From positions 58,946 to 122,945 of the forward strand of contig CAWIMJ010000008.1 of assembly GCA_963837175.1 (NCBI GenBank): a DNA stretch of 64,000 bases. Reading direction: 5' to 3'. How positions within the stretch are numbered: position 1 is the first letter of the stretch; each line of letters begins with the position of its first letter. This document shows, in pieces, positions 1-64,000 of this stretch. The translations under genes were made by a program, and so were the position numbers. A model generated the notes under the pieces. The model ran no database searches. It was given only the letters and a program-made list of their open reading frames with translations, and was not told where the DNA came from. This DNA is from an uncultured Nitrososphaeraceae archaeon. GTDB taxonomy: Archaea; Thermoproteota; Nitrososphaeria; Nitrososphaerales; Nitrososphaeraceae.

Positions 1-387
1 ATCAACGGGTTTACCTGCCTCTATCTTGTATGAAATTTGCTTTATTTTCGATTGTTCTTTACATATCTTTATTCTCTCTTCCAGTATTTTTCTTATCCCC
101 GCTTCTACCATACTTTTCATCTCTTCCTTCGCTTTTTCCAATGGTCTTTCAGGTGCTATAAATGCAAGGAGCGTACTTGGAGGAATGTCTCTAGCAAATT
201 CAATTGCATGGACCATCTTAATATGCGCTCCAGTTATTTTTGATATGTACACTGCATGTGCAAGAGCTTTATCTAACATCTGTGAGGTGTCGTGTGGAAC
301 AAGTACTTTCTGATATCGAAGTTTATCTGATGTTAACCTTAATAGTGAAGAAAAATCACCAGTGTTTATTGTTGTTGTCCCCGACAT
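1..387 (-). CDS. Universal stress protein (USP), 3' end outside window
   Basis: Not in the ORF track. Manual translation from ATG at 387 gives MSGTTT...YQKVLVPHDTSQMLDKALAHAVYISK...YKIEAGKPVD, a paralog of the USP at 1174-2049. Confidence 0.85.
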   Translation of the reverse strand, partial: MSGTTTINTGDFSSLLRLTSDKLRYQKVLVPHDTSQMLDKALAHAVYISKITGAHIKMVHAIEFARDIPPSTLLAFIAPERPLEKAKEEMKSMVEAGIRKILEERIKICKEQSKIKQISYKIEAGKPVD

Positions 388-1173
388 GATATTATATACT
401 AATCACAACATTTTATTTAATACCACAAAATTAAAAGTTAGCAATTCTTACAATTTTGTATTAACTAGGCTAATTGTTTAGCTATATTTATCGTTGATAT
501 AACTCAAATAGGTTTTTTATTCTTGTTTTTGATAAGTCGGACCAAGGTTTCAAAATCCTCTATACTAATTGCTTCATTTTAATCTGTGTTATCTTTTTCA
601 ATTCCAATGTTTTGCATGTAGTAGTTACCTTCTATAATCTGATAACATTTCAAAATATCCATCGTCGTTCACGTTGACAATGATTGGCTATAGGAGTCAC
701 TATTCTTTTTAAATCAACGGGTTCTGTGATATATATGAATAAAGTTCAGTCTAAGTCGATTTCCCAAATTAGTATTGGCCGTATTGATTTTTTTGGTAAT
801 AGAAAAAAATGTGTATAGGAAGGAGACATCTTTGAGTCGCGTCATAAATGAAAATAAATTATTTATAAATGAGCACATAATGCAAGGATTTGTAACCAGA
901 ATGAAATGGTGCATAGGAAGAGTAGTAGAACAATAATCTTGGATAACTCAATTTAACGACTTATTTATGGAAACTTTAGTTAATTATCTTCGATATATTA
1001 AAAAAACCAAAGACATTCTTGGGACTATCACAAAGTGATTTCTTTCTGGAATTACAACGCAATCTGTGCAGATAGTACGTAATAGAAGATAGACATTAGC
1101 ATTGGATCAAGAACTGTTTACCATCGAACATTTGGTATTTATATTATCAATTTAGATGGTTGTTCTATAGCCT

Positions 1174-2049
1174 TTATTCATGTATAACAAGCACAGGTTT
1201 CTTAACGGTGCGTATTACCTTTCTAGTGGTACTTCCAAGAACTCTTACTGAGGAAGTAATTTTGCTGCTTGCCATTACCACTAAATCAATATTCATCTCT
1301 TCTGACAGCTTAACTATTTCATCGAGTGGTTTGCCCGTTTGTATTTTATAAAATACTTGACTTTTCACTCCTGCTTCTTTGCAGAATTTCATCTTCTCTT
1401 CTATCATTCGTTTAACTCCCCCTTCCATAGTAATTTCTACGTCTGTGTTTGCTTTGTCAAGCTCGCCTCCCTCACCTCCTTTCATAGTGGCTAGGACCGC
1501 AGAGGAATCTGTACCTTCAATGCTATCAAGTACATTTAGAATAATAATGTCAGCATCTGATAGCTTTGATAAATAAATAGCATGACTCAAAGCTCTGTCA
1601 GATATCTCTGAGCCATCATGAGGTATCAATATCCTTTTGTATTTAGGAATAACATCATGACTTTGTCGTGATAGAAAAGCAGAAGTTGCGGAGGCTGGTT
1701 GTTGATGCTCTTTCATGGATTGTAATGGTTGAGATTGTTCTGTCTCTATCGACTTTAGTTCTAGATCTTTCTCCTGCTTTTTCTTCTCCTCAAATGACGA
1801 AGGTTGTTGCCGATGTCCTCCAATAGATCCTTCTTCCACATCTGATACTACCTCTTCTCCAGTGGCAGATTGGAATTCGGTACCTTCTGACATGTTATCA
1901 TCTGACGTTTTTTTGCCCTCTTCTGATAACAATCCCTTAAAATTCTTCTTTTCGAAATCTCCTTTGGATGGTGAAGATGCGGTCATTTCATCTTTCTCTT
2001 CAGTTAATGGTTGCTTTATCTTCTTTTGAAACCAGTTTTTTAAACCCAC
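1174..2049 (-). CDS. Universal stress protein with long charged N-terminal extension
   Basis: YKRILIPHDGSEISDRAL...GKPLDEIVK...DLVVMAS...LGSTTRKV USP motifs. Confidence 0.9.
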   Translation of the reverse strand: MGLKNWFQKKIKQPLTEEKDEMTASSPSKGDFEKKNFKGLLSEEGKKTSDDNMSEGTEFQSATGEEVVSDVEEGSIGGHRQQPSSFEEKKKQEKDLELKSIETEQSQPLQSMKEHQQPASATSAFLSRQSHDVIPKYKRILIPHDGSEISDRALSHAIYLSKLSDADIIILNVLDSIEGTDSSAVLATMKGGEGGELDKANTDVEITMEGGVKRMIEEKMKFCKEAGVKSQVFYKIQTGKPLDEIVKLSEEMNIDLVVMASSKITSSVRVLGSTTRKVIRTVKKPVLVIHE

Positions 2050-3061
2050 AATTCTATATATAGCAGAGCCTACTATTAGAATTATGTTTATTCTGAAGCA
2101 TCATTGTTAACAGAAAGTAAATTTTATGTGCATTTGCTCCTTATTTAAAGTCGATGTCTAGTTTAAATGATCTAGGCTTTTGAATATCATTATTTTATCT
2201 AAATGTTATAAGATATTTAAGAGAACATAGAAAATTCTCCTGGCTTGGTGGAATATAAAAGACAGATTTACCTCAATAATTCACCAAGTTCCAGTATGAC
2301 CGATACTTGTACAGCAAGCAAGGGCACAGGATATGGACTTTAGTTACGAACAAGGGAAAGAGAATAGATGTAGTGGCGATGTTTTTTTTACTAACACAAC
2401 AACAATAACATTTAGTCCATGATTAGAAGCCTAAAACATAAACAGTTCTTACTGCTGCAATCCATGTTTTTTCTTCATTAAACCAAAATAAGCATATTAT
2501 ATTAATATATATAGATAAATAAAATCACTCATAATCTAATGGTATTTCAATATTAGTTAACATATGATGTTTGTACATAATCTAGACGTGTTCGCCGATC
2601 CTATGATATTATATATATTATATGACAAGATCTGAATTAAATCATCTTAAAATCCATTAACAGTTTATCGTTACGCCATCTCATTTCTCAGACATGTACA
2701 TATATATTTATCGCATTACAAAGAAAGGAAAGCTTGACTAAAAGGAAATATAATGTTTTAGATAAATGAAGCTAACTGCAATATCGAGTAATGCATATTG
2801 CATAAGAAACTATTACTAGTGCTATTGAATCAATTAGCAATATTGCCTTTACTATTATGAAAACTTACTTCTTTTTATTTCAATAAATCGATTCTTTTAT
2901 TCTTCAGTTCTACTACTACCATTATAGATTGAGTTTTATGATAAAGTGAAATATCCATTTTTCTTTAAATATGATACAAATTATGTTTATCAAATAAATA
3001 GATATTAAAGATAGATTCGGATTCTAGGTTGCTTTGTATTGCTACCAATATAAAGGATAAA

Positions 3062-3442
3062 TCACTCATTTTTTCTTTTCATCAATCCATTGATATATCC
3101 TGTCTCAAGCATTAAAAGTGAATATAAGATATTTGCTATATGTGTCTGTATTATTGATTGTACTGCCTGATTATCCTCTTGTGTATTTGTCTCAGTAGTA
3201 TATTCGACTTCTGTAGTAATATTTCCAGATATTTTTAATCGGATTGTTTCGATAATTTCAATCTGGTTCCCTTGAATAATAGTTCTGAAGGTCAGCTTTC
3301 TGTTTGTCCTGTCGACTACCAGCGTTTTTGTAACTCCAATAAAGAATTCAGGAAAGAGCTTTTCTAAACGTGTATCTTTAAGAGCAAGGTAGATTGTGTT
3401 AGATGGAACACGTAAGGTTATAGTTTTTGAAATTACAGACAT
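3062..3442 (-). CDS. Hypothetical protein, possibly SRPBCC-like fold
   Basis: 126 aa ORF with coding-like composition; only weak resemblance to SRPBCC N-termini. Confidence 0.55.
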   Translation of the reverse strand: MSVISKTITLRVPSNTIYLALKDTRLEKLFPEFFIGVTKTLVVDRTNRKLTFRTIIQGNQIEIIETIRLKISGNITTEVEYTTETNTQEDNQAVQSIIQTHIANILYSLLMLETGYINGLMKRKNE

Positions 3443-4502
3443 CGTAGCTGATAGTACAATTATTTTGCTTCTATATTTTTCGTAGAAGAAGGATTCACAT
3501 ATACACTTCTATCATACTTTAAATGAACGCTCTACTCATCAACTTCTATAATACAGATTTATACTATTGATTATTTTGCGACTAGTTTATATATTTTGGT
3601 CAGTGTTATTTGCATTTTCTCATCTATCTTGGTGTCTTTGTTTATGTCACATCAGACACTTTTTGTTCCTTTATCATGACTTTTGAAAATATTCTTGGTT
3701 TATCGCGGGTTAAACCTTTGGTTTGTCAAATATAATAAAAAATACTCATTGTGTTTATTAACATTATCAGCATCCACTAGTTTCCTTATATTTGTAATTG
3801 TCACAAGTCTTTTTCCTGCAGATAGAGGGGCTATTATCAGCCAGTTCCGTGTTTGGCCTTTCCCTTCTATCACAATAATAGCCTTCGGTGAACGGAACAG
3901 AAACCCGGGCCATCATTTTGCAGGTGTAAATATAATCTAGTCTTTTTATATAAACAATACCCAAGCCTGTACTTGACATATATTAATCATGACCAATAAT
4001 AATCCTTACCAGCTATTCTAAGGGTTGTTTTTACTACAAATACTTCCCTAACCAACCGCCTATCCACTTTGATTCATCAGCATATCCTTAATATAACAGG
4101 TTAAATTTCCGTGCTAATCCTATTGTAGTAGTTGATTTTATTAGTTTTTTATCAGGTCCAGAGCGAAATTTCATCTCCTTGTAATAAATGATATAGGTAT
4201 GAAACACAGTATTGGCATTTAGAAATCCGGTATAATATTATAACAAATAGATCTTCAAATCCTAGATGCTGCTTTTTGTGGTCAATATTCGAGTGTGACG
4301 GACCAGATGCATCAAATCTTGACAGGAATAACTGAAAAAAACATGTAATAATAAAAAATCAATCACTAATTATCACCAACAGGAGCAAGCAAAACCCTCT
4401 TCTTTCAAAATCATGCTTGTAGAAGAATAACAAGAGAGACTCAACTTAAAATTTTCTCCAAGCAATCAAATAATTAATATTGAAAGAGGAATAATAGGAG
4501 AT

Positions 4503-5180
4503 ATGAACCAAAGCAAAATACTGATTAGCAGCCCAGTTCTTACGGGTATATTAATAGCGATAATATCTGTGATACTTGCTGGCAGTATTTCTAAAAATAT
4601 CGACAACGCTTTTATCAAAATTGCATCAGCTGAGATTCAAAGCGAAAAAGTTACTGCATCAATAAATGGCTATATCAAAGGAGCACATATCTACAGCGCT
4701 CAATTTAAAACTGATAAGGCTGAATTCAAAAGAGCTCCAGACTTTACAGAAATTACAGGATATATAAATACAGACCCAGTAAAACTTGGAGATTTAAATG
4801 GAAAAGTTGTACTTGTTCATTTTTGGACTTATACATGTGAAAATTGTATTCATATGATTCCATATCTGAATAAATGGCAACAAAACTATGCGGACAAAGG
4901 TTTAATCATTATAGGAATACATACTCCAGAGTTTGAATTTGAGAAAAATACAAATAATGTCAAACAAGCTGTAAAAGAATATCAGATAGAGTATCCAGTA
5001 CTTCAGGATAACAACTATGCAACATGGAAAGCTTATCAAAATAGATACTGGCCAAGGGATTATCTTATTGATACTCAAGGTTTTATAAGATACGACCACA
5101 TTGGTGAAGGAAATTATGATGAAACAGAAAAAGCAATCCAGTCACTGCTAGCGGAAGGAACTGCACAGGGAAGCAGTTAA
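4503..5180 (+). CDS. Membrane-anchored/secreted thioredoxin-like redoxin (DipZ-type TlpA family)
   Basis: N-terminal hydrophobic helix; FWTYTCENC (CxxC), GIHTPEFEFEK, NRYWP. Confidence 0.9.
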   Translation: MNQSKILISSPVLTGILIAIISVILAGSISKNIDNAFIKIASAEIQSEKVTASINGYIKGAHIYSAQFKTDKAEFKRAPDFTEITGYINTDPVKLGDLNGKVVLVHFWTYTCENCIHMIPYLNKWQQNYADKGLIIIGIHTPEFEFEKNTNNVKQAVKEYQIEYPVLQDNNYATWKAYQNRYWPRDYLIDTQGFIRYDHIGEGNYDETEKAIQSLLAEGTAQGSS

Positions 5181-5841
5181 TGATTTTATAGTAAATCCAA
5201 AATGGGTATGAACCTTTTTTGATAGCAGTGTATTATGCTTTTAGAAATACTGCCTGCTACTAGCCCCTATTCAGTAGTACAAGTGAATGAAACGAAAGTT
5301 AGATGCTTTTAAAGTTAGAACAAAAGACTGAATTGATATTTTAACAGTTATGATAAAGAGAGTCTTCATAGCAAGTAACAAAAGCATTCCAAAATTCTAT
5401 GTACCTATTCTAATATGAATTCGTTTGTCTAAACAGATATATTTTGTTTTGTAATAACTGTAGTTTTGTATTATTGTCTAAACTATGAATTAATAGTACG
5501 TGTTATCGATTAATATTTTGTTTAATAATTTACATGAGATAACTACATGATGTTATTTATTGAATTGATTTCTTTTATATTTTGAGTTATCTTAATATCG
5601 CCAATTACCATGATTAGATCCATTTGAAGTATGACAATAGTACGAAGCATAATATGATTGCTGTCACATGTTGAAATTGTTCTCACACACGTACTGATGA
5701 ACAGCATTTTACCTATTACTGTAAATCATGTACAAGTCCTGTGTTTCAAAAATTATTTATCATGCTAACTGTTGTCAATAAATCATTTTCTTTTGTTATA
5801 TTCATATTATCTTTCTCTCTAAAACCTATTTTCCTTCTATG

Positions 5842-6519
5842 CTATGCCTTATATCCTATCAACAAAGCCATCTCAAGCCATTTCCAATAGCAATCCACAT
5901 CTACAAATCCTAGATCTCTAAGCCAACCTAGTTGTGTTTCCATAGGCAGTAGCCTATTAGCTTTATCCTCTTTCTGAGGCGTATAACCGATGGCATTTAG
6001 AAAGCTAACATGAAGTTCTACAGAAGGCGATGCTACATGTTCAAGATTACAAAAGACGCCTGTTGGATTAAGTATATCATAAATTTCCTCATAAAGCGAA
6101 CGCTTACGCTCATGTTTTAAGTGGTGAATGGCAAAACTTGATACAATAGCATCAAAATAGTCTAGATCTGGTAATGGCAAGCTAAGATCGTGTTCTATAA
6201 TCTTAACCTTTGAATCATTAGCAAAGTGATCTTTGGCAGCTTTTAGCATGGTTGGAGATACATCTAAGGCTACTGCTTCTATGTCTGGTCTATCTGTCTT
6301 TATCAATTTTATTAGTCGTCCATCTCCTGTACCAAGATCTAGTATTCGATTTGCATCTTTAGGAATATGATCAATTAAAACAGCTTCGCCTTCTGTACGA
6401 TGTGGAAGATTATCGGCTACATTTAGATATGCCAAAGCATTTTGGGTATTAGACCATTCCTTTGCAGATCGGCTCATTGTGATTATGTACAAATAATAAT
6501 AACTTATTTTGTTGTTCAA
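5842..6519 (-). CDS. Class I SAM-dependent methyltransferase
   Basis: ILDLGTGDG motif I, FDAIVSSFAIHH; true start probably the internal Met (MSRSAKEW). Confidence 0.9.
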   Translation of the reverse strand: MNNKISYYYLYIITMSRSAKEWSNTQNALAYLNVADNLPHRTEGEAVLIDHIPKDANRILDLGTGDGRLIKLIKTDRPDIEAVALDVSPTMLKAAKDHFANDSKVKIIEHDLSLPLPDLDYFDAIVSSFAIHHLKHERKRSLYEEIYDILNPTGVFCNLEHVASPSVELHVSFLNAIGYTPQKEDKANRLLPMETQLGWLRDLGFVDVDCYWKWLEMALLIGYKA

Positions 6520-7187
6520 ATACTTTTCTTACTTCTTAATATGGATTCCTTCTTTTCTGAGCAAAGATGGTCATAATGTGGATACTCCAACTCTTACTTG
6601 CCTAGGTGAAAGAAGTCATCTGGTATCCAGAAATATTGGATTGGATACTCATATCCTTGACATAACTCAAGTATTAGAATACGAAGATCTCAATGAAGTA
6701 ATTTTAGTTGGCCATAGTTATGGGGATTAGTTATTGGAGGAGCAGCAGAGACAATTCCTGATAGAATTAGACCGCTTGTTTATCTTGATGCATACATACC
6801 ACAAGACAACAAAAGTGCATTCGACTTAGTATCATGTTTAGAAACCATTTACAAGGAAAGAGCATTAAAAGAGCCGGGCAAGGAATGGCTGGTTGCGTCA
6901 TACACACCAGAAGAATTTAGCGTGACTAATCGTGTTGATATTAACTGGATGAATACTAGATTATCTCCTGTGACATGGGATACTCATGACCAATCAATAA
7001 GAATAACTAATCCCAAAGCCAAAAGAATACCTAAAGGTTACATCTATAGCACCGAATCCGGAGATTCTCAATTTAAGGCTTAAAAGTCACCAACAGATTG
7101 AATTATCATGAATTAGCGAAAGGACATGATGCAATGGTTACATTTCCAAATGAATTGGCTCAATTAATGCTGACAATGATCAAATAA
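6509..7187 (+). pseudogene. Alpha/beta hydrolase (esterase) pseudogene
   Basis: PTLTCLGER...ILVGHSYG, then a frameshift near 6725 into LVIGGAAETIPDRI..LVYLDAYIP; further stop and frameshift before GHDAMVTFPNELA. 5' end missing. Confidence 0.85.
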
Positions 7188-7403
7188 TAATAGTAATAAT
7201 AGTACTAGTTTTTTTATATGTGAGTGTCTCTGTGGTGGAATTTTTTTCAGCGTATGACATTGTCATATAGTTGGTCATATAGTTACATTGAAAAATTTGA
7301 CCCCCTAGAGAGAGCAAAAATTATTTGTGCTCCTACAAATTCATAAAGAGGTCAGACATATATTAGATTTTAAGAAACAAGAGCAGCAGCTCCTATCTTA
7401 TTC

Positions 7404-7824
7404 TTATTTCCACTCCCACGCTTTAGACGAGCAATTTCCCATCTCATCGACCTCATATTCAAAGACTCCAACAAGATTATTTAGAAAGGATAGTTTTCCA
7501 TTTTTTGAGTTTGTACCTGAAGAACAGCAATCCACGAAAGCTTATTTTTCCTGGGCTACTAAACCTGCCTATTCCTTGACCAGTCCAAGTTGCCATCTCT
7601 TGACCATCTTTAGTAGTTACTACTCCTTGTCCTTTCCCATACATAACTCATCCTTCTTCTCATTGTCTTAGTAAAGACGAGTAAGTTCCAATATTAGTAC
7701 CCTCTGTTCCTTTGTATTTTCCATCCGTTACAAAAGAACTTTCTATCTTAGGTCCCTCATCATCCAGAACTCTTTGGCCTGTTATCTTGCCTTTATCTTC
7801 TATAATTAATTCTCCTAATGCCAT
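7404..7824 (-). pseudogene. Pseudogene of an uncharacterised 'GKLSFLNN...WxWK' family protein
   Basis: MALGELIIEDKGKITGQRVLD...GQGVVTTKDGQEMATWTG...GKLSFLNNLVGVFEYEVDEMGN...WEWK with two in-frame TGA and one frameshift; similar to 45267-45776. Confidence 0.8.
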
Positions 7825-8425
7825 AATTATCTCAGTATGGTAGCGGAAGAACCTATACTTAAGGAAACACGGATCAGAAATTCATGTAGTTAGCCAACTA
7901 GTGTGAATCATCATTAAGAGATATATGCTTCTATCTTCTTGAATTTATAAATATTGTTTTTTTCATAGATAGATCCATAAAGAAGATTAGAAGATATGTG
8001 ATCTCTGCTTACAACATAGACTTCGGATATAGAACTAGAAGCCATTTAGTGGTGGAGCATTTACTTCTAGAAAACAGTTTATAAGACATAGAACTGATAT
8101 CTGAACTGTTTTCAACTGTATTCCTTCAGATACTCTAGGTGCCTCTGAAAAAGTAAGAAAGACAGAATCTTAGGAAATAACGAAATATTGATGTACATGA
8201 ACAGAGTTCATACTCTTAAAAATTGTATATATATTATCCACGACTATTAGTCGTTTGTGTGGATATCTCTGACTAAAATTTTAAAGAATACGAAAAGATA
8301 TAATCATGTATGACTCAAGATATTGTGAAAGTTTCGAGAGACTTTGTTGTTGTATAAGCGACTGATAGATTTGCTAACTATCTCTTGCATTATTAATATA
8401 TATTATTGCATGTACGACTAAAAGA

Positions 8426-9016
8426 ATGCAAGTAGAAGACAAGACAAACATAGTATTATCCAAACCAATATTGTATGTTCCTAAAATAATATTCTTAACA
8501 AAAGGCAAAGGCTTACATAAAGACTACCTTACAAGCTTCGAATTAGCCTTGCGGGATGCAGAAATAGCTGATCTAAATCTAGTCTCTGTATCTAGTATAA
8601 AACCACCACAATGCAAAATAGTTTCTAGACGAGAAGGCAGAAAATATTTAATACCTGGAGAAATTGTTTTTACTATTTTAGCTCGTTCCTCTACTAATGA
8701 ACCAAACAGGCTGATCGCTGCTTCTATTGGTCTTGCTAGACCCGCTGATGATACACAACATGGTTATCTATCTGAACATCATTCAACAGGTGAAACAGCA
8801 CAAAAGGCTGGAGATCATGCCGAAGATATGGCTATGGAAATGCTTGCTACAACGCTAGGTTTACCAAATGATCCTACTCTTACTTGGGATCAAAGGGAAG
8901 AACAATGGAAGCTTTCAGGTAAGATTTACAAGACTCAAAATATTACTCAATCTGCAGAAGGAAATAAAGATGGTCTATGGACGACTGTAATAAGCGCTGC
9001 TATCCTGATACTATAG
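8426..9016 (+). CDS. pdaD: Pyruvoyl-dependent arginine decarboxylase
   Basis: SFELALRDA-x(5)-NLVSVSSIKPP (Ser-Ser self-cleavage site), GYLSEHH, WTTVISAA. Confidence 0.92.
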   Translation: MQVEDKTNIVLSKPILYVPKIIFLTKGKGLHKDYLTSFELALRDAEIADLNLVSVSSIKPPQCKIVSRREGRKYLIPGEIVFTILARSSTNEPNRLIAASIGLARPADDTQHGYLSEHHSTGETAQKAGDHAEDMAMEMLATTLGLPNDPTLTWDQREEQWKLSGKIYKTQNITQSAEGNKDGLWTTVISAAILIL

Positions 9017-9085
9017 AAGGTAGATACGACAATAAACAGTTAAAGGTGAACATACATATCAATTTTTTGTTCCATCGTAATTTAG

Positions 9086-9574
9086 ATGTTAATGAAGTTA
9101 TGGATAGTTCTATGCAAGACTTCTATTAATTCTTACAAAGATAACGGGTGTCAACGAGAATCATACAACGAATTCAACGAGTTGAGAATTAGTAAAGGTT
9201 TATCAGTAGACTCTGAAGAGTTTCAAAGCTGGATTGCTGGAGATCAGGAGTTCAAATATTGGAAGATAAAACCTGTCGTTGTTCCAAACGAGGATTATAA
9301 TCATGAGAATCCGGAGGCCAATATGAAGACAGAAATAGTTAAAGATAAAAAGTCAAAGCAGCCCAAGTTAGATGAATCTGGCAAGGTTAAAACTATACAG
9401 GTTCAGGCAGTTACAGAGGAACGGGAGAAGGTATACACATGCTTGCATATTGGTAGTAAGATTAGAGGCTATGAAATAGATCAAGCAAAATATATAACAG
9501 AAATGGTTAGGGCATCGGCAGCCATGCTAAAGACTTTAGGCATTAATGTGGTAAATGACATTAAAGACGATTGA
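9086..9574 (+). CDS. Hypothetical protein (possibly a 3' fragment of a larger gene)
   Basis: 162 aa charged ORF, no recognised motif. Confidence 0.5.
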   Translation: MLMKLWIVLCKTSINSYKDNGCQRESYNEFNELRISKGLSVDSEEFQSWIAGDQEFKYWKIKPVVVPNEDYNHENPEANMKTEIVKDKKSKQPKLDESGKVKTIQVQAVTEEREKVYTCLHIGSKIRGYEIDQAKYITEMVRASAAMLKTLGINVVNDIKDD

Positions 9575-9723
9575 TATAGGTGTAGAATAAAAAAGAAGAA
9601 AGACGGTAAAGAAATTATAGTAGATTTGATTGATTGATTAATTGATTAATTAATCAATATTTGATTGAATTGGAAACACTGAAAAATTGTAAAACGCAAT
9701 ACCTTTTGAATTAAATTAAGAAA

Positions 9724-9936
9724 ATGGTAAAGTGCAAATACTGTAACGAAGAAGAATTATATTTTGACAAAAATGAAAATGGCAAATTTGTGCCAATGGA
9801 TGTAAATACAAGGGAACCCCATAACTGTATTGAAAGACAACAACACTTACCGTCGTATTATGAGGATAAAGATGATAATAGTTTTTCTACTACTACAGGT
9901 GTTTCAAGCGGCAGAATGGTGGCAGTAGTCCCTTAA
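9724..9936 (+). CDS. Small putative zinc-binding protein (CxxC...HxC)
   Basis: MVKCKYCNEE...GKFVPMDVNTREPHNC. Confidence 0.6.
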   Translation: MVKCKYCNEEELYFDKNENGKFVPMDVNTREPHNCIERQQHLPSYYEDKDDNSFSTTTGVSSGRMVAVVP

Positions 9937-10319
9937 AGGAGTGTCTTGGCCAATATAGCAGCAACTCCCTAAAATGGCAATATCAGCAACTTCTTTTATT
10001 TACTTTGTTGATTTTCTATTAAAATTAAAATTTTGTCTATATGATGATCCTAGTTTCGCAGTAATGAATTCAAATGCTACTAATGATTTGTCTTATGCTA
10101 TTCGAACTATGTATATATCTACTCCAGCCAGAGTCATATTATTACACTTCTTCCTCTGATAGTAGTTCGTCTTAGTTATTTATACCAGTAACTACTACAA
10201 CTATCACAACCCAAGTGTAGGCATACTAGATTCATCTTGAAATGGAACAACTACCACTAATACAAAATAAGAGGAAGCAGATTCATGAATTATTCTATTT
10301 AGATCCTACGTTAGAGATA

Positions 10320-11231
10320 CTACTTACTAGCCGTTGCATTAGGACTTCCTGTTGGACTCCCTGTTTGAAGCATCTCCTCTTGCTCTAACTGATCTTCTAT
10401 CTCTGTCGCTAGTCTGTGAATAGTTTGGGCGTTGTATCCTTTTGCAAGTTCTTGGTTCACATGGAGTACACCACTATTTATCGTCTCATATGGACTTCCA
10501 ACTCTAGCTGGTAACCCATCTGCTTGTGCTTGTGTGGTTATAATGCTTCCGGGCGGTACAAATTTGTTATCAGGAATTCTAACACCATCCGTTATTGTAC
10601 TTGATACTCCTATTGCAACTCTATTACCAACTTTTGCATTAAAGATTAGACTCTTCATCCCCACAAACGTATCATTTCCAACATATGCAGGCCCATGAAC
10701 CTGTACGTCATGTGCTAAACTGACCTTATCTCCAATATATATAGCAAAACCATTTTTGAAGGCCGTATCATTTGCCTTCAAAAGAGATCCTTGCGCTGAA
10801 TATCTTCTATCATCAATATTCTTACCATGAGCTGTTGTTTCAAGTGCATGCAAACTTACGCCTTCCTGCAGATTAGAATAGTCTCCAATGTGAATAGGCG
10901 TGCCTTCGTCACCTCTGCAAACGGCAAATGATGCAACCAGTGCTAGCTTTCCTATCCTACAGTCGCCATTCACTACTGCAAAAGGATCAACATATGCAGT
11001 TTTGGATATTTTTGGAGATGTCACATTTGGATTAAAATCAGTCTGAATGCTAGGACGGATGTTTGTAGAGTTAGTTGCAGTAGTAGCGTTACTAGAATTA
11101 TTTGTAATCTTCAATTGTTGTTGCTGCTGTAGACCAGCTGCTGATGTTTTCAGAAATATTTGGTTAGAAGCCGATGCCATTATAATGGTTATCAAAAGGG
11201 CCGTCAGTATCAAACTATTATAAATTTTCAT
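10320..11231 (-). CDS. Gamma-class carbonic anhydrase (Cam-like) with signal peptide
   Basis: Hexapeptide repeats; RGDEGTPIHIG, NLQEGVSLHALET, SLAHDVQVHGPA carry the three metal-binding His; hydrophobic N-terminus. Confidence 0.92.
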   Translation of the reverse strand: MKIYNSLILTALLITIIMASASNQIFLKTSAAGLQQQQQLKITNNSSNATTATNSTNIRPSIQTDFNPNVTSPKISKTAYVDPFAVVNGDCRIGKLALVASFAVCRGDEGTPIHIGDYSNLQEGVSLHALETTAHGKNIDDRRYSAQGSLLKANDTAFKNGFAIYIGDKVSLAHDVQVHGPAYVGNDTFVGMKSLIFNAKVGNRVAIGVSSTITDGVRIPDNKFVPPGSIITTQAQADGLPARVGSPYETINSGVLHVNQELAKGYNAQTIHRLATEIEDQLEQEEMLQTGSPTGSPNATASK

Positions 11232-11311
11232 ATATGCCCATCCTTTGAATTATCATGTATATTAATATTATACTTCTCTACTAGCTTTACTCATCCTTTA
11301 TGATACAATAC

Positions 11312-11601
11312 ATTTGCATATGTTATCAACGGTGAAGCTCTTGTGGGAACCGCGGAAAAGCAAAGGATTGCAAAGACTGGACAGATTGTCGTCTTTGATA
11401 ACGTTGGAGAAGGAGTAGCAATCACTGCTTCCTCTACTACTACTCCTAATGAATCCCACCCTCGATGTGCTTCCTAGAGGAGGAATTCCATTGAACGAAC
11501 CAGTAGCAAGATACGGTCCATTTATCATGAATACTAAAGAAGAGATTCTTCAAGCAATAGAAGATTATCGTAATGGCAAGATGGGGAAAATTAACTTCTA
11601 G
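11312..11601 (+). pseudogene. Pirin family C-terminal fragment
   Basis: FAYVINGEA... then a frameshift to [35 protein letters not shown]. Confidence 0.85.
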
Positions 11602-11870
11602 AATGCGTTCAATTCTCAGATTTGAGCCAATTTTTGTATGTGAGTATTGATATATCTAATCCTTAATAGAGAATTAACGGTGAACCGGCTAAAGCGACAA
11701 GGTTGAATTAAGCCATTTCTTTTGTATAGTTAATAGTTAGGTTTACTCTACACTGGGCTTTGAAGAGCTAAATCTTTATTTTTAACTCACTTTTATTGAT
11801 TCTTTATGAAAAGTGACAAGATCAATATAAGAGTTAGTAGACAAAATTCTCATAATCTTGATAATGTGAT

Positions 11871-12197
11871 CTAAGTCCTCCCAAGATAGTAAATATTGAT
11901 TGCTTGTTCTATTGTAGAAATAAAAATAATACCATCTCCAGGTTGACCAGTTCTAGCAGTTTCTATAATGGCGTGAATGATGTCATCTAATTGTGAATCT
12001 GGTGCAACAATTTCAAATTTTGCCCGTGGGATAAGATCATATGATACTGGCATACCTCTCCATTGCAAATGCAGTTCTCTTTGCTTACTCCAACCTGATA
12101 CTGTAGTAATTGTCATACCACCAACTCCCATATTCCTAAGACGTTCTTTCAACTTGCTCATTACTTCTGCCCTGACGATTGCCTCTATCTTCTTCAA
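11871..12197 (-). CDS. Nitrogen regulatory protein P-II family (GlnB/GlnK-like)
   Basis: MKKIEAIVR...GGMTITTVSG...ARTGQPGDGIIFIS; C-terminal residues atypical. Confidence 0.9.
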   Translation of the reverse strand: MKKIEAIVRAEVMSKLKERLRNMGVGGMTITTVSGWSKQRELHLQWRGMPVSYDLIPRAKFEIVAPDSQLDDIIHAIIETARTGQPGDGIIFISTIEQAINIYYLGRT

Positions 12198-12498
12198 TAT
12201 ACAGCATCAAAGATTATATTATATTTCTTAAAATAGTTTTAATTAATCTAGCGTGTATATGCCTTAAATATAACATGCTTTTACCTGTCTTGCTCTAAAT
12301 TCTCTAATAGCTTAGTAGATCAATCGAGCCAAAATATTGTTGAAAATTAGTATATATATTCATCTCTACTCTTATAAGAAGACAACATTATTTCAAAGCT
12401 ATGTGGTAATAGTAGTGTATAACACTATTTTTACTAAGTGGATATTATATTATATTCATTTATTAATCCATTTGAGAAATACAAGACAGAATCTTAAG

Positions 12499-12879
12499 AT
12501 GACAATCGATGTTCATAATCTGTGCAAACAAATAATAGAGTTAGATACGACTATTAGATTTGTAGGTATTCCTAATAAATTTGGCAAACAAATTGTAGTT
12601 GAGTATAGAAAAGGTTTAGTTCCGCTGCTGACAGATAGTGAATCAGAACTATATGCAATAGAATCGGTTATGAGGATGAATATTAGAAAAGATTTTGAAT
12701 CAAAACTTGGCAAACCAATATACTCCTTTACATTGTATGAGAAAATAAAACGAACAACAATATCATTAGATAATAAAGACTATCCTATTCTAATGATATC
12801 ATTTGATACAGATGCAGAACATGAGTCCATAATTTTGAATAAAATAATACCTTTTATAAAAAAAGAATTAGCTCAATAA
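12499..12879 (+). CDS. Roadblock/profilin-like thaumarchaeal protein (DUF6659-like)
   Basis: IRFVGIPNKFGKQIVVEYRKGLVPLL...FESKLGKPIYSFTLYEKIKR; likely start is ATG 12499 rather than 12337. Confidence 0.75.
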   Translation: MTIDVHNLCKQIIELDTTIRFVGIPNKFGKQIVVEYRKGLVPLLTDSESELYAIESVMRMNIRKDFESKLGKPIYSFTLYEKIKRTTISLDNKDYPILMISFDTDAEHESIILNKIIPFIKKELAQ

Positions 12880-13286
12880 TGAATATTGATTCCCTATTAA
12901 GGACATCAGCAACATAACCATCTGCTATGATACCCTTGAAGAATTCAGAACAGAATTGACACTTAAATTGCGCCTGGGAATGATGTGGATAGTAAAAACT
13001 TGGTTTTCTTCTATTGTACATCATATTATAATCGATATTATTTACTTCATATATTGGATAGAAAAGTCTATTACAAAAGCATAGCTTTTCTAGATAAATT
13101 AGATTATTACACGATACAAGGATAAATTCTCAAACCTACGTAAGCAGATAGATATAGACACATGTCCTCGATTTGCTATTACTATCGCTACTACATTTTA
13201 TTTCAAAGACTGCTGACATGGAGCAAGCAAAGCCTATTAATAATAATAATAATTAATTGGCTTCTTTTATTCTTCGTCTTTTATTA

Positions 13287-14612
13287 TTATTGTCCTGCAA
13301 CTTTAGCATTAATTAGCTTGTTGTTTTCAAATGTATTATTATTATTATTTGAATCTGGAGCAACATTTATGCCAAATTTTGTAGCATTGATTATTGTATT
13401 AGAGCTAAATGTATTATCATGTGCACCTGTATTGATAAGTATGCCATTTGATTTAGCATTTGTGATGGTATTATCATGAATTTTATTATTATGAGCTAGT
13501 GCCTTTAGATAAATTCCTTCTTCACTGTCTGAAACTGTGTTATTATATACTTGATTGTTATTTGATGCTGATACAAATATGCCGTTGACTTCGTTATGTA
13601 TATAGTTGTTTCTTGCTACTGAATTGTACATATTTCTACTAAACATTATACCTGATTTTGCGTTATTGTATGCTTCATTACCTTCAAATGTAATGTTATA
13701 ACAATCTAGCGAACAGATTATTCCCTCCTCTCCATTGTTATGAACCACATTATTGCGAATTATCATATCATGTGTCCCAGTATGAGGATCTAGTCCATAA
13801 GCAGTATTGTCATGAATGAGATTACCTTCAATAATCATTCCACCTACTCCATCTGAATAGAAACCAGTATAAAGATTGTGTATATGATTACCTTTCACCA
13901 GACTTCCAGGACCTCCATTATATCTAAGACCAGTACCGCCTTGACTATCAAAATATCCAAGATATGCCAGTTCCGAATTGATGATATCTGTAGTGCCTGT
14001 TGCATCTTTTTCAACTAAAATATATGGTCTAGGTATCTTTCCCTTTGCATCAGTTTTGGCATAATCATTTGTTTGCATATTCCAGGAAGTTATCTTTACT
14101 GAATCAATCTTTAATCTACCATGGACATCTATTCCATTAGCAGTATCTCCATCGGCATTAATCTTAAGCCAGGTAGTATCTGTAGAATTGATATATAAAG
14201 TACCTGTATCCGTAACTACAATACCTGCATTTAATAACCATATTCCTCCATGATGATCACCACTACCAGTAGGATTAGTTTCTTCTTTATGGATTACATT
14301 TGCATCTTTGATCTGATTATCAATATCAGTCAGACTTGTAGAATCACAAGTTATAGTTATTATCTTAGCATCTGAGTCATAGATAATACAAGCAGCCGAG
14401 TTTGTAGCAGCATTTTGCGGCGGTTGCTGTTGAGCATAAGAGAATGGCAATATTAATGCTGATATTGACGGTACTATTACTATTATCGCTACAGCTATAA
14501 TAACAAGCATAATAACAGATAATGATGACAATCCACCTGTCGATAATACTGTTAATAGTCTTTTCTTAGACTTTCTATCATTTATCAATTTTAATACAGC
14601 TGTATAAGACAC
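13287..14612 (-). CDS. Membrane-anchored right-handed parallel beta-helix protein, AlgG/NosD-like
   Basis: TM/signal segment, many Asn-rich PbH1 repeats, NSELAYLGY and YGLDPHTG motifs. Confidence 0.85.
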   Translation of the reverse strand: MSYTAVLKLINDRKSKKRLLTVLSTGGLSSLSVIMLVIIAVAIIVIVPSISALILPFSYAQQQPPQNAATNSAACIIYDSDAKIITITCDSTSLTDIDNQIKDANVIHKEETNPTGSGDHHGGIWLLNAGIVVTDTGTLYINSTDTTWLKINADGDTANGIDVHGRLKIDSVKITSWNMQTNDYAKTDAKGKIPRPYILVEKDATGTTDIINSELAYLGYFDSQGGTGLRYNGGPGSLVKGNHIHNLYTGFYSDGVGGMIIEGNLIHDNTAYGLDPHTGTHDMIIRNNVVHNNGEEGIICSLDCYNITFEGNEAYNNAKSGIMFSRNMYNSVARNNYIHNEVNGIFVSASNNNQVYNNTVSDSEEGIYLKALAHNNKIHDNTITNAKSNGILINTGAHDNTFSSNTIINATKFGINVAPDSNNNNNTFENNKLINAKVAGQ

Positions 14613-14841
14613 ATTTTAATTAATGTTATCAGCAGCAGAGCAATTTATTTGAAGTTATATCAGTGACTAAATGTATTTGATTTAAATAAAGGAATTTCGA
14701 ATAAATATGGTGTAGATAATATAATTACATGCATTTCAAAAGTGCTACATTTAGATCACAACAAATTACTATATCCTCACACCAATACTTTATGAGTTAT
14801 GTCCTAACACTAGCATCATTACATTGGAATCGCATTGTTAA

Positions 14842-17103
14842 TTAACTTTTTCTAATTTGTTTTTTACTTACTGGAAGATTAAAACTAACAATAGCTCCTT
14901 TTCCATCTGAGTTATTTGTAGCCCATATCTTGCCACCATGCGCTTCAATTATGCTTTTAGATATATACAAACCTAAACCTGTTCCTCCTCTTTCCGAATT
15001 TGAAACAAACTTGCTAAATAGTCTAGGTAGCATTTTGACATCTATTCCTCTACCTGTATCTTTTACAGAGACAATGACAATCTTTTTGTCACGTTCTTCT
15101 TTTTCCTCAGCTGAAATAGTTATGCTACCTTCTTGGGTAAATTTTATCGCATTATTTAAAATGTTGAATATGACCTGTGCTAGTCTTTCTTTGTCGGCAT
15201 CTACAAAGACATCCTGATTATTATTACCTTCATATTCATTTACTTCTTCTTTTTTGTTAAATGAGATTGTTTCTGTTGATAACACTGCTGATAATTTTAT
15301 TTTAGCATTCTTATTTTGGTCCTTTCTGATCTGATCTTCAAATTCTGTCATAGCATTCAATATCATATGACTTAGATTGACTCTATTTTTCTTCAGAGTC
15401 AGAGTATGACTTTCGATTCTAGTTACATCCAATATATTTTCTACAAGGATCCGTAGTCTCTTTGCATTTCTATTGATAACATGCAGTTGCTCATCATATT
15501 GTTCTATATTTCCTTTCTGTGAGATAAGGACTTGAGATAAACTAAGTATTGGTTGTATTGGAGTTCTCAGTTCATGAGCCGCTATATTGATAAAGTCTTT
15601 CTGAGCAGTACTATAAGCTTGTAACTGTTCGTACAATTCCCCTTGCTTCCAAAGACTATCAAATATGGATGCATAAGATAGAGCGATAGGTTTGCTATTG
15701 GAATATGCCGCTAATCCTGCTGCTTCATAATAATTCTCTTTTGTATCATCCCTTAGTTCTATGATCAGAGAATCTTTTCTGTCAGTCACTATGATGCCTA
15801 TATGGGTCTCTAAACTTTTATCTATACTTCTAATATCAATCTGTGGTAATGATAATTCTACTTCGCTTACTACCTGTATAATTTGTTGTCTGTCAGCGGG
15901 AATAAGTATCCTGACTTTTACGCCATTTTGAACTGCTTCTCTGAACAATTGCATAGCACCTATATGGACCTGGCGGCGAAATGCGTTAAGCGATGGGTAT
16001 ATTCTTAAAACTTCATATTTTGCTGCTTTTACTAAATTGTGTGCCAGTTCTACTGCTTTTCTTGGGCTTTCAATAATCTCTATTCTGGCAGGTTCGGTCC
16101 CTTGCTCAAGCTCACTTATTCTATCTGCAGCGTCAGTACCATTTCTCCATAATTCTTCAAAAATAGAAGAAAAATGCTTTAGGTATAGAGGCTCATTACT
16201 AATTAGAAGACTTTGGACTACTCTACCACCTTCCATCTTTTCTATTGTTACTGCAATTTCTTTATCTGAAACACCAAAACTCATTGGTGGTAGATTTTTG
16301 ACATGTTTGACTTCAATGTCATAATCTAAGTATATCTTGACTATATCTATAACTTTCTCATTGTCTATATTAGTAACACATCTTAGACCCTTATGCCCTC
16401 CTTTCTTTTGTTTATCTAATAGTTTTTTCTTTATGTCAAAGAAATACTTATGACTATATTGCATTCCACCGGAAGTCAAGCAAGTAGCTAGTTCATTTGA
16501 GTTAGCAATAAGACGAGAAATTTCCTTTACAATTTCCTCTGAGTTATCCATTAGCCTAGTTTCATAATGTAATGTTGCTGCTGATGACGATGTTCCTTCT
16601 TCTATTTCTTTAATTCTTTGTTTTGCAGGTACTGCTCTATACCAGAAGCTATCAAATACATATCTTTGGTGTTCCACTATTTCTTTGACATTGCTATAGA
16701 TAATCTGCGATGCTGGTTTACCTTTCTCATGAAAAGTAGCAGGAGCAAGATAGGCTGATTCGCTTATGTAGAAGTTTCCTTTCATTCCCTCCAGATGACG
16801 AAGCTCATATACCATTGTTGTTAGCAGCTGTTTGCAATAAGAAATGTTATCTTTTGTAATTTCAGTAACATACCTGAGCTTCACACCTCTTTTTTTTGCA
16901 TCAAGAAAGGCATTCTTCAGAGCTAAATAATCAATAGCTAACGATGGTCTTGTATAGTCTACACAAGCATCAATTTTATTATTTGTCTGGGATAAAAATT
17001 GCAATACTATATTTATTACATTATCGATACCATAGACCACTACAGTTCTTTCCTTAGCGTTATTGATAGGAGAAAACGATGAGGGGGAGGAGGAAGTTAC
17101 CAA
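14842..17103 (-). CDS. Cytoplasmic sensor histidine kinase with repeated N-terminal sensor domains
   Basis: H-box AAHELRTPIQPI, N-box NILNNAIKF, G1 DTGRGI, G2 GGTGLGLYI. Confidence 0.95.
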   Translation of the reverse strand: MVTSSSPSSFSPINNAKERTVVVYGIDNVINIVLQFLSQTNNKIDACVDYTRPSLAIDYLALKNAFLDAKKRGVKLRYVTEITKDNISYCKQLLTTMVYELRHLEGMKGNFYISESAYLAPATFHEKGKPASQIIYSNVKEIVEHQRYVFDSFWYRAVPAKQRIKEIEEGTSSSAATLHYETRLMDNSEEIVKEISRLIANSNELATCLTSGGMQYSHKYFFDIKKKLLDKQKKGGHKGLRCVTNIDNEKVIDIVKIYLDYDIEVKHVKNLPPMSFGVSDKEIAVTIEKMEGGRVVQSLLISNEPLYLKHFSSIFEELWRNGTDAADRISELEQGTEPARIEIIESPRKAVELAHNLVKAAKYEVLRIYPSLNAFRRQVHIGAMQLFREAVQNGVKVRILIPADRQQIIQVVSEVELSLPQIDIRSIDKSLETHIGIIVTDRKDSLIIELRDDTKENYYEAAGLAAYSNSKPIALSYASIFDSLWKQGELYEQLQAYSTAQKDFINIAAHELRTPIQPILSLSQVLISQKGNIEQYDEQLHVINRNAKRLRILVENILDVTRIESHTLTLKKNRVNLSHMILNAMTEFEDQIRKDQNKNAKIKLSAVLSTETISFNKKEEVNEYEGNNNQDVFVDADKERLAQVIFNILNNAIKFTQEGSITISAEEKEERDKKIVIVSVKDTGRGIDVKMLPRLFSKFVSNSERGGTGLGLYISKSIIEAHGGKIWATNNSDGKGAIVSFNLPVSKKQIRKS

Positions 17104-17577
17104 GGGGCCTGTTCAACAATATTTATAATAGATTAGCTATATAAACAAAATAGTAAGTGATAGACAGCTTCTTTAGCTCTTTCCAATCAAATTTTTCAGA
17201 ATACAAGTATGGATTTAATTGCCTGTTTTTGTCTTCCTATATCAATGAAAACTTGAAAAGAAATCTCTGCAATAATAGCAGAAACCACATTCTTGACATA
17301 AGGGTTTTAACAGCTAGGTAGAAATTCAGGATAGTATTTAAAACACCATATCCTCTTACATTTATTTTAAGAAATATTATAACTCCAATTTATTGTTAAT
17401 CTAGTATAGAAAGCATAGGATAAGTCAATGTCAATGTAACATGATTTTTAGTTGACTGTTGCTCTTGCATTTCTTAGGACTAATCATGTTTTGGAGAAGC
17501 ATATGTATTCATTGAACAAGCTAACTCTGACCTATAGGCACTATAATCAAATTAAAGTATAATTACATCATATAATA

Positions 17578-18788
17578 CTCATTAACATAAGTTCGTTATG
17601 CTATCTATCTAAACAAATATTTGATTATATCTAAATTGAATCTTTAGTTCTGTAATAACTACAAATAGTATCTTTCAAATTAGCAAATATTGGATAATAA
17701 TAATAATAACTAGAAAGTAAATGATACTTATTACCTTGTCTTGTCTCCAACATTCTTCTTATGCATTAAATTCTGGAGATCCAATAGGAAAATATTCTAG
17801 TCTAATAGTATCCTTATTTGCATCAAGATATGCTTTTGTAACTTTGGAACAATGTGGTGTTTGCCCTATCATCAACAAACATTACAAATTTACCTAATCT
17901 ATTCTTTACATGTTTTAGATAATCCACAAATATGCTACTGTCAAACTTTTTGTACTGTCTAAATAGTTGTTTTTGCCTTCTATTGATAGACAACCAAAAA
18001 AAAGATAACTGTCTTGTTGCGTGAACCTGTAACTAACTACTGGTCTTTTGTCTTTAGAAATCCATTTCTTTCTTTTTCCTTATCAGATAATCATATATAC
18101 GAATATGGATTCATTTTGTACAAGAACAGTACAATCATCATAATCCAGATTCTTTAGGATAGGTTTTACTCTTTTTTAAATTTCGTTTCGTTTTATCCTT
18201 TGTTGATGCTGTATTTACAAACCTTTTTTGTGGTACTTTTGGTTTGGTTTGGTTTGGTTTGAAACCCCACTTGTGTAATAAACGGTATATGTGTATTTAT
18301 GATATCTTTCTTACTCTTGCTCCTCTTTTTTGTATATCAGATCCATTACCTGCCTGAAATCCCAACCAGTGTTACTATCTTCTAATTCTTTTCTTATTTT
18401 TTACCATTATTTCTTTTGATACTGATGGAGCTCTGGTGCTGCCACTTCTTTCCTTGTCTTTCAATCCTTCTTCTAGTCCATCTCTATCTATCAAATCTAT
18501 GCAACCATTTGTAAGCCCATGTCCTAGTTTTATTTAGTTCAATTTCTGCTACACTTGATGCTTCCTTCTTATCATATCTAACATATTTTACAAGTAATAT
18601 TCTTTCTTTTACAACAGCATCTGTTTCTTTTATGTAAGCAGAATTTAGTTGTTTACGTGAAATCAATTACTACTACTATACTAACTAACAAAAGTTCGTT
18701 TACAGATTTTTCTTAATATGTAAGATTTACTATGTTTAAAAAATCCTTTAACTTAGTTTTAAAAGATATACGAAATTATGTTAGGCAG
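17578..18788 (-). mobile_element. IS630-family element, transposase degraded
   Basis: HTH (RTWAYKWLHRF) and DDE C-terminal IRLEYFPIGSPEFNA remnants with frameshifts; imperfect TIRs CTCATTAACATAAGTTCGT / CTGCCTAACATAATTTCGT each flanked by TA. Confidence 0.85.
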
Positions 18789-18801
18789 TATACTAGTGTT
18801 C

Positions 18802-18897
18802 TGAATTCTAATACTTTGCAGTAGAACAGTTGGAAACAGAACACAACATAGGTAACAAGGTAATCAATGGCAACAGAATTGCTCAGAAGCGATAGTA
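18802..18897 (+). repeat. Non-coding leader homologous to 30029-30127
   Basis: TGAATTC-AATAC--TGCAGTAG(T)AACAGTTG-AAACAGA...AGGTAACAA-GT...ATCAATG--AACA-AATTG shared by both copies. Confidence 0.75.
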
Positions 18898-19280
18898 GAT
18901 TATTCTCCTGTAAATATATTGGGTAAAATAGTATAATAAGATATATCTAATTATCACCATCAAAAGAATAACAAGGAACAAGTCTATTTGTTACTTTATA
19001 TAATCTAGAATGTCAACAAAGTGACTCATCATTAGTTATTAGCATTATTGATTATTGTATTTCTTTCTCTTACAAGCTCTTCATTTTCAATTGGCTTGGT
19101 TATAAACAAAGTTTATCAAATGGACAACATTCCTGTTTTCTAAAATTGTTATAATACATTTCGCTAGCAGTTATAAAAGAAAGCTTTTAGATATCTGTCT
19201 TTCTTTTTCAGGCTTTTGATATATTGCCACCTGATATATTTTATGATGAATGCAGATTTATAGATTTTTTCTATATATTT

Positions 19281-20194
19281 AGAGCCTATTCCAAAATTAT
19301 CCTCCTATAGACAATAATACAGCAGGCTAAACAAACCAGTGCAAGATAGTTATCTCATTTCTTTTCGTATCTTACTAATAACTTTCTGAACCTGTTATTA
19401 TGCCATGAATTGATTCTTTCTACAACCCACCTCCTTGTTGGATATCTATCTTTATCAATTCTTTTTCTTCACCTCTGTAAAGAATATGTGGGATGTATCT
19501 TCTTTTGCTAGATTCTCTTTCTATTTCTGGAAAGTCGCATCCTTTGTCACAACACAGATTCTGTTTCTTTAACGGTCTATCAACTATCACATTATCCAGC
19601 GTATCTGTTACAGCAGCCTTCATTTCATGTGTATTTGCAGCAGTGATAACAACAGAGATAATGGAATAATACCTTTCTTGTCTGTCAACACATGACGCTT
19701 TGTTCCTCTTTTTCCTCTATCTATCAGTTGGATTTGGACCAGTCATATCCCCCTAAAGGTGCCTTTATAGACACACTGTCAAGTGACTGCCAAATCCAGC
19801 TAATACCTCTAAGATCATCATATACTTCCAACAGCATAACCCACAATTTCTGAAATACTTTAGACACTCTCCATTCCTTAAGAAATCGTCTATGATGATA
19901 CGTAGTAGAGCCAGAACCATACTCCTTCTTAGGAAGCATTTTCCACTGACATCCCGTTCTTAAAACTTAGAGAATATACCATCATCTAGTGACTTTTCTA
20001 AAAGAAAAGGAACAACTGGACGTCCTACAGTTTTATCTAGTTTTTCTGATGGAAGTATTATGTCTTGATCTCATCCCATAAATCATCTGGAATCTTTCTA
20101 ATGGTGGGAAGATGTTTCTTTTTCCTATATGTCACATGTATAAGCAGATTATTATCTTCAAGCTATATCTCTATCTATTTTTGGGATAGGCTCT
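19281..20194 (-). mobile_element. IS5-family element, frameshifted transposase (copy 1)
   Basis: RTGCQWKMLPK-EYGSGST, LDSVSIKAPLGG, GPNPTDR, GTKRHVLTD, DKG motifs; TIRs AGAGCCTATTCCAAAA / TTTTGGGATAGGCTCT. Confidence 0.9.
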
Positions 20195-20401
20195 CAGTTA
20201 GCTTACATGAATTTAGACATTTGTGATTGTATTAACAGATGATATGTTGGGTATCTGAGGAACTTGGTTTATCAGTATATGACGAGTTGTTTGTAAATCA
20301 GTAAAAGATATTAAAAGTTTAAACTCAGATAAATTAGGTATAAGATAGGTAATACCAGACTTTCCATATCTCGCTATATGTGTGGAAAATTGCATGGAGA
20401 G

Positions 20402-20493
20402 TGGGGTCAAACTCTACCCCATGAAAGCATGGGTGAAACTCATACCCACATTGGGATTCAAACTTTTACCCCGAGCGGGGTAAAAGTGTTGAA
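20402..20493. repeat. Cluster of GGG-N-AAACT-N-ACCC hairpin units
   Basis: ggggtcaaactctacccc, gggtgaaactcataccc, gggattcaaacttttacccc, then inverted ggggtaaaagtgttgaa. Confidence 0.7.
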
Positions 20494-20768
20494 ATGACTA
20501 ATTGTTATGATTTAATATGTTTTCATGGAATAAAGTTGGATATCTATGTCTTGATGCAATTTATCAGATTTATACGAGATATCTAAAAGTCCTCGACTGT
20601 ATAACAGTATGGTTTACCTTGTTGCTATATAGTTTATATGTTTAATGCCTTCTTTATTGCTCTAATCAGCTTGACAATGGTAAGCAATATCAATATCTGT
20701 GTCCTCAGTATTCTAATTTTTGCATTGTGGTTCAGGCGTTAGCGATATCCTTTAATCAAAGCTAACTA

Positions 20769-21728
20769 AGAACCTATCTCAAAAATAAATGCACCAATAA
20801 AAGTAATTGCAGATAAGAATAAGCTTGATGCTTAGTACATGTGATTTGTGATTACTACAGGAAGAAAGAAAATCTTAGAACAATAAGACATATTTCAGAT
20901 GAACTATGGAATGAGATAAAGAACATACATATACTCCCTTCTGAAAAACTACCTAAAACCAAAGGACGTCCAATTGTTCCTTTTCTTTTAGAAAAGTACT
21001 AGATGATGGTATATTCTCTAAGTTTTAAGAACGGGATGTCAGTGGAAAATGCTTCCTAAGAAGGAGTATGGTTCTGGCTCTACTACGTATCATCATAGAC
21101 GATTTCTTAAGGAATGGAGAGTGTCTAAAGTATTTCAGAAATTGTGGGTTATGCTGTTGGAAGTATATGATGATCTTAGAGGTATTAGCTGGATTTGGCA
21201 GTCACTTGACAGTGTGTCTATAAAGGCACCTTTAGGGGGATATGACTGGTCCAAATCCAACTGATAGATAGAGGAAAAAGAGGAACAAAGCGTCATGTGT
21301 TGACAGACAAGAAAGGTATTATTCCATTATCTCTGTTGTTATCACTGCTGCAAATACACATGAAATGAAGGCTGCAATAAAGACAATAGATGGTATTTTG
21401 GCAAAAAGAAAAAGAAGGATTATCTTCTTCACAGAAACAGAATCTGTGCCTTGACAAAGGATATGATTTTCAGGGGGATAGAACATGAGTCTATCAAAAG
21501 ATACTATATATCACACATACGTCAGAGAGGAGAAGATAATAGCTTGATTATGAATAATGATGGATTTCATGTGTGTAGAAGATGGGTTGTTGAAAGAACA
21601 AACTCATGGCATAACAGATTCAGGAAACTACTTGTAAGATATGAAAAGATAGCAGAGAATTACCTTGGATTGGTACAATTAGCTTGTTGCATTATAGTAT
21701 CTAGGAAGATAATTTTGGGATAGGCTCT
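20769..21728 (+). mobile_element. IS5-family element, frameshifted transposase (copy 2, inverted relative to copy 1)
   Basis: Same motifs plus RWVVERTNSWHNRFRKLLVRYEK; TIRs AGAACCTATCTCAAAA / TTTTGGGATAGGCTCT. Confidence 0.92.
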
Positions 21729-21765
21729 TAGTTTAATTTATTTGAATTCTAAGATGTTAGCTGTA

Positions 21766-21981
21766 TTATTCTTCTATTGTTCTCCCTGTTCGCCTTAGTT
21801 CAGACTCATTTAGTAAAAATGCAAATATTTGGCCATTACATTCTGTAATGGACTTTAATGTATAGCCATTTGCTAAAAGTGCCTCAATTTCGTTTAGCAT
21901 TTTCATAAGACTTGCTCCTTCATGTATAGTAGGGTCGGCACTCTTAACAATCATTAACGGGCTCTCATGCCAGTTTGTCAT
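21766..21981 (-). CDS. Small hypothetical protein
   Basis: 71 aa ORF with ATG start and coding-like composition. Confidence 0.5.
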   Translation of the reverse strand: MTNWHESPLMIVKSADPTIHEGASLMKMLNEIEALLANGYTLKSITECNGQIFAFLLNESELRRTGRTIEE

Positions 21982-22176
21982 TTTTTATCTACTCCTTTCT
22001 CCTTTATGTGGAGTTGGATTCTAGATAATATATTTGTCATTTTTTTACAGAATCCATTGCAATTATAAATACTGATGACTATCCAGGTCCTGAATGTCAA
22101 TGACAAATGAAATTAAAGAGGTTAGCTCGATCTTTTAATGTTATACAAAACTTTAAAATAATAACTTGCATACTAA

Positions 22177-22518
22177 TACTTTATCAAATCCAAGAAAAAG
22201 AATAAGTTCACTAAAATAAAGAAACAAAAACCTTCCAATGAGATCACAGAAGACGATATAAATTTTTTCTTAACGACAATAAAGAAAGTACAAAGTGAAT
22301 ATCCAAGGGTTAAAGATCTGCAAAAATTGCTTCGTCCCTCTTTAGATCTTGTTAAGATAAATGCGATACTAAGGTATTTAGAAAGAACAAAAAGCCTAGA
22401 AGTAGATCTTGATGGGAATATCATATGGATTCGTGAAGAAAGCTCCAATCAATCTACTCTTGCCGATGTAGCCAATATTTCTAAAGACTTTCAAAAGTAT
22501 TTTTCTACAAAAGCATAG
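22177..22518 (+). CDS. Hypothetical winged-helix-like protein (start uncertain)
   Basis: Frame is open from 22177; KINAILRYLERTKSLEVDLDGNIIW resembles a wHTH wing. Confidence 0.5.
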   Translation, partial: YFIKSKKKNKFTKIKKQKPSNEITEDDINFFLTTIKKVQSEYPRVKDLQKLLRPSLDLVKINAILRYLERTKSLEVDLDGNIIWIREESSNQSTLADVANISKDFQKYFSTKA

Positions 22519-23272
22519 GAAAATAAGTAGCTAGAATTTCAATGGTTAGATCCAATTAGAGTCAGACTACCGAGAAGCAATAGGTTTTGTTAATATACCA
22601 AAGTCTCGTATTGCCTTCTATAGAAGTAAGAGAAATAGGATAATTGTTGGTTATAGAGATGTGCTCACGAACAAATACGCTTCTACCTGAGTAGATAGAT
22701 ACGATAACAAAAAAAATCGGATTTTTGTTTGGCATGAATCTAATTCCTAAATCTCGGAAAGACTATTCTAATTCGACTCCCGTCCTATAAATTTGTGCTG
22801 AAAACCAACAATACGGTGATTCTTGGAACATTATGCAAACTCTTTTTGCATCAGAATAAAGTTTTGTTGTGGCCGAAATCTGAAATAGTATTATATTATT
22901 TCTATTTACTAGACAAATCTACCTGAACTCGTAATATCTGATATTTTTATGTTCTCTTTATTCGAGTTTTGTAATTTTGTCAATCTTTGTTCTTTATTGA
23001 ACATTGGAATATTGCTTAATATGTTTCAATAATCTTGTTTTTATTGGGTGGAATTTCTCTATATCTTTAATACTTATCCAACATTGCAACCTCTGAATAA
23101 CTTAACATTTACGCTTTTTCTTTGACCCTTGACTCCAGATAACTTCTCATAGTTTGGATGGCTTATTTATTTGGGCTAAATACTACTCGTCATATAACCT
23201 ATACAAACGTGTTTAATAAGTAATCTTTTGTTATTTTTAAAATTTATATATTATAAACGTGATTTTATAGAA

Positions 23273-23530
23273 CTACTTTTCAGCTGATTCCTTATTTTGC
23301 TTTATCCTGTCACGTCTAACCATTTCCTTGTCAATCTCTTCATGCTTTATTTTCTCCCCTCTGCGTCCCGGTGTTTTCATCGCCTGCTGATTTATGTTCC
23401 TTCTTTCATCAGCTAACTCATCATACCCACGATAGCTATTAGTGTTCTGTTGCTTTTTCTTTTCCAACTCTTGTGCGTACCTTTTCCTAAAGTCGCGCTC
23501 TTCCTCGGTGTCCTCAGACATAGTGTTCAC
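23273..23530 (-). CDS. Small highly charged hypothetical protein
   Basis: 85 aa, RRNINQQAMKTPGRRGE. Confidence 0.65.
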   Translation of the reverse strand: MNTMSEDTEEERDFRKRYAQELEKKKQQNTNSYRGYDELADERRNINQQAMKTPGRRGEKIKHEEIDKEMVRRDRIKQNKESAEK

Positions 23531-23750
23531 TTGATGTGATAGTATTAGAGTTAAAAAATTTCATATTAACCTTTGTTTTTTTCTATCCTTCACCAGACTA
23601 TTTTCTAACAACAATAAAATAGGAGCGAGATACTTGTGCCTGAATTGGATATTAACTCAAATTATGTTCTTTACTGACTAACAAAAGTTAGTTATATTGT
23701 TTATCTTTTTATGTACTAAATATTTAGATTGGTAATATTTATTATTTTTA

Positions 23751-23867
23751 TACTGCCTAACATAATTTCGTATATCTTTTAAAACTAAGTTAAAGGATTT
23801 TTTAAACATAGTAAATCTTACATATTAAGAAAAATCTGTAAACGAACTTTTGTTAGTTAGTATAGTA
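23751..23867 (+). repeat. Solo IS630 end, exact inverted copy of 18674-18790
   Basis: 117 bp TACTGCCTAACATAATTTCG...TGTTAGTTAGTATAGTA matches the reverse complement of 18674-18790. Confidence 0.92.
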
Positions 23868-24059
23868 ATTGTGTGATTGATGTACTATATGTCTACTTAA
23901 TTTCTTTTAAATTAGCCCATGATTTAATTCCTAATTTCCTTTCTTCTCATTCTCAGACATTGTTTTATACTACAAGTTGCATTACCAAATATGGCGCATC
24001 TTAATATCTTGATAGATGATAGATAATCTATTGACTTGTTTGTATGAATAAAGTCAATA

Positions 24060-24179
24060 CTATTTTCTATTGTGTTCCAATTGATATTCTACTCCGCATT
24101 GCTCTGAACAAAACTCATTGGAATTGCTTTCATCCTTAATATCATCACCACAGTTTTTACAGATCCCTTTTTTATTCAT
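24060..24179 (-). CDS. 39-aa putative metal-binding microprotein (CxxC...FCSxxC)
   Basis: MNKKGICKNCGDDIKDESNSNEFCSEQCGVEYQLEHNRK; below the ORF-track cutoff. Confidence 0.6.
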   Translation of the reverse strand: MNKKGICKNCGDDIKDESNSNEFCSEQCGVEYQLEHNRK

Positions 24180-24847
24180 AATAGTTAAGACAGTAGATTT
24201 TATTATTACATCTTTCTATCATAAGCCTTATTCTACTACAATATAACATATAGGCAGGGAAAAAATAAGAAGGGGGAAATACTAACAAAGTATCAGTAGG
24301 AAAAAATGGAGTCAACACTATCAGAAGCAATGTGACACTTTACAAAAGTGATGTTTGATTCTCTGACCAAAAAAGAGATGTGTTATACCAATATTGTACA
24401 AGCTACAAAGGAGTATGTGATGAATCCTCAATCTTATTTATCGATCCTAAATCTCTATTATAGGGGATATTACGTTCAATATGTCCGATCCTCCAGAACT
24501 TACCATCCACCTTCTTCTTTATAGTAACGCTTTTAAAAGCACTGAAGTACCTTAGATCCTGTAATTGTGCATTCGAACGGTGTAGAATGAGAGCAAATAA
24601 AAGTGACAGAAGTACAAAAATACAAAAATTATATCTCCAAAGGAAATGAAAGATCATCTGAAGTGATAGAAAGAGTACACCCAATAGCGTCTGAAAAGTC
24701 TTGATTGCAATTTTTTGAAGAATAAATTCCCCCGGAAGAACTCTTGTGTTATATGTGTCTTTTGACTCATGCTGAAAGATGCATATGTGCATCATTTGAT
24801 TAAGATATAGCAATATTATAAAATGATAATATTAGATAATGTAACAA

Positions 24848-25351
24848 ATGAAGTTATATCGGAAATTAACATTAATTACTGCAATTCTCGGTCTTGTCAT
24901 TCCATTATTAGGGGTTTTTGCTTATGTTTTTATAAATAGTCTGACTGGTATTCCAGTTTTAGCTCTTTTCTTAGGTACCGCAGTCCTTATTGCGATTGTG
25001 ATAATTGCAATTAACGTAGCAGCTATTGTCGTTGTATTTTATATAGCGAATACAAGACTAGTAGGAATTATACTTATTTCTTGTGGAATTCTTCTGTTTC
25101 TAACAGTACAAATATGGGGTATTCCAGGACTAGCATTGTATGTAGTATCAGGTATAATAGCATTAAGAGAAAAGCCAACTCCTCATTCTAGAAAGTATAT
25201 AATCAAATGTCTTACATGTGATAAAGAACTAAAAGGTACTAACAATGCTGACTTTGCCAAAGATCATTTAATTGATAATCCTACTCATTTAGAATATAGA
25301 GTATTTGTAGAAATCCTTTTTACCCCAGATACAACTAGGAAATTTTCTTAA
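24848..25351 (+). CDS. Multi-pass membrane protein with C-terminal C2H2-like motif
   Basis: About four hydrophobic helices, then CLTC...KDHLIDNPTH. Confidence 0.7.
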   Translation: MKLYRKLTLITAILGLVIPLLGVFAYVFINSLTGIPVLALFLGTAVLIAIVIIAINVAAIVVVFYIANTRLVGIILISCGILLFLTVQIWGIPGLALYVVSGIIALREKPTPHSRKYIIKCLTCDKELKGTNNADFAKDHLIDNPTHLEYRVFVEILFTPDTTRKFS

Positions 25352-25599
25352 ATTATACCATTAGGGAAAGTAAAACACTATCTTTTCCTTTCCTATATAT
25401 CTACTGCGTTCATCTCTCATGTTATTCACAAAATAGAAAGCATGTAAATCTTAATAAATGAAATTGATGGTTTTGATATATAAAACCGACCACTTATTTT
25501 TGCATGATAATCTTTCAGTAATTTACCTCATATAGACAGAAGCTAAAATCAGCGTTGCTGGGATTCGACATAGTTGTAATATCATAATTTTGTGGATAA

Positions 25600-26345
25600 A
25601 TCATTGCCAGATCTTAATTATTCACTCCTTTCAAAGGTATACTAGCATTAATTGTGCTGGCCACGTGTTCCACAACGTTTTACAGATTTTGAAACTTTTT
25701 TCAAAATATCATTACCATCTGCTCACAAGTATATCTAATCGATTTTGTAATACTTGTGCTCATAAAGTCCATACCAGTAAAATGAATTGGATCTTGTAGG
25801 TTGCCAGTCCATCCAATATAACGATTCATTAAGTCAAAGATCATTGTATACCTAAACATCTTTTGGTATTCGATCTGGATATCAAATCTACCTGACGGTG
25901 GTAGTAATAATCGTCATAGTTGTGCCTACTGTATCTAATGAAAGCAAATGTTATCATTGCTAAAGTTATCTTTGACAAAAATTGAATCTGTAAAACCATA
26001 AACAGCTTCTAAACCAAATTTTTCAAGTGCAGTCTTTTTCATGAATCTATGGAACTTTCTGGCTATGAATGTTATGAGTTCTGCGACACGATGATCACTA
26101 AACGCAATATATGAATTTTCAAATACTCCTTAAAATGAATTCGCAAAAACTTTGGCAGATACCTGCAAACTGTCTTATTTTGAGAGAAGTTGCTTATCCT
26201 CCTCTTCAAATCGTTGAATGTCATTATTATTGTGTTGCCTATCTACAGTAACAACATCATCAACTTTGTGTTTTTCTAATTCGGATTTGATAGATGATGA
26301 TTTGTCCGTTACAAACATTATGGCATCATCAAAACAGGTACATTT
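25600..26345 (-). pseudogene. Family B DNA polymerase fragment
   Basis: LQVSAKVFANSF*GVF (motif B), RVAELITFIAR, YGFTDSIFV (motif C); multiple stops; boundaries approximate. Confidence 0.8.
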
Positions 26346-26366
26346 GTAAATAAAAATAACTTCATC

Positions 26367-26474
26367 AGGCCAAGGAGATTGCGGCAGGAATCATTTTTCT
26401 TGAGTCCGGATGCATCCTTCATCACAGGCACGGTGATAGACGTAGATGGTAACCAGAACGCCTCATCGCGTTAG
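26367..26474 (+). pseudogene. SDR oxidoreductase C-terminal fragment
   Basis: EIAAGIIF / LSPDASFITGTVIDVDG; GC-richer than flanks. Confidence 0.65.
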
Positions 26475-26717
26475 CCGGAGTGTAATCGACGTCTAATGCC
26501 GTCATAACATCATCATCATCTTTATTATCACTATATTTACTGCCTGTCAGGAAGTCTTGTTTCCCATCATCATCATCATATCCATGGTGCTTTGGGAAAT
26601 CATTACTACTATAGCACTTTAATCAACTGCTTTTTCTCCGCATGTTTGATTAGCAGCTTTTGCTGCTGCTGCATCTAAACCTGGTATAGTAGTAGTTGGT
26701 GGTGGTAGTAGTAGGGG

Positions 26718-27227
26718 TTATGATACTGTAGAAACCACAGAGACTGTGTTTGAACCAGCATTGGCCACATATACCAAGCCATTAGTTGGGTTAATAGCAA
26801 CTCCGGATGGACCTTCACCAACAGGTATAGTAGCAATTACTGTGTTAGTTGCAGGATCTATTACAGAGACAGTGATGTAATTAGCATTGGCCACATATAC
26901 CAAGCCACTAGTTGGGTTAATAGCAACTCCAAATGGACTATTACCAACAGGTATAGTAGCAACTACTGTGTTAGTTTTAGGATCTATTACAGAGACAGTG
27001 TTTGAATCAGAATCAGAATTGGCCACATATACCAAGCCACTAGTTGGGTTAATAGCAACTCCAAATGGACTTTTACCAACAGGTATAGTAGCAATTACAG
27101 AATATCCCTGTGCATTAGCTGTACCTATTTCTAAAGGAAATACTATAGTAGATATCAGCAATGTCATAGTTAAAAGTGAAAACAATATAAGAGAAATGGT
27201 CGTTTTCATTGGGGTTTCATTACTCAT
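26718..27227 (-). CDS. Secreted YVTN beta-propeller repeat protein (3 repeats)
   Basis: Signal peptide plus three near-identical ATIPVG-xP-GVAINP-xGLVYVAN repeats, also conserved at DNA level. Confidence 0.9.
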   Translation of the reverse strand: MSNETPMKTTISLILFSLLTMTLLISTIVFPLEIGTANAQGYSVIATIPVGKSPFGVAINPTSGLVYVANSDSDSNTVSVIDPKTNTVVATIPVGNSPFGVAINPTSGLVYVANANYITVSVIDPATNTVIATIPVGEGPSGVAINPTNGLVYVANAGSNTVSVVSTVS

Positions 27228-27559
27228 TATAAATCATCTTGTTATAGGCAGCAACAACTGCTAAATTCTAGCATTTATGACAAGGAAATGATATATATAT
27301 TATTTATAGTTTTATAATGTATTTTCTGCTGTTTGTTCAATTGCTCTGCGATGTTTTTTTGTACTTGTAAATATAATAGAATAATCGCACAGGGTGGCGT
27401 ATATACATATACAGTATATGGATACCATTTCTTTGTCTTTACTAGATACTCCAATTTCTGACGTTTACCACCACCACCATCAGCATAGTACCAGTCCCAA
27501 ACAATCGAATAATTCTACTTCTTAGCCGTTTCATTACATTACATAAAGAATCAGCCTTT

Positions 27560-27760
27560 GTGAGTTTTCTTTTTCTAAAATCAAAGCTTAAGGCATATCT
27601 GAATATCGAAATAGATCAAGTAGATGATCCTTTAAAGAAATCAAGAGATGTTAAGGATATAGGTCATTATTCAAGTGGTAAAACAGAAGTAATTATTAAA
27701 GGAAAAAGTGAAATCCCATATGCATTATCTCTTATAAAACAAGCATATGAAAGAAGTTAA
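27560..27760 (+). pseudogene. DUF5655-like C-terminal fragment
   Basis: DDPLKKSRDVKDIGHYSSGKTEV...LIKQAYE; N-terminus missing. Confidence 0.65.
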
Positions 27761-27925
27761 AACTCCTATTATTAGATGTTCACAAAACGTCATAGAATGG
27801 TTTTCCATAAGTTGATAGTTTTATTCTATTTAGCCAAGTTTTGAACCTTGGCCATTGTTAAAATATACGTTGACACGTCAACAAACTTTGGATAAATAGT
27901 TTCGAGACATAATTATTCTGTTGTA

Positions 27926-27978
27926 TTCTGGGTGGTAAAATAGAGTCGAATTTGTCCCGCATTCCACCGAACCCGCTA
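27926..27978 (+). repeat. CCACCGAACC-core site, type A
   Basis: 44/53 identical to 39718-39770. Confidence 0.9.
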
Positions 27979-28202
27979 CGATATCAGTTCTTTTTGTTGC
28001 ATTTTTCAGAAAATTCCTTGACAGGAAGGAGTAGTGATATAACAGTGGAGTAAAGAGATAAAAGAGATACAGCGCCGCAGTATCGCTGTCATCTGTGATT
28101 TACACGATTATAATATAGGTTCATGTATTAGCCTTACCGCTACACCCGTCCCACCTTTGATATATCTACAATAGTCGCCAAGAGAGTTACCCAAAATTGC
28201 GA

Positions 28203-28469
28203 CTATGTGTGGTCCCGACTAGATCTGTCCTGCAATCCCTTTTCCGTTACATTCCATAATCTATATTCTGCATGGCTTGGTCTGGGGAATGCTTCTTTAA
28301 CTAAATTCAGCCATTCTAATTCATCTAGGTGATTCCTTACCTCTACATCTGGAAGTCCGCTATGTGAAATTATCTCAGTCTCAAGAACATCCTTCTTAAC
28401 GTCATTCTGCGATAAGTCTGCAACGATATCGAGAATTCTCCTTAGTTCAGACTTAATCATTGTTATCAC
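28203..28469 (-). CDS. Small winged-helix protein
   Basis: EVRNHLDELEWLNLVKE...WNVTEKG. Confidence 0.65.
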   Translation of the reverse strand: MITMIKSELRRILDIVADLSQNDVKKDVLETEIISHSGLPDVEVRNHLDELEWLNLVKEAFPRPSHAEYRLWNVTEKGLQDRSSRDHT

Positions 28470-28797
28470 CTCATGGGGTTATTAAGAATTTAAAGGTATG
28501 ATCTTTATTGTTGAATTTCTCGTCTTACACTTCTCTGGTAGGAAGTATTATCACTTAACTCGACACGCATCACCTGATTTACGTCCTTTACGCCCAGATG
28601 AGAGAAACAGCACTGCTATGCGACATATTAAAGTTTTTAAACAAGGCTCTAAGTTGCAGAAAACTTTTTACCTAGCTTGACTCCTGCTAATTCTGAAACT
28701 TTTTCAAAGAACCAATATCGGTATGCACTCCCTTGGGCCCAAATCAATCTTGTCGCTTTATTTAGGCCCACTCTGTAATACTATATGATAAAATAAG

Positions 28798-29433
28798 TTG
28801 TCTGTAATCGAAGAAGAACAACAAGATCCTATGACTGTATTTCTGTACGCTCTAAAAGCTCCTGAAACAAAAAGACAGTGGCCACGGAGATTAAAGGTGT
28901 TCCTTGATTTCTTAAAACTTGACGGCATCACGATAAAAGAAAAGGCTAAACAATTTATGATAAAAGCACAGCTGAATCCACGATGGGCTCAGGACAACTT
29001 GATGAAGTTCATAGCTTTTCAAATAGAAAGGGCAAGACGAAATGAAATATCAGAAACTACTATTTCAAATTATTATAAAGCGGCTAAGTTATTTTGTGAA
29101 ATGAATGATCTATCACTAGGTTGGAAGAGAATAAGACGTGGCATAACACGAGGAAGAAGAGCAGCTAATGATAGAGCTCCAACAATGGAAGAAATACAGA
29201 AGCTAGTGGAATATCCAGACAGGCGGATTAAAGCAATTATCTACACTATGGCTTCATCAGGAATTAGAATTCGTGTTTGGGATTACCTACAGTGGAAACA
29301 TGTAACTCCTATTACCAATAGTGTTGGAGAAGAAATCATTGCTGCTAAATTATTGATTTATCCAGGAGATCACGAAGAATATTATACTTTTATCACTCCA
29401 GAGGCTTACATCAAAAGGCAATCCAACCTATAA
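28798..29433 (+). pseudogene. Tyrosine recombinase/integrase, C-terminally truncated
   Basis: SAM-like N-domain (YALKAPETKRQW, TISNYYKAAKLFCEMND), DRAPTMEEIQK, MASSGIR (catalytic Arg); lacks HxxR and Tyr. Confidence 0.88.
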
Positions 29434-29494
29434 TATTGAAGATCGATGTGGTGATTTTATTAATAAATATTATTAGATCCAAAACCTGTGAAGA

Positions 29495-29690
29495 TATGTA
29501 TAATATCGCCGGTATCCCCGAATCCCCGGAATACTATAAATTGAGTTCATTTTAGGTTCAATTCTACCGGTGATATCACCGGGGATATTATATTCCAATA
29601 AGTCATATATCACCGGCTAAGAATGGATAAATTCACGCCCAAATTTATCAATCCGGTGATACCGGTTATACCGGAGATATTATCCATACT
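29495..29690 (+). repeat. CCGG-rich short repeats (CCGGTGATA-CCGGTTATA-CCGGAGATA and related)
   Basis: Numerous CCGG/CCCCG units in AT-rich context; three tandem 9-mers at about 29653-29679; palindrome CCGGTGATATCACCGG. Confidence 0.7.
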
Positions 29691-30164
29691 TCTTTTACTT
29701 CTACATCTGTTATCTCATTATACAAGCGACAACAATAAAAGGAAATTTCCAGAGGCGTTTACCATTAAGGACATTCAGTATCTGCAACTGCAAAATGTCC
29801 TCTGAAGAGAGACAATGGTTCATGCTTCAATCCTCATGTAGAACTTATCTTTTATTAAAATACAATAATATGGAAAAGACCTCATAAGATTACATCATCG
29901 GTGGTAATTCAATTTGTACGTAAAAACCAGGAAGATAAAAAGGATATTATATATTATATCGAGATATAATTTAAAAGAAATTCATTGCAATATTTAGTAT
30001 ACCTATAACAGCATTATAACAAATACTTTGAATTCAAATACCGTGCAGTAGTAACAGTTGAAAACAGATGATAACAGAGGTAACAAAGTGATATCAATGA
30101 TAACAAAATTGGTATCAAATGATAACAATAACAATAGCTTTAAGCTTCCATCATATTATATTCC

Positions 30165-31288
30165 TTGAAAAGAAAAGATATGACGATATTAACAAGACAG
30201 GAAAAAGAAAGACTTGTACTAGATCTTTACAACCAAGATAAGACTTATCGTGAAATATCTAAGGAGGCAAGACTATCTCCACGTGATATAGGAGTTATTT
30301 TGAATAGGGTAATTGAAGAGAAGACAGAAGGATTAAAAGAAGAACGACAACAACAAGATAATAACGATGCTGAGAATAACTAAGAAGATTAACAACACCT
30401 ATCACTTTCCACTCAAGCATACAAACTCTTTTCTGAAGGTAAGACCCCATTAGAAGTAGCTATTGCATTAAACCTAAGTGAGTCAGAAGCAACTAAATTC
30501 TGTAGAGAGTATTGGAAGCTAACCAGCTACACAGTCTGAATATAGTTTATGAAGAGACTAAAGGTGATATCGACCCATTTCTAATGTTATACAAATTAGC
30601 TAAGAGAAAAGGTATGGGTATCCAGCAAGTTGTTAATGTTCTTGCAATTGCTAACAATGATTTACCAGCAATTGAAGAGCAACTTAAAAGGCTAAGAAAT
30701 GATATAAGCGCACTGGAATTTCAAAAAGGTATAGATGAGAGAAATTTACACCACTTGAATAATCAAATAGCATCAACAACTAAGCTCTTGAATTCTTTTC
30801 GTATGTCTTGTAAAAGAGAAATAAGAGAAATGGAACATCTACAGAATGAAAAGGCAAGACTCGAGGCTACTGTAACTCAATTTAAGAATAATAATGAAGA
30901 ATACCTTGATAAAATAAAACTGGCAGCTTATGAAGAAGTGGGAAGTGTATTAAATGACAGTAAATTACTATTGAAAGTTGCTACTCTCTCAATAATTGAA
31001 TCATTAAGAAGGAACTCTGAATTATATAATTTTGTGTTGTATGATACTTCAGTTCAAACTGCTTCTGCTGCTTATGGATCTAACTATCTTTCATTAATGT
31101 CAGGACGAGAGCAGTATCAACAAGCATTTAATGATACCTATACTGCTTTGATATTAGAAGAGGCTGAAAAGCTTTACAATGACTTGACAACAAAATTGAC
31201 AAATGACGTTATGGCAGCAGCTGCAGCGATGAGGGCATCATCGTTACGATCACTACCAGCTAATAACACAACCGGAAACTACCTATAA
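30165..31288 (+). pseudogene. HTH + coiled-coil protein of an integrative element (copy 1, disrupted)
   Basis: KERLVLDLYNQDKTYREISKEARLSPRDI; after stops continues STQAYKLFSEGKTPLEVAIALNL; frameshift into ORF 30512-31288. Confidence 0.8.
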
Positions 31289-31927
31289 GATTGATAAGAA
31301 TGATGAAATAGAAGAACCGAGATATAATAATAATTGATCAAAAATTTATAACGATGACCAGCAACTACCAAATGAATAATGATAAATAGATATTATCAAC
31401 AATGCTATCAATAGAAGATTATAATTCATTTCTTATACTAACCAAATAGAATATTAAGCTGGTTTAATTAAAGAAGAGAGTACATCAGAATTAAGATATT
31501 GGGTGGGAATTGTTCCGTATTCTTACCATAATATTCAGAACACGATTTCTGTTCCCATTACCCAAAGGTCTTTTGAGGTACTTCTAGACATAGTAATTAT
31601 ATTATATAATAATTTCCTTTAACAATATACTATATGTTAGGAATATATCGATTTATCACCTTAGAAGGCAACACGCCGCATATAATTAGAACGTGGGAGA
31701 AATAATGAGAAATTGTGCCAATGAAGATAATAATAACAATAATGAGATGTGATGTCCTTAATCATAGATCATAATGATGATGGAAATGAGTTAAAAGAAC
31801 ACTTAACGTCAAATATAATATTGTAAATAAGAAAGTTTAATGGTGTAAAAGCAAAGTATTAGAATAATTAGTTTCTACCCTAGAGAAGTGTGATATAGTA
31901 TTACTTAAACTAGTCAAGTGACAGCTA

Positions 31928-32214
31928 GGCTCTGTTCACTTAACGATAAATCTATAGCGTGAAGATGTCCTATCTCTTCTTTTTATGAATACAAGAAACA
32001 GAACATCTTCAGAATATATTGGCTATGGTCTATATTTTTATTTTTCAGGTCTTTCATTAAGAAAGACATCTGAAAGATTATCGTCTTGTTTTATAAAGAG
32101 AGAAATTATGTATCTGTTTGGAATTGGATTCAAAAGTACAAGCCAAAGAAGAAGATATTGCCAAAACGAAATAAAATACAGGAATTCACAATAGTAGATG
32201 AAACACTGATTTAA
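31928..32214 (+). mobile_element. IS6-family left end and transposase 5' fragment
   Basis: TIR-like GGCTCTGTTCACTTAAC; LYFYFSGLSLRKTSERL, frameshift, VSVWNWIQKY...VDETLI. Confidence 0.82.
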
Positions 32215-32617
32215 GTCAGTCAGCCAGTAATGTTACGTATGGGTTTGGTTAAATCCATGACGTTATAGCAAGAACAATATTTTTATTATTACAAAATTAT
32301 CCCTAGTAACATATCGGACATTGTACTCTACACAAGATCTTAAACACAACCATATACTGTGAGAAGGCTAAAGAATATAATTGAAAGATGCTCCGATAAG
32401 CTATATGCGGACGAGCATCTTCTCTGAGAATTGTCTTAGAATGACTAAAACACCATAAAAGTTAGGGAAATTTGGAGGTACCATATTTTGCTATTCGTCT
32501 CGTTGAATAATAATAAACTAGAATTCTATAAGATTTATTTTCTTCCACAGGCTTCTTTTACAGTCAAACCGGTCTCGCATTCACCGGTAGTAGCACATGG
32601 CATAGTGTTGCATTTGA

Positions 32618-32658
32618 AAATGGATTACATACACTAGTGTATTGCATCCCACCGAACC
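32618..32658 (+). repeat. CCACCGAACC-core site, type B
   Basis: 32 bp identical to 44813-44844; contains palindrome ATACACTAGTGTAT. Confidence 0.9.
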
Positions 32659-32782
32659 TGGGAATTAAATTCTATAACTACTATCTATTTTTTCGAAGTC
32701 GAAATATTTTTGTTAATTCCTCTTAGAATTAAAAAAGTAATATGAAATACAATGAAATGATCTTACGAAAAACATTAAATAC

Positions 32783-35416
32783 TTGCAATCGTCGTTGGTA
32801 ATAATTGTGAATACAAAGATAAATTATCCACCAGAAATTCCATTTAAAATTAATAATATGCAATTAGATATTATTAATATTGATTTTAATGATAAACAAA
32901 TTTTCGGTAAAGAATTGATTTCCTTAACAGCACTAGAAGAATTTGATCATTTTGAATTAGATGTTGGAAAAGATATTAAAATTCAATCAATTGTTATTTC
33001 TACGGCAGCAAGCGAAAATGCATTTGAAATAAAGGAGTTTGATTCAGAAATTAAAAATGAAAAGTTGGAAATTTCTTTAAAAAATAAAGTTATTGAAAAT
33101 GAAAATTTTAGTTTATTGATAAAATATTCAGCAAAAGGTTCAGAACCTGGAAAAGGATTTTATTTTGTAGAACATCCAGAATATCAGCAATATGCGTGGA
33201 CGCAAGGAGAGTCTATATTTTCAAAGAATTGGTTTCCATGTATTGATCATCCTAAACTTAAGTATCCTAGGACAGTATCCGTAATAATACCTGAAAATCT
33301 GACTGTCATATCCAACGGTATATTAAGTATAATGGAAGAAAACAGGATTTCTGATGGTAAGAAAAAAATCACATGGGAAGAAATACATCCTAATCCTGCT
33401 TATTTGACATTATTAGCAATCGGTAAATATCAAGAAATTAGCAATAATCAAAAATATAAACACATCCCATTGAGATATTATGTTCCACCAGGACGAAAAA
33501 AAGATGGTGAAAGGACGTGCAGAAGAACTATCGATATGATGCAAATATATGAAGACTATTTTGGTGTAAAATATCCATATAATAAATATAGTCAGGTTTT
33601 TGCGAAAGACCTTGATGAATATCAGATAGACGGGATGGAACATTCAACATGTACAACACTAGATATCGATGATGTTTTAGCAAAGGAAGATACACCTGAA
33701 TACAGAATCAGAGAAGATGTTATTGCACATGAATTATCACATCAGTGGTTTGGTGATTTGGTCACATGTTATGATTGGCAAGATATATGGTTGAACGAAG
33801 GATTTGCGGCTTTTAGTGAAGTATTATTTTATGAGAAAGTTGAAAAAAACCCACTCAAATCGTTGCTTCAATATCAAACTTATGTTTTAGATTTAATGGA
33901 TCGTTATATAGAAAGAACTAAAACTTCCAAATCAAGAAATAAGTTCCGTCCTATTGTGACTAGAGAATATGATGATCCAGAACAGCTATTTGATTATATT
34001 CCATATAAAAAAGGTGGATTTATTATTCATATGTTCAGGATGTTATTAGGCGAAGAGGATTTTAGGGAGGGTCTAAAACTTTATCTAAGTAGGTTCAAAA
34101 ATAGTACTGCAGAAACTGATGATCTGAGACAAATCTTTGAAGAAGTATCGAAAAAAGATCTTCAACAATTTTTTCAACAATGGATTTTTACAGGGGGTCA
34201 TCCTGTATTAGATTTAATTATATCAGGTAATAACAATAAAATCTTTTTATATTTAAATCAAAAACAAGAAGGTGAAATTTTTTCCTTTCCACTAGAAATA
34301 AAATGTGTGTTTACTGATGATACTTATGATGAAAAAAAGGTATATGTTAATCATAGATCTCTAAACTCTGAATTTACCTTTACGAAAAAGATATCATGGA
34401 TATCAGTTGATCCATATAATAAAATATTAAAGGAATATGACGTATATAGAGTTGATCTTCCCCTTATTATTAATCAGCTTATAAATGGTAATACTCTTTT
34501 TGAAAAAGTTGAGGCAGCTAGAATAATCAGAATAAATTATCTGAATAACAAATTAGTTGAATATCCTGAAGAAATAATTCAAGCATTACAAACCAGCATT
34601 CAATCTAATACTCATTGGAAGGTGTCAGTTGAGAGTGTAAGAACCTTAGGATCAATCAGATTTATTGATGAAAAAATGAATATTCAAGTTTTTAATGTCA
34701 TAAAGAATTCACTAAATCAAATATCTGATTCAAGAGTTAGAAATGAAATAAATGAACAACTAATACATTTTGAGAATATCGATCAATTTGAATTTGCAAA
34801 ATCAATTATCGAAGACAAAATCACAACAATTGATGAAAAAAGAATTAATGCAATTAACATAGGTACAAAAACTCATGAAAAAAATATTAAAGAATCTATT
34901 AGTATTTTAAAGAAGCTATTACTAACAAAGTCATACAAAAATTTATTGGCAAGAGGTGCAATTGAAGGATTAAAGAGGATGGCTATAGATTCCAAAGATG
35001 AGAATATAATAAAAGAAATTGAAAAAATTATAGTAGATAGTACCAAATCAAATGATTCAAGATTAAGAAGAGAAGCAACTTCTGCAATGGGTTATTTGGC
35101 TTCAAGTCATGAAGAATCTAAAAATTCAATAATGGAAAATTTAAAACTTCTTTTACATGATAAATCCATATTTGTCCGAAGTACAGCTTGTGCTGCAATA
35201 TGTAATATTTTTCACAGTACAAATGATAAAGAGATTATAAGTCTATTTAATAATATTATTCAATCTGATTCAAATGACGAAGTAAAAATTACTGCTAACG
35301 AATGTATTAACTTTGTTAAAACCCATGAACATATTAGAGAAAAACCACCAGAGATAGACCCAAAATACCTATCAAAAGAAATTGAGGAATTAGAGAACAT
35401 TGAAACCTATAATTAG
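32783..35416 (+). CDS. M1 family aminopeptidase (aminopeptidase N-like) with C-terminal HEAT repeats
   Basis: WFPCID, DGMEH (GxMEN variant), HELSHQWFGD-x-WLNEGFA, YKKGG; HEAT-like C-terminus. Confidence 0.95.
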   Translation: MQSSLVIIVNTKINYPPEIPFKINNMQLDIINIDFNDKQIFGKELISLTALEEFDHFELDVGKDIKIQSIVISTAASENAFEIKEFDSEIKNEKLEISLKNKVIENENFSLLIKYSAKGSEPGKGFYFVEHPEYQQYAWTQGESIFSKNWFPCIDHPKLKYPRTVSVIIPENLTVISNGILSIMEENRISDGKKKITWEEIHPNPAYLTLLAIGKYQEISNNQKYKHIPLRYYVPPGRKKDGERTCRRTIDMMQIYEDYFGVKYPYNKYSQVFAKDLDEYQIDGMEHSTCTTLDIDDVLAKEDTPEYRIREDVIAHELSHQWFGDLVTCYDWQDIWLNEGFAAFSEVLFYEKVEKNPLKSLLQYQTYVLDLMDRYIERTKTSKSRNKFRPIVTREYDDPEQLFDYIPYKKGGFIIHMFRMLLGEEDFREGLKLYLSRFKNSTAETDDLRQIFEEVSKKDLQQFFQQWIFTGGHPVLDLIISGNNNKIFLYLNQKQEGEIFSFPLEIKCVFTDDTYDEKKVYVNHRSLNSEFTFTKKISWISVDPYNKILKEYDVYRVDLPLIINQLINGNTLFEKVEAARIIRINYLNNKLVEYPEEIIQALQTSIQSNTHWKVSVESVRTLGSIRFIDEKMNIQVFNVIKNSLNQISDSRVRNEINEQLIHFENIDQFEFAKSIIEDKITTIDEKRINAINIGTKTHEKNIKESISILKKLLLTKSYKNLLARGAIEGLKRMAIDSKDENIIKEIEKIIVDSTKSNDSRLRREATSAMGYLASSHEESKNSIMENLKLLLHDKSIFVRSTACAAICNIFHSTNDKEIISLFNNIIQSDSNDEVKITANECINFVKTHEHIREKPPEIDPKYLSKEIEELENIETYN

Positions 35417-35550
35417 TTGAGTATTATAGTTATAGGATAATAAAAATGCAAATATTTTGATAACGTTTTCTTATCTATTTTAGTTCTAATAAAAATTATC
35501 TAATCTCATGATTCTCATACTATCATTCAAATATTATAAAATAAACTTTA

Positions 35551-35634
35551 GAAAACCTTTAAAGCTTAGACTGCGTCTATGTTATTAGGAACCTACTTTT
35601 AGCACCGATATCGGCATGGATTCCACCGAACCCG
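35551..35634 (+). repeat. CCACCGAACC-core site, type C
   Basis: About 80 bp similar to 45835-45915, including 29 identical bp TTAGGAACCTACTTTTAGCACCGATATCG. Confidence 0.9.
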
Positions 35635-36033
35635 TAAATTGTACACATTCCCAGTTAAATGATATAATGTAGTATTGTTTAAAGTTCATTGTAGATAGAA
35701 AATAGAGGGTTCCTTTACCATATAGGATATAATCCCATGCAGTCCGTTCATTGAATATAGGAGGAATACCTTAACATTTTCGAATGCAATTTTTAGTTAT
35801 TTATAAGAAAAAAATAATGAACTAATGATCCAATGTTCCTGATTAAGATTTATATAAATCTGGGAGTTTTCGATACTTCATTATTATGCACAAAAATAAT
35901 AAGATTCAACTATTAATTGTAGTATCTGATTGGACTAATAACTATAATAATAATAAAAAACATGGTAATAAAGCAATCAGGGATATTTTACACAAAGAAA
36001 TCATTACTATGTTTACATAACTGTTAACAGATA

Positions 36034-36843
36034 TCAGATAGTATAAGGAGTTATGTTTCTGATGATAAGCCTCTTTAATTCCACGTTCTCTGGACTGCTG
36101 CCGTTGGTTCTAACCCAGACATAGCTCTTATCACCACTACCAAGATATCTCGAAGGATCTATCATGTAGGATAAAGGTGATGGGTCTGATGTTGATCCGA
36201 TGAATGTGAAGTCATTATCACCATCAAACTTTATCCAGCATTCATACTTTGGTTGTGGCGGTGATCCTACATCGGATATTCTGAACCTTACCGTGTATAT
36301 TTTGCCGTTTTGCATTGACTTGCCAGACGGAAAACTATATGAGGCGTTAGGCGGATCAGTATGGACATTATGGTAGTCTTCTCTGGCATATTCTATATTA
36401 TTATCGTTAGGATGTATTGTGCATCCATATCCTCCGAAGCGGTTTGACGTTGGGTCTGGCTCATTATGTCTTGATCGCAACCTGAGCGACAGGTTATCCA
36501 AAGAAGAATTGGGAATATAGGTTATCTCCATCTCAGCGTTGTAATTGTTTACATGAGTGTATATTCTAGCTCTAGCGCCTGATAGTAAAGCTGTTCCATC
36601 TCCTTTAACTTCAAACCTTCTATCTGAAGCTGAGCCTGCAGCCACTTCGGTTGTGGGATCGTCTGGGTCGAATTGGTGAGCTGATGTTATTACTCTGCTG
36701 TTGCCGTTATTCCAGTGGCCGTTTGTATTAGAGTCCCAGAGAACATCACCACTTGGCGGTACTACTCCATCAGGAACGCATTTCTGCTGAGCCTCATCCC
36801 AATGGAATCCTGGATCACAAGGTGGTAGACTTACTCCTTCCAC
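36034..36843 (-). CDS. Hypothetical protein: Cys-pair module plus beta-rich domain
   Basis: PPCDPGFHWDEAQQKCVPD followed by about 240 aa of beta-strand-rich sequence. Confidence 0.8.
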   Translation of the reverse strand: MEGVSLPPCDPGFHWDEAQQKCVPDGVVPPSGDVLWDSNTNGHWNNGNSRVITSAHQFDPDDPTTEVAAGSASDRRFEVKGDGTALLSGARARIYTHVNNYNAEMEITYIPNSSLDNLSLRLRSRHNEPDPTSNRFGGYGCTIHPNDNNIEYAREDYHNVHTDPPNASYSFPSGKSMQNGKIYTVRFRISDVGSPPQPKYECWIKFDGDNDFTFIGSTSDPSPLSYMIDPSRYLGSGDKSYVWVRTNGSSPENVELKRLIIRNITPYTI

Positions 36844-36878
36844 ATATTCATTAATAACATATTATAATATTAACATAA

Positions 36879-37140
36879 TCATGTGGCATTTGCATGCGGC
36901 ATGTAGTTATTATCATCTGTTCCAGTTATGACCAAAGTAGGTTTAGCCAATTTCGCAAGCTCTACACAAGCACCACTCCAGTTTGGATTGTCCTCCCAAT
37001 GCTTTCCTACGTTATTCTGATTATTCGCTATTTCAGAGGACAAGCCAGGCTTCAATTGTTGGAATGTTGTAATGTTTTCTGGAATGTTCTCAACAGATTC
37101 AGGATGCAGTCTAATCCATCCCGATCCTAATGAACCAGAT
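36879..37140 (-). pseudogene. Alpha/beta hydrolase internal fragment
   Basis: GWIRLHPES...WSGACVELAKLAKPTLVITGTDD, similar to the C-terminal half of 48422-49399. Confidence 0.7.
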
Positions 37141-37306
37141 ACAAGTCATTTCATTTCAATGCAAATCTAGATGTGATCAAATGAGAGTGTTTTACGAAGG
37201 TTTCTGTTTTGAAGGTATCAAATGAAAATCAGACGACAATAGATGGTATCAATAAAATGTAAGTCTTATAAAGGTGAATTATTTATAGTTTAGGGAAAAA
37301 ATTAGA

Positions 37307-38399
37307 GTGACAGTCAGTGAAGAAAGAAAGAAGCGGGTTATCGACCTTTACTATAATCAAGGAAAGACCACACGTGAAATAGCAAAGATAGAAAGGATGT
37401 CGATTCGTGATATATCTCCAATCTTAAGAGAGGAGGAATCAAAACGACAGAGGCATAAAGATCAACAGCAGCAAAGAGAGATATCTTCCAATGCCTACGA
37501 CTTATTTTCTAATGGTAAGCGCCCTGTAGAAGTAGCAATCGCACTAAACCTGAGAGAACAGGAGGTAACCAAATTGTTCATGGAATATTGCAAGCTGAAG
37601 CGACTGCATATACTCATTTCCATATACAAGCAGACAAACGGTCAACTAGGGCCGATTTTGAAATATTCAATGAACTAATGACGAAAAGAGATATGAGTAT
37701 AGAAAAAGTGGTGAATGCTGTAGACATTGCTGGCGATAAACTTCCTTATGTGGAAAATCTCTATAAACAAATAAAAGATGAGGTAGAAAAGCTACAACAC
37801 ATAAGACAAGGCTTGCTAAACGATATTGATGCTTTAAAATATAAATTATCAGTATTAGATAAAACAGCATTCTCTTGTGAACAAGATTGCAAGAGAAAAG
37901 AACAACAAGTAGAGGAACTTACTGCTCAAAAGGATAGATTAGAAAAATGGATTGCAAACATTTCAAACAGTGATGATGAGCTAAAGCGCTTAGTGAAAGA
38001 AAATGTTAAAGCTGCCTTATCAGAAAATAAATAAGTAATATCAGTAGCTTTCACAGCACTACTCCAGACTTTGAAAAACGATCCAGAAATGGTTAATTTA
38101 GTTTACAGCAAATCCAGTTCAAGGATGACGAACTACGAAAAGATAATAGCAATAACGTTACGAAGTACCTTGAATCCAATAAGAATAGCCTATCAGATTT
38201 GGCCGAAAAGTATTATGAAAACCTGGTAGAAGCATTGACAAATAATGATATAAACACTGGCCCCGCTTCGTCTAATCTTACATTGTCATTGCCACAATCA
38301 TTATCGCCCACATTCCCAACTCTGTCTGATCAAAATGATACCTACAGAATAGAAGAGCCAGAAACTTTTCATAATAGTGAAGGCGATATTGCTGAGTGA
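37307..38399 (+). pseudogene. HTH + coiled-coil protein of an integrative element (copy 2, disrupted)
   Basis: RVIDLYYNQGKTTREIAKIERMSIRDI...AYDLFSNGKRPVEVAIALNL; split over three ORFs; homologous to 30165-31288. Confidence 0.8.
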
Positions 38400-38833
38400 T
38401 TTATGAGAGCAGGAGTTTCTTCTGCCATATCAGTTGTACAATATCTTATAGTTGTGTTAAATTAAAATAGTTACATTTTCTTTATCCAATCTATCTTTTC
38501 ATGCAAGTACGTATATTTTTGAACCAGTTGCCAATTATGATACTATTACTTGATTTTCAAATTATATATCACGTGCAATATCATACAATCTGCAATATCC
38601 TTAGGGGTCTTTAAAAGCTTCACTTTAAGATTAAGATGAACTGCACTTTTCTTCGTTTAATGATACTGCCCCATCATTTTTTTGTTTCTTTATCTGATAA
38701 ATTCGATTAAGATATTCTGGCTGTAGTATCGTTATAGAAGATGATATTATCGGAGTTATAATGAATACAAAAATGCTTGTTACTGCAATAGCATTAACAG
38801 CAATACTGAGAGTTGATAGCAGTATACTCATTC

Positions 38834-39046
38834 TTACATAGAAGATAATTGTCCACGGATCTCTCCATTAGGATTTGCTTCTGTATGGACGTTAACATAC
38901 GCCTCTCCATTATTTATCAGCAAGTAGCCTTGAGTTTCGCCTTTTTCAAATTGCCATGCAAATAACGAAGAATAAAAATTCAAGTTTTCTACATTGTCTG
39001 CTGGAATTTCAAAGAATTCTACTTTATGATTTGCGGTAGATGACAT
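38834..39046 (-). pseudogene. Chimeric ORF: VOC/glyoxalase N-terminus joined to CHRD C-terminus
   Basis: VEFFEIPADN...FYSSLFAWQF then INNGEAYVNVHTEANPNGEIRGQL. Confidence 0.7.
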
Positions 39047-39102
39047 TTGCTTTTTTCACATCTCCTTATATGCTTCTAATTTTTTCTCTCTCATCCTATT
39101 AA

Positions 39103-39570
39103 TTAGACGCTACCTGATTCTAGTTTTTGCTTCACTGTTTGAGCAGCCTGCTCTAATCCTTTTCTTATTTTATTGTCTGCTTGACTACCAGAAAGCATAT
39201 TTGCAACTTTTCCAGTTGTCGGTAATTCATAGTCAATTGAATGCCTAATATGTGTACTATTTCCATTTCCTTGGAATTCCTGAATACTTTCCCATTTCTT
39301 AAATGGCCCCTCTGTTTGTCTGGTAACCACTGTTCTATTCTGTTCTTTAGATTTTACTTCTAATATCATTTCTTCTTCTTTACCCATGTATTGACCTTTT
39401 ACTTTCATTTCAGAGCCTTCTTCACTTTTTGATCCTGACAGTGATTCTGATTCTTTGACTATATCACGTGGCCATGCTTCTTTGATATTATCTGGATTAG
39501 TATAATATTCAAATACTTTTTCAACTGGTGCATTTATTTCTGTTTCATATTTAACGTTTGCCATAAACAC
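39103..39570 (-). CDS. SRPBCC (polyketide cyclase/dehydrase-like) protein
   Basis: EINAPVEKVFEYYTNPDNIKEAWP...QTEGPFKKW. Confidence 0.85.
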   Translation of the reverse strand: MFMANVKYETEINAPVEKVFEYYTNPDNIKEAWPRDIVKESESLSGSKSEEGSEMKVKGQYMGKEEEMILEVKSKEQNRTVVTRQTEGPFKKWESIQEFQGNGNSTHIRHSIDYELPTTGKVANMLSGSQADNKIRKGLEQAAQTVKQKLESGSV

Positions 39571-39717
39571 TCAGTAGATTACATCAGTATTAAATGACTG
39601 TAGACTATACTTTATAAATTATATAAGAATTACACATTATGACAGAGTTACCGCCTGGATGTAATTTATCTATATATACGTAGTTCAATCTATTTTTCTC
39701 TCTATATAGAGTACATT

Positions 39718-39770
39718 TTCTGGGTGGCATTTCTGAGTCAAATCTGTCCCACATTCCACCGAACCCGCTA
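39718..39770 (+). repeat. CCACCGAACC-core site, type A'
   Basis: Paralog of 27926-27978. Confidence 0.9.
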
Positions 39771-40022
39771 ATCACACAGGTTCGTATATTGTGTATGGAA
39801 ACTATATAGCAATTATTGTTGTTAACACCATTAATAAGAAATGATGTGACAAATACAAATTAAATTAATAACCACAATATTGGATAGATTCCTTATCACA
39901 AGCCAAATTTTTCAATAGTATAAAAATCTTTTAATTTGTGTATATTAAAATCATGTGTCATTATTTTGTGTCCTATTACGCTGTATTATTATGTATTTTG
40001 AAAACTTTATAGATAAAGCAGA

Positions 40023-41726
40023 TTAATATTTATCCAATGTTTCTTGATTACTTTTTCCTTTACGTTTTTTATTCATTCTATCAAATACTAATGCAGAAAA
40101 GCCAGCAGCAAAAGCTCCACCAATGAGACTTATTGGATCTCCAAATACGTCCCAGAAATTTTTAAATTGTTCTAGAATACTTAATGGTTCTAATACTTTA
40201 ACCGTAAGATTTGCAGATGCTATCTTATATCCAAGAGTAGGTAATAACACATCTGTATAATTAAGCTTCAAAAACCTAGAAGGTTGAACAAACTTCTCCG
40301 ATATGTTTGCTATAATGGGTATCGTGTATTCTCCTATCAGTGCTTTATCAGAAACTTTAATATCGAAAGGTGCCAAATTCTCACTTCCATAATAAGATAT
40401 ATTCCGATTCTCAGGATTAAATGTTATAACAACATTAGGATTTTGGGAAGGAGAGAATTCAGTGACATTAGCTATTAATCCAGAAGTTGTACGTAGCTGT
40501 AAACCAATCATCGTTTCAGTGCCTTTCCTGAGGGAAAGAGGATTTGGAGAAGTGGAGATATAATAGGAGGAGGTTGATTGTATACCAGTCCAGCCGGTAA
40601 GATCTATAGTCATATGTGAATATGGTTTACCGTAAATTACTTCTGCATAGGATAAAACTTCATACTTATCTTCTAAAGTAATGGTGTCTAAATCTAATGA
40701 TAACAAAGCATATTGGTCGTTCGAAGACATGGGATCAAACAAATTCTCTTCTTTAAAGTTTTCATCTATTTCCAAAACCTTTTGATGACCTTCTGAAGAA
40801 TATTCCGTAAGGAATTTAGTCCAGGTTTCAGTATCATTATTCCACTGTATTTCTAATTGATAATCAATGCCATCAACACCCGTTTTCTCATTTGCATCAG
40901 CATTAATTAAAATTCCATAAAGCAGTATTGAAGCGTCAGAATTAAGCCAAGGTGTAGAAGGTACCTCTGTACCTAACCATAATGTAGCTGATAAAACTTT
41001 ACGATCAGTTAAATACCTTACACTTTCTATATCTACGGATTTATCAAGCGGAAATTCCGTACCTTGTTTTATGTTTGAATAGTTTCTTAAATTTATTTGA
41101 ATTCCGTCTTGATTGGGATCTTCGATCTCCTGACTACTAGAAGTGGACGTAAGTGGAGTGCCCTGATCTAATTCCCTCGATAAGGATTTAACGTGAACAG
41201 GCCCAACTGTATCGGTATAACTTATCTGTCTTCCTTGGTTATCGATAAAGATATCTGTTACAAAGAACTCCAGTCCATATACAGTTGGATAATTCAACAT
41301 ACTAAGATCCAAAGATAATGGAATAGAATTTCCAAAAGACTCAAGGGGATCTTTAGGATAATTTTCATAAACTAAATTTCTAATTCTTCCAGCAGTTGTA
41401 AATTCATCAACCTCTTTACTCCAATTACCATTGTTCAAGTTTAATTGTACTACATACTCAAATCCTCTATTTGGCAAATAATTAAATCCTGTACTTCTAT
41501 TATTGTCTACATCAATAAGAATTCCGAAAAGTATAGTATGATCTGAAGAGTGATTTTGAATCCATCTTTTAGTTAGCCAAAGTGTTGAATTTAGTGTATT
41601 TCCGTCACTAAAATAAGTCGCTGAATGAAGATCGACTAATTCTTTTGTATGGTTAAGGCTTAAACTATGCCTAGGATAGCTTTCATCATTGTTAACAAGA
41701 ATGGTGTCATGGTATTGACTATCCAT
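40023..41726 (-). CDS. Surface-type protein with duplicated domain and C-terminal membrane anchor; signal peptide region interrupted
   Basis: Two copies of (L)xxTLWL...GILI(D/N)xDxNxxTG...YxxxxxxNN; C-terminal TM followed by KKRK. Confidence 0.8.
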   Translation of the reverse strand: MDSQYHDTILVNNDESYPRHSLSLNHTKELVDLHSATYFSDGNTLNSTLWLTKRWIQNHSSDHTILFGILIDVDNNRSTGFNYLPNRGFEYVVQLNLNNGNWSKEVDEFTTAGRIRNLVYENYPKDPLESFGNSIPLSLDLSMLNYPTVYGLEFFVTDIFIDNQGRQISYTDTVGPVHVKSLSRELDQGTPLTSTSSSQEIEDPNQDGIQINLRNYSNIKQGTEFPLDKSVDIESVRYLTDRKVLSATLWLGTEVPSTPWLNSDASILLYGILINADANEKTGVDGIDYQLEIQWNNDTETWTKFLTEYSSEGHQKVLEIDENFKEENLFDPMSSNDQYALLSLDLDTITLEDKYEVLSYAEVIYGKPYSHMTIDLTGWTGIQSTSSYYISTSPNPLSLRKGTETMIGLQLRTTSGLIANVTEFSPSQNPNVVITFNPENRNISYYGSENLAPFDIKVSDKALIGEYTIPIIANISEKFVQPSRFLKLNYTDVLLPTLGYKIASANLTVKVLEPLSILEQFKNFWDVFGDPISLIGGAFAAGFSALVFDRMNKKRKGKSNQETLDKY

Positions 41727-42329
41727 TATTTCCTGCCGAACAAATCAAGGTGAGTTAGCAATTACTTCTGATACACTAAAGTCATTGGATAATATTATTA
41801 TGGAAAATATCAGAATGGAAGAAAGTAAAACAAATGATGATGTTATGATATTACCTTTAGTTTAAGAGAGATACATAATCTTTCCTATATTTCTATAACA
41901 TAAAATTCGGGCTAACTATTTGATATAATTATGGATTCTTTATTTGAGTTAAATTCTGTCATTTTACATTCTATCGCATATAGATCAGTCCTGTCTTGCA
42001 TCCAATGGGATTATATTAAATTTATCACACTTGCTCAAGACGAAGGTTGTGCCTTAATTGCTGAAGAATTGGAAGATGAAAGATATAGATGATTTTTTAC
42101 TACTACTTGGAATCTTGCAAATAGATGCATGGGAGTTCTAAAGAGTTTGCTACCTATTCAGGAAGTGGATATTTGATATATTATGCTCTCCGTAGAAGGA
42201 AAAGATCAAATCTGCTCTTGATGATGACATGACAACAAACCAGTTAATCAATTCCAACAACATGCTTTTAACTAGCCCAGAAAATATTTATTGTATAAGT
42301 AGATTACGTAGAGATAAAATGTTGCTGTT

Positions 42330-42779
42330 ATGGTCTCTGAAGATATGATAATGGAATGCTTAACAAATAGCAAAATACCTATACGGTTAGCTTGTATGTC
42401 TATCTCGGATTGGCCTATAGTTGTTTCATTATGGTTTGCATATCTGAATGACAAGGTTTATTGTGCCACACAAAATACAGCTAAGGTAGTCAAATATTTG
42501 AGGAAAAATCCAAAATGTGGCTTCGAAATTGCAGGAGATTCTTTTCCCTATCGAGGCGTCAGAGGTTATGGTAAAGCATCAATAGTAGAAAATAAAGGTG
42601 AAGAAATTCTACGTATGCTGATACAAAAATACTTGACGGGAAAAGAGACAACAATATCATCATTAAAATTATATAAACTACTACTATCTAAAGAGCATCT
42701 GCAAAATGAGGTTGCAATAGAAATTATACCAGCCGCTATTTTTAAGTGGGATTATAAGAAGCGCATGATAAATATCTAG
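42330..42779 (+). CDS. Pyridoxamine 5'-phosphate oxidase-like split-barrel protein
   Basis: RLAC...PIVVSLWF...AKVVKYLRKNPKCGFEI...PYRGVRGYG. Confidence 0.85.
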   Translation: MVSEDMIMECLTNSKIPIRLACMSISDWPIVVSLWFAYLNDKVYCATQNTAKVVKYLRKNPKCGFEIAGDSFPYRGVRGYGKASIVENKGEEILRMLIQKYLTGKETTISSLKLYKLLLSKEHLQNEVAIEIIPAAIFKWDYKKRMINI

Positions 42780-43061
42780 TATCATCATTATGACGGGTTC
42801 AAATCATTCCCATATACACCAAAGCAAGATGCATAATTTGCGCGCTACATATAATTTCAATTTTGAATAATATGAAATATCATAAAATAAGGTAGAGTTA
42901 GTTATCTAATTTTAATCAATGTCATAAAAATATTCAATCCCCTTATTATCACATGGTAACTAAATCAAAGAAGAGGATGACAATTGATATTAAATTTTGT
43001 TCTGCTGTTTAATTAAATGTTAGAATCCAATCTAAGAACCGATATCTTGACTGAGAGAGCC

Positions 43062-43235
43062 GTGGATCATCCTAATCTTGACTTTTTATTTTAACCTACA
43101 CTATAATATTATAGTAGGAAAGAACATTTGTCTACTATAACTAAAGAACAACAACAATTACAAGAGCATGAGCCGATGCAATGACTGTCTTCATGTACGC
43201 TCTAAAGACTCGAAACAAGAAGACAATGCCGTAAA
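43062..43235 (+). pseudogene. Degenerate integrase leader and 5' remnant
   Basis: Similar to 28733-28885: TTG start, EQQQ..., MTVFMYALK..ETRRQ. Confidence 0.75.
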
Positions 43236-43315
43236 GGATGGCCTGCTGTAATGGAGGATATTAATATTAATAGCCTTCTCACAGAAGTAATTATTCTCTA
43301 ATAGAAGGACAAAAG

Positions 43316-44593
43316 ATGAGCTCATATAATAAAAGAATAGTTATACTTGGAGCAGGCTATGCTGGAATATTTTTAGCCACTAACATTGCTCGATATCTCA
43401 AGGGGAAAGCAGGAGAGGTAATACTTATTGATAGAAATCCATATCATCAATTGCTTCAAGAGATTCATTTAGTAGCTACAGGTTTTAGAACAGCAAATGA
43501 AGTAAAAATACCAATTTTAAGATTAATAGATGGAATGGATATAAAATTCATTCAATCTACTACAAAACAAATAAGACCAGATAAAAATTTAGTTGTTTTA
43601 GAATCAACTGAAATTAAATATGATATTCTTATAATATGTCTGGGTGCTTCTACAAAGTATTTTAAAATTAGAGGAGCTGAAGAAAATAGTTTACCATTAC
43701 GATCTATTTCCGATGCATCGATGATCTATGATAGGATAAGCACACTTATCAAATTAAATAAAAAACAAAATATCGTAATAGTGGGAGGAGGAGCCACAGG
43801 TGTGAGCCTTGCAGGAGCACTATCGGATTTTATAAAGGATAGTAAAAAAACAGATAGCCTTTCTATAACAATTATAGAAGCACTACCAAATATTCTTTCA
43901 GGATGGGATGAACGCTTGGTTAAGAAAGTAAATGAAGTATTACATAAAAAAGGAATAAGAATAATGACTAGATCTCCAGTTACTAAAGTTGAAAATAGTG
44001 GCAGTAGTGTTTATCTTAGTGATGATGATGATGCAACAAAGATTCAATCATCTCTTACTATTTGGACTGCAGGAGTTAAAGGGTATGATATACCAATAGA
44101 TCCCGAAGTTGAAAAAACTAAAGATGGCAAAATAATTGTAAATGAATTCTGTCAGATTGATAGATATCCAAATATTTTTTCGATAGGGGATATAGCTGCA
44201 GTTAAAGATGAGAATGGAAAATTATATCCACCTTTAGCTCAGATTGCAATTAGAGAAGCAAAATATCTTTCAAAACTTATCCCAAAACACTTCATTGATG
44301 GTAGTGACGTAAAGTCTTTGCCAGATGAAAAATTTGAATATATTATCAATGTACAATTAATCTCTTTAGGAAATGATGATTATATTGGATTGTTTAACCA
44401 TTATGTCATAAGCGGCAACCTTGCAAAGTTGGTAGAAGAATTTGCAAGGAGTACATATATAAAATCACTCAAGAGTGGTGGAAGAGATATGGATGCAAGT
44501 TTATATGAAGACAATATATTTTCACAGCTAGTATCTGGAATAACTTTTGCACGTTTTACTTTTATGAAATGGATAGAAAAAAAGACACAATAG
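43316..44593 (+). CDS. Type II NADH dehydrogenase-like FAD-dependent oxidoreductase
   Basis: ILGAGYAG, IVGGGATGV, WTAGV, IFSIGD, PPLAQIA. Confidence 0.9.
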   Translation: MSSYNKRIVILGAGYAGIFLATNIARYLKGKAGEVILIDRNPYHQLLQEIHLVATGFRTANEVKIPILRLIDGMDIKFIQSTTKQIRPDKNLVVLESTEIKYDILIICLGASTKYFKIRGAEENSLPLRSISDASMIYDRISTLIKLNKKQNIVIVGGGATGVSLAGALSDFIKDSKKTDSLSITIIEALPNILSGWDERLVKKVNEVLHKKGIRIMTRSPVTKVENSGSSVYLSDDDDATKIQSSLTIWTAGVKGYDIPIDPEVEKTKDGKIIVNEFCQIDRYPNIFSIGDIAAVKDENGKLYPPLAQIAIREAKYLSKLIPKHFIDGSDVKSLPDEKFEYIINVQLISLGNDDYIGLFNHYVISGNLAKLVEEFARSTYIKSLKSGGRDMDASLYEDNIFSQLVSGITFARFTFMKWIEKKTQ

Positions 44594-44812
44594 GTTAAGA
44601 GGAGGGAGAAATGCATAGAACTTATAGCAGGGCCTACGCAGACAGTCTATGGACAGATAGAAACAATCCAAAGGGTATTGGCGCAGATACTAACTCTTAG
44701 AAGAAGAATATAATACCAACAACAACATTTGGTTCACATAACGGTATGTAGAGAGAAAATTAAAGATCTGCAAAGAAACCTCCAGCTATTTAGCCGCTAG
44801 TTTACATTGCAC

Positions 44813-44854
44813 AAATGGATTACATACACTAGTGTATTGCATCCACCGAACCCG
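44813..44854 (+). repeat. CCACCGAACC-core site, type B'
   Basis: Paralog of 32618-32658. Confidence 0.9.
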
Positions 44855-44927
44855 ACCATTAGTTATCTAATGTTAAATTAAGAACTAGAAGTTGAGCCTT
44901 AAAATCATGTCAAATTTGATTCATACA

Positions 44928-45004
44928 CCCTTGGGCCCAAATCAACCTTGTGGCCTTATTTAGACCCATGTTATGATATAATTTGAAAACAGTTGTCCGT
45001 TATC
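44928..45004 (+). repeat. Copy of integrase leader ending after the first codons
   Basis: CCCTTGGGCCCAAATCAA-CTTGT-GC-TTATTTAG-CCCA...AGTTGTC-GT-ATC matches 28730-28809. Confidence 0.85.
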
Positions 45005-45266
45005 CAATCAATGGGTTTTCCACGGAGTAATGCTATTCAATAACACTCAGGGCGAATCATTATCTTTTCTGAATAATAGGATCGGTCTATACAACAGTAC
45101 ATCTGATGTAAATGATTCAGAGTACATCTGACTATTGGAATAGTCTCTCCATTCTAGCATTTCTACAGTTATCTTATTTATCGTCTCGCATTTCCCACAG
45201 TTGGAAACAAAGTCAGATATATTCCAAGTGAATTATCATACTACTACTTCCTACTACTTTCTACTG

Positions 45267-45776
45267 CTACTTCCAATGCCATTCTCTAAGTACAAAATTT
45301 CCACTCTTTTCTGTCTCACCCTTATATATACCCAGCATATTATTCAAAAAAGATAGTTTCCCAGTAGAATTTGTGCTATATGCTGATGCCCCTTGATAAT
45401 CTGTACTATTTCCTACATCTATCCCAGTATAATTTGCCGTTTCACTACCATCCTTGGTCGTTATTACTCCATCCTTGGTCGTTATTAGTCCTGGCGCTGG
45501 TTCACCTTTAGAAATACTTTCAAACTCTCCTGTGTCTGTTACCTCTATGTTACCATTCATCGTTCCATTGGCAGCAAAAGTGAATTGTGTTCTGTTAGGG
45601 CCAATTTCTTTCTGACTTGTAATCATTCCTTTTTCTACAAAATATGGCTCTCCTAATGTTGCCGTCTGAGCATGTGCAGTATTAAGAAGAATAGTAGTCG
45701 CTTCTGTTCCTCCAATAAGTAATAATATGACTGCAATTCCTGCTGTAATACTGATAGTGAATCTCTTTTTATCCAT
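45267..45776 (-). CDS. Secreted uncharacterised 'GKLSFLNN...WHWK' family protein
   Basis: Signal peptide; homologous to 7404-7824 and 62167-62703; 21-bp tandem duplication at 45448-45489. Confidence 0.8.
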   Translation of the reverse strand: MDKKRFTISITAGIAVILLLIGGTEATTILLNTAHAQTATLGEPYFVEKGMITSQKEIGPNRTQFTFAANGTMNGNIEVTDTGEFESISKGEPAPGLITTKDGVITTKDGSETANYTGIDVGNSTDYQGASAYSTNSTGKLSFLNNMLGIYKGETEKSGNFVLREWHWK

Positions 45777-45834
45777 CTTTGATATTGATTTCGTGAACCG
45801 TAGGAATATAAGGATTTCATCTCAAGGACAAAAA

Positions 45835-45915
45835 GAAAACCTTTACAGCTCAGACGTTCTATACAATATTTAGGAACCTACTTTTAGCACCGATATCGTC
45901 ACTAATTCCTCCGGA
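45835..45915 (+). repeat. Type C' site with degenerate core
   Basis: Paralog of 35551-35634; core reads TTCCTCCGGA instead of TTCCACCGAA. Confidence 0.85.
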
Positions 45916-46245
45916 GTAACAAATATCCGTTATTGGTAGGAATTAAGCATATTATACAAATAGATGCTTTCTGTATTTAACTTCTCCAAATTTATGGATA
46001 GGCAACCATTTCTCTTTATAGAATTAATATTGCATATGATCCCATGATTGGGGTTAAACTCTAATCACCGAAGAATGGCGTCTCTCAAGCCATTTCCTCA
46101 TAATGTTGGACGCCTCATCAGCAGAATATTTTGTAACATTAATAAGATATGTAGTCTGGGTGTTTGACCTATAGTCTAGCTTATATTCTGTATCCATTAC
46201 CACGTGAAGCAAAATATATAGATAATCAAAAAACCTTGATTACTC

Positions 46246-46788
46246 ATGCGAATTTCAACGCAAATGGCAAAAGCAATTAATGATCAAATTTCCTATGAGG
46301 CATCATCTGCAAATGCATACATTGCAATCGGATCGTGGTGTGAGAGAATCGGATATGATGGAAGTGCCGCCTTCTTCTTTGAACAAGCTGCAGAAGAAAA
46401 TGGACATATGCTAAAGCTTATCCATTATCTTAATGGTGTTGGAGCAGAGGCGATAATTCCAGCAATTGAAAAACCGCCAAGTAGTTTCGAATCTCTGGAA
46501 TCTACTTTCCAATTTGGCCTAAAGAGCGAGCAAACTGTAACCAAGGCTATTTATGATCTAGTTGATATGGCTGAAAAAGAAAAAGATCGCTCTACATACT
46601 CATTCTTGCAGTGGTTTGTAAGTGAACAAATAGAAGAGGAAACATTATTTCACACAATTCTCCAAAAGTTTGATTTACTTGGAAAAGACAAGCTGGCAGT
46701 ATATCAAATTGACCAATCTCTGGCCTCAGTGAGATCTCAAGTTATGAACAAGCAGACAAGTCTAAAACAACCTTCTACTAAACAGTAA
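46246..46788 (+). CDS. Non-heme ferritin
   Basis: INDQISYE, QAAEENGH, EQTVT, FLQWFVSEQIEEE ferroxidase residues. Confidence 0.93.
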   Translation: MRISTQMAKAINDQISYEASSANAYIAIGSWCERIGYDGSAAFFFEQAAEENGHMLKLIHYLNGVGAEAIIPAIEKPPSSFESLESTFQFGLKSEQTVTKAIYDLVDMAEKEKDRSTYSFLQWFVSEQIEEETLFHTILQKFDLLGKDKLAVYQIDQSLASVRSQVMNKQTSLKQPSTKQ

Positions 46789-47221
46789 GAATTCTTATCC
46801 TTCATATTTTTGCAGACGCCAGAGAAATTTGATAAACACATTACCGCATTGAGAACTGCTGTAGATAATGATGGTATATTAGATAAGGAAGAGACATCAT
46901 ATAATGACATATTTGATGCATTTAGATTGGCTTTGAAGTTTTACCACTTCGAGGAACGTAGCAGTGAATGACGAGGATCCTTGTCCTATTTCCTCCTCCT
47001 GATAAGCAATATTAGAAATTTGTTTGGTTAATGGAAATGTCCGTTTCCGTGCAGTCATTACGGAGCAGCTAGCGACCAACTTGCTAATGTATGGATAAAT
47101 GCTTTGTCCAAGATTAACCAAATCGGAGAGTCTGAAAAGATTAAACAGGTTTTCGAGTCATTGACAGGTGTCAGGCTTCTTTGATTAGAATGGCTTTATA
47201 TCATACCGCACTGAGACTGTC

Positions 47222-48313
47222 ATGTCATCAACGACACAATTTAGCTCTGAATCACGTGGTCAGTATAAAGCGAAGGCTTACGCTGCTGCGAGTGCGAAAT
47301 CGCCGCTTGCCTCCACCACAATCCCGCGGCGCGATCCGGGCGAACACGACGTTCAGATCGAAATCCTTTTCTGCGGTATCTGCCACTCTGACCTCCACCA
47401 AGTCCGTAACGAGTGGAGCGCGATGCCCACTGTCTATCCATGCGTTCCAGGACATGAGATCATCGGCCGTGTCACCAAGGTCGGCTCCGCGGTCACCAAG
47501 TTCAAGACCGGCGACCTTGCTGCAGTCGGCTGCTTGGTTGACTCAGACAGTAACTGTCGCGAGTGCCAGGCCGGTCTCGAACAGTTCTGCCCGCACATGA
47601 CCCTCACCTATAACTCTCCTGACGTGCACCTTGGAGGCGTCACCTATGGCGGCTATTCCGACAGTATTGTAGTCAAAGAGCACTTTGTTCTACGCGTTCC
47701 TTCCAACCTGAATCTCGCCGGAGCCGCGCCTCTCTTATGCGCCGGAATCACAACATACTCGCCCATGCGACATTGGGGTATCATCAAAGGCAAGAAGGTC
47801 GGTGTGGTAGGTCTCGGCGGGCTGGGTCATATGGCGGTAAAGTTTGCTCATGCGCTTGGAGCCCATGTCGTAGTTTTTACCACTTCGCCTAACAAAAAAG
47901 AAGACGCGCTTCGCCTCGGCGCGGACGACGTGGTTATTTCGCGAAATACCGATCAGATGAGCAAGCACGAAGGCAGCTTCGACTTCATCCTCGACGCGGT
48001 CTCCGCCGAGCACGACATTAACGCATACATACAATTACTCCGCCGCGACGGCAACATCACCCTTGTCGGAGCACCGGACAAACCTCATGCCGTCTCGGCC
48101 TTAAGCCTTCTGTTCAAGCGTCGCAGCCTCTCTGGCTCGCTCATTGGGGGTATTGCCGAAACGCAGGAGATGCTCGACTTTTGCGGCAAACATAACATCA
48201 CTGCCGACGTAGAAGTCATCCCAATCCAGAAGGTGAACGAGGCTTATGAGAGACTGTCCAGTGCGGATGTAAAGTATCGCTTTTCCATTGATATGGCTTC
48301 TCTCAAATCATAG
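47222..48313 (+). CDS. Zn-dependent NAD(P) alcohol dehydrogenase (cinnamyl-ADH/YahK-like)
   Basis: CGICHSD, PGHEIIG, APLLCAGITTYSP, GLGGLGHM, DVKYRF; markedly GC-rich. Confidence 0.95.
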   Translation: MSSTTQFSSESRGQYKAKAYAAASAKSPLASTTIPRRDPGEHDVQIEILFCGICHSDLHQVRNEWSAMPTVYPCVPGHEIIGRVTKVGSAVTKFKTGDLAAVGCLVDSDSNCRECQAGLEQFCPHMTLTYNSPDVHLGGVTYGGYSDSIVVKEHFVLRVPSNLNLAGAAPLLCAGITTYSPMRHWGIIKGKKVGVVGLGGLGHMAVKFAHALGAHVVVFTTSPNKKEDALRLGADDVVISRNTDQMSKHEGSFDFILDAVSAEHDINAYIQLLRRDGNITLVGAPDKPHAVSALSLLFKRRSLSGSLIGGIAETQEMLDFCGKHNITADVEVIPIQKVNEAYERLSSADVKYRFSIDMASLKS

Positions 48314-48421
48314 TAACACGACATGGTGGTTCGCTTCTAGCCTTTTTGTTATATTCAAGATTAGGCCACTTTAAGAAAACCTTAAAAACAATCAGATGCC
48401 AGATATGGAATAAATTTTCTA

Positions 48422-49399
48422 ATGAAAGGGATAAAAGTAGACTACGTGCTTATTGCTAGTATTATTCTCTCATTTATCATCATTACTGCATCGTTCGTCA
48501 ACTTTGCATACAGTCAACCAAGTCAAATGAGCTCAAACAGCAGTAAGGAGGGTAATACAAATGCAAATACACCAAACATACAAGATATTCCAACTAAAAA
48601 AGTTCATGTGGGTGACATAGATATTGCATACAAGACCTTTGGTAAGGGCGATCCTATTTTACTGATAAATGGTTACTCCTTCACCATGGACAGTTGGGAC
48701 TCAACTTTATTAGGAACTCTTGCTTCCAATCATACCCTAATCGTTTTTGATAACCGAGGAATAGGAAATACAACCGCTGGTAGTGAACAAAAAGTCTCGA
48801 TAGGACTATTTGCAAATGATACCGCTGGTTTATTAGAAGCATTAAACATCAAGAAAGCAGATGTGCTGGCATGGTCATTGGGCGGAAGAATTGCTCAGGA
48901 ATTGACACTTAATTACCCTGATAAAGTTGGAAAACTTATTCTCTATGCAATAGGTTGCGGTGGTAAGGGATCTGTACCACAAAGTCAGGAAGTTCGTAAC
49001 GAGTTTGTTAATGGAACGGGAACTGCAGAAGACAGAATAGCAAGACTTGTACCATTATTCTTCCCCCAAGAATGGCGCAATGAAAATCCGAATTATCTTG
49101 AAAATATTCCAAAAACTACAGAGACAATTCTTAATCAAACACTTAACAAGCAGATAGAAGCGGCAGCCAATGCTCCAGGTACTTGCGATAGACTAAAAAA
49201 CATAACTCAACCTACACTAGTCATAGTAGGAACTGACGATGCGGCTACTCCGGCAACAAATTCCCTAAGAATGGCAGAACTTATTCCTGGATCTTGGTTT
49301 GTTCAGATTAAAGGAGGAGGACATGGATTGATGTATCAATATCCAGAACAATTCAGCAATATAGTAAAAACCTTCCTAGAAAATACCAATACGCAATAA
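48422..49399 (+). CDS. Secreted alpha/beta hydrolase
   Basis: Signal peptide; FDNRGIG, AWSLGG nucleophile elbow, GTDD, GGHG. Confidence 0.9.
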   Translation: MKGIKVDYVLIASIILSFIIITASFVNFAYSQPSQMSSNSSKEGNTNANTPNIQDIPTKKVHVGDIDIAYKTFGKGDPILLINGYSFTMDSWDSTLLGTLASNHTLIVFDNRGIGNTTAGSEQKVSIGLFANDTAGLLEALNIKKADVLAWSLGGRIAQELTLNYPDKVGKLILYAIGCGGKGSVPQSQEVRNEFVNGTGTAEDRIARLVPLFFPQEWRNENPNYLENIPKTTETILNQTLNKQIEAAANAPGTCDRLKNITQPTLVIVGTDDAATPATNSLRMAELIPGSWFVQIKGGGHGLMYQYPEQFSNIVKTFLENTNTQ

Positions 49400-49726
49400 T
49401 TGTGGTTAACATTTCCTGGAGATTCTTTTGTTCTTGCGTCTCTACTGCATAGCTTTGCTCAGGTATATCATATGCGCCAAAGAAAAGTAGTGAGTGACAA
49501 CGAATGGACTAGATGGCTTCGTATGATGAGGAACTGTTTTGAGCAGGGTAAGATAAGGGTATCCTTTCACATATGTTTCTGCAAACCAATGGAGAATTAT
49601 CATGTGATAATGAAGATGTCATTAAAAGTAATGAATCTACAAAAGGAGTGGGAGTGTAATTTATACAATGAATATAGCTGATTGATTAGTCGCATACATG
49701 ACAGAATCCGCAGCCATGGCTTCAGT

Positions 49727-49747
49727 GTTCAAATCCCACTCTCCGCG
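49727..49747 (+). other. tRNA 3'-end-like fragment (possible att core)
   Basis: GTTCAAATCCCACTCTCCGCG resembles T-loop, 3' T-stem and acceptor strand; no 5' half upstream. Confidence 0.5.
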
Positions 49748-49977
49748 CTTTATGATACCTACCATAGCCGATGTTCAGCTTGGGATGACTTAATTTCTGA
49801 TAATTAGGAGATGTCCTCGACTTGCTACCGTGGATTCAAACCCCATTGCTTGTATTCTATATAATAGTAGAACGTCATATAGGCTACGATCAAGCTTGGC
49901 TCTCAAAATGAAGTCAAAATTGTTTCACATACTACTGGCCCGAACCTAACTATCTATGTACCTTTTTAGAAGCTTTG

Positions 49978-50180
49978 ATAACCTTCACTTCTAGCCTTTC
50001 ACCAATTGTATGCATTAATTTTTCCATCTGTCATTTTTTCTTTCATTGCTTGAATTTCTTGATCTTTCTCAGATAACTTGGCCTCAATGCTCTTACCAAC
50101 TGAATCAAGAGTAGCATAATCTAAGAATGTTAAATACTTCATACATTTGGTAGCATAGATTTCTCTTCTTTCGGATTTCC
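49978..50180 (-). pseudogene. Probable integrase C-terminal remnant
   Basis: EIYATKCMKYLTFLDYATLDSVGKSIEAKLSEKDQEIQAMKEK resembles tails of thaumarchaeal integrases (from recall, not searched). Confidence 0.55.
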
Positions 50181-50227
50181 TTATCGTATAGTATGGAGCG
50201 GATAATAAGTATTTCCATTTGCAGATA

Positions 50228-50247
50228 GGCTCTGTTCATTTAACAAT
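50228..50247 (+). mobile_element. Orphan IS6-like terminal repeat
   Basis: GGCTCTGTTCATTTAACAAT versus GGCTCTGTTCACTTAACGAT at 31928. Confidence 0.7.
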
Positions 50248-50680
50248 GTAGATTAATTATTTTATTATGTATGTCAATAAACATATTAAACCAATTCAGG
50301 ATGTGCTCTAGTTTACAATTAGTTTTCTTTCTACAGGGAAAATAATCATCAAAGCTTTCAGTTCTATCTTTAACGAACTGTATGGTTCATTCAATGATAC
50401 TTTTCCTATATGGCGTATGAAAATGTTGATCTAATTTTAAGAAGTTGCAGGCTTGTGGATAGATACTATGCACCTTGTAACCTTGTTTGGGAACAAGGAG
50501 CTCAATATCTTAATAATGTTGAGGTACGAAACATGTCTGCAGATAAATCGCCCTCGGGGTTCTGAGCTAAAATATACAACATATTATAACACGACGTTTG
50601 AATATTTAATGAATTCTTTTCTCCAAAAAATAATACAAAACTTATATCTTTCATGATAGTGACTATGGATATACATAGAT

Positions 50681-51346
50681 ATGTCAGATTCATTAAATCC
50701 GCGTGATCTGGGAGTTATTGTTAGAAACACACAGCCAGAGGACATTTCTAAAATAGTCAATTTGCAGATCGAATCATATCCGTATCTTTCTCCTTATGGA
50801 AATATATGGCGTTCAGAAGAGCTTGAAAGTCATCTTCGCATTTTTCCGCAAGGACAATTTGTTGCTGTTGAACCAGATGATACTATAGTCGGTTCTGCCA
50901 GTACTCTTATGGTGTCACTTAATCCTGAATATGCAGAACATACGTGGAAAGACATTACTGCAGACGGTTTATTTATAACTCATATTCCAAGCGGAGACAG
51001 TCTGTATTTAGCAGATATATCTACCCATCCAAAACACAGACATGAAGGTATCGGAGGCATGATTATTCACAGATGGAAGGAATTAGTTACGAAGTTAAAT
51101 CTAAGGAGGATGATAGGAGGAGGAAGGTTATTTAACTACTGTGATCATGCAGTCAAGATGTCTCCATATGAATACGTTGGGAAAGTGATGAAAGGGGAAT
51201 TAAAAGATCCTGTTCTCACATTCGAATTGAATATTGGGTTTAGATTTGTCAAAATACTCACAAATTACCTGGATGATGTCCGTTCTCTTAATTACGCTGG
51301 TTTTATAGAATGGTTAAATCCAAATGCGCTCAAAGTCTCTAGCTAG
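50681..51346 (+). CDS. GNAT family N-acetyltransferase
   Basis: LESHLRIFPQGQFVA, THPKHRHEGIG, GGGRL, LKDPVLTF, EWLNP. Confidence 0.88.
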   Translation: MSDSLNPRDLGVIVRNTQPEDISKIVNLQIESYPYLSPYGNIWRSEELESHLRIFPQGQFVAVEPDDTIVGSASTLMVSLNPEYAEHTWKDITADGLFITHIPSGDSLYLADISTHPKHRHEGIGGMIIHRWKELVTKLNLRRMIGGGRLFNYCDHAVKMSPYEYVGKVMKGELKDPVLTFELNIGFRFVKILTNYLDDVRSLNYAGFIEWLNPNALKVSS

Positions 51347-51430
51347 CGGTTTATGGATTAAAATTGACGATATTTTAGGTCCCATACTCAATCGTTTTAT
51401 GAAGAATACAAATCAGGTAGTCGTTGGTCT

Positions 51431-51445
51431 GGGTTCGGTGGATTC
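51431..51445 (-). repeat. CCACCGAACC-core site, inverted copy (type D)
   Basis: GGGTTCGGTGGATTC is the reverse complement of GAATCCACCGAACCC. Confidence 0.8.
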
Positions 51446-51516
51446 GCTATCCTAGCACTCCTAATTTAGAACTCTTATTTCCTAGCTATAGTCAGGCCAT
51501 AAAGCATATTTCTGCA

Positions 51517-52465
51517 TCAGCCAATTGCATAGAATATTCGCCAAATTATAAACCCTGTTACTACTATCAATACAATACCAATAATCAGTTTCAAACTTCC
51601 TTCACTGAATCTATTGGTATATTTCGCTCCCATGTATCCTCCAAGCATTGCAGCAGGACCCATTGTGATCATCATCAGAAAGTCAACATTTCCGTTAATT
51701 AGATGTCCAACCAAACTAGATGCACCAGTTAAAGATGATACTGCTAAATTTGTTCCAATTGCTACTTTGGTTTCCATTTTTAAGACAGAAATCATTGCAG
51801 GCAAACGTATACTTCCAATGATTAAGCCTACAAGTCCTCCAACGAATCCTATTCCAAATCCTATGAACGATTCAGTAAAAATAAATTGCTTGTTATAGAC
51901 TCCTGAAATATTTGAAGAATTAGAAGGACTAGAACGAAGAGCACTACTAGGATCATGAATCAGATCCAAATTGTTGTTATCTTCTTTGTTGTTATTGCTT
52001 CTTCTCATCTCTTCGTCCTTTTTCTTTCTTGAACTCTTAATTAATACAAATGCTTCATACAAGACTATTATTGCTATAATACCAAGTAATAGAGTAACAG
52101 GAATGTATTTTGTGAAGACGGAACCAAAGAAACCGCCAGTAGAACCTGTGGCAGCCATAATTAAAAACGTTTGAAGAGAGATGTTTTTTTGTCGAAAATG
52201 TCTAATAGCAAGCAGCAGCCGCTCCAAAAGTGCTTACTCCAATATTAGTCCCGGCAGCAACACTTACTGAAGAAGAAGAAGGAGAGGAAGGAGAGAATGA
52301 AGATTCAACTCCTAAAATGATAAATGCAAGTCGCAATACTCCAAGGACAAGTCCAACCATTCCGCCTACAAATCCAACTACAAAACCCAATAAAACAAGA
52401 ATGATAGCAATAACTAAATCAATATTAATGGTCTGGAGAAGCTTATTCCCTAATAAAAGTTGCAC
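51517..52465 (-). pseudogene. TauE/SafE (sulfite exporter) family membrane protein, single frameshift
   Basis: GFVGGMVGLVLGVLR..AAGTN and GFVGGLVGLIIGSIRLP..AIGTN; +1 frameshift near 52210 splits it into two ORFs. Confidence 0.85.
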
Positions 52466-52570
52466 GTTTACTTATACTATGATTTTGGAACATGTAAATT
52501 CAAACGCGTTACCATATCTTATAATCGAAAGTGTGATGAAAATGAGATTATTCTGACTGTTGCTGTGAAT

Positions 52571-52819
52571 CTATTTCTTAGTTGATTTGTTGTATATTCT
52601 CTTCAATAATTTATTACTAGGGTCTAATTCAAAAGCACTGTCAAAATAATATTTTGCTCCCGTATGGTTCCCAAGACCGTATAATGATTGTCCTTTGAAG
52701 ATTAATGCGTCAATATGTTTCGAATCCATCTCAAGTACTTTGTTCAAATAAAAAATGGCTTGTGTATCTTTTACGACAAATATTATCTTCTTCAGGATAA
52801 GACCAATAATGAGGAACAT
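52571..52819 (-). pseudogene. TPR-repeat fragment
   Basis: AIFYLNKVLEMDSKHIDALIFKGQSLYGLG...YFDSAFELDP. Confidence 0.65.
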
Positions 52820-52873
52820 AAAAGGAACGTATTGGACAGATTAAAGTATAAAGTAAACTAGGCTTGTTCTTCT

Positions 52874-53830
52874 TTATGAGCAGCTCTTTCCACCACTTCT
52901 TCTCTTTTGTCTTTTGGAGAGTAGATGGCTTATTCCCTTCTCCTCTGGTTGACTATAAACATCTGGATGTAGATAATAGCCTAGTTCCTTTTCAGGCTTA
53001 TCTTCCTCCACCTGAATCCGGTTAGCATTAGCCCAAGGATCTCTACGTATACCTGTTACCTGCCATGAGACTTTCATAGCTGATGCGCCTCCTGCAATCT
53101 TGAAGCGACTGTTGTTTTTGTTTTTGTTGCTGCTGCTTCTTTTACTACTACTGTACTTTGTATTAGTATTAGTAGTCATATCAGATATTTCCTCTGCAAT
53201 ATAGAGATTCGGACCAGGAGCTCCTATAGCAGTAAGCTGATAGCGAAAATTCTTATTGAGTATACCAAACCAGTCTGGAAGCTCTATCTCTGCTTTACCC
53301 TTGCGGTCTAAAACTACTACACCATCATAGACGTTCTTCATATCTGGTGATTCTACAAAGGAGTGGCAGAGGTATTTGTTAGCTGGATCAAGTGGGTGGT
53401 CTATTTTAAATGAGCCTCCAGCTTTTTCAAGATTACCGGTTATTTTCACTTTCCCGTTTAGGACGGCAGCATAGTCATTAGTGCTCTCACCATACAGACC
53501 AGCGCTGTTGGAGCTGCCGCCAACGACACCATAGTGGTCGTTGCTGACGCCAACTACAGCAGTCCCGGTCTGGCTCTCGCCATACACACCATTGCCGCTG
53601 CTGCTCTCGCCATGCACACCATTGCCGCTGCTGCTCTTGCCATACACACCATTGGCGAAATCGCCCTCACCGTACACACCAATGCCGTTGCTCTTGCCAT
53701 ACACACCATAGCCGACGCTGCTCTTGTTCTCGCCAATCACACCATAGCCATCGTTGCTCTGGCTGAGGCCATACACACCATAACCTACGCCATCATCTGA
53801 ACCATCTATGTGTGACATATCAGTAGTCAT
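52874..53830 (-). CDS. Gly-rich repeat (GxGVYGxS) fibre-like protein with conserved C-terminal domain
   Basis: About ten 9-12 aa repeats, then GSFKIDHPLDPANKYLCHSFVESPDMKNVYDG...FRYQLTAIG...VSWQVTGIR. Confidence 0.85.
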   Translation of the reverse strand: MTTDMSHIDGSDDGVGYGVYGLSQSNDGYGVIGENKSSVGYGVYGKSNGIGVYGEGDFANGVYGKSSSGNGVHGESSSGNGVYGESQTGTAVVGVSNDHYGVVGGSSNSAGLYGESTNDYAAVLNGKVKITGNLEKAGGSFKIDHPLDPANKYLCHSFVESPDMKNVYDGVVVLDRKGKAEIELPDWFGILNKNFRYQLTAIGAPGPNLYIAEEISDMTTNTNTKYSSSKRSSSNKNKNNSRFKIAGGASAMKVSWQVTGIRRDPWANANRIQVEEDKPEKELGYYLHPDVYSQPEEKGISHLLSKRQKRRSGGKSCS

Positions 53831-54263
53831 CCTCTTCCAATAACAAACAGGATTTTATGAGCTGCGCGTCTGACTTATGTATAAGATCTTTTGTATTTTC
53901 CATAAGGTTGAGTTATGAAAATAGACTTATTTAACAAGTCTGCTTCATATACTATCATAGCTTAACTGAATATAGCTACTTGCTCAGCAATAGGTTTAAC
54001 ACCTACGTAGACTCTGCAAATCCCAAATTTTCGTTTCACTCAAAAGAGAATTTGGAGAAAGTGTGACGAGCAATACCTTAAAGATACTATGGCACGTTGC
54101 AAGAAACATGCTCCTTTATGCAAGGAGATAGAATCATGTTAGAGACAAAGATGGCAAATATATGCCTGCAAAGCACGTTGACTATGAATCTACATAATAA
54201 TAATAATATTGGATGGAAAAGTCTACTACAAAAGCTATAACTTATGTAGAGAAAATAGATTAC

Positions 54264-54650
54264 ATGTAGAGCATTGAGAGTTTTGGACCAACTGTTGCTA
54301 CTCTAGGCGGTGGCTTCTTTGTAGGTATTCTCATTGGATATGCCTTGAAGAGAGTAATTAAATTAGTAGCAGTAATAGTTGGATTATTTCTAGCTGGATT
54401 ATCATATCTTCAATATCATCAGATATTAAATGTAAACTAGAATAAACTTCAGCAGATATCAGAAGGAGCACTAACAACATTTGCTAATCTAACTATGCAG
54501 ATTCCGGGTATTACTAGTAGTGGTAGCACTGTCGATGGCCATGCTGCTGCAATGGCTTCCTCTCTATCAATGACTAGCTTTGGTTTCCCATTAACTGGCA
54601 GCATGTCAGCTGGATTTAGTCTTGGATTTATTAAAGGACATAGGGAGTAA
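54264..54650 (+). pseudogene. FUN14 family membrane protein with in-frame TAG stops
   Basis: LGGGFFVGILIGYALKRVIKLVAVIVGLFLAGLSYLQYHQILNVN*NKL...GFSLGFIKG; TAG at 54267 and 54438. Confidence 0.85.
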
Positions 54651-54910
54651 GGATAGAAGAAAGATAATAATGCATTTCTTTATGAATAAACTAAAAGAGA
54701 AATATTTTATGAATGCAATATAATAAAACACAGAGGCAGTAATTTATCCATCTGAGCGTTCAACGATATATAGTAACTGGTAAAGACATAAGAAGATACT
54801 TAGCATGTCTTTAACTATCTGATAACCTAAATACATTCTTCTTCGATAGGAAAAATTCAATGCTATCAAGTGTATTAATAATTATAGGAAGAGTGATTTA
54901 ATTATCTTAG

Positions 54911-57250
54911 TTAAAAAGCATAGCCAAACGGTTGAGTAACAGAATTGCAAGTTTCTGCAAGCAATTCAGTGTATTTTCTCACATCATAGGAGGCGGTCAC
55001 AGTAGTAGTTTTTTCATTGATTAATTCTACAGGTATTGTTCTCCTTCTTTTATTTTTTGAGTATTTCTTCCTTCTATTATAATAATCAGTTATGACATAC
55101 TTTAAAATCTGTCCAGCTTTGAGACTTTTACCTTCGATATCAAGTTGCTGTATAGAATCATTCTCTATAGTATTTCTGTTTAATTGATATTCATTTGAAT
55201 TCTTTGAAGTTTGTTTTGTAAAGACCAACTCTTCAAGAGGAACTTTATTTTCTTTTAAAAGCTGAGAATATTTTCTAAAAGCGTCTGATACTACTGGCAT
55301 TAATGCTTTAACTTCATTAATACTATTTCCCCTAGCCATTATTTCTAGAACCTCTTGCTGACATTTAGAGAAGAATGGCGGTGTATCATGTCGTCTTGAT
55401 TCCAATCCTCTTACCTTCAAACTATTACCTTCTTCAAATACTCCAAAATAGCGATTTGGTACTGGTAGCTGATTGTTTATTTTAGAAGGTACAAATGCAA
55501 TCCATTTGTATATGCCTTCAAATGATATTGCAAAACCTGTTTGTTCTTTTATTGATTCTTTTAATTCTAAATAGTCTTGTTTTGTTACTGCTGTATTCTT
55601 CATCTTCTTTTTTTGTTGTATCCATACTGAATCAACGATACCATGCAAAATTCTAAATCCATCTTTTTCTGCTATCTTTGCTGTTTGTAGAAGAATTTGT
55701 CGGTCAAAAGCACATACCGCAATATGAGCGTCAATTCTACCAAACTTTGCGTTATTAAATCCCAAATATCCAAACGAAGTTACCAATATCCATTTTAATG
55801 AGTTCTGTCTAGCATCATAAATTGATTTTAACTCTGAAGATATAGTAGGAGATTTTAATAGCTGTTTGTACCGACTGCGTTTATCTATTATAATCTTCAA
55901 AGATAATGGTATTATTCCTGTTCTTTTCTCACATATGTTGTAATCTAATTCAGGAACCCTTACCTTTGAATCTGGACAGCAACTACATTGTATAGTTTCT
56001 GCAGAAACATTCTTTTTTAGCATAATACTAGGATACAGAGAAACAAAGTCAAATTCAGCAACTTGTTCATGTACCCCTATTTCAGGTTCAAAGATAAATC
56101 CACCTCTATCTGCAACAAAGAATTCCTTAAACGTTTTGAAGTGTTCAGCTAATGTTGGCTTCCAGGGTATAAGAATATCTTTTTGTGTAGTAGCATAATA
56201 AAACTGTAAGCTGCTCAAGCACTTTCCTATCGAAGCTCTAGATGCAGTGTGTAAAGGCATCCTGCAAATTCTAGCTATTTCATATAGACCATGTAATCCT
56301 GTTGATTCATTCCACAGAAAGGAATTAGATTTATCTAGATGTATTCTACCAAGTATCTTTTGGGTAGCTGGTTTGAAATATATTCTTCCATATGAAAAAT
56401 AAGATGTACCATTATTAGCAGGTTTCTTTACTGGTACTGATCCTTCTCTTCCTAGAATTAGCTCTATATTGTTAATTTCAGCTCTGTGAATTAAATAGGG
56501 AAAAGTGAATGAATCACCATCCTCAGTAAATATAAAATCTGGATCAATCTTTGCTACTTTAGCTGTAAGTTCGTCAATTGTATCTTGCTCTGATTCATTT
56601 CTGATTTCAATATCTTCATCATCATTTTGTTTAATTGAGATCGAGTCTATTCTATCAGTATATTTTGGTATTTTTCCATCTTTCTTTAGTTCTATATTTA
56701 GATGAATAATTTTAAAATGAGGTATCTGATAGTTTGTTGACCAAACATCATCTTCTTCTTTAATGTTCCAACTTAATTTTGAACAAGTAGTATTATCATG
56801 CCTCGTATTATTATTATAAACCTCACAAAAAGCAAGTGGAAAAATATCATGATCATAAAAGTAGGATTGTGCTGGCAATAAATCAACATTATATATCCTT
56901 AACTTTCCAAACTTATCAAACCTCTTAATCCTTCGTGCTAATGTAAGTGCTTTTGTCGGGTCCGATAAAGTTAATTTTAAAACATAAGACCTTGTGATGT
57001 CTGTAATCCTTTCATACTTTGATACAAATTCATAGTCCTTTATTAGTTCAGAATTATTGAGTTCTTGCTGCTGTTTTAGTATCAATTTTCCAAGCTCCGA
57101 CTTATTGTTGATGTAATTTGATGCAACGTAAATTGAATGACTCCAGCAATTGTCTTCTAACCTAATAGTATTGCCATTCTCTTGCTTTATCCAAAAAACC
57201 ATTCTGTTGTCAAGTGGATAAGCATCAAATAACCAACCTTTTATTACCAT
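54911..57250 (-). CDS. Family B DNA polymerase, PolB2 group
   Basis: FDFVSLYPS (motif A), RQNSLKWILVTSFGYLG (B), HGIVDS in place of YGDTDS (C), KVRGLESRRHD; exonuclease motifs degenerate. Confidence 0.9.
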   Translation of the reverse strand: MVIKGWLFDAYPLDNRMVFWIKQENGNTIRLEDNCWSHSIYVASNYINNKSELGKLILKQQQELNNSELIKDYEFVSKYERITDITRSYVLKLTLSDPTKALTLARRIKRFDKFGKLRIYNVDLLPAQSYFYDHDIFPLAFCEVYNNNTRHDNTTCSKLSWNIKEEDDVWSTNYQIPHFKIIHLNIELKKDGKIPKYTDRIDSISIKQNDDEDIEIRNESEQDTIDELTAKVAKIDPDFIFTEDGDSFTFPYLIHRAEINNIELILGREGSVPVKKPANNGTSYFSYGRIYFKPATQKILGRIHLDKSNSFLWNESTGLHGLYEIARICRMPLHTASRASIGKCLSSLQFYYATTQKDILIPWKPTLAEHFKTFKEFFVADRGGFIFEPEIGVHEQVAEFDFVSLYPSIMLKKNVSAETIQCSCCPDSKVRVPELDYNICEKRTGIIPLSLKIIIDKRSRYKQLLKSPTISSELKSIYDARQNSLKWILVTSFGYLGFNNAKFGRIDAHIAVCAFDRQILLQTAKIAEKDGFRILHGIVDSVWIQQKKKMKNTAVTKQDYLELKESIKEQTGFAISFEGIYKWIAFVPSKINNQLPVPNRYFGVFEEGNSLKVRGLESRRHDTPPFFSKCQQEVLEIMARGNSINEVKALMPVVSDAFRKYSQLLKENKVPLEELVFTKQTSKNSNEYQLNRNTIENDSIQQLDIEGKSLKAGQILKYVITDYYNRRKKYSKNKRRRTIPVELINEKTTTVTASYDVRKYTELLAETCNSVTQPFGYAF

Positions 57251-57355
57251 AATTAGTCATCGCACTTCCATTCATTATCTTCTTCCATAATAGATACACG
57301 AAATGATGGAATTATTCTACCCATGCAGAATAGAATCGCCTTGGAGAAGAAATTA

Positions 57356-57700
57356 TCAGCAGAAGGTCACTTTCTTCAAGTAGTAAAATCTATTGCGATC
57401 TTTGCCATAATTGTTGCCGTATTCCTTTATATCTAATAGTAAGTCGATCTTGCTACTATTGTTGTTTGTTCTTGTAATTTCAATGTGTTTGTCAAATCTT
57501 GGAAGAAGAATTTTCTCATATACATATGATTTATGAAGATGTCTTTTTCTATTTTCAATACCAGCATAAGCTATTTTGAACTTTGATAGAGGTGATGATA
57601 ATAAGTATTTTGACGACGAAGATGATAATAAATACTGTTGATTATGTTGTTGATGACTGCTACTATTATTCCTACTACCACCATCATTATCAAGCCTCAT
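57356..57700 (-). pseudogene. Low-complexity ORF upstream of PolB2, probably a 3' gene remnant
   Basis: YEKILLPRFDKHIEIT embedded in Ser/Asn/Gln runs; this position often holds PolB2-associated genes. Confidence 0.35.
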
Positions 57701-57825
57701 TTGGGAAACTAACTATATTCTACGGTATAGTACCTAATAAAAATTGTATTATACTATATTAAGTAGTTGGTTAAGATTGCCAATTGACTTATCTATTAAT
57801 CGTAAGGAACACATTTTATTTCACG

Positions 57826-58137
57826 TTATATTACTTCGATCATCGTATAATCATTATATTTTCTTAGATTTACTCCTCCACCATCACTCCCCTGCTCACA
57901 CAGAAATGAATACGGTAATAATTGTGGATATACCAGTGCTAATGCGCCACCTGCAAAACATATTAATACATACATCCCTTTACTAGTTAGTGCATACCCA
58001 TCTCGTGTAACTAGCATCCCACATGGCTCAATAATCAAGCAGTCGTAATCATTACATATATTCCTCCAGTTATGGCCAACATGTAGAAAGCCATCTAGTT
58101 GTGATGGTGGTTTTATCTTTAATGTTTCCACAAACAA
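57826..58137 (-). CDS. Hypothetical Cys-containing protein or fragment
   Basis: NWRNIC...IIEPCGMLVTRDGYALTSKG..VLICFAGG. Confidence 0.45.
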   Translation of the reverse strand: MFVETLKIKPPSQLDGFLHVGHNWRNICNDYDCLIIEPCGMLVTRDGYALTSKGMYVLICFAGGALALVYPQLLPYSFLCEQGSDGGGVNLRKYNDYTMIEVI

Positions 58138-58200
58138 ATAATGTTATCACTGTAAAGTGCTCCTCAATTCTTTTAGATAATGTTATTTATTGTTATCTTA

Positions 58201-58223
58201 CATACATACATACATACATACAT
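58201..58223 (+). repeat. (CATA)n microsatellite
   Basis: catacatacatacatacatacat. Confidence 0.85.
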
Positions 58224-58616
58224 GAATTGAATATTTTCTCTATCGTATAACTTTCTCTAAATCAAACGACAGAGCCAAGAGGTATAGATCTATTTAAAAT
58301 AAGTTTGTGACGGATTTGCTAATGGAATAGTAATTATTTTTAGATTTGTTGTTGAGATATTGCAATAAGATAGAAATTCATTCAAAAAATGGGCCCAGAG
58401 GGATGCAAATGAAAATTCATTTGAATCCTTTTTCCAAGGTTTCTCTGAAAAATAGAAAATATTATAGTTATGTTGGCTCAGCAGGTTTTGAGTCTTGCTG
58501 ATAGGGGTTTATTTCTGCATATATCATCAGAGAGACTTTTAAGATTCCTCAAAAGAGCAAAAGCAATGTCAATCAAGCATCATGTTATGGCTATAAATTA
58601 TAAGGTTAGATATTTT

Positions 58617-58790
58617 TTATGATTCATTAACTGAACTTTCTATTCTTAAATCATGTTCCTTCTCCCATTCATAAGTTTGGGTATCCTTAGCTTTAGCATC
58701 AATCCAAAAATCATAATTTCCACCAATTCTGTTTCCTGCTTTATTAAGTTTTATTTTCCCTGATATTCCCTCAAATGTGGTTTTTTTGTA
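58617..58790 (-). pseudogene. C-terminal fragment of a periplasmic-binding-protein-type (Liv/ANF-like) substrate-binding protein
   Basis: TFEGISGKIKLNKAGNRIGGNYDFW. Confidence 0.55.
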
Positions 58791-58976
58791 TCACTAATAA
58801 AACATTCACTATATCTAAGATGCCAATTTGTTTTAAATTTACCTAATTTATATAGTCCTTTAATATCCTTCTAGAATTCATATGACATGGTTTTATAGTT
58901 TGGATACAATTCTTAATGTTTTATATTCTCTATAATATCTATATGCTTATATAATAACTTAAGTTGTGATATTTTA

Positions 58977-59684
58977 ATGAATTATTTTTCATCCCTGTAT
59001 GTAATTAGGACAAATTTTTTGTTAGTCATTTTGTTATCAATTATTTTAGTAATTTTTAATACATATACTCATTCTTTATTTGCAGAGGAACAAAATTTAA
59101 AAAATAGTAGTAATTATCAATTGCCTTCTTTAAATTTCTCTTCGCAACAAGAAAAAGAATTATTTTTACAAAAATATTTAAATTTTAGTATTCCCAAGGA
59201 AATCAAAGAAGTTCCAAAAGATGTTCCAAAAACAAATTTGGCAATTTCCACATTAAATGATTTAGTAAATGAATTAGTTACTGGTGTTAAACTTGAAAAT
59301 ATAATTACTGTTCCAAATCAAGTTCAAGTAGGCGATATATTTGAGGTAAATGCTACTGTGAAAAATACATTACCATTTAATGTAACAATTATTGCAGGAA
59401 ATTGTAATTCTGACTTTTCTACAAACTTTTATACTAACGTAGAAGAAATAACGGTTCCACAGTGTATGAATAGAGTTTTACCAACAGTACTCGAACCAGG
59501 AGATAAAGTCACAGTTCAAGAAAGTAGTGGAACAGGTAAACAATATAAAGCCATAGCAGAAGGTGAAGCAAATGGAACTGCCATTTTATCATATAGTATA
59601 GAAGTCAAATCAGAAGGCTTTTTGCAGACAACATCATTGGATAGTCAAGTAGTTAAACCATTTAGTATTAATATACTTTCATAA
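58977..59684 (+). CDS. Secreted/membrane-anchored protein with Ig-like C-terminal domain
   Basis: Hydrophobic N-terminus; VPNQVQVGDIFEVNATVKN...LEPGDKVTV; one Cys pair. Confidence 0.75.
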   Translation: MNYFSSLYVIRTNFLLVILLSIILVIFNTYTHSLFAEEQNLKNSSNYQLPSLNFSSQQEKELFLQKYLNFSIPKEIKEVPKDVPKTNLAISTLNDLVNELVTGVKLENIITVPNQVQVGDIFEVNATVKNTLPFNVTIIAGNCNSDFSTNFYTNVEEITVPQCMNRVLPTVLEPGDKVTVQESSGTGKQYKAIAEGEANGTAILSYSIEVKSEGFLQTTSLDSQVVKPFSINILS

Positions 59685-61427
59685 ATTTTTCAAATAAATG
59701 TATGAATTACTCTATGTACCATTAAATAAATTAATTCTCAGATTGGGACTCGAACCCTTATCCATCAAATGTGGGTTCTAGTATCAACTATTAAAATTTA
59801 ATGATTATTGTAGGTTTATATCATATAGTGCTAATCGAAAAGATTAAAAGAATACTTAAATAAAATGTTATTATTATAAATAAAATAATTTCTAATCGTG
59901 ATAAACCTTTATCCATTTATCAATTATTACAATACACTTCATCTTGAGTTTCTAGATAATGGATATCCTGATTCTCAAGATGTTATTAAAAAAATACTGA
60001 ATTAATTCAAGAATTAAGTAAAATACAAAATGATATGTTAAATAATTTTCAGCATACAACAAAATGGAAAGAACTTCTTAAGTATCCATTAACTAACGAT
60101 CATTTTTCATGGTTTATCCGAGATGAAACTCTATTAAGGTCTCAGACAGAATGGATCAATTATTGGATATCTAAATTAAGATTGTGTATTAGGTCAATTG
60201 AATTGTTATCTAAATATTTAGAAAGATATTGTAAAAATTTAAAAGACTTACAATTATGAATATCATTGATACCCTTTTTTGCTGTCTGATTTCGTCTGAT
60301 ACCTTCTAAACAAGGAACCTTCGTAAAACACTTACATTTGATCACGTTAAGATTTGCATTGAAAAGAATGAAATGAATACTTTTAGTATGATAATTATAA
60401 ATATTTAATAGCATCTTATCTTGAAAATGATTTAATATTAACAGAAAATAACCATTATTATAGCGTTCCTCTCAGCAGTATCAGCAACAGCATTGTCATC
60501 AATAGAGTAGTACATTGTCCGCATCATTTGATGATAGAGATAACACTAAAAGGTTTTTCTATTGTAGTAGTCGTCTTCTTCTTGTAACTCATACAAAAAA
60601 TAACAATAACCCCAGCACTTCAAATAAGATTTAATTCCATGTAATGGTGAACTGGAACTGATACTTCAAGTTTTAATCAGATCTATTAGCATCACAATTT
60701 GGACACCACTCATGCATACACAGGTTCTTGGTATTTTGAAGGTCAGGCAGGCCAACTGGTGATATTCGGCATCTACCTAGCCGGGTTTAAACCCAGCCCT
60801 AAAATCCCGATCAAAAACATCTACCCCATCGATGTTCACCGTTACATTTAAAGCATTTGAGATTCTCCAGTTAATGACTTCTGAATGATACTGCTTACCA
60901 GACCAATAATTGGTAGCCTAGAAAGACATTGCAAAATTCGTTGACTCAGTCAAATTCTAATGATCGAAGATACTAAAACTTACTACTAAAAAGCCTTTTC
61001 TATGGAACATACGTCAATCAAATAATTAATTTTTTGAACATGTTTAAAGAAATATATTGGATGAATTTGTAAGCGCTATTGGAGATATTTGATTTAATTA
61101 AAAACAAAAGATCTCATCATTCTTAATAATCAGTTTAGAAAACCGGACTTCGTTATTAGATATTGTAATTCATTCGTTAGAATTTTGTAGACCTACAAAA
61201 TCAAGTGCTTGAGCCGGATTGTACTCCTGTGGTTAGTAGGCGAAGTTATGAAGCTAGTCAACATAGCTCAATGAATAGACAAGGCCCAATTACCTTTACT
61301 GTTAAAGGTGATTTATACCAAGGAGAACTAACTCTACTCATTACACCTACTTCGGATATTAATGTTAAATACATCGATATCTATGTGAATTAATCTCTGG
61401 AGCCCATCCCAGACTTTATAACCGTGC

Positions 61428-61690
61428 TTATCGTGCTCCTCCTTCTTTTGCATAGTTCTTTAATCCTGTAAAATCAATTGCAACTACTGGTTCATCTCCA
61501 ACAACCCATGCATTATGGCCAGATGCAATTACAGCAGTATCACCTGGACCAAATTGTTCTTCAGAGCCATCATCCATTACAACTTTAATATGTCCAGATA
61601 TCATATACTGTGTATGCGGTGCTTCGCAGCTATTGATTTTAACAATCGGTTTGACACATTTTTCCCAACTCCTAGTGAACCTATGACCAA
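61428..61690 (-). pseudogene. Cupin domain protein, 5' truncated
   Basis: SWEKCVKPIV..NSCEAPHTQYMISG..VVMDDGSEEQFGPGD...GHNAWVVGDEP. Confidence 0.82.
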
Positions 61691-61695
61691 AAGGT

Positions 61696-61991
61696 TCACC
61701 TTAGGATTACTTCATGCATTAGATGGATCTCCGATCTAAAACTGGCATCATGCTTAATCGCAGGGTCATTGACCCTTATATCCTGGGCAACAGACTCTTC
61801 TTCCATTTCTATAATCGCCAAGCCATATAGACCGTGGGATCAGCAACAGGACCAAAGATTACAGCAATTCTTTTGTCAACCCATGTTTTCCAATAATTAA
61901 TGTGTTCTTGCATTAGTTCTCCTTCCGCTTCTGTCATGTCCTGAGGAAATGATGGTCGTGGAGAAAGAGGTTTATAAAGAAAGTACTTCAT
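61696..61991 (-). pseudogene. YciI-like protein with frameshift
   Basis: PRPSFPQDMTEAE..LMQEH..YW...FGPVADP, then shifted frame YGLAIIEMEEES...NDPAIK. Confidence 0.8.
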
Positions 61992-62166
61992 GCATCTTAC
62001 TACATACTAACTTGAAGTTATCCTTTTTTATAGTATCTTCCAAATTTTTTTATATATTATTGCGACCATTATCGAATATTACGACCGTGGAAGAAAATCT
62101 CCATTTGATGGAGACTCTAGATGACGCATGGAACAGCAGTTTTAGTTGGATACGTGGTAGATGATA

Positions 62167-62703
62167 CTATTTCAAAAGCCAGATATAATTTGGCTCATTG
62201 CCAACAGTATCCTTGGATAAACCGATACTATTATTTAGTAAAGACAATGATTCGCTTTGCGTATTATTGAATAATATTATTCCATGGAAAACCCAACGAC
62301 CATCAACCGGTCTTCCTATAGCAGAAGATATCCAAGCAATACTTTGTCCATCTGGAGTCTCAAATGTCCCATTACCTCTACTCTGGATTAATTCATCCGA
62401 TAAGTGAGTGCTTATGAAAGTCTGATTGTTAGTAATATTTCCTACGCCCTTTAGGAATCCTTGGTCAGAGGAATGTTCCTCTGTCATTCGATAAGGAGTT
62501 AATGATATATTTTTTGAACCTAAGAACTTGGTTTTATTAGCACTATAAATCGAATTGGCTCCGTCCAAAGGCAGGGTAACCTGTTCGTTAACACTTGGCT
62601 GAGGGGTCTGTGCTAATAAATCTGTGCCGAAATGAGGTAAAACTGCCACACTGGAGATAATCAACAAGAACAGAGGTAATGACAACTTTATTATCCTATT
62701 CAA
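62167..62703 (-). CDS. Secreted uncharacterised protein, distant 'LSxLNN' family member
   Basis: Signal peptide; GNGTFETPDGQSIAW...SLSLLNNSIG...IWLLK. Confidence 0.75.
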   Translation of the reverse strand: MNRIIKLSLPLFLLIISSVAVLPHFGTDLLAQTPQPSVNEQVTLPLDGANSIYSANKTKFLGSKNISLTPYRMTEEHSSDQGFLKGVGNITNNQTFISTHLSDELIQSRGNGTFETPDGQSIAWISSAIGRPVDGRWVFHGIILFNNTQSESLSLLNNSIGLSKDTVGNEPNYIWLLK

Positions 62704-63006
62704 ACGGGTTCTATGAAATATGGTGATTTAAATAGATTTGGATTACAAAGTGGTAGCTTTTCTAATATTTATTGAATAATCTGCATAACGTGATGTTACT
62801 CAAATGTCATCTTGCTCCTGAATATTTTAAAAATTGTAAATATAGCGATTATCTTACCTTATTAACTTTTTTGATTTATATTATCTTATAAAGCAATTTG
62901 AAAGTTTTCTATATTTTCATATCTATAATCTATCTATAACTAAATTCAGAAGTAATTTTTTGAAAATAAATATACCATTAGTAATAACATTCTCATAAGA
63001 AGTTAT

Positions 63007-63231
63007 ATGAAGAAGAACACAACTTTACTAATGATTGGAATCTTAGGGGCAGTAGCAATACTGTCAGCAGGATTAAGTATAATATCTATACAACAAGCTA
63101 GTGCAAACTTGATTGGAGAAGATGGAGACGGAGGCAATACAAACTTCAGTTTTGAACAAGAACAAAAGAATAGATGTAGTGGTTCTGCTGAATGTAGTAA
63201 CTACGGCGAAATAAATTTCGGCGTGGAATAA
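63007..63231 (+). CDS. Small secreted protein with Cys pair
   Basis: Signal peptide ending QQASA; QKNRCSGSAECSN. Confidence 0.7.
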   Translation: MKKNTTLLMIGILGAVAILSAGLSIISIQQASANLIGEDGDGGNTNFSFEQEQKNRCSGSAECSNYGEINFGVE

Positions 63232-63452
63232 AAACATCGGCAGGTCTTACTGCCACAATCCGTATTTTTTTGTTTCATAAAACTACGATATTCATTCAAA
63301 TTTCCATTCAGATTGGATAATTCTGTATTCAGTTAAGAACTCTGTGTTGTACGATTATACTGCTTGCAATCCAAAGGCTCTTTCTTTTGCTGCATTTTAA
63401 TCTCTGATTATGGTTGTTCTTAACTGAAGGACTGCTTTATCATATTATAAAA

Positions 63453-64000
63453 TTAGTCATCAGACATATTTCTTTTAGCTTCTATCCATGTTTCTACATC
63501 CTTTCCTGCTAAATATCTAAGATTAGGATTTTCACTTGTAACAGCTTGAAGTACTACTTTTGCTACTAGGTCTGGAGAAGAAGAAGCATTCTCCAACATC
63601 TGCTCAAAGCTAGTAGACATTTTTTGCATTATTTGAGAATATGGTGAATTTGAGTTTTGTGACTTCTTTGCAATAACCATGCCATTTGCAATATTTGTTT
63701 TAATAACTCCTGGTTCTACCAAGATAACTTTTATTCCAAATGGCTCTAATTCATATGCTATGGATTCACTTAATCCTTCAACTGCAAATTTAGTACTAAC
63801 ATAAGCAGAACCTCCAGGATAACCAAATCTTCCGGCTGCTGAACTAATATTTACTATCGTACCAGATTTCTGTTTTCTCATAATTGGTAGAACTGCTTGA
63901 GTTGTTCTTATCAAACCAAAAAAATTGGTTTCAAACTGTTTGTTTATTTCATCCATTGAAGTTTCTTCAAATGCACCAGCAAGCCAATAACCTGCGTTGT
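63453..64000 (-). CDS. SDR family oxidoreductase, 5' end outside window
   Basis: NAG at the window edge, IVNISS, YVSTK (YxxxK), VEPG. Confidence 0.92.
   Translation of the reverse strand, partial: NAGYWLAGAFEETSMDEINKQFETNFFGLIRTTQAVLPIMRKQKSGTIVNISSAAGRFGYPGGSAYVSTKFAVEGLSESIAYELEPFGIKVILVEPGVIKTNIANGMVIAKKSQNSNSPYSQIMQKMSTSFEQMLENASSSPDLVAKVVLQAVTSENPNLRYLAGKDVETWIEAKRNMSDD

Follow-up and report, generated by a model that had tools for sequence, protein, structure and literature searches.

Between about 27.9 and 51.4 kb of a 64,000-nucleotide stretch of DNA (hereafter the window) from an uncultured Nitrososphaeraceae archaeon, the 10-mer CCACCGAACC occurs six times, against 0.03 expected copies, and none of 100 shuffles reached six. 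What are these sites, and how did one short sequence come to be repeated among genes that have little else in common? An initial annotation, made from the sequence and its reading frames, had listed five forward copies, all intergenic, and one inverted copy. We recovered the six exact matches at the same places, all of them located between long ORFs, and a search of the window allowing one mismatch gave no extra site (Table 1).

A tRNA gene 3′ end as the repeated core

The 10-mer corresponds to the 3′ strand of the T-stem plus the 3′ strand of the acceptor stem of tRNA-Lys(CTT), encoded at 3527-3621 of contig C7. In tRNA-targeting elements with a tyrosine integrase, the att core reproduces some of the tRNA gene, most often the 3′ end; the att copies are direct repeats around inserted DNA and share the orientation of the tRNA, the integrase gene is a neighbor of the att site or the occupied tRNA gene, and occupied and empty sites or a circular junction have their breakpoint in the core. 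The identity of CCACCGAACC therefore puts the sites in the common class of att sites at which tyrosine integrases target tRNA genes. Genome-wide, 45 exact copies are present versus about 1.1 expected; when the 10-mer at this position is taken from each other tRNA gene called by ARAGORN, it occurs one to eight times, and the 5′ 14-mers of all 30 ARAGORN calls one to three times.

When sites with different arms are aligned, similarity begins at −3 (A 38/45, T 40/45) and stops at +11 (G 36/45), and the alignments switch exactly at the core; the initial annotation had seen similarity halt right after it. The sequences joined at the core change partners in both directions: several site pairs have 78-128 nt upstream in common and differ downstream, and two sites with unlike arms, C16:26247 (A arm) and C9:116689 (C arm), have 139 nt downstream in common at 96% identity. 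At site 1 the core is followed by a trailer of 22 nt that is 95% identical to the sequence following the real tRNA-Lys gene. The reading that we favor, and hold to be probable, is that the sites are att copies and remnants of elements integrating into the 3′ end of tRNA-Lys(CTT) by means of a tyrosine integrase.

Table 1. Features of the repeat-bearing part of the window; the coordinates of each Lys core are those of an exact CCACCGAACC match.
Feature	Position	Strand	Details
4.6-kb segment with site 1 and integrase fragment	27329..31927		
Site 1: A-type arm + tRNA-Lys core	27925..27975	+	core 27964-27973
C-type arm + tRNA-Met-type core CCCTTGGGCC	28656..28739	+	core 28730-28739
Truncated tyrosine integrase homolog	28765..29409	+	ORF 28798-29433, 211 aa
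Site 2: B-type arm + Lys core	32601..32660	+	core 32649-32658
Single-gene module between sites 2 and 3: M1 aminopeptidase	32783..35416	+	
Site 3: C-type arm + Lys core	35544..35634	+	core 35623-35632
Site 4: A′-type arm + Lys core	39717..39767	+	core 39756-39765
Site 5: B′-type arm + Lys core	44792..44854	+	core 44843-44852
A-type arm + tRNA-Met-type core, then integrase-leader-like remnant	44890..45007	+	core 44928-44937; remnant 44938-45007
C′ unit: C-type arm joined to CCTCCGGAGT	45832..45917	+	arm 45832-45913, nhmmer E 1e-17
tRNA-Ser-like 3′ fragment (T-arm + acceptor strand)	49700..49748	+	by eye
Site 6: E-type arm + Lys core, inverted	51431..51478	-	core 51432-51441

Typed arms upstream of the core

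Each core is preceded by an arm of 35-80 nt, and the arms fall into a few interchangeable types, A to F. Pairwise alignment upheld the three pairs proposed for the window: A/A′ (53 nt, 83% identity, 44/53), B/B′ (41 nt, 97.6%) and C/C′ (80 nt, 80%). The genes between them are largely unrelated, as had been stated, and blastn and tblastx among the modules between sites gave no other meaningful similarity. A degenerate core had been suspected at about 45908; CCTCCGGAGT does begin at 45908 behind a C-type arm, and this C′ junction recurs, together with its downstream sequence, in another species of the genus. The A-B-C-A′-B′-C′ order noted in the initial annotation has no support above coincidence: the paired sites are not mutual closest copies in the genome, and none of the genome's other arrays repeats the order.

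The arms are not tied to one tRNA. A-, C- and D-like arms also precede the 3′ ends of tRNA-Met, Val and Ala, and 30 C arms of the genus stand before the Lys core in 22 cases and other cores in eight. The arm types are kept from one genus to another, some blocks of them without any change. In many A arms the first bases repeat, inverted, a short piece of the arm's own core, and the C arm contains a BRE/TATA-like block followed by a conserved block that begins at the predicted transcription start, as judged by eye; at site 3 the arm starts with such a block, again read as a promoter by eye only. A dyad had been noticed upstream of the core in B and C and more weakly in A, and it is there: its center lies exactly 13 nt before the core, and over 42 distinct genomic sites an average of 3.0 out of 5 pairs are complementary (background 1.3), and pairing by arm class reaches 4.2 in B, 4.0 in C and 2.2 in A.

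Integrase genes and the composition of the window

A tyrosine integrase with PF02899 and PF00589 domains starts 58 nt after the tRNA-Lys(CTT) gene and is followed by a Prim-Pol gene. Its coding sequence is divided between two frames; the homologs each occupy one ORF (about 390-460 aa). In this genome homologs lie 97-246 nt after four other tRNA genes, and 6 of the 13 homolog loci fetched from other genomes of the family include a tRNA gene. The sole integrase of the window is a truncated homolog, 43-51% identical to the one beside tRNA-Lys, and a Pfam scan of its 211 aa gave no match. It stands after a Met-type core, whose unit (28656..28739) occupies an attP-like position immediately upstream of it; the C-type label of this arm was assigned by eye, since it scores poorly with the Lys C profile (E 0.19). 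The claim that integrase leaders follow A and B′ thus holds in substance, except that each leader follows a separate Met-type core (28730 and 44928).

Site 1 and the integrase fragment lie in a 4.6-kb segment that is missing from the paralogous copies on contigs C9, C19 and C34, and the joint 27328>31928 was found in 4/4 runs, with one short contig per run. The borders of this segment are not at the Lys core; site 1 arrived inside a larger insertion, which counts against the att-site reading. Soil metagenome contigs part from site 2 at 32618-32621 and at 32658. The tRNA-Ser-like fragment has one mismatch to the tail of tRNA-Ser(GCT) and is probably another att scar, and site 6 sits within a 1.9-kb segment 99.8% identical to contig C16. 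The modules of the window carry genes in both directions. The best explanation of 27.9-51.4 kb is a composite of six Lys-type and two Met-type sites, a C-arm junction with another core, a Ser-like fragment, a truncated integrase and ordinary metabolic cargo. With so many copies of the tRNA-Lys 3′ end taken as integration scars, the stretch looks like an island pieced together from gene modules that were captured, and islands of this kind are known.

Arrays in the genome and in related archaea

A profile search of the genome returned 129 arm-plus-core units, 43 of them with an exact core. Neighboring units, at a median spacing of 2.8 kb, are direct repeats in 76 of 91 pairs (binomial p 5e-11) and inverted in 15. 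Each of the six other genomes of the genus holds 14-38 cores, so that the range across all seven is 14-45. In a complete genome of another genus (G007), tRNA-Lys stands at the head of an island in which it and five further cores form six same-strand cores within 43.5 kb, and the Fe-ADH/SRPBCC genes upstream of this tRNA-Lys are syntenic with the genome studied here.

Orientation also bears on the proposal that the sites are orphan IS ends (IS6-like), ends of a rolling-circle element or sites of Xer/pdif type. Insertion sequences have paired inverted ends enclosing a DDE transposase, and HUH/rolling-circle elements have an HUH nuclease gene and, near their ends, a hairpin set at a constant interval from where the DNA is cleaved. 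Palindromes at a fixed distance from the core would suit such elements, and GGTTCGGTGG may, as the initial annotation suggested, loosely resemble some IS ends, but a core equal to a tRNA 3′ end and inverted neighbors in just 15/91 pairs speak against all three, which we consider extremely improbable. These analyses also brought up no rolling-circle or HUH trait, and the C-arm hairpin shows no compensatory change. The IS family with IS6-type TIRs that the initial annotation offered as an alternative was not borne out: of the seven inverted pairs with at most 10 kb between them, five were sampled, and a scan of 13 ORFs from these gave no transposase domain. Its analogy to pdif modules also failed, the neighboring units being mostly direct instead of alternately inverted, and no symmetric 11-6-11 layout is seen around the core by eye.

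How the arrays may have formed

Under the att-site reading, CCACCGAACC(CG) would be the part of the tRNA gene where strands exchange, and the 35-80 nt before it the element-side arm, which in the C type at least may hold an outward-facing promoter that reads across the core into the integrase gene when the element is circular. Every integration would add one arm-plus-core unit in the same direction, and repeated integration into any resident core would build one-way arrays of small modules, most of which would have lost their integrase later or never carried one. Duplication, insertion and inversion could then have scattered the arrays. The tRNA identity of the core, the integrase beside the tRNA, the direct orientation, the change of partners at the core and the modular arms are observed; the origin of the arrays by integration, the promoter function of the arm and any present-day activity are what we infer.

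Several observations count against this reading. The integrase beside tRNA-Lys is split in two frames, integrase remnants are rare (5/129 units, 20-1345 nt downstream), and the G007 island, with 33 ORFs examined, yielded no integrase. The ends of duplicated modules do not coincide with cores, the window array does not adjoin the tRNA-Lys gene in the 58-contig assembly, and some Lys, Met and Val-like cores are stacked within about 170 nt, at intervals of 29-75 nt that leave no room for an element between them. Soil-metagenome contig ends cluster at unit borders (short contigs only, the available relatives being too distant for synteny), and a search of these short contigs for excision, an empty site or a circular junction at the core gave no clean joint; joints touching cores have 27-49 nt on the shorter side and are thus most likely other repeat copies.

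The same evidence can be turned toward an active cassette system. In integrons, attC sites fold and their paired inverted cores are kept by compensatory change, and an integron-type integrase and a common promoter stand at the head of co-oriented cassettes. A system of this type would consist of integrase-less modules of 1-5 kb with one arm and core each, excised, captured and reshuffled at any resident core by a few integrases working in trans, the sites being working parts and not scars. One-way arrays with short spacing, integrase remnants in so few units, arm types and blocks conserved across genera, cores in all seven genomes of the genus and the free combination of arms with downstream partners would all fit. 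Against it stand the missing circular or empty-site junctions among the short metagenome contigs, module genes that run both ways, duplicated modules that do not stop at cores, and an intact Lys-specific integrase that was not found in this genome. In addition, among 30 copies of the C-arm palindrome 12 are intact, 18 have one-sided changes and none has compensatory changes, which lends no support to a site that folds as attC does. We regard an active system as rather unlikely, and grant no better chance to its fuller form, a tRNA-anchored cassette system in the soil ammonia-oxidizing archaea of this genus with more than 100 docking sites per genome, a few integrases acting in trans, and arms serving as portable promoters and specificity tags for several tRNA 3′ ends.

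It is very unlikely that the units are small mobile or regulatory pieces (portable promoters, for example, or RNA elements resembling tRNA) that spread without an integrase and merely have a tRNA-like tail in common. The promoter-like blocks of the C arm (by eye), the head-to-tail stacking of different tRNA types and the inverted core copies opening many A arms would agree with this, but no unit matched Rfam at E up to 1, unit alignments show neither target duplications nor inverted ends, and the orientation bias and the G007 array at a tRNA gene fit integration and not scattering.

Implications

If the sites are att copies, a striking repeat in soil nitrifiers is accounted for as a by-product of a known process, by which the integration site of one tRNA gene has been multiplied to more than 100 copies in the genus and marks a variable, repeat-rich part of the genome. 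The core is also an easy sequence marker with which islands and the borders of modules can be mapped in assemblies that are often fragmented, and arm types common to different tRNA sites hint at how elements change target. Should modules be mobilized in trans, genes could be exchanged by way of the sites in these archaea, in which no plasmids or conjugation are known; a cassette system, if true, would correspond in archaea to the integrons, with tRNA att sites as its building blocks.

Comparison with known systems

The initial annotation overlooked the origin of the core in the tRNA-Lys(CTT) 3′ end. Its reading of the sites as site-specific recombination sites stands, as do the small modules they bound, the switch of similarity at the core and the integrase remnants after some of them; the analogues that it proposed do not. 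Integron arrays resemble the present ones in having one-way small modules, each closed by a site that varies, is palindromic in part and has a conserved end beyond which similarity is lost. They differ in their folded site, for which no compensatory change was found here, and the present arrays in their genes in both directions and tRNA-end core; the integrase domains found are generic, and no integron-type integrase was identified among them. The pdif modules of Acinetobacter plasmids, whose sites alternate in inverted orientation, bind XerC/XerD and have an 11-6-11 layout, are likewise small gene modules bounded by short recombinase sites, whereas the sites here are tRNA-derived direct repeats.

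Parallels also come from integrative elements of archaea. In the thaumarchaeal survey of Krupovic et al. (2019; PMC6563490), the att sites have a median length of just 17 bp and 39/68 lie in tRNA genes; as in our genome, a short att core sits at the tRNA gene 3′ end, a tyrosine integrase adjoins the tRNA gene and elements can be inserted in tandem at one site. Table S2 of that survey includes a Nitrosotenuis in which tRNA-Lys(CTT) has two elements in tandem, with att at the same tRNA position; CCACCGAACC is absent from this table on either strand. The survey lists elements singly or in twos per tRNA, in contrast to the 45 exact and 129 recognizable units here, mostly without integrase, and our arms differ from them in being typed and interchangeable.

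The Tycheposons and tRNA-anchored genomic islands of Prochlorococcus (preprint 10.1101/2020.12.28.424599) belong to a host from a different domain of life, and their islands keep about 40 nt of the tRNA versus 10-15 nt here. Those islands too have grown through one integration after another at tRNA genes, with partial tRNAs and broken integrases scattered inside, and Tycheposons, which have their own lineage of tyrosine recombinase, combine integrase, replication and cargo modules, the cargo behaving as plug-in cassettes. The integrase and Prim-Pol at our tRNA-Lys have a similar architecture, and what sets the present sites apart from the Tycheposons described there is that their non-tRNA arms are typed and common to sites for different tRNAs.

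The repeated core and its genomic scale

The six copies of the 10-mer CCACCGAACC (the core) placed in the window by the initial annotation were all recovered (see table), against 0.03 in shuffles, and allowing one mismatch added no further site in the window. Each core follows an arm of 35-80 nt, assigned to types A to F, and arm and core together form a unit. The described pairing of arms was reproduced, with 44 of 53 positions identical in A/A', 97.6% identity over 41 nt in B/B' and 80% over 80 nt in C/C'. So was the dyad, whose centre lies exactly 13 nt before the core: 3.0 of 5 pairs form there against a background of 1.3 (42 distinct genomic sites), strongly in B (4.2) and C (4.0) and weakly in A and D (2.2 each). 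Two weak A-arm-like matches lie outside the interval first reported; a degenerate A unit at about 41987-42003, at the edge of a 95.7% duplicate, was rejected as not significant (E 3).

Positions of cores, repeats and other features in the window
Feature	Position	Strand	Remark
Weak A-arm-like match	2236-2282	-	followed by CCACCAAGCC, equal to the core at 8/10 positions
Weak A-arm-like match	12941-12974	-	
117-nt repeat	18676-18792 and 23749-23865		inverted pair
DDE transposase gene fragments	19258-21730		Pfam DDE match 21451-21723
4.6-kb segment	27329-31927		holds site 1 and an integrase fragment
Core, site 1 (A)	27964	+	
Met-type core with C-like arm	28730	+	directly before truncated integrase 28765-29409
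Halves of ~700-nt repeat	31928-32250 and 50225-50475		
Core, site 2 (B)	32649	+	
Core, site 3 (C)	35623	+	
Core, site 4 (A')	39756	+	
Duplicate of contig C12 sequence	42022-44610		95.7% identity
Core, site 5 (B')	44843	+	
Met-type core with A-type arm	44928	+	75 nt after the B' Lys core; integrase-leader-like remnant follows
C' core, CCTCCGGAGT	45908		end of the C' unit
tRNA-Ser(GCT)-like fragment	49700-49748		
Duplicate of contig C16 sequence	50630-52532		spans site 6
Core, site 6 (E-type)	51432	-	
Family-B DNA polymerase gene (polB)	54911-57250		

The window corresponds to 58946-122945 of contig C8. The genome (3.81 Mb, 58 contigs, 34% G+C) holds 45 copies of CCACCGAACC, where about 1.1 are predicted from base composition, and the repeated feature is real and far beyond chance. 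A profile search by arm class found 129 non-overlapping units (A 64, B 23, D 21, C 12, F 5, E 4), with the exact core in 43. Units are spaced at a median of 2.8 kb (quartiles 1.1 and 5.1 kb); 94 of them lie on contigs below 100 kb, which together make up 1.75 Mb, and four of the large contigs (398, 240, 153 and 137 kb) carry none. Neighbours on the same contig are co-oriented in 76 of 91 pairs (binomial p 5e-11), a direct and not alternating arrangement that speaks against the proposed analogy with pdif modules. The other proposal, of IS6-like ends, found no support either: of the 7 inverted pairs with a spacing of up to 10 kb, 5 were sampled, and 13 ORFs taken from them included no transposase. 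The order A-B-C-A'-B'-C' had been pointed out initially. Its post hoc probability is about 0.008 from class frequencies, yet the paired sites are not mutual closest copies, the order recurs in no other array, and we treat it as coincidence; blastn and tblastx detected nothing else of note in common between the two halves.

A tRNA-Lys tail as the core

One genomic copy of the core forms the 3' end of a tRNA-Lys(CTT) gene (contig C7, 3527-3621), which reads ...GTGGG TCCGAAT CCCAC CGAACCC G. Going by this terminal sequence, the 10-mer is the 3' strand of the T stem, from its second base, plus the 3' strand of the acceptor stem. Over the 45 copies the conserved stretch runs from -3 (A in 38, T in 40) to +11 (G in 36), that is, from the end of the T loop through the discriminator base. 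Equivalent 10-mers of the other tRNA genes called by ARAGORN occur in 1-8 copies each (Val 8, Met 7, Ala 6), and the 5' 14-mers of all 30 calls in 1-3 copies.

The gene that begins 58 nt 3' of tRNA-Lys encodes a tyrosine integrase (SAM-like N domain, catalytic domain) and is followed, up to the contig end, by a gene of no known function and a Prim-Pol gene. This integrase (C7 2223-3469) is spread over two overlapping frames, with 156 aa of N part in one and 267 aa of catalytic part in the other, whereas each of its family homologs is one ORF of about 390-460 aa; the split could reflect a pseudogene, a sequencing error or frameshifting. Four other tRNA genes of the genome (Met, Val, Ile and one unassigned by ARAGORN) are followed by further homologs at a distance of 97-246 nt, and elsewhere in the family 6 of the 13 loci retrieved from other genomes include a tRNA gene (Pro, Ser, Arg, Met, Ile and others). 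ARAGORN called no tRNA in the window itself, and a known RNA family was rejected as a reading of the units, none of which was matched by an Rfam scan of 26000-53000 with E up to 1. The best explanation for the repeated feature is that a tRNA-Lys attachment (att) site, together with modular arms, has multiplied and marks a composite island made up of remnants of integrative elements.

Arms and junctions as exchangeable parts

Arms and downstream sequences are combined in different ways at the core. An A arm at C16:26247 and a C arm at C9:116689 lead into 139 nt of common downstream sequence (96%), and an A arm at C15:30452 and a B arm at C39:36436 into 243 nt (79%); the reverse, the same arm over 78-128 nt with different sequence downstream, also occurs. 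Loose ends of contigs from four soil/rhizosphere metagenomes cluster at 32618-32621 and on the final core base, 32658. Both the switching and this pile-up are what recombination within a 10-12-bp core predicts.

The kinds of arm found at Lys sites also precede the additional Met, Val and Ala tRNA tails. Two Met-type cores lie in the window, and the "integrase leaders" of the initial annotation proved to be the sequences that follow them. The 30 C arms collected from the genus (seven genomes) are joined to a Lys-type core in 22 cases and to a different core in 8, two of the latter being the C' junction and its counterpart in another species with identical downstream sequence. Since the C' core and the next 35 nt (45908-45945) recur unchanged in that species (locus L182, G001:C170), the core described as degenerate is a conserved alternative junction rather than a Lys core that has decayed. 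It has no resemblance to a tRNA end.

The C arm starts with AGAAAACCTTTAAAG, and by eye a conserved block in it begins near the position expected for an archaeal start site, which makes the arm a candidate promoter. In the attP-like order of arm, core, leader and integrase, transcription from such a promoter would cross the core to reach the integrase. A similar promoter-across-core device exists in some bacterial integrative elements. We also considered a folded, attC-like site, which was not supported: the C palindrome is intact in 12 of 30 arms, with one-sided changes in 18 and compensatory changes in none. A conserved stem between A arm and acceptor end was set aside because its covariation is ambiguous: the register differs between Lys (GGTGG/CCACC) and Val/Met (GGGCC/GGCCC) sites, and GGGCCC is itself palindromic.

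Observations against simple integration

Several observations do not fit a simple history of integration. The 4.6-kb segment holding site 1 is missing from paralogous copies on C9, C19 and C34, and its borders are not at the core; a joint matching its absence occurs in one short contig of each of four metagenome runs, and these contigs may be paralogs. Neither the duplicate on C12 nor a 1.16-kb module common to C28 and C34 ends at a core; the distances range from tens of bases to about 230. Where a module match is complete it is a segmental duplication, the remaining matches do not terminate at cores, and no near-identical module copy bounded by units at both ends was found in a new context. 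Lys, Met and Val-like (one mismatch) cores follow one another over about 170 nt (C9 116689-116830, C16 26247-26110), each with its own short arm, and therefore leave no room for an element between them. A recognisable integrase remnant follows only 5 of the 129 units. Short contigs of the four soil/rhizosphere metagenomes showed neither an excision product nor an empty site; the joints 32658>44896, 32658>45871 and 35616>39756 were rejected as deletions and read as other repeat copies because their shorter side spans only 27-32 letters.

Other repeats and duplications in the window

The 117-nt repeat, with about 45 genomic copies at 88-100% identity, flanks DDE transposase gene fragments in the window and looks like a family of miniature inverted-repeat elements or IS ends. 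Two further segments are the halves of a repeat family of about 700 nt (dozens of copies, 65-89% identity) that elsewhere lie about 200 nt apart and inverted; in the window 18 kb separates them and both face the same way, pointing to an old inversion or to two incomplete copies. The 1.9 kb around site 6 match C16 49838-51739 at 99.8%, just beyond the integrase after tRNA-Met, and may represent a recent duplication or the assembly of two near-identical haplotypes. The tRNA-Ser(GCT)-like fragment, which resembles the T arm plus the acceptor strand and has a single mismatch within its final 12 nt, is probably the att scar of another type of element. The family-B DNA polymerase is 81-91% identical in protein sequence in all seven genomes of the genus; only polB itself is conserved in five contigs fetched from four relatives, which are too distant for synteny, and because the flanks differ it may ride on a mobile element.

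Relatives and known systems

Exact cores number 14-38 in each of six other genomes of the genus, against 0-4 for a reversed control pattern, and 0-8 in other genera. In a complete genome of another genus of the family (G007), the same Fe-ADH and SRPBCC genes precede tRNA-Lys(CTT) as on C7, and five more same-strand cores follow within 43.5 kb, three with A-like arms; 33 ORFs of at least 110 aa in 51 kb fetched around this island contain no integrase domain. Same-strand clusters with C-, D- and E-like arms occur in two other genera, and the C arm from one of these agrees with that of the window in 63 of 88 positions, including two perfect blocks (19 and 20 nt); for the D arm the agreement is 36 of 45. 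A 15-mer scan of public genomes gave many bacterial matches among those listed, taken as chance, and a fuzzy A-arm search allowing three substitutions returned mostly noise.

This kind of island is already known. In a survey of integrated elements of Thaumarchaeota, att sites are short, with a median of 17 bp; 39 of 68 lie in tRNA genes, nearly all of these at the 3' end, and arrays arise through site re-use (PMC6563490). Its supplementary table lists two tandem elements at the tRNA-Lys(CTT) gene of a Nitrosotenuis with an att at the same tRNA position as here, and CCACCGAACC is absent from it on either strand. A recent paper on a genus of the family describes islands flanked by integrases, the word "tRNA" being unmatched in the text available, and searches of the family's genus names with integrase or tRNA-Lys returned no published description of this repeat. 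Tycheposons, as a preprint describes them, are likewise islands beside tRNA genes with scattered partial tRNAs and broken integrases. The present case stands out, and deserves a closer look, for its scale, for a tRNA-derived core of very short length, for typed arms that different tRNA targets have in common and for the scarcity of integrases.
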